Part shown: in pieces, positions 1 through 29,768 of the stretch
How positions within the stretch are numbered: the stretch's first letter is position 1
How the letters are laid out: every line of letters starts with the position of its first letter
NCBI GenBank assembly: GCA_947629195.1
Contig: CANRCS010000001.1
Coordinates: 1-29,768, forward strand
Direction of reading: 5' to 3'
DNA length: 29,768 nucleotides
DNA from: an uncultured Bacilli bacterium
Lineage (GTDB): Bacteria > Bacillota_I > Bacilli_A > RF39 > UBA660
The notes under the pieces: generated by a model
Seen by the model: the letters and a program-made list of their open reading frames with translations, nothing else
Database searches by the model: none
What the model was told of the DNA's origin: nothing
Made by a program: the position numbers and the translations under genes

Positions 1-121
1 TTCACATCATTTTTAACCTTATAATTTTATAACATTTTACTTTGCCATTTTTCTAACATTTTATCTTGACATTTATACTTCCCTAAAAAGTCATAAATAT
101 ATACAAAAATTTTAAAAATTC

Positions 122-151
122 TTGCAAATAAAAATAGTTGTATGCTATACT
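122..151 (+). promoter_or_regulatory. sigma-A-type promoter for the first operon
   Basis: TTGCAA (122-127), 18-bp spacer, TG-c-TATACT (extended -10, 143-151). Confidence 0.6.
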
Positions 152-188
152 TATCTTATAAATATATAATAATTTGGAGCTGATAAGA

Positions 189-833
189 ATGAATAAAAAA
201 ATTTTTATAGTCAGTATTATAGTTATGATGATATTTATACCAATAAAAATCTATGCAGATACTTGTTCTGCTGATATTCAAAATGAATACTATAACAAAA
301 TAAATAATATTAAATATAGTATTGATTATGTAGAAAATAATGATTATAACATTACATTTTATAATATACCAGAGAATATACAGATATATAATGATTATGG
401 AATATTAGTAAATAAAAACTCTGAAAGTGAAATAACATCCAGTTCATACGAAGGTGGGAAAAATTATACTTTTAATTTTTATATACAAAATTTATCATGT
501 GATATGAGTATAAAGTTTCAAAAGAATATTTATATTACAAAATATAATTTATATTCAGAAAGAGAAGAATGTAAATTAGAAGAAAATGCAGATTTTAAAC
601 TATGTAATCCAGAGTATCAGGGAACAATTACAGATGAATCATTTGAAAGAGAATTAAATAAATATACGGATGAGCTAAATAAAGATGTAGAAGAAGAGCC
701 AGTAGAGGTTAGCGAAAATAATAATAATAATTATTATTTATACTATATAATAGGTGGTATATCATTAATTTTAATAATAATGGTAATCATTATTATTAGT
801 AAAAGTAGGAAGAAGGCAAAAAGATTAATATGA
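189..833 (+). CDS. Secreted, C-terminally membrane-anchored hypothetical protein with 4 Cys
   Basis: The ORF track starts at TTG 174, but SD GGAG (176-179) fits ATG 189 better. Signal peptide MNKKIFIVSII...IKIYA|DTC; C-terminal TM followed by the basic tail KSRKKAKR. Stop overlaps the next start (ATGA 830-833). Confidence 0.8.
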   Translation: MNKKIFIVSIIVMMIFIPIKIYADTCSADIQNEYYNKINNIKYSIDYVENNDYNITFYNIPENIQIYNDYGILVNKNSESEITSSSYEGGKNYTFNFYIQNLSCDMSIKFQKNIYITKYNLYSEREECKLEENADFKLCNPEYQGTITDESFERELNKYTDELNKDVEEEPVEVSENNNNNYYLYYIIGGISLILIIMVIIIISKSRKKAKRLI

Positions 834-3800
834 GAGAAAAAAAGATTAAATATTCTTTTGTTATCGGAGCAATAGCGGTTTCGTTTTTGCTTGGAATTAA
901 AAATATATATGCAGGATACGCTGGCGATACAAACAGAACAGAAAAAGTCGAAGAATTTTCATGTTATAAAGGTCAAACTTCAGGATGTAGCAAAAAAAAT
1001 GGTTACGATGGCGGTGCAGATAACATAATATATTCTGTAGGAACTAGCAATGATCCAGCAATTAATGATTTTTATAGAAACCCAAGCAATGCTTATGACG
1101 AAAATATAGTACAATGTCAAGATGAAAGTACGCCAACAATAGAAGGTATGTATTCTTGTATAGAATCATCTCTTCATGATGGTGTGGCAAGTAAAAATAG
1201 AAATTTCAACAAAGTATATGGAGATAAAGCAATTGTGGTTGCAGCAGAAAAAAGAATATATTTTTACGATGCTGGTAGAGTAGATGTATGGGGATATGGT
1301 GATACAAATTCGACACCTACATTTGGCGCTACAAACTACTATGCTAATAACTTTGGTGGTCAGTTTGCTACTAATGGTAATAATGTGTTTACATTTCCTG
1401 GAATGTATCTTAAATATAAGGTTAATAATCCTAAAATACCATCTGAAGTTAAAAATACATTAGCTAGATATATTAAAAAGGATGCAAGTGCAACATTAAG
1501 TGATGAAGAAGTATCTAACTATGGCTTAAAACTAGTATCAGTAAGTGAAATAAATGATTATGGAAGTGCTCCAGCAAAGGAAGCTTTCGGCGGATCAGAT
1601 GATAGCACAGTAGATTTTTGGACAAAATGGCAAGTTGATCCGAGTAAACTAACTATAAAAGAAACTGAAACTGGCAAAGCGAATATGAACTATGAAGTTA
1701 CAATCGACTCTCTTACAACAGCAGGAGGGCCAAAATCTAAAATTGAGGGACATGAGGATATAAGGCTTGGTTATTGGTCTTCAATAAGACCTGCATTTTC
1801 TAAGTATAATATTGGGGAAACTCCAAGTAGTGAAATAGTATATCATTATTGGGTACCATATTTAGCGATATTTGAGTTTGAACCTCCTCATACTATAGAC
1901 TGCAATAATGCAGATGATGCCTATGCATATCCTAACACATGTTGTTGGGAATTTCCTGAAACATGTTGTACCAGTGCGGGTAACGCAGAAAAAAATGTAC
2001 CATCTATAAAAGAAGTATATGATAATTCAAATGAGGAAGTGAAAAAGAAAATAGAAAATACATGTTGTACTAATGAACCAACAATAAAATTTAATACTTA
2101 TACTCTTCCAACTTTTAATTCGTTAGATAAAAAAGAAGAATTTTTAGATAATTTCCCAGGTAAAATATGTCCAGCGTGTAGTTGGACCCCTAATTCTGAC
2201 AGATATTGTTGCAATGAACCTCCATATAAAGGTAGCTCTTATTGCCCTTCTGATGAAGAAACTGATAAATATTGTGAAGATAATGATTATTTTAATAAAC
2301 ATAAAGATATTTGTTGTCAAAAGGATAAGTATAAAAATGATACTACTAAATGTCCGCGTCCTTCTGACTCATGTGATGATGAAGAATTTTTTAACAATAA
2401 TAAAACAATGTGTTGCCAACAGGATAAATATAAAAATGATACTACTAAATGTCCAGTTCCTACTGAATCATGTGATGATAATAAATTTTTTGAGACCAAC
2501 AAAAATATATGTTGTAAGCTAGAAAAATATGTTAATGATGCTAGATGTATCTCTAAAACAAATGCTTGTACTGATGAAACATACTTTGAGGGACATAAAA
2601 GTACTTGTTGTAGTGATTTTAGTAAAGATCCGAATTCTAGTTTATGGAAAACAAATGCTTGGCAATGTTGTAATGAAGAAGATATTACGAATGAAGCAAA
2701 AGCAACATGTGATATTCCTTACGTAGAACCTAAAAATCAATCATGTGATAAAGATAATAGCTTTGATTTAAAAACAACCATTAATGGCAAAAATAGTTTT
2801 ACAGAAACATTATCAATATCAGCGGTTGATCCATATAAAAATGGCAGCGATAATGCTAAACCGAAAGTTTCTGCAGGTCAAGGGTTTAAATATGATATAC
2901 ATGTAAAAGATAAAATAGTACTAGATAGCAATTCTACTTATCCTAAAGGTACTGCTAATATGAATTGTAATTCTGTTTCATCTGCTTTTGAAACATATAA
3001 TAAATCAATAGAAGATGCTCTTAAAAAGATTAAAGCTGATGCAATTAGAAAACAAATAATATATTTTAAAGAAGATGGTTCAACTGAAAGTAATTATAAA
3101 TTTAAGTATGTTTATAGAGAAGCAGGCAAAGAAAATGAATTAATAGATTCTATAAATTCCAAAAAAGTAAATGTAAAGAAAGAAAATACAAGTGTTGCTT
3201 GTATAGATTATTATTATAATCCGTATTCTGGTATAAATGTTCCTTACAATTCGTCGACTAATGTTACAATATATAAACCTGAAATAACAATTGATATTGA
3301 TTATGATATGACTTTGCCAACATATTATATATCAAATAATTCCAATATTAATGATGAAACAGAACATACCATTTCGGATAAAAATAGTCCACTTTATATA
3401 AATGGAGGAAATCAGTTTTATACTAATGTTTATGATAAAACTCTTAAAAATGGTGAAAATGCTAGAGGTACATATTGGAAAGGATTTAGTATACAGGTTG
3501 AAAATGGTGGTATTACAGTTGATAATGAGGGCGATGAGACAGGAAGACTTAAAACAACAGATAGTAATAAATATACATGTTCCTATAGAATTTCAAAATG
3601 TTTAACAGAAGGATCTTGTCCAAAAGATGACAATAATACTCGCTTTCCATCAAGCTCTGTTAGTGATGCTAAAGAAGATTATTATTCAAGGCCTATATCG
3701 TTAACTACACCGTTCCCAAATTTAAGAGAATCTGGTCCTAACTGGAATGGAACAGCTAAGAATGGTACATTTGATTTACCTACTACATATATTACAAGTG

Positions 3801-4105
3801 GTACACCAACAAATCCAAAAGGAGATAAAGTGTATTCAAAAGCAATGTATTCAATTAAATTAACACCAGAACTTATAAATAATATAAAAAAATATAATAA
3901 TTCACAAAATGACCATGGTGGATATCTTGATTGGGAAATGACATCGTATGATGATTATAAGAGAACGAGCAAGTTTTTAAGCTGTTTAAACGGTACTACT
4001 TCGGATTGTACTACAAACATGAGAAGTGCTGGTTTAAATGCTAAAAAAACATTAAATATAACATTAAGCGATGAAGCAAGAAAAAATAAAATTGGAGAAT
4101 TTTAA
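830..4105 (+). CDS. Large secreted Cys-rich repeat protein (1091 aa), candidate pilus-associated adhesin
   Basis: N-terminal signal peptide (MREKKIKYSFVIGAIAVSFLLGIKNIYA), no C-terminal anchor, central region with 9 CC pairs. Translationally coupled to the upstream gene and upstream of the Tad genes. The function is inferred. Confidence 0.75.
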   Translation: MREKKIKYSFVIGAIAVSFLLGIKNIYAGYAGDTNRTEKVEEFSCYKGQTSGCSKKNGYDGGADNIIYSVGTSNDPAINDFYRNPSNAYDENIVQCQDESTPTIEGMYSCIESSLHDGVASKNRNFNKVYGDKAIVVAAEKRIYFYDAGRVDVWGYGDTNSTPTFGATNYYANNFGGQFATNGNNVFTFPGMYLKYKVNNPKIPSEVKNTLARYIKKDASATLSDEEVSNYGLKLVSVSEINDYGSAPAKEAFGGSDDSTVDFWTKWQVDPSKLTIKETETGKANMNYEVTIDSLTTAGGPKSKIEGHEDIRLGYWSSIRPAFSKYNIGETPSSEIVYHYWVPYLAIFEFEPPHTIDCNNADDAYAYPNTCCWEFPETCCTSAGNAEKNVPSIKEVYDNSNEEVKKKIENTCCTNEPTIKFNTYTLPTFNSLDKKEEFLDNFPGKICPACSWTPNSDRYCCNEPPYKGSSYCPSDEETDKYCEDNDYFNKHKDICCQKDKYKNDTTKCPRPSDSCDDEEFFNNNKTMCCQQDKYKNDTTKCPVPTESCDDNKFFETNKNICCKLEKYVNDARCISKTNACTDETYFEGHKSTCCSDFSKDPNSSLWKTNAWQCCNEEDITNEAKATCDIPYVEPKNQSCDKDNSFDLKTTINGKNSFTETLSISAVDPYKNGSDNAKPKVSAGQGFKYDIHVKDKIVLDSNSTYPKGTANMNCNSVSSAFETYNKSIEDALKKIKADAIRKQIIYFKEDGSTESNYKFKYVYREAGKENELIDSINSKKVNVKKENTSVACIDYYYNPYSGINVPYNSSTNVTIYKPEITIDIDYDMTLPTYYISNNSNINDETEHTISDKNSPLYINGGNQFYTNVYDKTLKNGENARGTYWKGFSIQVENGGITVDNEGDETGRLKTTDSNKYTCSYRISKCLTEGSCPKDDNNTRFPSSSVSDAKEDYYSRPISLTTPFPNLRESGPNWNGTAKNGTFDLPTTYITSGTPTNPKGDKVYSKAMYSIKLTPELINNIKKYNNSQNDHGGYLDWEMTSYDDYKRTSKFLSCLNGTTSDCTTNMRSAGLNAKKTLNITLSDEARKNKIGEF
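2270..2617 (+). repeat. Coding tandem repeat, ~99-bp/33-aa unit, about 3.5 copies
   Basis: AGGATAA(G/A)TATAAAAATGATACTACTAAATGTCC recurs at 2322 and 2421. Protein units: YCEDNDYFNKHKDICCQKDKYKNDTTKCP / SCDDEEFFNNNKTMCCQQDKYKNDTTKCP / SCDDNKFFETNKNICCKLEKYVNDARC / ACTDETYFEGHKSTCC. Confidence 0.9.
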
Positions 4106-4119
4106 GTAGAGGTGATTAG

Positions 4120-4542
4120 ATGCAGACATCATTTTGGGGATATTTTATAATAGTAACTGGTATAGTTGGAATAAGCATTTTACTTTTATTTCAAGATATA
4201 ACAAATACTGATGAACAAAATTATTATTTAATAAAAGAAATTACCGAATCATCAATGATTGATTCTATCGATATAGCATATTATAGAAAAGAAGGCGGAC
4301 TAGCTATTGATAAAGAAAAGTTTGTAGAGACTTTTATAAGACGATTTTCTGAAAGTGCTTCTATGATGAGATCATACGACGTAAAATTTCATGATATTGT
4401 TGAAATGCCACCAAAAGTTAGCTTAAGCGTTGGTTCTAAAAGTCAGATATTTAACTTTACTGGTGATGATTTTGATATATATAATAAATTAGATACTATT
4501 TTAGAAACAGAACATATTGAAAATAAATTTGCTACTAGTTAA
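4120..4542 (+). CDS. Single N-terminal TM protein, pseudopilin-like (resembles DUF5411 family)
   Basis: SD GAGGTG 4109-4114; hydrophobic N-terminus WGYFIIVTGIVGISILLLF followed by QNYYLIKEITESSMIDSID...KEKFVETFIRRF. The family match is from memory only. Confidence 0.55.
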   Translation: MQTSFWGYFIIVTGIVGISILLLFQDITNTDEQNYYLIKEITESSMIDSIDIAYYRKEGGLAIDKEKFVETFIRRFSESASMMRSYDVKFHDIVEMPPKVSLSVGSKSQIFNFTGDDFDIYNKLDTILETEHIENKFATS

Positions 4543-4573
4543 ATAGATTCTTTATAGATAAGAATCTATTTTA
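4541..4573 (+). terminator. Intrinsic terminator
   Basis: Perfect 12-bp inverted repeat AAATAGATTCTT (4541-4552) / AAGAATCTATTT (4560-4571), 7-nt loop, directly after the stop codon. Confidence 0.7.
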
Positions 4574-4652
4574 ACTATATTCTAATACGATTATTTATGG
4601 TTAAAATAAAATTAAAAAATTTAAAAAAAATATCGTATTATTAAAATAAATG

Positions 4653-4661
4653 TGATATAAT
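4653..4661 (+). promoter_or_regulatory. Extended -10 promoter for the cpaB-cpaF-tadB-tadC operon
   Basis: TG-a-TATAAT; no good -35; SD GGGAGG before ATG 4690. Confidence 0.55.
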
Positions 4662-4689
4662 GACTGTATTATGATAGGGAGGATATATT

Positions 4690-5619
4690 ATGAATAATTT
4701 TGCTGGTTCATTAAAAAAAATAATAACAAATAGAAATACAGTAACAATTATAGGGACTTTGGTTGGAATATTAATACTTTATTTTGGATATACGTGGAGA
4801 ATCAATCAACAAGTTGATACTGTTAGTGTTCTTGTTGCTAATCAAAATATACAACCTAGAACAAAAATAACAGAAGACATGGTTGAAACAGTTGAAATTG
4901 CAAGAGTTATGTATGATAAAATGATGGATTCAAACAGTAATGCAGCTGTCTTAAGAACTTCAACAGAATTAAAAACTGCATTTGTTGATGGTGCGTATTC
5001 AAATATTAATGCACTTATTCCAAAAGGAAGCGTTTTAATCAAGAATACAAATGTTGTTGATTATAATAAAATACCATCTTCTGTATTAACAAAAATTGAA
5101 GAAGGACAAATACCATATGCATTTTCAATTAACTATTCTGATACATATGGTAATGCCATAATGGATGGTATGTATGTTAATATATATATGAGAGCAACAT
5201 CTGATGATGGTAAAACAATGTTTGGAAAATTTTTAGGAGATGTTAAAGTATTAGCAGTATTAGACTCTAGTGGTAGAGATGTATTTGAAAACACTGAAGA
5301 AAGCAGAACACCATCAACATTTATATTTAGCGTTGATGAAGAATATCACTTATTACTTAGAAAAGCAAAATATCTAGGTATAGAATTAGTTCCTGTACCA
5401 GTAACAGAATCAGTTACTGATGCTGATTATAAAGGTGATATTCAAATAACAAGTTCATATTTAAAAGATTATATTGAACAAAAAACTGTAAATGTTCCAG
5501 AAGATCAATTACCTGAAACAACTGATAAAGATAAAAATACATCTAGTAGTAAATCAAACAGTTCATCATCTAAAAATAGTACTACAAAAAATAATAGTAC
5601 AACTAATAATGGTGAATAA
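4690..5619 (+). CDS. cpaB: Flp pilus assembly protein CpaB/RcpC-like (SAF domain)
   Basis: N-terminal TM, SAF-like VLVANQNIQPRTKITEDMVETVEI, RcpC-like C-terminal part (GDVKVLAV...TFIFSV), S/N/K/T low-complexity tail; lies directly before cpaF. Confidence 0.75.
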   Translation: MNNFAGSLKKIITNRNTVTIIGTLVGILILYFGYTWRINQQVDTVSVLVANQNIQPRTKITEDMVETVEIARVMYDKMMDSNSNAAVLRTSTELKTAFVDGAYSNINALIPKGSVLIKNTNVVDYNKIPSSVLTKIEEGQIPYAFSINYSDTYGNAIMDGMYVNIYMRATSDDGKTMFGKFLGDVKVLAVLDSSGRDVFENTEESRTPSTFIFSVDEEYHLLLRKAKYLGIELVPVPVTESVTDADYKGDIQITSSYLKDYIEQKTVNVPEDQLPETTDKDKNTSSSKSNSSSSKNSTTKNNSTTNNGE

Positions 5620-5621
5620 AA

Positions 5622-6707
5622 ATGGATGATAATGTATTTGAACATATAGATTTTGGACCATTACAAACTTATTTAGATGATGACGATATAACTGACGTTT
5701 CTTATAGTAATGGTGGACAATTATGGTTAAAGTCATTAACAAAAGGTGTTTATAGAGTTGAAAATACAGAAGTAAACAATGCGCTTATTGAAAAATTAGC
5801 TTTTCAATGTGCGAATGCAATGGGTAAAACATTTAATATGGCAGAACCATTTCTTGATGCTGAAGGTACCGAATTACGTCTTAATTTCATTCATGATTCA
5901 ATTGCAAAGAATGGAATTGCAGTAGTTTTAAGAAAGACACCAGCAAAAATAAGACTTAATAAAGATAAACTCATGAAGGAAAATTATGTAACTATGGACG
6001 TACATGACTTTCTTATTGAATGTGTACACGGACATTGTAACATAATCGTAAGTGGTGAAACTGGTTCAGGTAAAACAGAATTTATTAAATATCTTGCATC
6101 TCATACATATGAAAATGAAAAAATAATCACAATAGAAGATACCCTAGAACTTCACTTAGATAGAATATTCCCCCATAGAGATATTGTAGCAATGAAAACA
6201 AATAACATAGCATCATATTCAGATGTTCTTGTTACATGTATGAGACAAAATCCAAAATGGATATTACTATCGGAAGTCAGAAGTGCAGAAGCTGTTATGG
6301 CAGTAAGAAACTCTATTTCTTCTGGACATAATATCTTATCAACAATTCACTCTGATAAAGCAGAATCAATTCCAAGTCGTATGTTCAGCTTACTGGAATC
6401 TAACCAAGATATCGAACAATTTTTAATTTCAATACACAGATACGTACAATTAGGTATACATATTAGAGGATATTTTTCTAAACAATATAATAGATTTCAA
6501 AGAGAAATAGTAGAAGTTACAGAGTTTTTTGTTACAGAAGATAATAAACCAGGACATCATACTATTTATAAAAAAACATCTGATGGTAGAATTTTTAGAA
6601 GTAATCCTACAAAATATCTAATTAACTATTTAGATATCCAAGGTATTACATTACCAGATTCTGTAATGGTAAAAGAACAAGAAGATGAAGAAGAAATAAT
6701 AATGTAA
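5622..6707 (+). CDS. cpaF: CpaF/TadA/VirB11-family secretion ATPase
   Basis: Walker A GETGSGKT, Asp box TIEDTLEL, Walker B ILLSEVR after MRQNP, His box STIHS. Confidence 0.92.
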   Translation: MDDNVFEHIDFGPLQTYLDDDDITDVSYSNGGQLWLKSLTKGVYRVENTEVNNALIEKLAFQCANAMGKTFNMAEPFLDAEGTELRLNFIHDSIAKNGIAVVLRKTPAKIRLNKDKLMKENYVTMDVHDFLIECVHGHCNIIVSGETGSGKTEFIKYLASHTYENEKIITIEDTLELHLDRIFPHRDIVAMKTNNIASYSDVLVTCMRQNPKWILLSEVRSAEAVMAVRNSISSGHNILSTIHSDKAESIPSRMFSLLESNQDIEQFLISIHRYVQLGIHIRGYFSKQYNRFQREIVEVTEFFVTEDNKPGHHTIYKKTSDGRIFRSNPTKYLINYLDIQGITLPDSVMVKEQEDEEEIIM

Positions 6708-6720
6708 AGTAGGTGATTTT

Positions 6721-7623
6721 GTGGATATACTAATATTTGGAGCCATTGCATTTATAGCAGTATTCATAATAACATATAGAGCAAAAAAAGGTGAAAAACT
6801 ATATAAATATGTAACAACTCAATTAAATGTAGTCTATGAAAAAATTGCTCCTTATTCTTACAAAGAAATACGTAAAAAGGTAAAAGATTTAAAAGCTGAT
6901 TTTACGCCAAGACAGTATCTTACACAAGTTATTTTATTTGCAGGTATTGCAGGTGGAATCACGTATTTATATTTTTATAGCATTATATGGTCTATAATAT
7001 ACGCAATTGTAGCCGTATGTTTTATTCCATATCTTACTTATATGAGATATAAAAGGGTGTATAGTGAATTTCTATTTGAGCAAGTTCAAGTATACGCTAC
7101 TAATACTATAATGGAATACCAAACAACTAAATCATTTGTTAAAGCACTTGAAGGTGTAGCTGACTCTGGGGTTTTAGAAGAACCTATGCTCAGTGATGTT
7201 AGAACTATGATTAAGATGTCATATGATGCAGGACAAATTGATGATTCAATAAAATTTATGAATGAAAAATATCCATATCATATAGTTAAAAATATGCATC
7301 AATTATTTTTACAAGTAACTAAAGAAGGTGCTCATGATATAACTGGATCACTTGATAATATGTCTCTTGATATAGACACCTTAGTTGAAGGAGTTTATCG
7401 TGATAGACTAGATAGACAACAATTTCATAAACAATTTATTACATATGGATTAATGTTATTTTTGCTTGTCGCCATTATCCAATTATTACTAGGTGTTGAT
7501 TCATATCTTGAGATGATAAAAGTATGGTATGTACAAGTAGTATTACACGGTATTTTACTATTTAATAGTTTCTTTTTACTAAATGGTGAAAAATATTATA
7601 ATGAGAATGTAGGTGCTGAATAA
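6721..7623 (+). CDS. tadB: TadB-like inner-membrane platform protein
   Basis: GTG start with SD AGGTGA; T2SSF-like topology of TM clusters flanking a helical domain; position after cpaF. Confidence 0.65.
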   Translation: MDILIFGAIAFIAVFIITYRAKKGEKLYKYVTTQLNVVYEKIAPYSYKEIRKKVKDLKADFTPRQYLTQVILFAGIAGGITYLYFYSIIWSIIYAIVAVCFIPYLTYMRYKRVYSEFLFEQVQVYATNTIMEYQTTKSFVKALEGVADSGVLEEPMLSDVRTMIKMSYDAGQIDDSIKFMNEKYPYHIVKNMHQLFLQVTKEGAHDITGSLDNMSLDIDTLVEGVYRDRLDRQQFHKQFITYGLMLFLLVAIIQLLLGVDSYLEMIKVWYVQVVLHGILLFNSFFLLNGEKYYNENVGAE

Positions 7624-8408
7624 TGTGGGAAATAGTTATTGTTGCAGTAATAATATTTGTTATATTATTCATAAACGGATCAGTTGATACTAATCAATTT
7701 TTTAAAGATAATGAAGCATATGTAAAACTATTAAAAGAAAAAGATTATGACTTTTTAGTTATGGCAAAATACGGTGATGATGTAGACGTAAATAGACTAT
7801 TTAATAAAAGAATTAAAAACGCAGTAATAATTTTTGGATTATTGATGATCTTCTTTATTACTAATCTGTCGTTTTTAAATATATTAATATGTCTTCTAGC
7901 AGCAGGATACGTATTCAAATCACAATATATAAATTTAAGAAGCTATTATAAAAAACATCTACATGATATTGATTTAATGCTTCCATATTACTTAAAATCA
8001 ATCGAAGTATTAGTTCAACACTATACAGTACCAGTTGCATTAGCAAAATCAGTAGATGATGCTCCAGATATGTTTAAGCCAGGACTTAAAGTTTTACTTG
8101 AAAGAATAGAATCCGGTGATTCTTCAATTGATCCATATATGGAATTTGCTCAAACATATCCCGTAAGAGACTCTATGCGTATGATGAGACTTCTATATAG
8201 ACTTGGACTTGGTATTCAAGAAAATAAAGAAGAGCAATTGTTATTACTTTCTAAAACAGTTTCATCGTTACAAAATAAAGCTCGTGAACAAAAATATAAA
8301 GAACGTTTAGAAAAAATGCAAAACAAAACAATGATAATGCTTGGAGTTACAGGAGTTGGTGTAGCAATATTACTAATTGTCGCAATGCTTCAAATGATGA
8401 ATGTGTAA
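7623..8408 (+). CDS. tadC: TadC-like inner-membrane platform protein
   Basis: TAATG 1-bp overlap with tadB; T2SSF-like LPYYLKSIEVLVQHYTVPVALAKS segment; C-terminal TM. Confidence 0.65.
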   Translation: MWEIVIVAVIIFVILFINGSVDTNQFFKDNEAYVKLLKEKDYDFLVMAKYGDDVDVNRLFNKRIKNAVIIFGLLMIFFITNLSFLNILICLLAAGYVFKSQYINLRSYYKKHLHDIDLMLPYYLKSIEVLVQHYTVPVALAKSVDDAPDMFKPGLKVLLERIESGDSSIDPYMEFAQTYPVRDSMRMMRLLYRLGLGIQENKEEQLLLLSKTVSSLQNKAREQKYKERLEKMQNKTMIMLGVTGVGVAILLIVAMLQMMNV

Positions 8409-8446
8409 AAAAATAAATATTAGAATGTAAAGTGTATAAAAAAATA

Positions 8447-8480
8447 TTGAAAATTTATAATAAATAATGTAGAATATAAT
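8447..8480 (+). promoter_or_regulatory. sigma-A promoter dedicated to the pilin gene
   Basis: TTGAAA (8447-8452), 17 bp, TAGAAT (8470-8475); a second TATAAT at 8475-8480. Confidence 0.6.
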
Positions 8481-8508
8481 TGATAATAAAGAGAGGATAT
8501 GATAATTT

Positions 8509-8763
8509 ATGAAAGAAGCCACAGGTGAATTAAACATAACAGTAATAACTATTATAGCAATAGCAGCAGTTGCAGGATTATTTTATGCATTTGTTTGGCC
8601 ATCAATAAAACATTCATTAAATGCAAATACTTGTAAATCTTTTGGGGCAGATTATGCTTATAATAAATCTCTACAACAATGTTGCAAGGATGAAGCAAAT
8701 GCTGGTGGATATACAGCAGTAACTACAAATTGTATACCAATAGATGACAGTGATTTGGATTAA
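8509..8763 (+). CDS. Small Flp-like major pilin candidate (84 aa)
   Basis: Short leader MKEATG followed by hydrophobic helix ELNITVITIIAIAAVAGLFYAFVWP; small 4-Cys C-terminal head; own promoter directly after tadC. Confidence 0.6.
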   Translation: MKEATGELNITVITIIAIAAVAGLFYAFVWPSIKHSLNANTCKSFGADYAYNKSLQQCCKDEANAGGYTAVTTNCIPIDDSDLD

Positions 8764-8774
8764 ATAACGAATAA

Positions 8775-8804
8775 AATGTAGTTGAAAAATATCCTAACTA
8801 CATT
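8775..8804 (+). other. Intergenic hairpin between pilin and minor pilin (possible partial terminator or mRNA stabiliser)
   Basis: AATGTAGTT / AACTACATT 9-bp inverted repeat, 12-nt loop, no strong U tract. Confidence 0.4.
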
Positions 8805-8824
8805 ATATAAGGAGTTGAAATAAT

Positions 8825-9274
8825 ATGAGAGAAGCAATAGGTAGTCAATTTATACTTAGATTAATGATTATTTTCATCTTCTTTTTTTCAGCTTTTTTAG
8901 CAATAACAATAAGTTATTCACAAGCATTTAGACTTAAAAACCAAATTATAAATGATTTGGAACAATATGAAGGTTATAATGATGAATCTATTGAACATAT
9001 GTTAGAAGCAGCAGATGATTATGGATATAATAGAGAAAAAAACTGTGTAAATGGTGCAATTACTCCAACTGTAAAAACTGGTGCTAATGAAGGTGAAAGA
9101 GTTGTTGGTGTTTGTATAAAAGGTCTTAAAACAGGACATAATAACGAATCGCTATACTATCAAGTTGAAACGTATGTTAATTTTGACTTACCACTTATTG
9201 GAACATTGCTTGCCGTACCTGTTAAAGGAGAAACAAAAATTATAACCAATCCAGTAGATATTGAGTGGGGTTAG
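8825..9274 (+). CDS. TadE/TadG-like minor pilin
   Basis: Leader MREAIG, N-terminal TM, C-terminal strand-rich YYQVETYVNFDLPLIG...VPVKGET reminiscent of TadE-like proteins. Confidence 0.55.
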   Translation: MREAIGSQFILRLMIIFIFFFSAFLAITISYSQAFRLKNQIINDLEQYEGYNDESIEHMLEAADDYGYNREKNCVNGAITPTVKTGANEGERVVGVCIKGLKTGHNNESLYYQVETYVNFDLPLIGTLLAVPVKGETKIITNPVDIEWG

Positions 9275-9285
9275 ACAATACATTT

Positions 9286-9320
9286 AAAATTCTAAGATTA
9301 TTTCTTAGGGTTTTTATTTT
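9286..9320 (+). terminator. Intrinsic terminator closing the Tad pilin unit
   Basis: AAAATTCTAAGA / TCTTAGGGTTTT stem (2 G-U pairs) followed by T-rich sequence. Confidence 0.65.
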
Positions 9321-9333
9321 AAAAATTATATTA

Positions 9334-9362
9334 TTGTATAATTATGCATATTTTGATATAAT
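9334..9362 (+). promoter_or_regulatory. sigma-A promoter
   Basis: TTGTAT (9334-9339), 17 bp, TG-a-TATAAT (9357-9362). Confidence 0.65.
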
Positions 9363-9389
9363 TTATTCATAATAAAGGAGATGTCAAAT

Positions 9390-9824
9390 ATGTTTGTTAT
9401 TGATATGAAAAAAGGATTTAGAGTATCTTTAGTAATAAATATAATTTTATTTGCCTTATTTATTATGATGATGATATTATATTTTACAAAAGGAACTGAT
9501 AAAAAAGAATTAAATCCTGGATTACAAACTATGGCTATTGAAGAGGGTGAAATTGATTTCAAACCGGATAGATATGCATATATGGTTGAAGTTAATAATG
9601 ATGTTGATAAATTAACACTATCATTAGTTTCTTATGAAAAAGGCGCTAATATAAAGGTAGATGGTAATGAAAAGTTCAAAGAGGGACATAATCAAATCGT
9701 AATAACAGTTAGTGATTCAGCTACAACTCCAAAGTATTATTATATAGATGTAATAAAATTACCTAGCGAAGAAGTAGATGATGAATTAATTACTGAAGAA
9801 AACAATGCATCAAACAATGAATAA
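9390..9824 (+). CDS. Membrane-anchored cadherin-like beta-sandwich domain protein
   Basis: SD AAGGAG (9375-9380) abuts ATG 9381, so ATG 9390 is the likelier start. N-terminal TM, then FKPDRYAYMVEVNNDVDKLTLS...GHNQIVITVSD...KYYYIDVIK, typical of the cadherin-like beta-sandwich family. Confidence 0.75.
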   Translation: MFVIDMKKGFRVSLVINIILFALFIMMMILYFTKGTDKKELNPGLQTMAIEEGEIDFKPDRYAYMVEVNNDVDKLTLSLVSYEKGANIKVDGNEKFKEGHNQIVITVSDSATTPKYYYIDVIKLPSEEVDDELITEENNASNNE

Positions 9825-9860
9825 TATTTGTGTAAAATGTTATAAAGTTTATAAATGATA

Positions 9861-9889
9861 TTTACAAAAAAAGTATATATTGTTATAAT
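9861..9889 (+). promoter_or_regulatory. sigma-A promoter for the first VirB2-like pilin
   Basis: TTTACA (9861-9866), 17 bp, TG-t-TATAAT (9884-9889); SD AAAGGAGG at 9911-9918. Confidence 0.7.
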
Positions 9890-9926
9890 ATATGTGTAAT
9901 TTTTAGCTTTAAAGGAGGAAATAAAA

Positions 9927-10292
9927 ATGGAATTAGTAAATTTTTTAGTTGATAATGAAGCGGTAAGCAAATTATGTTCTCAAGATGGATTATTACCTGT
10001 TTTTACATTTATAGGTAATGTTATTTCTTTTATTAAAATTGCTGTGCCAATAATACTAATATTAATGGGTAGTATTGATTTGACAAAAGCTGTTATGGCA
10101 TCAAAGGATGATGATATTAAAAAGGCTCAATCAACACTTATAAAAAGAGCTGTTATAGGTGTTGTAATATTCTTTATTCCAACAATAGTTACATTATTAC
10201 TAAATTTAATAAATCAGGATACTGATACTCCATGTATGTCATGTATCACTGCACCTGGACAATCCAAATGTAAAATAGATCTTGATAAATAA
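9927..10292 (+). CDS. TrbC/VirB2-like T4SS pilin, copy 1
   Basis: Two hydrophobic helices joined by a charged loop: IKIAVPIILILMGSIDLTKAVMASKDDDIKKAQSTLIKRAVIGVVIFFIPTIV; located upstream of virB6/virB4. Confidence 0.7.
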   Translation: MELVNFLVDNEAVSKLCSQDGLLPVFTFIGNVISFIKIAVPIILILMGSIDLTKAVMASKDDDIKKAQSTLIKRAVIGVVIFFIPTIVTLLLNLINQDTDTPCMSCITAPGQSKCKIDLDK

Positions 10293-10317
10293 TTATAAAT
10301 TTAATTTTAAAATATTT

Positions 10318-10348
10318 AAACGGAAATTTTTAAGTTTCTGTTTTTTTT
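10318..10348 (+). terminator. Intrinsic terminator between the two pilin genes
   Basis: AAACGGAAA / TTTCTGTTT stem followed by T8. Confidence 0.6.
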
Positions 10349-10360
10349 ATTTTAATTTAA

Positions 10361-10369
10361 TGATATAAT
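10361..10369 (+). promoter_or_regulatory. Extended -10 promoter for the virB-like operon
   Basis: TG-a-TATAAT; SD GGAGGT before ATG 10402. Confidence 0.55.
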
Positions 10370-10401
10370 GTTAATATCATAGTTAATACGGAGGTTTTAT
10401 T

Positions 10402-10758
10402 ATGCATAAAAAAAGTAATTATAGATTAATGATAATTTTTGTAATAACTTTTTTAATAAATACTAAAATGGCATTTGCTGATATGTGTGATAGTATGCCA
10501 GAGACAATTGGAATTATAAATGAATTATTAGGTATTGTAAAAATAGCAATCCCAATATTATTAATTTCACTTGGAACTGTTGATTTTATAAAGGCAATAG
10601 TTGCCAAAGATGAACAAGGAATGAAAAAAGCTCAAAGTGCTTTCGTTACTAGATTGATAATAGGAGTGACAATATTTTTTGTTCCTATGATAATGAGATT
10701 TTTATTGGATATAATTGGTTATGGAGACAGTTGTTTCTACGATGTGTTCAATTTCTAG
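10402..10758 (+). CDS. TrbC/VirB2-like T4SS pilin, copy 2
   Basis: Clear paralog of copy 1 (KIAIPILLISLGTVDFIKAIVAKDEQGMKKAQSAFVTRLIIGVTIFFVP); N-terminal signal peptide ending AFA|D. Confidence 0.7.
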   Translation: MHKKSNYRLMIIFVITFLINTKMAFADMCDSMPETIGIINELLGIVKIAIPILLISLGTVDFIKAIVAKDEQGMKKAQSAFVTRLIIGVTIFFVPMIMRFLLDIIGYGDSCFYDVFNF

Positions 10759-10779
10759 TATGGAAAGGGGATTGAAAAG

Positions 10780-12825
10780 ATGAGTTTTTGGGGTAAATTA
10801 GTTCAACAAATTCTTAGGTATATATCTTTAATGTTAGATATGCTTGTATATACTTTAATTAGAGTTTTTTATAATTTATTTAATGCAATAACTCAAGTAA
10901 GAGTAGCAGAAGATGGACTTTTAACGGATATTTCAAATAGGATTTATACGATAATTGGTGTGTATGCAATATTTAAGGTTGTTTTCGTACTAATAAGTAT
11001 GATGGTTAATCCAGAAGAAAGCGCTAAAGGTAATAATAGTGCAGGAAAAGTTGTAACAAGAGTAATTGTTATGTTAGCACTTATTATACTTGTTCCATAT
11101 GTATTTGAAAGAGCATACGCATTACAAAATGCAATTGTAAAAGAAAATGTTGTGGGACAATTAATTTTAGGAAATAGTGTTGTAAAAGGCGATGATGGTG
11201 GCGCACTTACATCTACTTATGAGGATGACATAACTGGTCCAGTTACATATGGAGATGTTGGACAGAACATATCAAATCAGCTATTCTCGGGATTTGTCTC
11301 CATGAATGAACTTGCTGTTAATCCGGGTGTTGAAGAACCATCTCCAGATAATGATGTTGATCCTAGTACATATTTGACAAGTGAATCACAAAATGCATGT
11401 ACTAAAAGTTATACCTCATTAAGAGAATTGAGAGAAGCAGTCTCACTTAAGACTCCATCAACCCAAGGTATAGCTTCTATTTGGAATGTAATTGATGATA
11501 CATTTGATAGTAGTGAAACTGGTGGAGAAGAATTTTGCTTAGATTATAAATACTTTATATCAGTAATTGCAGGAGGATTTGCAGCATATATATTTATAAT
11601 TTATTGTTTAGATATTGGACTTAGGGTTATAAAGTTAGCGTTTTATCAATTAATAGCTCCAATTCCTATTGCTAGTTATGTTGATGGTAAAAAGGATGGA
11701 CCATTTCAAAATTGGGCAAAGAGTTGTTTAACAGAGTACGCAGATTTATTTTTAAGATTAGTTATTATATACACGATGATTTTGCTTATTACGAAAATTG
11801 GGCAAGGACAATTATTAGACTTTTCATCGCCAGCGTTAAAGGGGTCTACTGGAATGTTTGCTCGTGTATTTGTAATATTAGGAATGCTTATGTTTGCTAA
11901 ACAAGCACCACAATTATTACTTGATATGTTTGGAGTAAAAGGTAGTGGAAGATTTAGTATGAGAGCTAGTGATAAACTTGCAAATGCTCCAAAACCAGTT
12001 GCAATGGGATTATCTGCAGCAGGTGGTGCAGTAGCAGGATTTGGAGTTACCGCTGCTGCTGGAGTAGGTGGAGCTGTTGGAGGTTTAGTAAAAGGTGCAT
12101 TAAGTAATGATCCTACAAAATCAAAATCAGCGGCTATTAAAGATAATATGCAAAAAACTTGGGATAAGACTAAAGTTCGTGGTAAAGCTGCTGGTGCTGA
12201 AACTTTATCAAGATTACAAGGTAAAAATTATAGTGATAAAGGTGCATATAACAGATCAGTTCTTGCAAGTGACTTAAGACGTCAGGCATTTACTGGTAAT
12301 GTTAATGCTACTCATGGTATTGGTGGAAGACTTGCATCTGTTCAATCAGATTTAATGAGTTCATTATCTTTTCAAACAACTAAGAGTAAGTCTCAAGCAT
12401 TAAAGATGACTGGAAAAATTGCAGCACAGTTAGGAAATGTTTCTGCTACCCTTAATGCTAATAGATTAAGATATGAAGAACTTGCAAGAAGAGGAGATGC
12501 CGCTGCTGTTAAAGAATTATCAGTTGCAACAGGATTTAATGCAAAAGAAATATTTGAAAATTTCTTATCTAGTAAAGATCCTTCTATTGGTAAGAATATG
12601 ATAATAGATCCAAATTATCAAGATATTCCAAAACCAAACTCTGATGAGTGGATCGAATTTTCTGATAACTATATGGCATTTGAAAAATTGAATACATATA
12701 AAGATAAAAGTGGTGTTGTTCACACAATGACCCATGCAGAAAAAGAAGCATTAAGAAATTATGCAGAAAAATCTCTTGGAGATTTGAAAAAACAAGTTGA
12801 CACACTAACAAAGAATAAGGGGTGA
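10780..12825 (+). CDS. VirB6/TrbL-like polytopic T4SS membrane protein with long C-terminal extension
   Basis: Multiple TMs around a large loop; DIGLRVIKLAFYQLIAPIPIASYV...FQNW motif typical of VirB6-like proteins; Gly/Ala-rich stretch, then a soluble tail. Confidence 0.7.
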   Translation: MSFWGKLVQQILRYISLMLDMLVYTLIRVFYNLFNAITQVRVAEDGLLTDISNRIYTIIGVYAIFKVVFVLISMMVNPEESAKGNNSAGKVVTRVIVMLALIILVPYVFERAYALQNAIVKENVVGQLILGNSVVKGDDGGALTSTYEDDITGPVTYGDVGQNISNQLFSGFVSMNELAVNPGVEEPSPDNDVDPSTYLTSESQNACTKSYTSLRELREAVSLKTPSTQGIASIWNVIDDTFDSSETGGEEFCLDYKYFISVIAGGFAAYIFIIYCLDIGLRVIKLAFYQLIAPIPIASYVDGKKDGPFQNWAKSCLTEYADLFLRLVIIYTMILLITKIGQGQLLDFSSPALKGSTGMFARVFVILGMLMFAKQAPQLLLDMFGVKGSGRFSMRASDKLANAPKPVAMGLSAAGGAVAGFGVTAAAGVGGAVGGLVKGALSNDPTKSKSAAIKDNMQKTWDKTKVRGKAAGAETLSRLQGKNYSDKGAYNRSVLASDLRRQAFTGNVNATHGIGGRLASVQSDLMSSLSFQTTKSKSQALKMTGKIAAQLGNVSATLNANRLRYEELARRGDAAAVKELSVATGFNAKEIFENFLSSKDPSIGKNMIIDPNYQDIPKPNSDEWIEFSDNYMAFEKLNTYKDKSGVVHTMTHAEKEALRNYAEKSLGDLKKQVDTLTKNKG

Positions 12826-12831
12826 TAACAG

Positions 12832-13149
12832 ATGAATGAATCATATTTAATACCAGCTAACTCTAAAAAAAGTAAATTAATACTTGGAATGTTTAGACCA
12901 GTAGATTTAGTAATATTTCTATCTGGAGTTGGATTAACATTAATATTTATAGCATTTGGGTTAACTAATGAATTGTGGCAAGTAATTATTACATTACTAC
13001 CTGCTGGTATAGCGGCATTCTTAGTTATGCCAGTTCCAAATTATCATAATATGTTAACAGTTATATCAAATGTTATAACATTTTATACAGGAAGAAGAAC
13101 CTATATATGGCGAGGTTGGTGTATACATGATAATGATGACTTTGAATAA
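12832..13149 (+). CDS. VirB3/PrgI-like small membrane protein
   Basis: 105 aa, YLIP..N-terminus, two TMs, position between the virB6-like and virB4 genes. Confidence 0.6.
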   Translation: MNESYLIPANSKKSKLILGMFRPVDLVIFLSGVGLTLIFIAFGLTNELWQVIITLLPAGIAAFLVMPVPNYHNMLTVISNVITFYTGRRTYIWRGWCIHDNDDFE

Positions 13150-13184
13150 TGAAAATAAAAGAATAATAAGGAGGTGTTTCTAAT

Positions 13185-13847
13185 ATGCCAGTAATTAATA
13201 ATCCACAACAGGCAAATGTAAATGGACAACCTGTGCAACCTACTCAACCACAAACACAACAAACGACAACTCAACAAGCAAAACCAACAACTAATACTAA
13301 AACAGATGATGCTTCAAGAAAATATGCTGAACAATGGTTACCAGTTAAGGATATACAAAATGGGGCAATAATATTAGAAAGCAATTGGAAAGTAACAGGA
13401 GTTAAAATAAGTCCAAGAAATATATTTATCTTGGATGAAGATTCACAAGCTAGTATTCTTATATCACTTAGAAATCTATATAATACACTAGATTATGAAT
13501 TTTGGATATTAGTAGCAGATAGACCGGTAGATATAACACTTTATGTTTCTCAATTACAATTATTGTATAATAATACACCTAATCCTAAAATTAGAAAATT
13601 GATTTCTGAAGATATGGATAAAGCTCAATTATTTAGAGAAAACAATGTAGTTGATACTGAATATTACTTAATGTTCCAAGAAAAACGTGACGACCTATTA
13701 CAAAAGAAAGTAAGAGAACTAATAAGTGGATTTACGAGTGCAGGATTAACTGCAATGCAAACTACAAATGAAGATTTAAGAGTATTATTAGATAACTTCC
13801 TTAATGAAGGAAGAGCTACTACATTTGGGACGGTGTTGCCATCATGA
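13185..13847 (+). CDS. TraC/VirB4 N-terminal-like accessory protein with Q/T/P-rich N-terminus
   Basis: WLPVKDIQNGAIIL...VKISPRNIFILDEDSQ...LRNLYNTLDYEFWILVADRPVDI resembles the VirB4 N-terminal module; ATGA overlap with virB4 (13844-13847). Confidence 0.6.
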   Translation: MPVINNPQQANVNGQPVQPTQPQTQQTTTQQAKPTTNTKTDDASRKYAEQWLPVKDIQNGAIILESNWKVTGVKISPRNIFILDEDSQASILISLRNLYNTLDYEFWILVADRPVDITLYVSQLQLLYNNTPNPKIRKLISEDMDKAQLFRENNVVDTEYYLMFQEKRDDLLQKKVRELISGFTSAGLTAMQTTNEDLRVLLDNFLNEGRATTFGTVLPS

Positions 13848-15628
13848 TGAGATTAAAATCACAATTAGCTCCAAAAGGATTAGATTTCCATCCTGGAGAT
13901 TTCATTATAAGTGGAAAATATGCTACTATAATGACAGTTATTTCTTATCCAAAATATATAAGTCCTGGTTATTTATCTGATTTAACAAATATGTCTGGAA
14001 TTAAGGTTGTTATAAAACATATACCAATAGACTTTAGCATTTTAAGAAAAATGTTAAATAAAGAAATTGCAGATTTAAAAAATAGATATGCAAATGAAAA
14101 AGATATAACACTCCAAGAAAGAATAAGACAAGACTATGAATCATTGGAATATTTCATTCAAAATTTAGCTGCATCGCAAGCAAGAATCTTTGATTTTCAA
14201 ATGCACATTATGATTACTGCTGATTCAAAAGAAGACCTTGATCAAAAGAAAGTTCAAGTTAAGAATTTTATTGAATCAATGGAAATGAATGCAGTTGTAT
14301 TACACTTTGAACAAAAGAAAGTATTACAATCTATTATTCCAATATTCCCTAAACAAGATATTGAAGATAGAATAGGAACACCAATGCCATCAGCTACAAT
14401 GGCTGCAATGTATCCATTTATATTCGATAGTATTAAGGATCCAGGATTATCAACACTACTTGGTATAGATTTTTCTGGTGGTGTAATCCTATTTAATCAA
14501 TTCTTATATCAAATTAAAAAAGAACATAATAGGAACAATGCAAACCTTATTATTTTAGGTACATCTGGTAGTGGTAAATCAACTGCTGCAAAAGTTATTT
14601 TAAGAAGTCATATAAGAAATTCAAATCAAATTGTTGCAATTGACCCTGAAGGGGAACTTGAAGATATGACTAAACTTTACGAAGGGGACTTTATAGACCT
14701 TGGTAAAGGTGGTCAATATGGTATGATAAATCCACTTGAAATTATAATGGATGCAGATGATGATAGTGGACAAGGACTAGGATATACAGTTCTTACAAAT
14801 TCATTACAAAATATAAAAGCATTTATGAAATACTATTCTCCAGATATAACAGAAGATGTATTAAACTTATTCTCTGAAGTTGTACAAGATACATATAGAA
14901 GATTTGGGATTGATTTTAATACAGATTTTTCTAAGTTTAGAAGTGAAGATTATCCGACATTTAGAGATGTATATGCAACTATTTCAGGTAGACTTCTTGC
15001 AATGCAAGAAAGAACTCATGAAAGAGAAATAATGGAAAAACTTGAAATTAAAATTAGACCATTAACTAATGAATTAAAGTATTACTTTGATGGTCATACA
15101 ACAATAAAATTACATAGTGAGTTTATAGTATTTAATATAAAAGAACTTATGAATGCAGATGCAAATATTAAAAATGCATTATTCTTCAATGTATTAAAGT
15201 ATGCATGGGGACTATGTCTTGATAAAAGTAAAAATACTGCATTCTATGTTGATGAAGCGCATATCTTACTTGCTGGAAATAATACATTGGGTGCAGACTT
15301 TCTAGCGCAAGTTCAAAGACGTGCTAGAAAATATAACTCTGGTACTATAATAAGTACACAACAACCAACAGACTTCTCAGACCCACAAGTTATAACACAA
15401 GGTAAAGCAATATTTGATAATGCTTCCTACTATATAATAATGGGACTTAAGAAACAAGCTGTTGATGACTTGGCAATGTTAGTAGATTTAAATGATAATG
15501 AAAAAGATAGTATAAAAAGATATAATCAAGGAGAAGCATTATTCATATGTGGAAGTAGACGTATGAGAATTAATATAATAGTTACTCCTCAAGAATTAGA
15601 ATCATTTGGTGAACGAGGAGGTCTATAA
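13844..15628 (+). CDS. virB4: VirB4-family T4SS ATPase (short, 594 aa)
   Basis: Walker A GTSGSGKS, AIDPEGE motif, Walker B FYVDEAHILL, RRARKYNSGTIISTQQPTDF. Confidence 0.9.
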   Translation: MMRLKSQLAPKGLDFHPGDFIISGKYATIMTVISYPKYISPGYLSDLTNMSGIKVVIKHIPIDFSILRKMLNKEIADLKNRYANEKDITLQERIRQDYESLEYFIQNLAASQARIFDFQMHIMITADSKEDLDQKKVQVKNFIESMEMNAVVLHFEQKKVLQSIIPIFPKQDIEDRIGTPMPSATMAAMYPFIFDSIKDPGLSTLLGIDFSGGVILFNQFLYQIKKEHNRNNANLIILGTSGSGKSTAAKVILRSHIRNSNQIVAIDPEGELEDMTKLYEGDFIDLGKGGQYGMINPLEIIMDADDDSGQGLGYTVLTNSLQNIKAFMKYYSPDITEDVLNLFSEVVQDTYRRFGIDFNTDFSKFRSEDYPTFRDVYATISGRLLAMQERTHEREIMEKLEIKIRPLTNELKYYFDGHTTIKLHSEFIVFNIKELMNADANIKNALFFNVLKYAWGLCLDKSKNTAFYVDEAHILLAGNNTLGADFLAQVQRRARKYNSGTIISTQQPTDFSDPQVITQGKAIFDNASYYIIMGLKKQAVDDLAMLVDLNDNEKDSIKRYNQGEALFICGSRRMRINIIVTPQELESFGERGGL

Positions 15629-15641
15629 AAAATAGACTTCC
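15617..15641 (+). other. 10-bp hairpin overlapping the virB4 stop codon
   Basis: GGAGGTCTAT / ATAGACTTCC with an A5 loop; no following U tract. Confidence 0.5.
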
Positions 15642-15659
15642 TAATTAGGTGGTGATGTT

Positions 15660-18011
15660 ATGGCTAATAATAATCAAAATTTTAATGCAGGTCAAAATAT
15701 TAGAGATGCATTGCAGAAAGCTCAAAAGGCAGCTAATGCTAGTGGAAAACCAGCAACTGCTTTTGTTAACATTACCCCTAAAAAACCAGTTGTAAATGCT
15801 AAAATAAATCAAGAAGAAAATGCTGTTTCAAATAAAATAGCAAATACAAAAATGAATAATCAATCACCTAATTTAGGAAAAAATAATAATAAAAATAATA
15901 AAAATGATAAACAAGATGAAGAAAATAAAAGAAATACCGAAATAAATCAAAAAGAGAAAACAAAAGATGAGTTAGAAAATAGTAAACAACAAAAATATAG
16001 TGGTAAAATGGTTGGACGTGGAGTAGTGCCAAGCATTGGATTAGGTTTAGGAAGTGAACAGACAAGCTCTAGTAGTGTAGATGTTGTATCCACAGTTCAA
16101 AAGATTAAAAAATATAAATGGCCAATTATGATTGGTGGAGGAATAGTGGCACTTTTATTTACTGTTATAATTGTTTTTTCGATGTTTCTTGCAGTTCAGA
16201 ATAATATAATTGATGCAGCAACAGAATGGCTTGAAAATGGTAAAAATCAGGTTGCATCATTTTTTGATAAGTTTGATAATTTCTTAAAAGGTAATGGTTG
16301 GTCAGATGACGAGACAGCATTTTTAAATGAATTAAATCAAAAAAATGAATATTATGAGAATAGAAATCTTCAAATTAATGTTCCATTAATTATGTCTACT
16401 CTAATGACAAAACAATTATATAATAGTAAAAATCCTAGTGATGATATGGGAGAAGAGTTCGCAAGTATTGATGAAGCACAAACTGATATAAATGAAATAA
16501 GATATGGTAGTATGATAGGTGATATGAGAAAATTAGTAGAATACCAAGTGGTAAAGTTTTTCTCACTACCATCTAATGCTGACCCATCAGTCTATGAAAC
16601 TTTAATAAATCCACCATTAGCAGTTTTAAATGGTGCGGCAAATTTGCTTAATGTAGCAGCAGATACATTATTTCCAAGAAACATGAGATTATCTAATGCC
16701 AATTATTTAAGTAATTTAAGATTTGGTAAAAGTGCGAGTGAAGATGTTATTAATTCTGAGTCGCCAAATTTATCTTCTACATCCAGCTCATATACAGGGC
16801 AAATAAGATTGACAAATTTTATTGATTATTCTGTTGGATGGAGAGGTATGAGTCCGTATGGATATATGAAAGAAAGATTCCGTTTAAACGAAAAAGGTTG
16901 GTGGATGTATAATGATCCTGATACTGGAATGGAATATTTAGCAGTAGCAGCACCTACGACATATTGTTTAGGAACTGGTTGTGGACAAAGTTGGAGTGAG
17001 ATTGATGGTATAACATATTATGAATATGGTGACATAATACCACTAAATATTGCAGGAGAGAATTATCAAGCAATGGTAATAGATTCATGTGGTGCATGTA
17101 TGAGCGCAACAAATCCACTAAAGATAGACGTGTACGCTAGTAGAGATTATTTTAGTGAAAGTGGTCTAACTTCTGCAGGACAAGCAGCAGGTGCTGTAAT
17201 GCCCGATGAATTAACTACAACAATAGGATCATTTCAAAGTAAACCTACTCAAGATTTTTGGGTATACAAAGATCCAACGCAAGAGGAAAAGCAAGATATA
17301 AATGGATACAAAAATGGATATATATACAAAGCTTATTCGGATGCATTTGTAGGATTAGATGATTCTGCTATACCAGAAAAAGTTGAATCTATAATTAAAA
17401 CCATCTACGATATGAAAGATTCATATATGGAATATAGTAATATGGGTAATAATACAACAAATACATTAGATACAATTACTGGTGAAAGAACATCTAGACC
17501 TAGTAGAACTAATGCTTTCTATTACGACCAAACAACTGATTCTGGAGCAGATGGTACATTAGAGGGTGAATGTGCATGGTATGCAACTGGTAGGGCTAAA
17601 GAGTTCTTAGCATCAATTAATAGCACTGAAACATGGACAGATAATCCAGATGGTGGTGACTTCTGTAATACTGCTGATGCTCAAAAATTTAATACAGGAA
17701 CTACTCCTAAAGCAGGATCATTAATTTCATGGAGTTATGAACCATATGGACACGTTGCATTTGTAGAAAGTGTAAATGCAGATGGTACATTTAATATAAC
17801 AGAAGCAGGTATAAGTTTTGGACAGTGGAGTAAAGGAGCTAGAAGTATAATAAATAGTGGAGATGAAAATAAATTAAGAAAAGAAAATTGTGAAGGTAAT
17901 GGAACAGGATGCATTAATATACAAAAAAATATTACAACTAGTTCATATAGTGGATTTAAATGTTTCATATATTTAACAGAACCAAAAAATGGAGGTAATA
18001 CTAGTGAATAA
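15660..18011 (+). CDS. VirB1-like membrane-anchored peptidoglycan hydrolase (3D/DPBB-like domain plus C-terminal CHAP)
   Basis: N/K/Q-rich N-terminus and a TM. YLAVAAP...YGDII...AMVIDSCGAC...KIDVY (about 16929-17140) is 3D/RlpA-like. GECAWYATGR...PKAGSLISW...YGHVAFVESVNADGTFNITEA (about 17560-17810) is a CHAP domain with Cys and His intact. Confidence 0.8.
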   Translation: MANNNQNFNAGQNIRDALQKAQKAANASGKPATAFVNITPKKPVVNAKINQEENAVSNKIANTKMNNQSPNLGKNNNKNNKNDKQDEENKRNTEINQKEKTKDELENSKQQKYSGKMVGRGVVPSIGLGLGSEQTSSSSVDVVSTVQKIKKYKWPIMIGGGIVALLFTVIIVFSMFLAVQNNIIDAATEWLENGKNQVASFFDKFDNFLKGNGWSDDETAFLNELNQKNEYYENRNLQINVPLIMSTLMTKQLYNSKNPSDDMGEEFASIDEAQTDINEIRYGSMIGDMRKLVEYQVVKFFSLPSNADPSVYETLINPPLAVLNGAANLLNVAADTLFPRNMRLSNANYLSNLRFGKSASEDVINSESPNLSSTSSSYTGQIRLTNFIDYSVGWRGMSPYGYMKERFRLNEKGWWMYNDPDTGMEYLAVAAPTTYCLGTGCGQSWSEIDGITYYEYGDIIPLNIAGENYQAMVIDSCGACMSATNPLKIDVYASRDYFSESGLTSAGQAAGAVMPDELTTTIGSFQSKPTQDFWVYKDPTQEEKQDINGYKNGYIYKAYSDAFVGLDDSAIPEKVESIIKTIYDMKDSYMEYSNMGNNTTNTLDTITGERTSRPSRTNAFYYDQTTDSGADGTLEGECAWYATGRAKEFLASINSTETWTDNPDGGDFCNTADAQKFNTGTTPKAGSLISWSYEPYGHVAFVESVNADGTFNITEAGISFGQWSKGARSIINSGDENKLRKENCEGNGTGCINIQKNITTSSYSGFKCFIYLTEPKNGGNTSE

Positions 18012-18765
18012 ATTTAAAATTATTGTTTGTATATTATTTTCCATGTTCTTAATAGGTTGTGAAGCAACATATAATGTAAATATTGATGGAAATAGTGTTA
18101 GTGAAGATGTTAGTTTTATTGAACAAGATAGTAGTAAATATGATACAATTTTATTTTCACATACTGATATAACATATAAATCTTCAATATATGAGAATGC
18201 AAAGTGGCCAACAGGAGCATTTTACCTAAAAAATGGAGATCCTTATGAACCTGTCATAATGGATGGAGTAGAATATTATAATCAAGACTTAATTGATGAT
18301 AATGAAGGACTTGGTATAAAATATGATTATAATTTCACTCTAGATAATTATAGAGAATCCAATGCTGCAAGATCTTGTTTTAAAAATTTTGGATTTGGTA
18401 ATGGCGATAAGAAAATAAGTATATATGCAAACGATGCAAGTTATTGTTTTAATGGACATAAAATGTTAGATAAGGTTACAATTAATTTAAAAACAACATA
18501 TCCTGTTATAAGTCATAATGCAGATAAATTTGATAAAGATAATAATACATATACTTGGAATGTAACAACTAAAAATGCTGAAAATAAAATAATAAAAATG
18601 GAATTATCAAAAGATTTAAATTATAAACCTGAAAAAGATAGTAAAGTTATTTTAGAGGAAAATAATTTTATGACTATGATTATAGCATTTGCTGTATTTG
18701 CTTTAGTTGGTGGTATAATTGTATTAATTCTTTATAACAAAAGCAAAACTACGAATAAGATATAG
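18004..18765 (+). CDS. Lipoprotein with additional C-terminal TM (LppM/DUF3153-like)
   Basis: SD GGAGG (17991-17995) fits GTG 18004, not ATG 17989. Lipobox LIG|C (Cys codon 18058-18060), VISHNADKFDKDNNTYTWNV motif, C-terminal TM plus basic tail. Confidence 0.7.
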   Translation: MNKFKIIVCILFSMFLIGCEATYNVNIDGNSVSEDVSFIEQDSSKYDTILFSHTDITYKSSIYENAKWPTGAFYLKNGDPYEPVIMDGVEYYNQDLIDDNEGLGIKYDYNFTLDNYRESNAARSCFKNFGFGNGDKKISIYANDASYCFNGHKMLDKVTINLKTTYPVISHNADKFDKDNNTYTWNVTTKNAENKIIKMELSKDLNYKPEKDSKVILEENNFMTMIIAFAVFALVGGIIVLILYNKSKTTNKI

Positions 18766-18804
18766 AAGAATACATTGATTTGTTTAATCAAATGTATTCT
18801 TTTT
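18766..18804 (+). terminator. Intrinsic terminator closing the virB-like operon
   Basis: AAGAATACATTGATT / AATCAAATGTATTCTT stem with one bulge, followed by a T tract. Confidence 0.7.
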
Positions 18805-18848
18805 AAGACTATTATTTCAAAAAATTTCTTTATTTATTAATGTTTAGA

Positions 18849-18857
18849 TGTTATAAT
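18849..18857 (+). promoter_or_regulatory. Extended -10 promoter for virD4
   Basis: TG-t-TATAAT; SD GGAGGTG at 18876-18882. Confidence 0.55.
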
Positions 18858-18890
18858 ATATTTATCAATTGATTTGGAGGTGCCTTGCAC

Positions 18891-21074
18891 ATGAAATTAA
18901 AGTTTACTGCTGATGCAAAAGACTGGGTTATTTTTTGTTTGTACTTAGTTTTAATTTTATATTTAGTTGCAATAGCAGTTTTAAATATTGCCACATTATC
19001 TAGAGAGGGACAATTTTATGGATTAAATCCAATCGAAGCATTTATAAACCCTGATTATTTAAAACCAACAATAGTATTCTTTATTTTATTTGTACTAGCT
19101 GGTATAGCAAGTGTTCAATCAAAATTTTTTGAAATGGAAAAAGGTATTGGTTTTTCTACAAATAAAAAAGAAAGTGGATATTCAAGATGGGCAAAAGAAG
19201 ATGAAATTAAAAGAGAATTAAAGCCTGTCAATCCAAAAGCTCCTACAAGTGATGTTGCCGGTATTGCACTTATAAATGATGGAAAAACTATTTGGGTTGA
19301 TGATAGTGAATATCATAGTTTAATAATAGGATCAACTGGTTCTGGTAAAACTCAAACAGTAGTATTTCCATTAATTCAGACTTTAGCAAAAAAAGGCGAA
19401 TCAATGATTCTTACTGACCCTAAAGGTGAATTGTATGAAACAACAGCTAATTTACTTAAAAGTAAAGGTTATAAAATAATAGTAATAAATTTACGTGATC
19501 CTCAAAGAGGTAATGCATGGAATCCATTTCAATTACCATACAAATTATATAAATCAGGTAATTCGGATAAAGCTACGGAATTATTAGATGACTTAGCTAT
19601 AAATATATTATATGATGAAAAAAGTCAAAGTAGTGATCCATTTTGGGAAAAGACATCTGCTGACTACTTTACAGGTCTAGCACTTGGACTTTTTGAAGAC
19701 ACTGACGAAAATAAAATAAATATTAACAGTATTAACCTTATGAGTACTGATGGAGAAGATAAATTTGCAGGTTCTACATATATTAAAGAATATTTTAATA
19801 TGAAAGACCATTCTAAGCCAGCATATGTAAATGCATCAAGTACAATTAATGCACCTACTGATACAAAGGGAAGTATCTTATCAGTATTTAGACAAAAAAT
19901 AAAATTATTCTCATCAAAAGAAAACTTATCAGAAATGTTATCATATAGTGATTTTGATATGCAAGATATTGGTAAAGAAAAGACAGCTGTATTCTTAGTT
20001 ATCCAAGATGAAAAGAAAACATATCACTCTTTAGCAACTATCTTCCTAAAACAAGTATATGAAACACTAATCGATGTTGCTCAAGCTAATGGTGGACAAC
20101 TTCCAGTAAGAACAAACTTTATACTAGATGAGTTTGCGAATATGCCACCATTAAAAGATGTAACAACGATGATTACAGCAGCACGTTCAAGATTAATAAG
20201 ATTTAATTTTATTATCCAAAACTTTGCTCAATTAACACAAGTTTATGGTAAAGAAAATGCAGAAACCCTAAGGGGTAACTGTGGTAATATTATTTATTTG
20301 ATAAGTACAGAATTACAGGCACTTGAAGAAATCAGTAAATTATGTGGTGAAGTAAAATCAAAAGAAAAAGAAAAAACATCTTCTACACCACTTGTAACAG
20401 TTAGTGATTTACAAAGGATGAAACAATTTGAAATAATCGTCCTTAGAATAAGAAAATTTCCATTTAAAACTAAATTTACACCAAATTATAAAATGGATTG
20501 GGGTAATCAAAACTTTGATAAGGCAGAATTCCCAACAAGAGATAGAAGAACAGTTAACTTATTTGATGTAAAAGAATTTGTTAAAGAAAAGAAAAAAAGT
20601 AATTTAATGAATATACTTGATGAGCCTGTTAAATCTAATGTGATTCCAGATAGTCCATTTAATCCATTTGCAGGCGGTAACCCATTTAGTGATGCTAAAA
20701 GTCCATTTGAAAATAATCCATTTGGTGGACCAAAATCACCTGATGAAGAATTTAATGTTGATGAATTAGTTAAGAAAATAGATGCTAAAATTGCAGAACT
20801 TGAAGAAGAAGAACGTCGTGAAAAAGAAGAAATGGAAAGAAAAGCTAAAGAAGAGAAAGAAAAGAATAAAAAAGAAGAAAAAATAGTTGATGCAAAAGTA
20901 GAAGAAATTAAGAAAGAAGAAATACCTTCACAAATAAAACCTAAAGTAGAAACTACAAAACCTAAAGTAGAAAAGAAAGTTGTTAACAGACCTGTTATTA
21001 GTAAGAGTATTCAAGATAGAAACAACGATGAAATTAGCGATGATCAATTTTTCGATGATTTCTTTAGTGATTAA
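18891..21074 (+). CDS. virD4: VirD4/TraG-family type IV coupling protein with long disordered C-terminal tail
   Basis: Two N-terminal TMs, HSLIIGSTGSGKT, ILTDPKGELY, FILDEFANMPPL, ARSRLIRFNFIIQNFAQL..VYG. ATG 18891 is preferred over TTG 18885 on SD spacing. Confidence 0.92.
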   Translation: MKLKFTADAKDWVIFCLYLVLILYLVAIAVLNIATLSREGQFYGLNPIEAFINPDYLKPTIVFFILFVLAGIASVQSKFFEMEKGIGFSTNKKESGYSRWAKEDEIKRELKPVNPKAPTSDVAGIALINDGKTIWVDDSEYHSLIIGSTGSGKTQTVVFPLIQTLAKKGESMILTDPKGELYETTANLLKSKGYKIIVINLRDPQRGNAWNPFQLPYKLYKSGNSDKATELLDDLAINILYDEKSQSSDPFWEKTSADYFTGLALGLFEDTDENKININSINLMSTDGEDKFAGSTYIKEYFNMKDHSKPAYVNASSTINAPTDTKGSILSVFRQKIKLFSSKENLSEMLSYSDFDMQDIGKEKTAVFLVIQDEKKTYHSLATIFLKQVYETLIDVAQANGGQLPVRTNFILDEFANMPPLKDVTTMITAARSRLIRFNFIIQNFAQLTQVYGKENAETLRGNCGNIIYLISTELQALEEISKLCGEVKSKEKEKTSSTPLVTVSDLQRMKQFEIIVLRIRKFPFKTKFTPNYKMDWGNQNFDKAEFPTRDRRTVNLFDVKEFVKEKKKSNLMNILDEPVKSNVIPDSPFNPFAGGNPFSDAKSPFENNPFGGPKSPDEEFNVDELVKKIDAKIAELEEEERREKEEMERKAKEEKEKNKKEEKIVDAKVEEIKKEEIPSQIKPKVETTKPKVEKKVVNRPVISKSIQDRNNDEISDDQFFDDFFSD

Positions 21075-21077
21075 TAT

Positions 21078-21107
21078 AAACCTTAGAAAAATTTTCTAAG
21101 GTTTTTT
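21078..21107 (+). terminator. Intrinsic terminator after virD4
   Basis: AAACCTTAGAAA / TTTCTAAGGTTT perfect stem followed by a T tract. Confidence 0.75.
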
Positions 21108-21115
21108 CATAAACT
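21086..21115 (+). promoter_or_regulatory. Putative sigma-E (sporulation) promoter for yunB
   Basis: CATAAACT (21108-21115) matches the B. subtilis sigma-E -10 CATACAHT at 7/8; weak -35 GAAAAAT with a 15-bp spacer; no sigma-A promoter seen. Confidence 0.35.
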
Positions 21116-21131
21116 TAAATAGGTGATTTAA

Positions 21132-21920
21132 ATGGTAAAAAAAGCAAAATTAAAAAAAAGAAAGTTTAGAAATCAAAAAAAGAAATCTTTTAAAAAAATT
21201 ATATTAAGCAGAATTTTGTTTATACTAATATTTGTTATAATAACTACAATTATTTTAATAGATATATTTAATAAAAAAGCCACTCCAATCCTATTAAATC
21301 ATGCTGAATTAGAGACTAAAAGAATCGCTACTGTAATAATAAATAGAGCAATATCAAAACAGATTGCAAATGAGATAACTTTAGATGAATTAATTGAAAC
21401 GACAAAAAATGATGCAGGAGAAATACAAAGTGTAGATTTTAATCCTTATTTAGTTAATAAAGTTTTAAATTCAGTAACTAATACTGTACAATTAAATTTA
21501 AAATGGTTACAGGAAGGTAAAATTGATATGATAGAATTACCTGATGATGTAACTGTTAATTATAATAGTGATAAATTAAGACAGGGTATAATATATGAAA
21601 TGCCACTAGGATTAGTAACACAAAATTCATTTCTATCTAATTTAGGACCAAAAATTCCAGTAAAATTAAATTTAGTTGGAGCAGTAGAATGTTCTGTTAA
21701 AACAGATACAAAACATTATGGAATAAATAATGCAATTATTCAAGTATCTATAAATGTTAAAGTTAGTGAACAAGTAAACTTACCATTTACATCAAAAATA
21801 GCTACAATAAAAACTGATATTCCTGTTGCACTTAAAATAATAGAAGGTAAAGTACCTAACTATTATTCTAATGGAATAAGCAAAGAAACAAGCCCTTTCA
21901 GTGTTGCAATTGAGGAATAA
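21132..21920 (+). CDS. yunB: Sporulation protein YunB
   Basis: N-terminal TM, PILLNHAELETKRIATVIINRAI, GIIYEMPLGLVTQNSFLSNLGPKIPVK, YGINNA, PVALKIIEGKVPNYY. Confidence 0.9.
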   Translation: MVKKAKLKKRKFRNQKKKSFKKIILSRILFILIFVIITTIILIDIFNKKATPILLNHAELETKRIATVIINRAISKQIANEITLDELIETTKNDAGEIQSVDFNPYLVNKVLNSVTNTVQLNLKWLQEGKIDMIELPDDVTVNYNSDKLRQGIIYEMPLGLVTQNSFLSNLGPKIPVKLNLVGAVECSVKTDTKHYGINNAIIQVSINVKVSEQVNLPFTSKIATIKTDIPVALKIIEGKVPNYYSNGISKETSPFSVAIEE

Positions 21921-21931
21921 TATGGTATAAT
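21904..21931 (+). promoter_or_regulatory. sigma-A promoter overlapping the yunB 3' end
   Basis: TTGCAA (21904-21909), 16 bp, TG-g-TATAAT (21926-21931). Confidence 0.5.
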
Positions 21932-21966
21932 GAATTTGGAAAATAATATATAAAAAGGTGATGGAT

Positions 21967-23679
21967 ATGACAAATAATAAAAAATTGAATTTACTTAAAG
22001 TACTTATTTGTATATTATTAATTTCTGTTATTATTGTATTTGCTATATATTATTTTTCTCATAATAAAAATGATGTGAAAAAGAAATCATATTATTTGTC
22101 AAGTAATATTTTTGATGTGAATACTTATGATGAAAATTTTAAAGTTTCGGGTACTTTAAAAAGAGGAAGTAAGGTAATTAAGGAAAGTAATAAAGCGTTA
22201 GTAGATAAGGATAATAAAGAATATATAAAAATAAAATATGATGATAAAAGTTATATAATATTATCTGATAATTTAGTTGATAATGAAAAGAAGATTGCTA
22301 CGGAAGATAAAGTTTTTGTAAGAACTGCTACATCTATATATTCTGATTATGGTTCTAGTGAAATTATAGGTTTAGCAAAAAAAGGTGATGAATTATCTGT
22401 TTTAGAATACAATAAAGTTTTACAAAATGGAGTAGTAGATAGATATAAGGTAAGTTATGGCGATATAACAGGATATGTTTATGGTAAATATTTAGTTTTT
22501 GATAAAGATTCCTCATTAGCATTTTATGAACAAGAAAAATATCATGATTTACATGCAACTAGAGGAGATAATTTAGGTGCAGGAAATGCGGGTAATTTAG
22601 ATTATTATCCTGTTGATAAGCCAAAATTTAAAGATAATAAAATGCCAGATGTTGTTTATGCACTATATTTAAATGGTGGTAAGGATGTCATAAGTAGAGT
22701 AGATGAATATATTGAATTTGCTAAAGGAACGAAAATAAATTCATTTGTAGTTGATATAAAAGATAATGAGGCTCCTGCATATTCATCAGATGTTATGAGG
22801 GAATATTCTCCAACTAATTATGCAAAAGCTGCAAATAGTAAAGAAGATTATAAAAATGCAATTCAAAAAATAAAAGATGCAGGATTTTATGTAATTGGAA
22901 GAATTACAGCATTTAAAGATAAATATTATGCAACTGACCATCCTGATAATGCAATAATGGATACAAGAACAGGTGGTCCATATTTACATGCAGATACATA
23001 TTGGCCAAGTCCATTTAAAAGAGGAGTTTGGATGTTTAATGTGGAACTTGCTAAGGAATCAGTAAAAGATATGGGATTTAATGAAATACAATTTGATTAT
23101 GTAAGATTTCCAGATAGAGTTTTAGAATATGAAAGAAAAGGATTAATGGATTTTAGAAATGACTATGGTGAAGAAAAAGCACAAGCAATTCAAAGATTTT
23201 TAATGTATGCAACAGATGAACTTCATAAATTAAATGTTTATGTATCCGCTGATGTATTTGGAGAATCTGCTCATGAATACGTAACTGCATATGGTCAATA
23301 TTGGAGTTCAATATCAAATGTTGTAGATGTAATAAGTGCGATGCCATACCCAGACCACTTTAGCAAGTATGAATATGGATTTAAAGAACCAGTATGGACT
23401 AAACCTTATGATATATTAAATTTCTGGGCAAAAACATATGTAGTTAAAAGACAAGCAGAAATTCCAACACCTGCTATTGCAAGAACATGGGTTCAAACAT
23501 ACGATGTTCCAAATTATAAACAACCTGGTGGATATAAATATGGTGCAGAACAAGTAAATGCCCAAATCCAAGCATTGTTTGATAATGGATTAAATGGTGG
23601 ATATATGACGTGGAATTCTAGTTCAAATCTAGAAAAATATAAATCACAAATAGATGCATATAATAAGGAGTATAAATAA
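21967..23679 (+). CDS. Putative glycoside hydrolase (DUF4015-like TIM barrel) with N-terminal anchor and SH3-like region
   Basis: SD AAAGGTG fits ATG 21967. INSFVVDIKD, VIGRITAFKD, GFNEIQFDYVRFP, VSADVFG, DVISAMPYPDHF motifs; SH3-like GLAKKGDELSVLEY...YKVSYGDITGYVYGKYL. Confidence 0.8.
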   Translation: MTNNKKLNLLKVLICILLISVIIVFAIYYFSHNKNDVKKKSYYLSSNIFDVNTYDENFKVSGTLKRGSKVIKESNKALVDKDNKEYIKIKYDDKSYIILSDNLVDNEKKIATEDKVFVRTATSIYSDYGSSEIIGLAKKGDELSVLEYNKVLQNGVVDRYKVSYGDITGYVYGKYLVFDKDSSLAFYEQEKYHDLHATRGDNLGAGNAGNLDYYPVDKPKFKDNKMPDVVYALYLNGGKDVISRVDEYIEFAKGTKINSFVVDIKDNEAPAYSSDVMREYSPTNYAKAANSKEDYKNAIQKIKDAGFYVIGRITAFKDKYYATDHPDNAIMDTRTGGPYLHADTYWPSPFKRGVWMFNVELAKESVKDMGFNEIQFDYVRFPDRVLEYERKGLMDFRNDYGEEKAQAIQRFLMYATDELHKLNVYVSADVFGESAHEYVTAYGQYWSSISNVVDVISAMPYPDHFSKYEYGFKEPVWTKPYDILNFWAKTYVVKRQAEIPTPAIARTWVQTYDVPNYKQPGGYKYGAEQVNAQIQALFDNGLNGGYMTWNSSSNLEKYKSQIDAYNKEYK

Positions 23680-23680
23680 T

Positions 23681-23962
23681 ATGATAGAAGTTAATGGACA
23701 TAAATTTGAAATAATTAAAGATGAAAAAGATTGTTTTGATAAAGATGAATTTGAAAACTATTTTACTGAATATTTTTATGATTATGATTATATAGTAGGT
23801 GATATAGCATATTCTCATCTTAGATTAAAGGGATTTTACAATGAAAAAAATAAAAAAGTAAAAGACTATAATAATATTAAAAATCTTGAACAATATATAA
23901 GTGATTATTGTGCTTATGGATGTAAATATTTCGTATTAAAAAAAATTAAAAATGAAAAATAA
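23681..23962 (+). CDS. yutD: YutD-family protein (DUF1027)
   Basis: SD AAGGAG fits ATG 23681; YDYIVGDIAYSHLRLKGFY and ISDYCAYGCKYFVLKK motifs. Confidence 0.85.
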   Translation: MIEVNGHKFEIIKDEKDCFDKDEFENYFTEYFYDYDYIVGDIAYSHLRLKGFYNEKNKKVKDYNNIKNLEQYISDYCAYGCKYFVLKKIKNEK

Positions 23963-24049
23963 ATACCAAAAAGTATCAATTTTTGATATTTTTTTGTATA
24001 ATAATATTACCAAAAAATCACAAAATTTAAAAAAATATCAAATTTTGTA

Positions 24050-24078
24050 TTGGAATTATGATGTATATGTGATAAAAT
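24050..24078 (+). promoter_or_regulatory. sigma-A promoter
   Basis: TTGGAA (24050-24055), 17 bp, TG-a-TAAAAT (24073-24078). Confidence 0.5.
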
Positions 24079-24113
24079 TAATGTGAATAATAAAGGGAAT
24101 AGGTGATATTGTT

Positions 24114-25343
24114 ATGAATAATGAAAATATGACTATAAAGATAATTACTGAAGAAGCAAAGGAAATGGAAGCAAATGTCATCAGTATTTTTGGTATAAAA
24201 GAAACTGGTAATGAATATGCAATATATACATTTAATGAAGAAGATGCACAAGGATTAGTTAAAATTTATGCATCAAAACTAGGAATTCAAGATGGAATGT
24301 ATGCATTTGAACCAATTTCTGATGCAAATGAATGGTCAAAGATAAAAGATGTAATGAAGGATACTGCAAAAGAAAAATCTTCATATATCGAAAATGGTGA
24401 TATTTATCTTATCTCTGCAAAGCAAATAAAGAGTAAAATGAATGAACCTATTTCTGTTAAATTATCTGAAACAAAAGCTGCTAAAATTGGACCAAATTAT
24501 AAAACAGGAATAACAAATAATTATTTAAATAACATTAAAGATGAAGAGATAGCATCTAGTGAAAAAGTAACACCACAAGTTGAAACTCCAACTCCAGAAG
24601 AGGCTCAACCTCAAGTAGAAGTTCCTGCTCCTGAAGTAGAAGAACCTAAAGTTGAAGTAGAAAATAAAGAACCTGAAGTTACAGTTGAACCTCTACCACA
24701 CGTTGAAACTCCACAAGTAGATATCCCAACTCCAGTTACACCAGAAATTCCAAAAGAACCTGAAATTACAGTAGTTCCAACTCCAACTTTTGATATGCCA
24801 AAAGTTGAACCAGAAATAAATAGTGAACCAAAAAAAGTTGAAGTTGATTTACCAGAAATTCCTAAATTTGAAGAACCAAAAGTAGAAGAATCAAAAAGAG
24901 ATATAGATTACTCTTACGATACTGAAACTGAAGTGGAAAAAGAACCAATTAATGTAGATTCAGTATTAAATAAGGCTTCATACTTCCAAAATTTAGAAGA
25001 ACCACCTAAAGAAGAAAAAGAAAATATAATTCAAACAATAGGTCTAGAATTTATGAGAAAAGTAAGTGAACTTGCTGAATATGAAAAAGATTTAAAGAAG
25101 AAAAATAGAGAAATGGAAGCTAGAGAAAAAGTTCTATCTAAAGTAGAAAAAGAAATTATTAGCAAAGAAAATAGACAAAAACAAATATTACAAGCTAGTA
25201 AAGATAAAGAAATGGAATTAAAGAAAAAAGATAGAGAACTATCTGAAAAAGAAGCGGATTTAAATAGAAGAATATTAGAATTTAATAAAAAGATTTCAAT
25301 GTTCCAACAAACATTTGAAACTATATCTCCTGTTGATGAATAA
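24114..25343 (+). CDS. DUF1292-like N-terminal domain, Pro/Glu/Val/Thr-rich linker and C-terminal coiled coil
   Basis: ANVISIFGIKETGNEYAIYT...ISDANEWSKIKDVMKD N-terminus; PEVEEPKVEV-type low complexity; EKDLKKKNREMEAREK...RELSEKEADLNRR heptads. Confidence 0.6.
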   Translation: MNNENMTIKIITEEAKEMEANVISIFGIKETGNEYAIYTFNEEDAQGLVKIYASKLGIQDGMYAFEPISDANEWSKIKDVMKDTAKEKSSYIENGDIYLISAKQIKSKMNEPISVKLSETKAAKIGPNYKTGITNNYLNNIKDEEIASSEKVTPQVETPTPEEAQPQVEVPAPEVEEPKVEVENKEPEVTVEPLPHVETPQVDIPTPVTPEIPKEPEITVVPTPTFDMPKVEPEINSEPKKVEVDLPEIPKFEEPKVEESKRDIDYSYDTETEVEKEPINVDSVLNKASYFQNLEEPPKEEKENIIQTIGLEFMRKVSELAEYEKDLKKKNREMEAREKVLSKVEKEIISKENRQKQILQASKDKEMELKKKDRELSEKEADLNRRILEFNKKISMFQQTFETISPVDE

Positions 25344-25347
25344 TATT

Positions 25348-25374
25348 AGAGTACAATTTAGTACTCTTTTTTTT
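25348..25374 (+). terminator. Intrinsic terminator
   Basis: AGAGTAC / GTACTCT stem followed by a long T tract. Confidence 0.75.
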
Positions 25375-25375
25375 G

Positions 25376-25404
25376 TAATTACTAAAGAATATTATTCATA
25401 AATT
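25376..25404 (+). promoter_or_regulatory. Putative sigma-E promoter for yutH
   Basis: TAATTAC, 14 bp, CATAAATT: 6/7 and 7/8 matches to the sigma-E consensus with canonical spacing. Confidence 0.4.
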
Positions 25405-25413
25405 TAATTAGGG

Positions 25414-26349
25414 GTGGATAGATTGAAAAATGTTCTTCTTTATTATTATAATTTAACACCAGAAGATATCCATCAAAAAGATGATGTCTACTTTTTTAAA
25501 ATAAATAATTATAGATATTTTATGTATCCCGTTATGAGAAGTAATGATGAAATGAAAGAAATTTTTGAAATTGATAGAGAATTAATTATTAAAAAATTTC
25601 CTGTACATCAAATAATATTAAATAAACAAAATAATATTTTAACTCAACATAATAATTTAAGTTATGTTCTATTAAAATCTTGTATTAAGAAAAATGATTT
25701 AATATGTAGTGAAGATATTGCATATTTAGAAAATAATACTCCAGTAATAAAAAATAATTCATCTTTATACCGCTCAAATTGGATAGATTTGTGGGAAAAA
25801 AAGAATGACTATATAGAATATCAAATAAGTCAGTTTGGAATGAATTATCCAATAATTGTTGAACATTTTGCTTACTATATAGGACTTGCAGAAAATGCTA
25901 TTGTATATGCTAAAAATACAAATATAGATGTTAAACCAACTATTTTAGATAATCCTGTAATATGCCATAAAAGAATAACTAATAAAACTAATTTATTCGA
26001 TTTATTTAATCCCTTAGAGTTTGTCATAGATCATAAAGCAAGAGATATAGCAGAATATATTAAATTTAAATTTTTTTATAATAAGGAAAATCTATGGGAA
26101 GAAATACATAATTATTTTACTTCTAATAATATATCTTTATATGGAGTTAGAATGTTTTATGCTAGACTTTTATATCCTACTTACTTTTTTGATAAATATG
26201 ATGAAATATTATATGGTATATCTAGTGAAAAAGACTTAATGAATATAATTCAAAAGCAAGATGAATATGAAGAGTTTTTAGCTGATATGTATAATTTTCT
26301 AAATTTGAGATATAAGATACCTGAAATAGAGTGGATAATAAAAAAATGA
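25414..26349 (+). CDS. yutH: Spore coat protein YutH/CotS-like (kinase-like fold)
   Basis: WIDLWEKKNDYIE, FAYYIGLAENAI, ICHKRI, FVIDHKARDIAEYIK, FYARLLYPTYFFD motifs. Confidence 0.8.
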   Translation: MDRLKNVLLYYYNLTPEDIHQKDDVYFFKINNYRYFMYPVMRSNDEMKEIFEIDRELIIKKFPVHQIILNKQNNILTQHNNLSYVLLKSCIKKNDLICSEDIAYLENNTPVIKNNSSLYRSNWIDLWEKKNDYIEYQISQFGMNYPIIVEHFAYYIGLAENAIVYAKNTNIDVKPTILDNPVICHKRITNKTNLFDLFNPLEFVIDHKARDIAEYIKFKFFYNKENLWEEIHNYFTSNNISLYGVRMFYARLLYPTYFFDKYDEILYGISSEKDLMNIIQKQDEYEEFLADMYNFLNLRYKIPEIEWIIKK

Positions 26350-26376
26350 GGAGAACTTTAAATGTTCTCTTCATTT
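26344..26376. terminator. Bidirectional terminator shared by the convergent yutH and nfu genes
   Basis: 13-bp stem AAATGAGGAGAAC / GTTCTCTTCATTT overlapping both gene ends. Confidence 0.65.
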
Positions 26377-26594
26377 GCCAATAAGACTTGTTTTACTTCT
26401 GGTATTTCATCTTTAATTGTAGCTTCAATACCTTCAAGTGTATAATCTAACATATGACAATGCATACATACTCCTGAAATATTTACATATACAATGTTAT
26501 CTTCATATTTTACAAACTCTATATTACCACCATCACCTTGAAGCATTGGTTTTATTTTTTCTAATATTTTTTTAATTTTATTTTCTGTTTCCAT
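26358..26594 (-). CDS. nfuA: NifU C-terminal/Nfu Fe-S carrier (YutI-like)
   Basis: IKPMLQGDGGNIEFV...SGVCMHC (CxxC)...GIEATIKDEIPEVKQV; SD AGGTGGTG upstream on the minus strand. Confidence 0.88.
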   Translation of the reverse strand: METENKIKKILEKIKPMLQGDGGNIEFVKYEDNIVYVNISGVCMHCHMLDYTLEGIEATIKDEIPEVKQVLLANEENI

Positions 26595-26683
26595 TATTTC
26601 ACCACCTAATGTTAATTATACATCTTTTTATGACTTGTATACAAGAAAGTTAATAAAAAAATACTGTTTTATTTTAATGGTGG

Positions 26684-26712
26684 TTGTTAAATTATATATT
26701 TTGATATATAAT
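26684..26712 (+). promoter_or_regulatory. sigma-A promoter for the LCP gene (back-to-back with a divergent nfu promoter at about 26615-26644)
   Basis: TTGTTA, 17 bp, TATAAT on plus; TTGTAT, 18 bp, TATAAT on minus. Confidence 0.5.
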
Positions 26713-26742
26713 ATTAGAAGTAAGACAGTTGGAGGATTTTTT

Positions 26743-29007
26743 ATGATAAAGAAAATAAAAGAATACAGGGGATGCGTAAAAAATAGAAAAAATAAAATAA
26801 TAATTTATATAATAAAATTTTTATTATTTTTAAATATAGCAGCAGCAGCATATTTTATATATTCACTATTGTTATTTAGGGGTATAGAAACAGTTATTAG
26901 AACAGGTATAATTGTTTTTGCTGTTATAATGGCATTGCTTTTTATCTATTGGTCAATGAGAGTAATTGTAAAAAACAAAGTTAGTAGATATCTGGTTTTC
27001 TTTTTGTTTATACTCATTAGTATAGGTGCCCAAGGATTTGTAGCATATAATATGAGTACTATTCATGGTTCACTAAATAAAATTAATAAAAATGAAGTAA
27101 CGTATACAACAGACTTAATAGTTATGAAGGATAGTAAGGTAGAGAAATTAGAAGATATTAAAGATATGACAATTGGTATAATTTCAGAAGAAAAAGGTAT
27201 GGAAGATTATACAATAGGTCAAAAAATTATAAAAGAAAATAAGTTGAAAGATTCTAATGAAATAAAAGAATATGATGATTACTTTGAAATGTTAAATGAC
27301 TTATATGAAAGTAAAATTGATAGTATGTTTGTTTCATCAAATTATCCTATAATGTTTAGTTCATATGAAAAATTTGAAAATATAAATGATGAAGTAAAAG
27401 TTATTACATCAAAATCTCAAAACTTTAAAAAGAAAGAAGAAGAAGTTACATCAAATAAAAATGTTGTTAAAGATCCATTTACAATATTATTAATGGGTGT
27501 TGACTCTGAAAAAGATGGATTAAATAAAAATGCAGCTTTTAATGGGGATTCATTAATGTTAATAACATTTAATCCAACTACACTTAATACAACTGTATTG
27601 AGTATTCCAAGAGATACTTATGTTCCAATAATGTGTTTTAAAAATCATAAACAAAATAAGATTACTCATGCTGCATGGTATGGTGTAGACTGTATGGAAA
27701 AAACAATAGAAAATTTCACTGGAATAGATATAGATTATTATGTAAAAATGAACTTTAAGGGAGTTGTTAACTTAGTCGATGCTTTAGGTGGTATAGATGT
27801 TAATGTTCCATTTAAATTCTGTGAACAAAATAGTGATAGACAATGGGCAGACAAAACAATATGTTTAAGTCCTGGAGAACAACACTTAAACGGTGAACAA
27901 GCTCTAGCTTTAGCTAGACATAGGAAGACACTCGCCTTAGGAGATATTCAAAGAGGTTTAGACCAACAAATAGTAATACAAGGAATGTTATCTAAACTTG
28001 GTACAATTGATAGTATAGATAAAGTTAATAATTTATTAAATACTGTATCAAGTAATATGGATACTAATTTGACCACAGACCAAATTTTATCATTTTACAA
28101 TGTTGGTAAAGATATATTACTTAGAAGTGCGAATACTACAACAGATGATTTAATAAGTATGCAAAAACTATATTTAGATGGTTATACAAAAATGATATAC
28201 GATGAAGGATTTGGAATGAATTTATCAAATTACGTATATTATGATTCAAGTTTAAAAGCTGTTGTTAATGCAATGGAAGTAAACTTAGGAGAAAAAGAAG
28301 AAGAACTAGTAAAAACATTTAATTTCTCAATTAATGAAGTTTATGAACAAGAAATTATTGGTCAAGGAAAGAAAGATTCAAAATCAACTATTACTACACT
28401 TCCAAACTTTGTAGGGAGTTCAAAATCATATGCATCAAGTTGGTGTAGTGCTAGAAATATAAATACAAGTTTTGTCTTAGTGAGAAAAGGTGATTCTGAT
28501 TACAAGGATTCATATAGTGATGGTCAAATAATTAGCCAAAGTGTAGCAGCAGGTACAGAAATTAGCAAAATTAAATCAGTTACATTTAAAGTAATAAGTA
28601 AAGATGCTGATGAAAAAGAAGAAAATTCTGAGGAAATAACATTTAGTATTAAGCAAAAATCATTCACATTAACAATAGGTGAATCAAAAACAGGTAACTT
28701 TGCAGGTATTGTAGTAAAAGAAGGAAATAAAGATGTTACAAAAGATGCGAAAATTGATTGTGAAATTGGCGGATATACAACACCTGGAAATTATACTAAA
28801 TCTTGTACAGCTAAATATAAAGATAAAAGTAGTACTTGGAATTTAAGTGTTACTGTTACAACAGGTGATGATGAAAAAGAAGATGGTGGCAGTACAGGTG
28901 ATGGTGGTAATACTCCACCTAAAAATCCAGAAGGCGAAGGCACAGGCGGAACTGGAGGAGGAACTACTCCACCTAAAGATGATTCAGAAGAAGAATCGCA
29001 AGAATAA
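26743..29007 (+). CDS. Multidomain LCP (LytR-CpsA-Psr) family cell-wall glycopolymer transferase
   Basis: SD GGAGGA fits ATG 26743 rather than TTG 26635. Three N-terminal TMs, CpsA-like accessory domain, LCP motifs SIPRDTY, YYVKMNF...VDALGGIDV, LNGEQALALARHR, GDIQR..QQ; PASTA-like LPNFVG...GQIISQSV; Ig-like segment; G/T/P tail. Confidence 0.88.
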   Translation: MIKKIKEYRGCVKNRKNKIIIYIIKFLLFLNIAAAAYFIYSLLLFRGIETVIRTGIIVFAVIMALLFIYWSMRVIVKNKVSRYLVFFLFILISIGAQGFVAYNMSTIHGSLNKINKNEVTYTTDLIVMKDSKVEKLEDIKDMTIGIISEEKGMEDYTIGQKIIKENKLKDSNEIKEYDDYFEMLNDLYESKIDSMFVSSNYPIMFSSYEKFENINDEVKVITSKSQNFKKKEEEVTSNKNVVKDPFTILLMGVDSEKDGLNKNAAFNGDSLMLITFNPTTLNTTVLSIPRDTYVPIMCFKNHKQNKITHAAWYGVDCMEKTIENFTGIDIDYYVKMNFKGVVNLVDALGGIDVNVPFKFCEQNSDRQWADKTICLSPGEQHLNGEQALALARHRKTLALGDIQRGLDQQIVIQGMLSKLGTIDSIDKVNNLLNTVSSNMDTNLTTDQILSFYNVGKDILLRSANTTTDDLISMQKLYLDGYTKMIYDEGFGMNLSNYVYYDSSLKAVVNAMEVNLGEKEEELVKTFNFSINEVYEQEIIGQGKKDSKSTITTLPNFVGSSKSYASSWCSARNINTSFVLVRKGDSDYKDSYSDGQIISQSVAAGTEISKIKSVTFKVISKDADEKEENSEEITFSIKQKSFTLTIGESKTGNFAGIVVKEGNKDVTKDAKIDCEIGGYTTPGNYTKSCTAKYKDKSSTWNLSVTVTTGDDEKEDGGSTGDGGNTPPKNPEGEGTGGTGGGTTPPKDDSEEESQE

Positions 29008-29016
29008 TTAAAAAAT

Positions 29017-29053
29017 ATAAGGAATGAAAAATATATCATTCCTTATTTATTTT
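29017..29053 (+). terminator. Intrinsic terminator of the LCP gene
   Basis: ATAAGGAATGA / TCATTCCTTAT stem followed by T-rich sequence. Confidence 0.7.
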
Positions 29054-29062
29054 ATACAAATA

Positions 29063-29163
29063 AAAAACAGAACCTGCACCCCCTGAGGGCAGGTTCCTAA
29101 AAAGAATAAAAAGGGGTTGGCTAGTGTGATACTAGCACCAATTCGCCTAATTGGGAATTGGTG
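29063..29163 (-). ncRNA. Putative ~100-nt small RNA, family unknown
   Basis: GC-rich island in AT-rich intergenic DNA with its own minus-strand promoter, three hairpins, and a minus-strand terminator (GAACCTGC...GCAGGTTC then TGTTTTTT) that has no minus-strand ORF to serve. Confidence 0.55.
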
Positions 29164-29169
29164 ATTTAT

Positions 29170-29198
29170 ATACTAATCGATTTAACCATATTTGTCAA
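29170..29198 (-). promoter_or_regulatory. sigma-A promoter of the putative sRNA
   Basis: Minus strand TTGACA (29198-29193), 17 bp, TAGTAT (29175-29170). Confidence 0.55.
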
Positions 29199-29286
29199 CA
29201 ATTTTGTTTATTTTTTTTCATTTTTTTTAAATTTCTTTAATTTTGAATATTTTTAATATATAATTGATATAGAAAGAGATGATACA

Positions 29287-29768
29287 ATGGACTTGTTACA
29301 ACTAGAAGGGATAGGATCGAAATCTTTAAGTTTATTAAACAAATTAAATATATATACTATAGATGATTTAATAAATTACTACCCATTTAGATATGAAGTT
29401 TTAAAAGTATGTGATTTAAATAATTCATTAGACCAAGATAGAGTAATTGTTAATGGAATAATTGAAAGTATTCCAACTGTTATTAGATTGCGTGGTAATA
29501 TGAATAAAATGACTTTTAGAATAATCGCAAATAATCTTTTAGTCAAAGTAGTTATTTTTAATCGTGGATTTATGAAAAGACATTTTGAAATAGGTAAAGA
29601 TATTGTAATAATTGGCAAATGGGATAAACTTAAAAATACTATTATTGCATCTGATTTTAGATTTGGTAAAATTGATGGTTTAAAAATAGAGCCAGTATAT
29701 AAAACAACAAGTAATCTTAGTAAAAGAAATTTATCTAATTACATTAATAATGCTTTAAATTTACACAT
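29287..29768 (+). CDS. recG: ATP-dependent DNA helicase RecG, 5' part (runs off the window; absent from the ORF track)
   Basis: Manual translation from ATG 29287 gives MDLLQLEGIGSKSLSLLNKLNIYTIDDLINYYPFRYE...KVVIFNRGFM...GKDIVIIGKWD...IEPVYKTT, the RecG wedge-domain pattern, with no stop before the window end. Confidence 0.88.
   Translation, partial: MDLLQLEGIGSKSLSLLNKLNIYTIDDLINYYPFRYEVLKVCDLNNSLDQDRVIVNGIIESIPTVIRLRGNMNKMTFRIIANNLLVKVVIFNRGFMKRHFEIGKDIVIIGKWDKLKNTIIASDFRFGKIDGLKIEPVYKTTSNLSKRNLSNYINNALNLH

Follow-up and report, generated by a model that had tools for sequence, protein, structure and literature searches.

The tra region of the Bacillus thuringiensis plasmid pBMB68 (NZ_CP010581.1) has two modules lying side by side. 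The first reads MobP3/MobL relaxase, T4CP, TrbL, PrgI, hyp227, VirB4 and NlpC/P60, and the second hyp851, DUF5411, SAF, AAA, CpaF, hyp316, hyp297 and DUF4320. This region resembles, by indirect comparison, those of the pXO2/pAW63 type in the B. cereus group; the pAW63 tra region has homologs of VirB11, VirB4 and VirD4 (PMC1196294, PMC9673590). In the Bacillus pLS20-family plasmid pBatNRS213 (OK210094.1) an adhesin (Tie) is followed by a small DUF5411-like protein, a VirB11-like ATPase, two membrane proteins, DUF4320 and small proteins, and later by an extended VirB6, proteins of 103 and 192 aa, VirB4, VirB8 and VirB1. Operons of the pLS20 type also have Aux1, Aux2, a MobL relaxase (PF18555, 9e-112), surface exclusion and quorum regulation.

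Outside the conjugative plasmids, the monoderm, genome-reduced Patescibacteria (Southlakia epibionticum and relatives) have chromosomal T4SS clusters whose VirB4 proteins form a clade within MPF-FATA; these clusters mostly lack a relaxase, carry an array of VirB2-like pilin paralogs, and are proposed to have been co-opted for interaction with a host or partner (PMC12102498; PMC12857230). The T4SS of Mycoplasma ICEs (CDS5/TraG, CDS16 and CDS17/VirB4) is a minimal machine that mediates chromosomal transfer (PMC12857230). We compared these systems with a locus in a window of 29,768 nt (the whole stretch of DNA analyzed) from an uncultured RF39-like member of the Bacilli, and found no paper in the literature describing the system encoded there.

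Gene content of the locus

The locus comprises 19 co-oriented plus-strand ORFs of at least 84 aa, spanning positions 174/189 to 21074. The initial annotation was correct as to co-orientation, although its count of 18 ORFs is one short of the ORF listing of the window. The first frame has a TTG start at 174, with ATG 189 in the same frame, and the overlapping short frames 2214-2522 (+) and 12584-12844 (−) are probably spurious. Families were assigned to the ORFs of the block and its right flank by Pfam and NCBIfam profile searches. Besides two surface proteins that are secreted or anchored and a divergent Tad-like module, the block encodes a pair of VirB2-like pilins, VirB6, VirB3, VirB4 as two genes, a hydrolase with a CHAP domain, a lipoprotein and a coupling protein of the VirD4 type. 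None of its ORFs matched relaxase, integrase, transposase or Rep families in either database. The initial description of an adhesin candidate, a Tad assembly set and a T4SS with coupling protein but no mobility genes holds.

A promoter-like site upstream of the first gene (122..151, +; TTGCAA, 18 nt and TATACT, with TG) is a consensus match only, and the 156 such sites in the region are no excess over the 146 expected from shuffling. A hairpin with a T-run, read from the sequence directly after the coupling-protein gene (21080..21108, +), likely forms the 3′ end of the transcription unit; the congener has an equivalent hairpin. The boundary on this side is the sporulation gene yunB (21132..21920, +; TIGR02832 5.6e-52, above cut-off), which is syntenic in the congener and is the first of the core chromosomal genes of the right flank (yunB, DUF4015, yutD, LytR-PASTA and recG).

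The two surface proteins open the block. The product of w01 (189..833, +) is small and has a signal peptide as well as a membrane anchor at its C-terminus (hydrophobic residues 3-33 and 186-214); no family in Pfam or NCBIfam matches it. It is fast-evolving, sharing 43% identity with its congener ortholog by BLAST alignment (40% globally) at a dN/dS of 0.56. The product of w02 (830..4105, +) is a secreted, Cys-rich giant of 1091 aa with a signal peptide and 42 Cys, 30 of which are conserved at 38% identity, and is a candidate adhesin. Its best conserved part is the C-terminal ~200 aa, and its C-terminus weakly matches the pBMB68 protein of 851 aa encoded ahead of DUF5411 (E 0.012). In the pLS20 family the corresponding position is that of the Tie adhesin, but the thioester domain of Tie was not detected in w02, which had no Pfam or Atlas match.

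Next comes w03 (4120..4542, +), a DUF5411 membrane protein (PF17424, E 1.8e-49) that is a marker of the plasmid module: DUF5411 directly precedes the SAF/CpaB gene on pBMB68, and a weaker match precedes the VirB11-like gene on pBatNRS213. The CpaB/RcpC-like, SAF-domain, membrane-anchored protein w04 (4690..5619, +) scored below cut-off against both PF16976 (E 2e-5) and TIGR03177 (E 7e-7), and matched the pBMB68 SAF protein (blastp 1e-14, hhalign 99.8%). The secretion ATPase of the CpaF/TadA/VirB11 superfamily, w05 (5622..6707, +; T2SSE 1e-27), has its Walker A motif (GETGSGKT) and finds its best plasmid matches in pLS20-family “VirB11-like” proteins (32-35% identity). It is 92% identical in the congener (dN/dS 0.04) and has a single-copy ortholog in 56 of 60 family genomes. 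Two polytopic membrane proteins follow, w06 (6721..7623, +), with four hydrophobic segments, in the TadB position, and w07 (7623..8408, +) in the TadC position. The former matched hyp316, the gene after CpaF on pBMB68 (hhalign 88% over 247 columns), and pBatNRS213 hyp268 (blastp 6e-4), and the latter pBMB68 hyp297 (hhalign 95%, blastp 3e-4). Neither had a T2SSF match in Pfam, w07 had no match in a PDB profile search, and the AF2 model of w06 (pLDDT 59.6) was too poor for use; they are assigned as Tad-like by where they lie and by profile matches to plasmid proteins that lack annotation.

Small proteins come next. The pilin-like w08 (8509..8763, +) has a short leader, MKEATG, before a hydrophobic helix, and MKEA[AT]G followed by EANMTV recurs in about 50 of 63 family members. 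The pseudopilin-like w09 (8825..9274, +) has a leader of the same kind (MREAIG), conserved as M[RK]E.IG in most of its 106 family members, which often occur as two copies per locus; its hhalign match to pLS20-family DUF4320 is weak (42%). A membrane-anchored protein with a cadherin-like beta-sandwich, w10 (9381..9824, +; PF12733 E 6e-7), lies in a variable slot that in most relatives holds an unrelated ORF of 315-348 aa. The CpaF-family ATPase, the CpaB-like protein, the two polytopic proteins and the small proteins whose leader ends in Gly before a hydrophobic helix all recall the Tad/Flp (type IVc) pilus. Unlike that pilus, the module has no TadV peptidase, TadZ, secretin, or T2SSF or Flp family match, and its pilin-like leader has only six residues and no Glu at +5. 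Contig C4 of the same genome carries a further, separate Tad locus, canonical-looking in its gene order and equipped with a prepilin peptidase.

The next gene is w11 (9927..10292, +), for a VirB2-like pilin (PF18895 E 4.6e-5) in whose family 18 of 36 members match PF18895 (best 3.6e-8), with one to six paralogs per locus in relatives. Its paralog w12 (10402..10758, +) belongs to the same HMM family at 33% identity. The VirB6-like polytopic channel protein w13 (10780..12825, +), whose extracellular or C-terminal part is long and variable, weakly matched the NCBIfam MMCAP2_0566 and Mbov_0396 ICE membrane protein families and, by hhalign, the pLS20-family “Extended-VirB6-like” protein (96% over 313 columns); it is 41% identical in the congener by BLAST alignment (dN/dS 0.49). 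The small membrane protein w14 (12832..13149, +) was recognized as VirB3/PrgI-like by hhalign (93% to the equivalent-position gene of a Mycoplasmatota plasmid, 59% to pBMB68 PrgI).

VirB4 is encoded by two genes that overlap by 4 nt, a split kept in all relatives examined. The N-terminal domain, w15 (13185..13847, +), matched positions 98-277 of the 894-position Mbov_0397 VirB4 model (7.5e-14) as well as pBMB68 hyp227 (blastp 1e-16, hhalign 98%), which likewise precedes VirB4. The ATPase, w16 (13844..15628, +), matched NF045975 (Mbov_0397 family, 5e-106) and the CD1110 family (2e-52), with Walker A and B intact and a dN/dS of 0.04 against the congener. For w15 and w16 together the best-scoring NCBIfam model is the Mycoplasma ICE VirB4, at 355 bits against a cut-off of 590 and thus below it.

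Downstream are w17 (15660..18011, +), a membrane-anchored cell-wall hydrolase equivalent to VirB1 (CHAP 8e-15, residues 635-716; TM 152-187) whose orthologous slot in genome G023 has a SpoIID domain rather than CHAP, and w18 (17989..18765, +), a lipoprotein (lipobox LIGC) with a C-terminal TM helix. By fold w18 is not VirB8-like: the best Foldseek matches of its predicted structure (AF2, pLDDT 74.5) were LppM, PA4063 and ZrgA (TM 0.37-0.53), and they included no NTF2/VirB8 fold. No VirB8-like component, such as the pLS20-family operon has, was recognized in the window. The last gene, w19 (18885..21074, +), encodes a VirD4-type coupling protein (PF02534, T4SS-DNA_transf, 2e-57; TrwB_AAD_bind 8e-25; NF045973, CD1115 family, 3e-91, above cut-off) with Walker A, the DNA-binding all-alpha domain and a K/E-rich tail that has an acidic-aromatic motif at its end; its dN/dS is 0.12.

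Comparison with described systems

The resemblance to pBMB68 extends across both modules, which are adjacent in the window as on the plasmid. Shared are the T4CP (CD1115 family), VirB6/TrbL, PrgI/VirB3, VirB4 preceded by a protein of ~220 aa from a gene of its own, and a hydrolase of the cell wall, and likewise the succession of giant protein, DUF5411, SAF/CpaB, CpaF, two polytopic proteins and small proteins. Plasmid counterparts were linked by blastp or hhalign to w04, w05, w06, w07, w13, w14, w15, w16 and w19, with pBMB68 E values of 2e-83 (VirB4), 2e-72 (T4CP) and 3e-36 (CpaF). Identities are 22-33%, however, the module order is inverted, and the VirB2-like pilins are an addition of the window, which is without the MobL/MobP3 relaxase found directly upstream of the T4CP in plasmids of this type, their TadZ-like AAA ATPase, and their replication and toxin-antitoxin genes. 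The logic of gene order is also common to the pLS20-family operon. Because the adhesin-DUF5411-CpaB-ATPase module adjoins the T4SS in both plasmid types, we regard the whole set as one conjugation apparatus minus its relaxosome; judged by gene content, the MobL relaxosome appears to be all that was lost. The initial annotation had rightly pointed out that Tad-like and T4SS genes occur together on B. cereus-group plasmids (pBMB68 gene order; PMC1196294), but its view of a Tad pilus joined to a T4SS as two systems gives way to a single pBMB68/pLS20-type apparatus in which the “VirB11”/CpaF module is a standard part.

By analogy, we take the relaxase-less T4SS of Patescibacteria to be the closest analog, since the locus appears likewise relaxase-less and vertically inherited, with one to six PF18895 pilins per locus across relatives. 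It differs in phylum and in its integrated CpaF/CpaB/adhesin module, while essentiality and an epibiotic lifestyle have been demonstrated for Southlakia. Mycoplasma ICEs are, unlike the locus, mobile and patchy, and have neither a hydrolase nor the ATPase/pilin module.

Mobility genes, inheritance and selection

Profile searches of the genome carrying the window found no MobL, Rep_trans, Mob_Pre, MobA_MobL or TrwC, the sole relaxase-type match being an 82-aa PF03432 fragment on another contig; tblastn with two plasmid relaxases and Aux1/2 gave no match. A closed 1.54-Mb chromosome that carries the locus has neither a MobL nor a MobA/VirD2-type (PF03432) relaxase. Of 61 family genomes, four have a MobL match and six a PF03432 match above the cut-off. 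Three of these MobL genes lie in ICE-like clusters, next to second copies of VirB4/T4CP with 24-30% identity; the PF03432 matches that were checked, those of G014 and G020, also adjoin such copies. The remaining MobL gene sits by itself on a small contig of G001. The matches beside second copies are an internal positive control. True ICEs in these genomes are sporadic and relaxase-bearing. The locus itself may have a relaxase of unknown family.

The window begins at base 1 of contig C1, so the left flank is truly absent and was taken from a congeneric genome instead. The 15 kb to the left there consist of housekeeping genes with no relaxase, integrase or att-like repeat, and flanking repeats were not above chance; two genes upstream of the locus there is a “transposase-family” gene of the PD-(D/E)XK type. 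With core genes on the right, the locus is embedded in the chromosome, as initially described.

Single-copy orthologs of VirB4 are present in 141 of 149 same-family genomes (65-79% identity) and in 581 or more species-representative MAGs, among them MAG UBA660 (RF39-like). The locus is single-copy in ~95% of the family, which spans >80 genera, and the T4CP has an ortholog in ~58 of 60 genera; nearly all genomes compared are MAGs. About 5% of family genomes have no VirB4 ortholog and a few keep one module only, indicating either that the machine is not indispensable everywhere or that those MAGs are incomplete. In some genera the modules are dispersed yet kept, which implies selection on the genes rather than on a transferable unit. 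No ortholog at 35%-62% identity was found elsewhere in the class. A VirB4 with 70% identity occurs in one genome from another family, which could reflect occasional transfer.

The VirB4 and RpoB trees share 15 of 26 splits (permutation mean 0.16, maximum 2), and 14 of the 15 strong VirB4 splits are present in the RpoB tree. The two are correlated (Mantel r 0.74-0.77, reached by 0 of 2000 permutations), and VirB4 and RpoB diverge at an equal rate, with a mean patristic distance of 0.53 for each; the T4CP tree likewise matches that of RpoB. The motor and channel parts (the CpaF/VirB11-like ATPase, two platform-like membrane proteins, CpaB-like protein, VirB6, VirB3, two-part VirB4, hydrolase and VirD4) are all intact and under strong purifying selection. 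VirB4 and the ATPase each have a dN/dS of 0.04 and the T4CP one of 0.12, compared to 0.19-0.32 for flanking genes and 0.38-0.63 for surface parts. The exposed parts (the giant Cys-rich protein, its small anchored partner, the pilin-like proteins, outer VirB6 and the lipoprotein) diverge far faster than the adjoining housekeeping genes.

Possible functions

We consider it likely that the locus is a chromosomally fixed, vertically inherited and immobile derivative of a Gram-positive conjugation apparatus of the pBMB68/pLS20 kind that has lost its MobL relaxosome. The left flank, the near-universal presence and the RpoB-congruent trees give good support to the original proposal of a domesticated, non-mobile machine in reduced RF39-like Bacilli. 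Inheritance of a 21-kb, 19-gene relaxase-less block with the chromosome across this whole lineage of small-genome gut bacteria suggests that a former mating machine has apparently been kept for another cell-contact job. The ATPase module would build the pilin-like proteins with short leaders into a short filament or stalk and so present the giant adhesin to another cell; the hydrolase would open the wall, and the VirB3/4/6 channel and VirB2-like pilins would form a conduit. VirD4 could feed this conduit with cytoplasmic substrates, more probably proteins than DNA piloted by a relaxase. Such a machine would serve the interaction of the bacterium itself with other gut microbes or host cells rather than the spread of an element, by attach-and-inject or attach-and-import, with substrate and direction being our conjecture.

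Alternatively, the locus might be a chromosomal “sex” apparatus that moves DNA between cells of the lineage with a relaxase absent or unrecognized, which would give genome-reduced bacteria a route to recombination. We think this unlikely, although the close homologs of its parts are all conjugation genes, VirD4 is conserved with its DNA-binding domain, and the Mycoplasma ICE families matched by w15+w16 and weakly by w13 belong to machinery capable of chromosomal transfer. Mycoplasma ICE T4SSs move DNA without a recognized relaxase. For pXO16, too, no relaxase or oriT has been identified (PMC9673590). However, no genome inspected has a DNA-processing protein in or beside the block, the cognate MobL is confined to the few genomes noted above, and the adhesin and the receptor-facing parts evolve fast, which fits recognition of a foreign partner at least as well as of kin.

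That the machine imports molecules such as DNA or nucleotides, whether from the medium or from a cell in contact, seems improbable to us. Import would suit small genomes (0.8-1.5 Mb) and the incomplete peptidoglycan precursor synthesis predicted for RF39 (PMC10868615), and uptake is speculated for the Patescibacteria system, which is essential for epibiotic growth (PMC12857230). ComEC and the canonical-looking Tad/type IV pilus locus with prepilin peptidase in the same genome imply, however, that a conventional uptake route probably exists. The other model, the ComB uptake system of H. pylori, works without VirD4, unlike the locus, where VirD4 is kept under purifying selection.

The truncated window, the plasmid homologs of all parts and the congener's PD-(D/E)XK gene might suggest an ordinary ICE, or an integrated conjugative plasmid, with its relaxase and integrase past the end of the contig. 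This is very hard to reconcile with the housekeeping flank, family-wide single-copy presence, RpoB-like trees and rate, the relaxase-free closed chromosome and the sporadic nature of real ICEs in these genomes. Equally implausible is an adhesion or pilus organelle linked by chance to decaying T4SS genes: G003 and G071 do keep the ATPase module without VirB4 or T4CP orthologs, but G064 and G069 keep the T4SS without an ATPase match, ~140 VirB4 orthologs have no stop codons, and VirB4, its Walker motifs intact, is as conserved as RpoB.

Gene content of the block

The source assembly is a MAG of 1.07 Mb (144 contigs, 89% complete), and the window, which has a GC content of ~26%, represents the first 29.8 kb of its contig C1. 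The runs listed for the window sequence were all DNA runs from rabbit gut metagenomes, with no RNA run among them that would report on expression. The ORF listing showed that the block at 189-21074 contains 19 ORFs (w01-w19), all on the + strand and either overlapping or separated by short gaps; the initial annotation had correctly described these long ORFs as co-oriented, although it counted 18. Its recognition of an adhesin candidate, a Tad-like set and a T4SS with a coupling protein was borne out by our family searches and sequence inspection. The block begins with a small secreted protein with a C-terminal anchor (w01) and the adhesin candidate (w02), a secreted protein of 1091 aa with 42 Cys residues, followed by a DUF5411 protein (w03), a CpaB/SAF-like protein (w04), an ATPase of the CpaF/VirB11 superfamily (w05), two polytopic membrane proteins (w06 and w07) and two small proteins that start with MKEATG and MREAIG, respectively, and continue into a hydrophobic helix (w08 and w09). 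These are followed by a membrane-anchored cadherin-like protein (w10, 9381-9824), two VirB2-like pilins (w11 and w12), a VirB6-like protein (w13), a VirB3-like protein (w14), VirB4 encoded as two genes with a 4-nt overlap (w15 and w16), a CHAP hydrolase (w17), a lipoprotein (w18) and the VirD4 coupling protein (T4CP, w19). The Walker A motif is intact in all three ATPases of the block. A hairpin with a T-run is situated at 21080-21108, 3' of the last block gene; the counts obtained in a promoter and terminator scan of this AT-rich DNA were not above shuffle expectation.

Based on its VirB4, VirD4, VirB6-like, VirB3-like and VirB1-like parts, the block is predicted from sequence to be a Gram-positive (MPF-FATA-type) T4SS, without a recognised VirB8. 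The assignment of w16 as the VirB4 ATPase is based on its matches to NF045975 (5e-106), NF045971 (2e-52), P-loop_TraG and AAA_10, and on its intact Walker A and B motifs, and that of w19 as VirD4 on its matches to PF02534 (2e-57) and NF045973 (306.6 bits versus a cut-off of 250). For w13, hhalign gave 96% against the extended VirB6 of the pLS20 family and NCBIfam matches were weak, while w14 gave 93% and 59% against plasmid proteins in the VirB3/PrgI position. The membrane-anchored w17 (CHAP, 8e-15) is a VirB1-like hydrolase whose domain is genus-dependent, being CHAP in the window and SpoIID in the same slot of a relative (G023). The VirB2-like pilins range from one to six copies per locus in relatives, and half of the sampled members of this pilin family (18/36) match PF18895. 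A frameshift as the cause of the divided VirB4 was ruled out, as the two genes and their overlap are kept in all relatives examined and in the plasmid homologs. No VirB8-like (NTF2-fold) component was recognised in the block, and its sole positional candidate, w18, the ORF folded for this comparison, was not supported: the predicted fold resembles LppM/PA4063/ZrgA with no NTF2 match, and hhalign to the pLS20 VirB8 gave 0.6%.

The Tad-like module is divergent in its matches. The ATPase w05 matched T2SSE (1e-27) and the TIGR03819 and VirB11 models (1e-30 to 1e-32), and because the TIGR03819 and VirB11 scores were all below the equivalog cut-offs it is assigned at the superfamily level only. The position and topology of w06 and w07 agree with those of TadB and TadC, and their hhalign counterparts are unannotated plasmid proteins; family searches found no match to T2SSF, the TadB/TadC platform domain, in either protein, and the predicted structure of w06 (pLDDT 59.6) was too poor for a GspF/TadB fold search. 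No useful match was obtained for w06, w07 or w18 in profile searches of PDB sequences, and the giant w02 had no usable match in the ESM Atlas. The Flp prepilin motif (G/XXXXEY) is absent, as the short leaders of w08 and w09 (MKEATG/E... and MREAIG/S...), which are strongly conserved family-wide, have no Glu at +5. There is also no Peptidase_A24 (TadV-type) in the block, the sole copy in the genome being at C4:19271-19600.

A second locus, with canonical Tad/Flp gene order, is situated outside the window on contig C4 of the same genome (14519-19906). It comprises a Peptidase_A24 prepilin peptidase, two TadE-like proteins (G/QALVEF-type motif), a TadZ-like P-loop protein, a 442-aa CpaF and ORFs in the TadB/TadC positions, with search support for the peptidase (Pfam) and CpaF (tblastn) only. 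Given this second locus, the Tad-like module of the window would be a divergent paralogous set. The same genome encodes ComEC on contig C14. Within the block, the content of the slot at 9381-9824, which separates the pseudopilin-like genes from those of the VirB2-like pilins, differs among relatives: the 147-aa cadherin-like protein of the window is replaced in most of them by an unrelated ORF of 315-348 aa with no Pfam match.

Plasmid relatives and mobility genes

The closest mechanistic relatives of the locus are the conjugation systems of pBMB68, a B. thuringiensis plasmid, and of pLS20. The best plasmid matches of w05 were the "VirB11-like" proteins of the pLS20 family and those of VirB4 were on B. 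thuringiensis plasmids of ~56-260 kb, mostly 62-72 kb. The T4SS genes of pBMB68 encode a MobP3 relaxase, T4CP, TrbL, PrgI, a 227-aa protein, VirB4 and an NlpC/P60 hydrolase, and a few genes further are those for an 851-aa protein, DUF5411, a SAF protein, a TadZ-like ATPase, CpaF, two membrane proteins and DUF4320. In pBatNRS213, a Bacillus plasmid of the pLS20 family, the operon order is the Tie adhesin, small proteins, a VirB11-like ATPase, two membrane proteins, DUF4320, small proteins, T4CP, an extended VirB6, proteins of 103 and 192 aa, VirB4, VirB8, VirB1, Aux1, Aux2 and the relaxase. BLAST and profile comparisons linked w04, w05, w06, w07, w13, w14, w15, w16 and w19 to counterparts in these two plasmids, and the same pairing of a Tad-like module and a T4SS was found on a Mycoplasmatota plasmid. 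Both plasmid types share with the locus a collinear adhesin-DUF5411-(SAF)-ATPase-two membrane proteins module beside a T4SS with a separate pre-VirB4 protein; unlike them, the locus has no relaxosome and is chromosomal and vertically inherited. Since the plasmid operons carry both modules, the "Tad pilus plus T4SS" amounts to a single ancestral conjugation apparatus. The super-locus proposed in the initial annotation thus stands as regards the contiguity of the two gene sets, but not as two systems. The caveat that accompanied it, of Tad-like and T4SS genes together on B. cereus-group plasmids, was correct based on the gene content of pBMB68 and the literature (PMC1196294, PMC9673590).

No ORF of the block matched relaxase, recombinase, transposase or replication families, in agreement with the original view that it has no mobility genes and is embedded in the core chromosome. 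The right flank, 3' of the block, encodes YunB, a DUF4015 protein, YutD, a LytR-PASTA protein and RecG, and the congener (G001) has the entire block and this flank in the same order, with housekeeping genes on the left. Its left flank (15 kb) encodes two VanY-domain cell-wall proteins, a PD-(D/E)XK family protein (PDDEXK_2), thioredoxin, a SpoU methylase, CdsA, a type IV pilin-like protein and MiaB. A relaxase, integrase or att site just left of the window had been considered as signs of an ordinary ICE or integrated plasmid; among the ORFs scanned in this flank there was no relaxase or integrase/recombinase, and no att-like repeat was found. The longest direct repeat common to both block boundaries in the congener is 12 nt, compared with 11-17 nt in shuffled sequence. 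Recombinase genes were likewise not found at the flanks in G023, where genes for surface proteins and a sortase-like gene border one end of the block and those for DedA and RmuC border the opposite end.

Several genes in these flanks are of note. In the right flank of the window, at 24114-26349, are two chromosomal ORFs that are conserved and syntenic in the congener, the first (409 aa) with a weak match to DUF1292 at its N-terminus and the second (311 aa) without any match. Two genes upstream of the w01 ortholog on contig C2 of the congener (L182:14667-15725, - strand) is a 352-aa PD-(D/E)XK_2 "transposase-family" (Rpn-like) protein amid housekeeping genes, and ~8 kb upstream of the locus (L184:1028-2191, - strand) is a 387-aa protein in which a canonical N-terminal methylation (type IV pilin) motif is fused to an ALK/LTK-type glycine-rich domain.

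The relaxases of both closest plasmid systems belong to Pfam MobL (PF18555). In terms of known families, to which all statements of relaxase absence refer here, the genome of the window has no match to MobL, Rep_trans (PF02486), Mob_Pre (PF01076), MobA_MobL (PF03389) or TrwC (PF08751), and neither a MobL-family relaxase nor auxiliary relaxosome proteins of the pBMB68/pLS20 type were found with the locus. A closed chromosome that carries the locus (G203) has neither PF18555 nor PF03432. The sole relaxase trace in the genome of the window is an 82-aa ORF at C6:20455-20703 (L001:1474-1722) that matches the MobA/VirD2 relaxase domain (PF03432) at positions 7-61 only; it is not linked to the locus and looks like what is left of a decayed mobile element. 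MobL was above cut-off in four of 61 family genomes; three of these matches adjoin a second VirB4 and T4CP (26-30% identical), and the remaining one is in the congener, on a small contig of its own. These MobL-bearing second VirB4/T4CP clusters are genuine sporadic ICEs, and PF03432 and Rep_trans are similarly sporadic among the family genomes.

Distribution, inheritance and constraint

The VirB4 ortholog is single-copy in 141 of the 149 family genomes sampled, which represent >80 genera, with identities of 65-79% (93% in the congener); presence among relatives is therefore near-universal, and not patchy as the initial annotation would have expected of an ordinary ICE or integrated plasmid. 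The T4CP was found in ~58 of 60 genera and the w05-type ATPase in 56 of 60. Among species-representative genomes, at least 581 MAGs, labelled as uncultured Bacilli, Tenericutes or Mollicutes, encode a VirB4 relative, and the best 80 of these (72-95% identity) include the closed 1.54-Mb chromosome and MAG UBA660, from which the GTDB family name of the relatives is inferred. Almost all compared genomes are MAGs. In the rest of the class, VirB4 matches were found in only nine of ~340 genomes and at ≤35% identity, except for two small families at 62% and 70%. The latter is f14, in which one of three genomes has an ortholog (G037:C76:14266-16050) with the same gene order, and the former is f7 (G030:C10). 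Either the system is older than the family or there has been at least one transfer between families.

In trees of RpoB, VirB4 and T4CP from 29 genomes, VirB4 and T4CP were both congruent with RpoB. The RpoB and VirB4 trees have 15 of 26 splits in common (label permutation mean 0.16, maximum 2), and 14 of the 15 strongly supported VirB4 splits are present in the RpoB tree. Their patristic distances, with a mean of 0.53 in both, are correlated (Mantel r 0.74; 0/2000 permutations as high). The T4CP tree behaves in the same way, with evolution ~2.5 times faster. Based on the distribution, tree congruence, flanks and relaxase scans, an ordinary ICE is rejected, and we consider it very probable that the locus is domesticated and not self-mobilising.

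The Tad-like and T4SS modules are adjacent in ~31 sampled genomes, on different contigs in ~21 and 41 kb apart in one; in the three genomes whose flanks were inspected (G010, G011 and G012) the modules are truly separate and both are kept. Module-specific losses were observed in G003 and G071, which have the ATPase ortholog without those of VirB4 and T4CP, and in G064 and G069, which have VirB4 and T4CP with no ATPase match, although these four MAGs are 88-96% complete and incompleteness is a possible cause of the missing module.

Comparison of the window with the congener gave dN/dS ratios, which are rough because dS is near saturation, of 0.04 for VirB4 and the w05 ATPase, 0.12 for T4CP and 0.10-0.14 for w06, w07 and w03. 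The five flanking core genes had values of 0.19-0.32, and the exposed parts w09, w18, w13, w01 and w02 values of 0.38-0.63. In w02, 30 of the 42 Cys residues are kept at 38% identity, and the C-terminal 200 residues are the most conserved part.

Putative function and comparison with Patescibacteria

The motor and channel set is intact, strongly constrained and of conjugative ancestry, the exposed parts are fast-evolving, and the DNA-processing partner is absent. We propose that the ATPase module would build a short, pilus-like stalk to display the giant adhesin and ensure contact, that the w17 hydrolase would open the wall, that VirB3, VirB4 and VirB6 with the VirB2-like pilins may form the conduit, and that VirD4 would recruit cytoplasmic substrates for export to the contacted cell. 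Such T4CP-dependent outward delivery, of proteins specifically, is plausible, if tentative. According to a 2025 review, nearly all known functions of Gram-positive T4SSs are in DNA transfer only (PMC12857230). For this locus we consider relaxase-independent exchange of DNA to be unlikely, and import very unlikely. The locus also suggests adhesin presentation and contact as a likely role for the "VirB11" module of plasmids of the pLS20 and pBMB68 types, which had been unexplained.

The closest evolutionary analog of the locus is the T4SS of the Patescibacteria, which is derived from MPF-FATA, mostly lacks a relaxase, has arrays of VirB2-like pilins and is essential in Southlakia (PMC12102498; PMC12857230). 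It has been called unique among monoderms as a system that is needed by the cell itself and has VirB2-like pilins (PMC12857230). Lineage-wide vertical inheritance without a relaxase and a VirB2-like pilin array are common to both, which suggests that the same evolutionary move took place in Bacillota, with a full plasmid-type mating apparatus, minus the relaxosome alone, turned into a core gene set. It is possible, but in our view doubtful, that RF39-like gut Bacilli depend on this machine for obligate or near-obligate contact with other gut microbes or host cells. If so, it would be the second case known in monoderms, after that of Patescibacteria, of a non-conjugative T4SS that has VirB2-like pilins and is present throughout a lineage, and the first inside Bacillota, where its plasmid ancestors are extant for comparison.

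Our literature searches on RF39 with T4SS, pili or conjugation returned nothing relevant, and two RF39 genomics papers mention no such genes. The locus, whose VirB4 is as conserved as RpoB, occurs in hundreds of gut species with small genomes, all uncultured, from humans and animals. It provides a concrete molecular entry point to the ways in which RF39-like bacteria may interact with partners, and this could help in cultivating them. It also allows the mobile and domesticated forms of a single machine to be compared as they occur in nature. Sporadic ICE-like clusters, in which a relaxase (MobL or PF03432) is within a few kb of a divergent T4CP, were observed on five contigs of relatives (G052:C37, G046:C6, G014:C3, G020:C2 and G014:C22). 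Their VirB4 proteins are 24-30% identical to w16, and these clusters, which are found alongside the conserved locus, could be mobile relatives of it.
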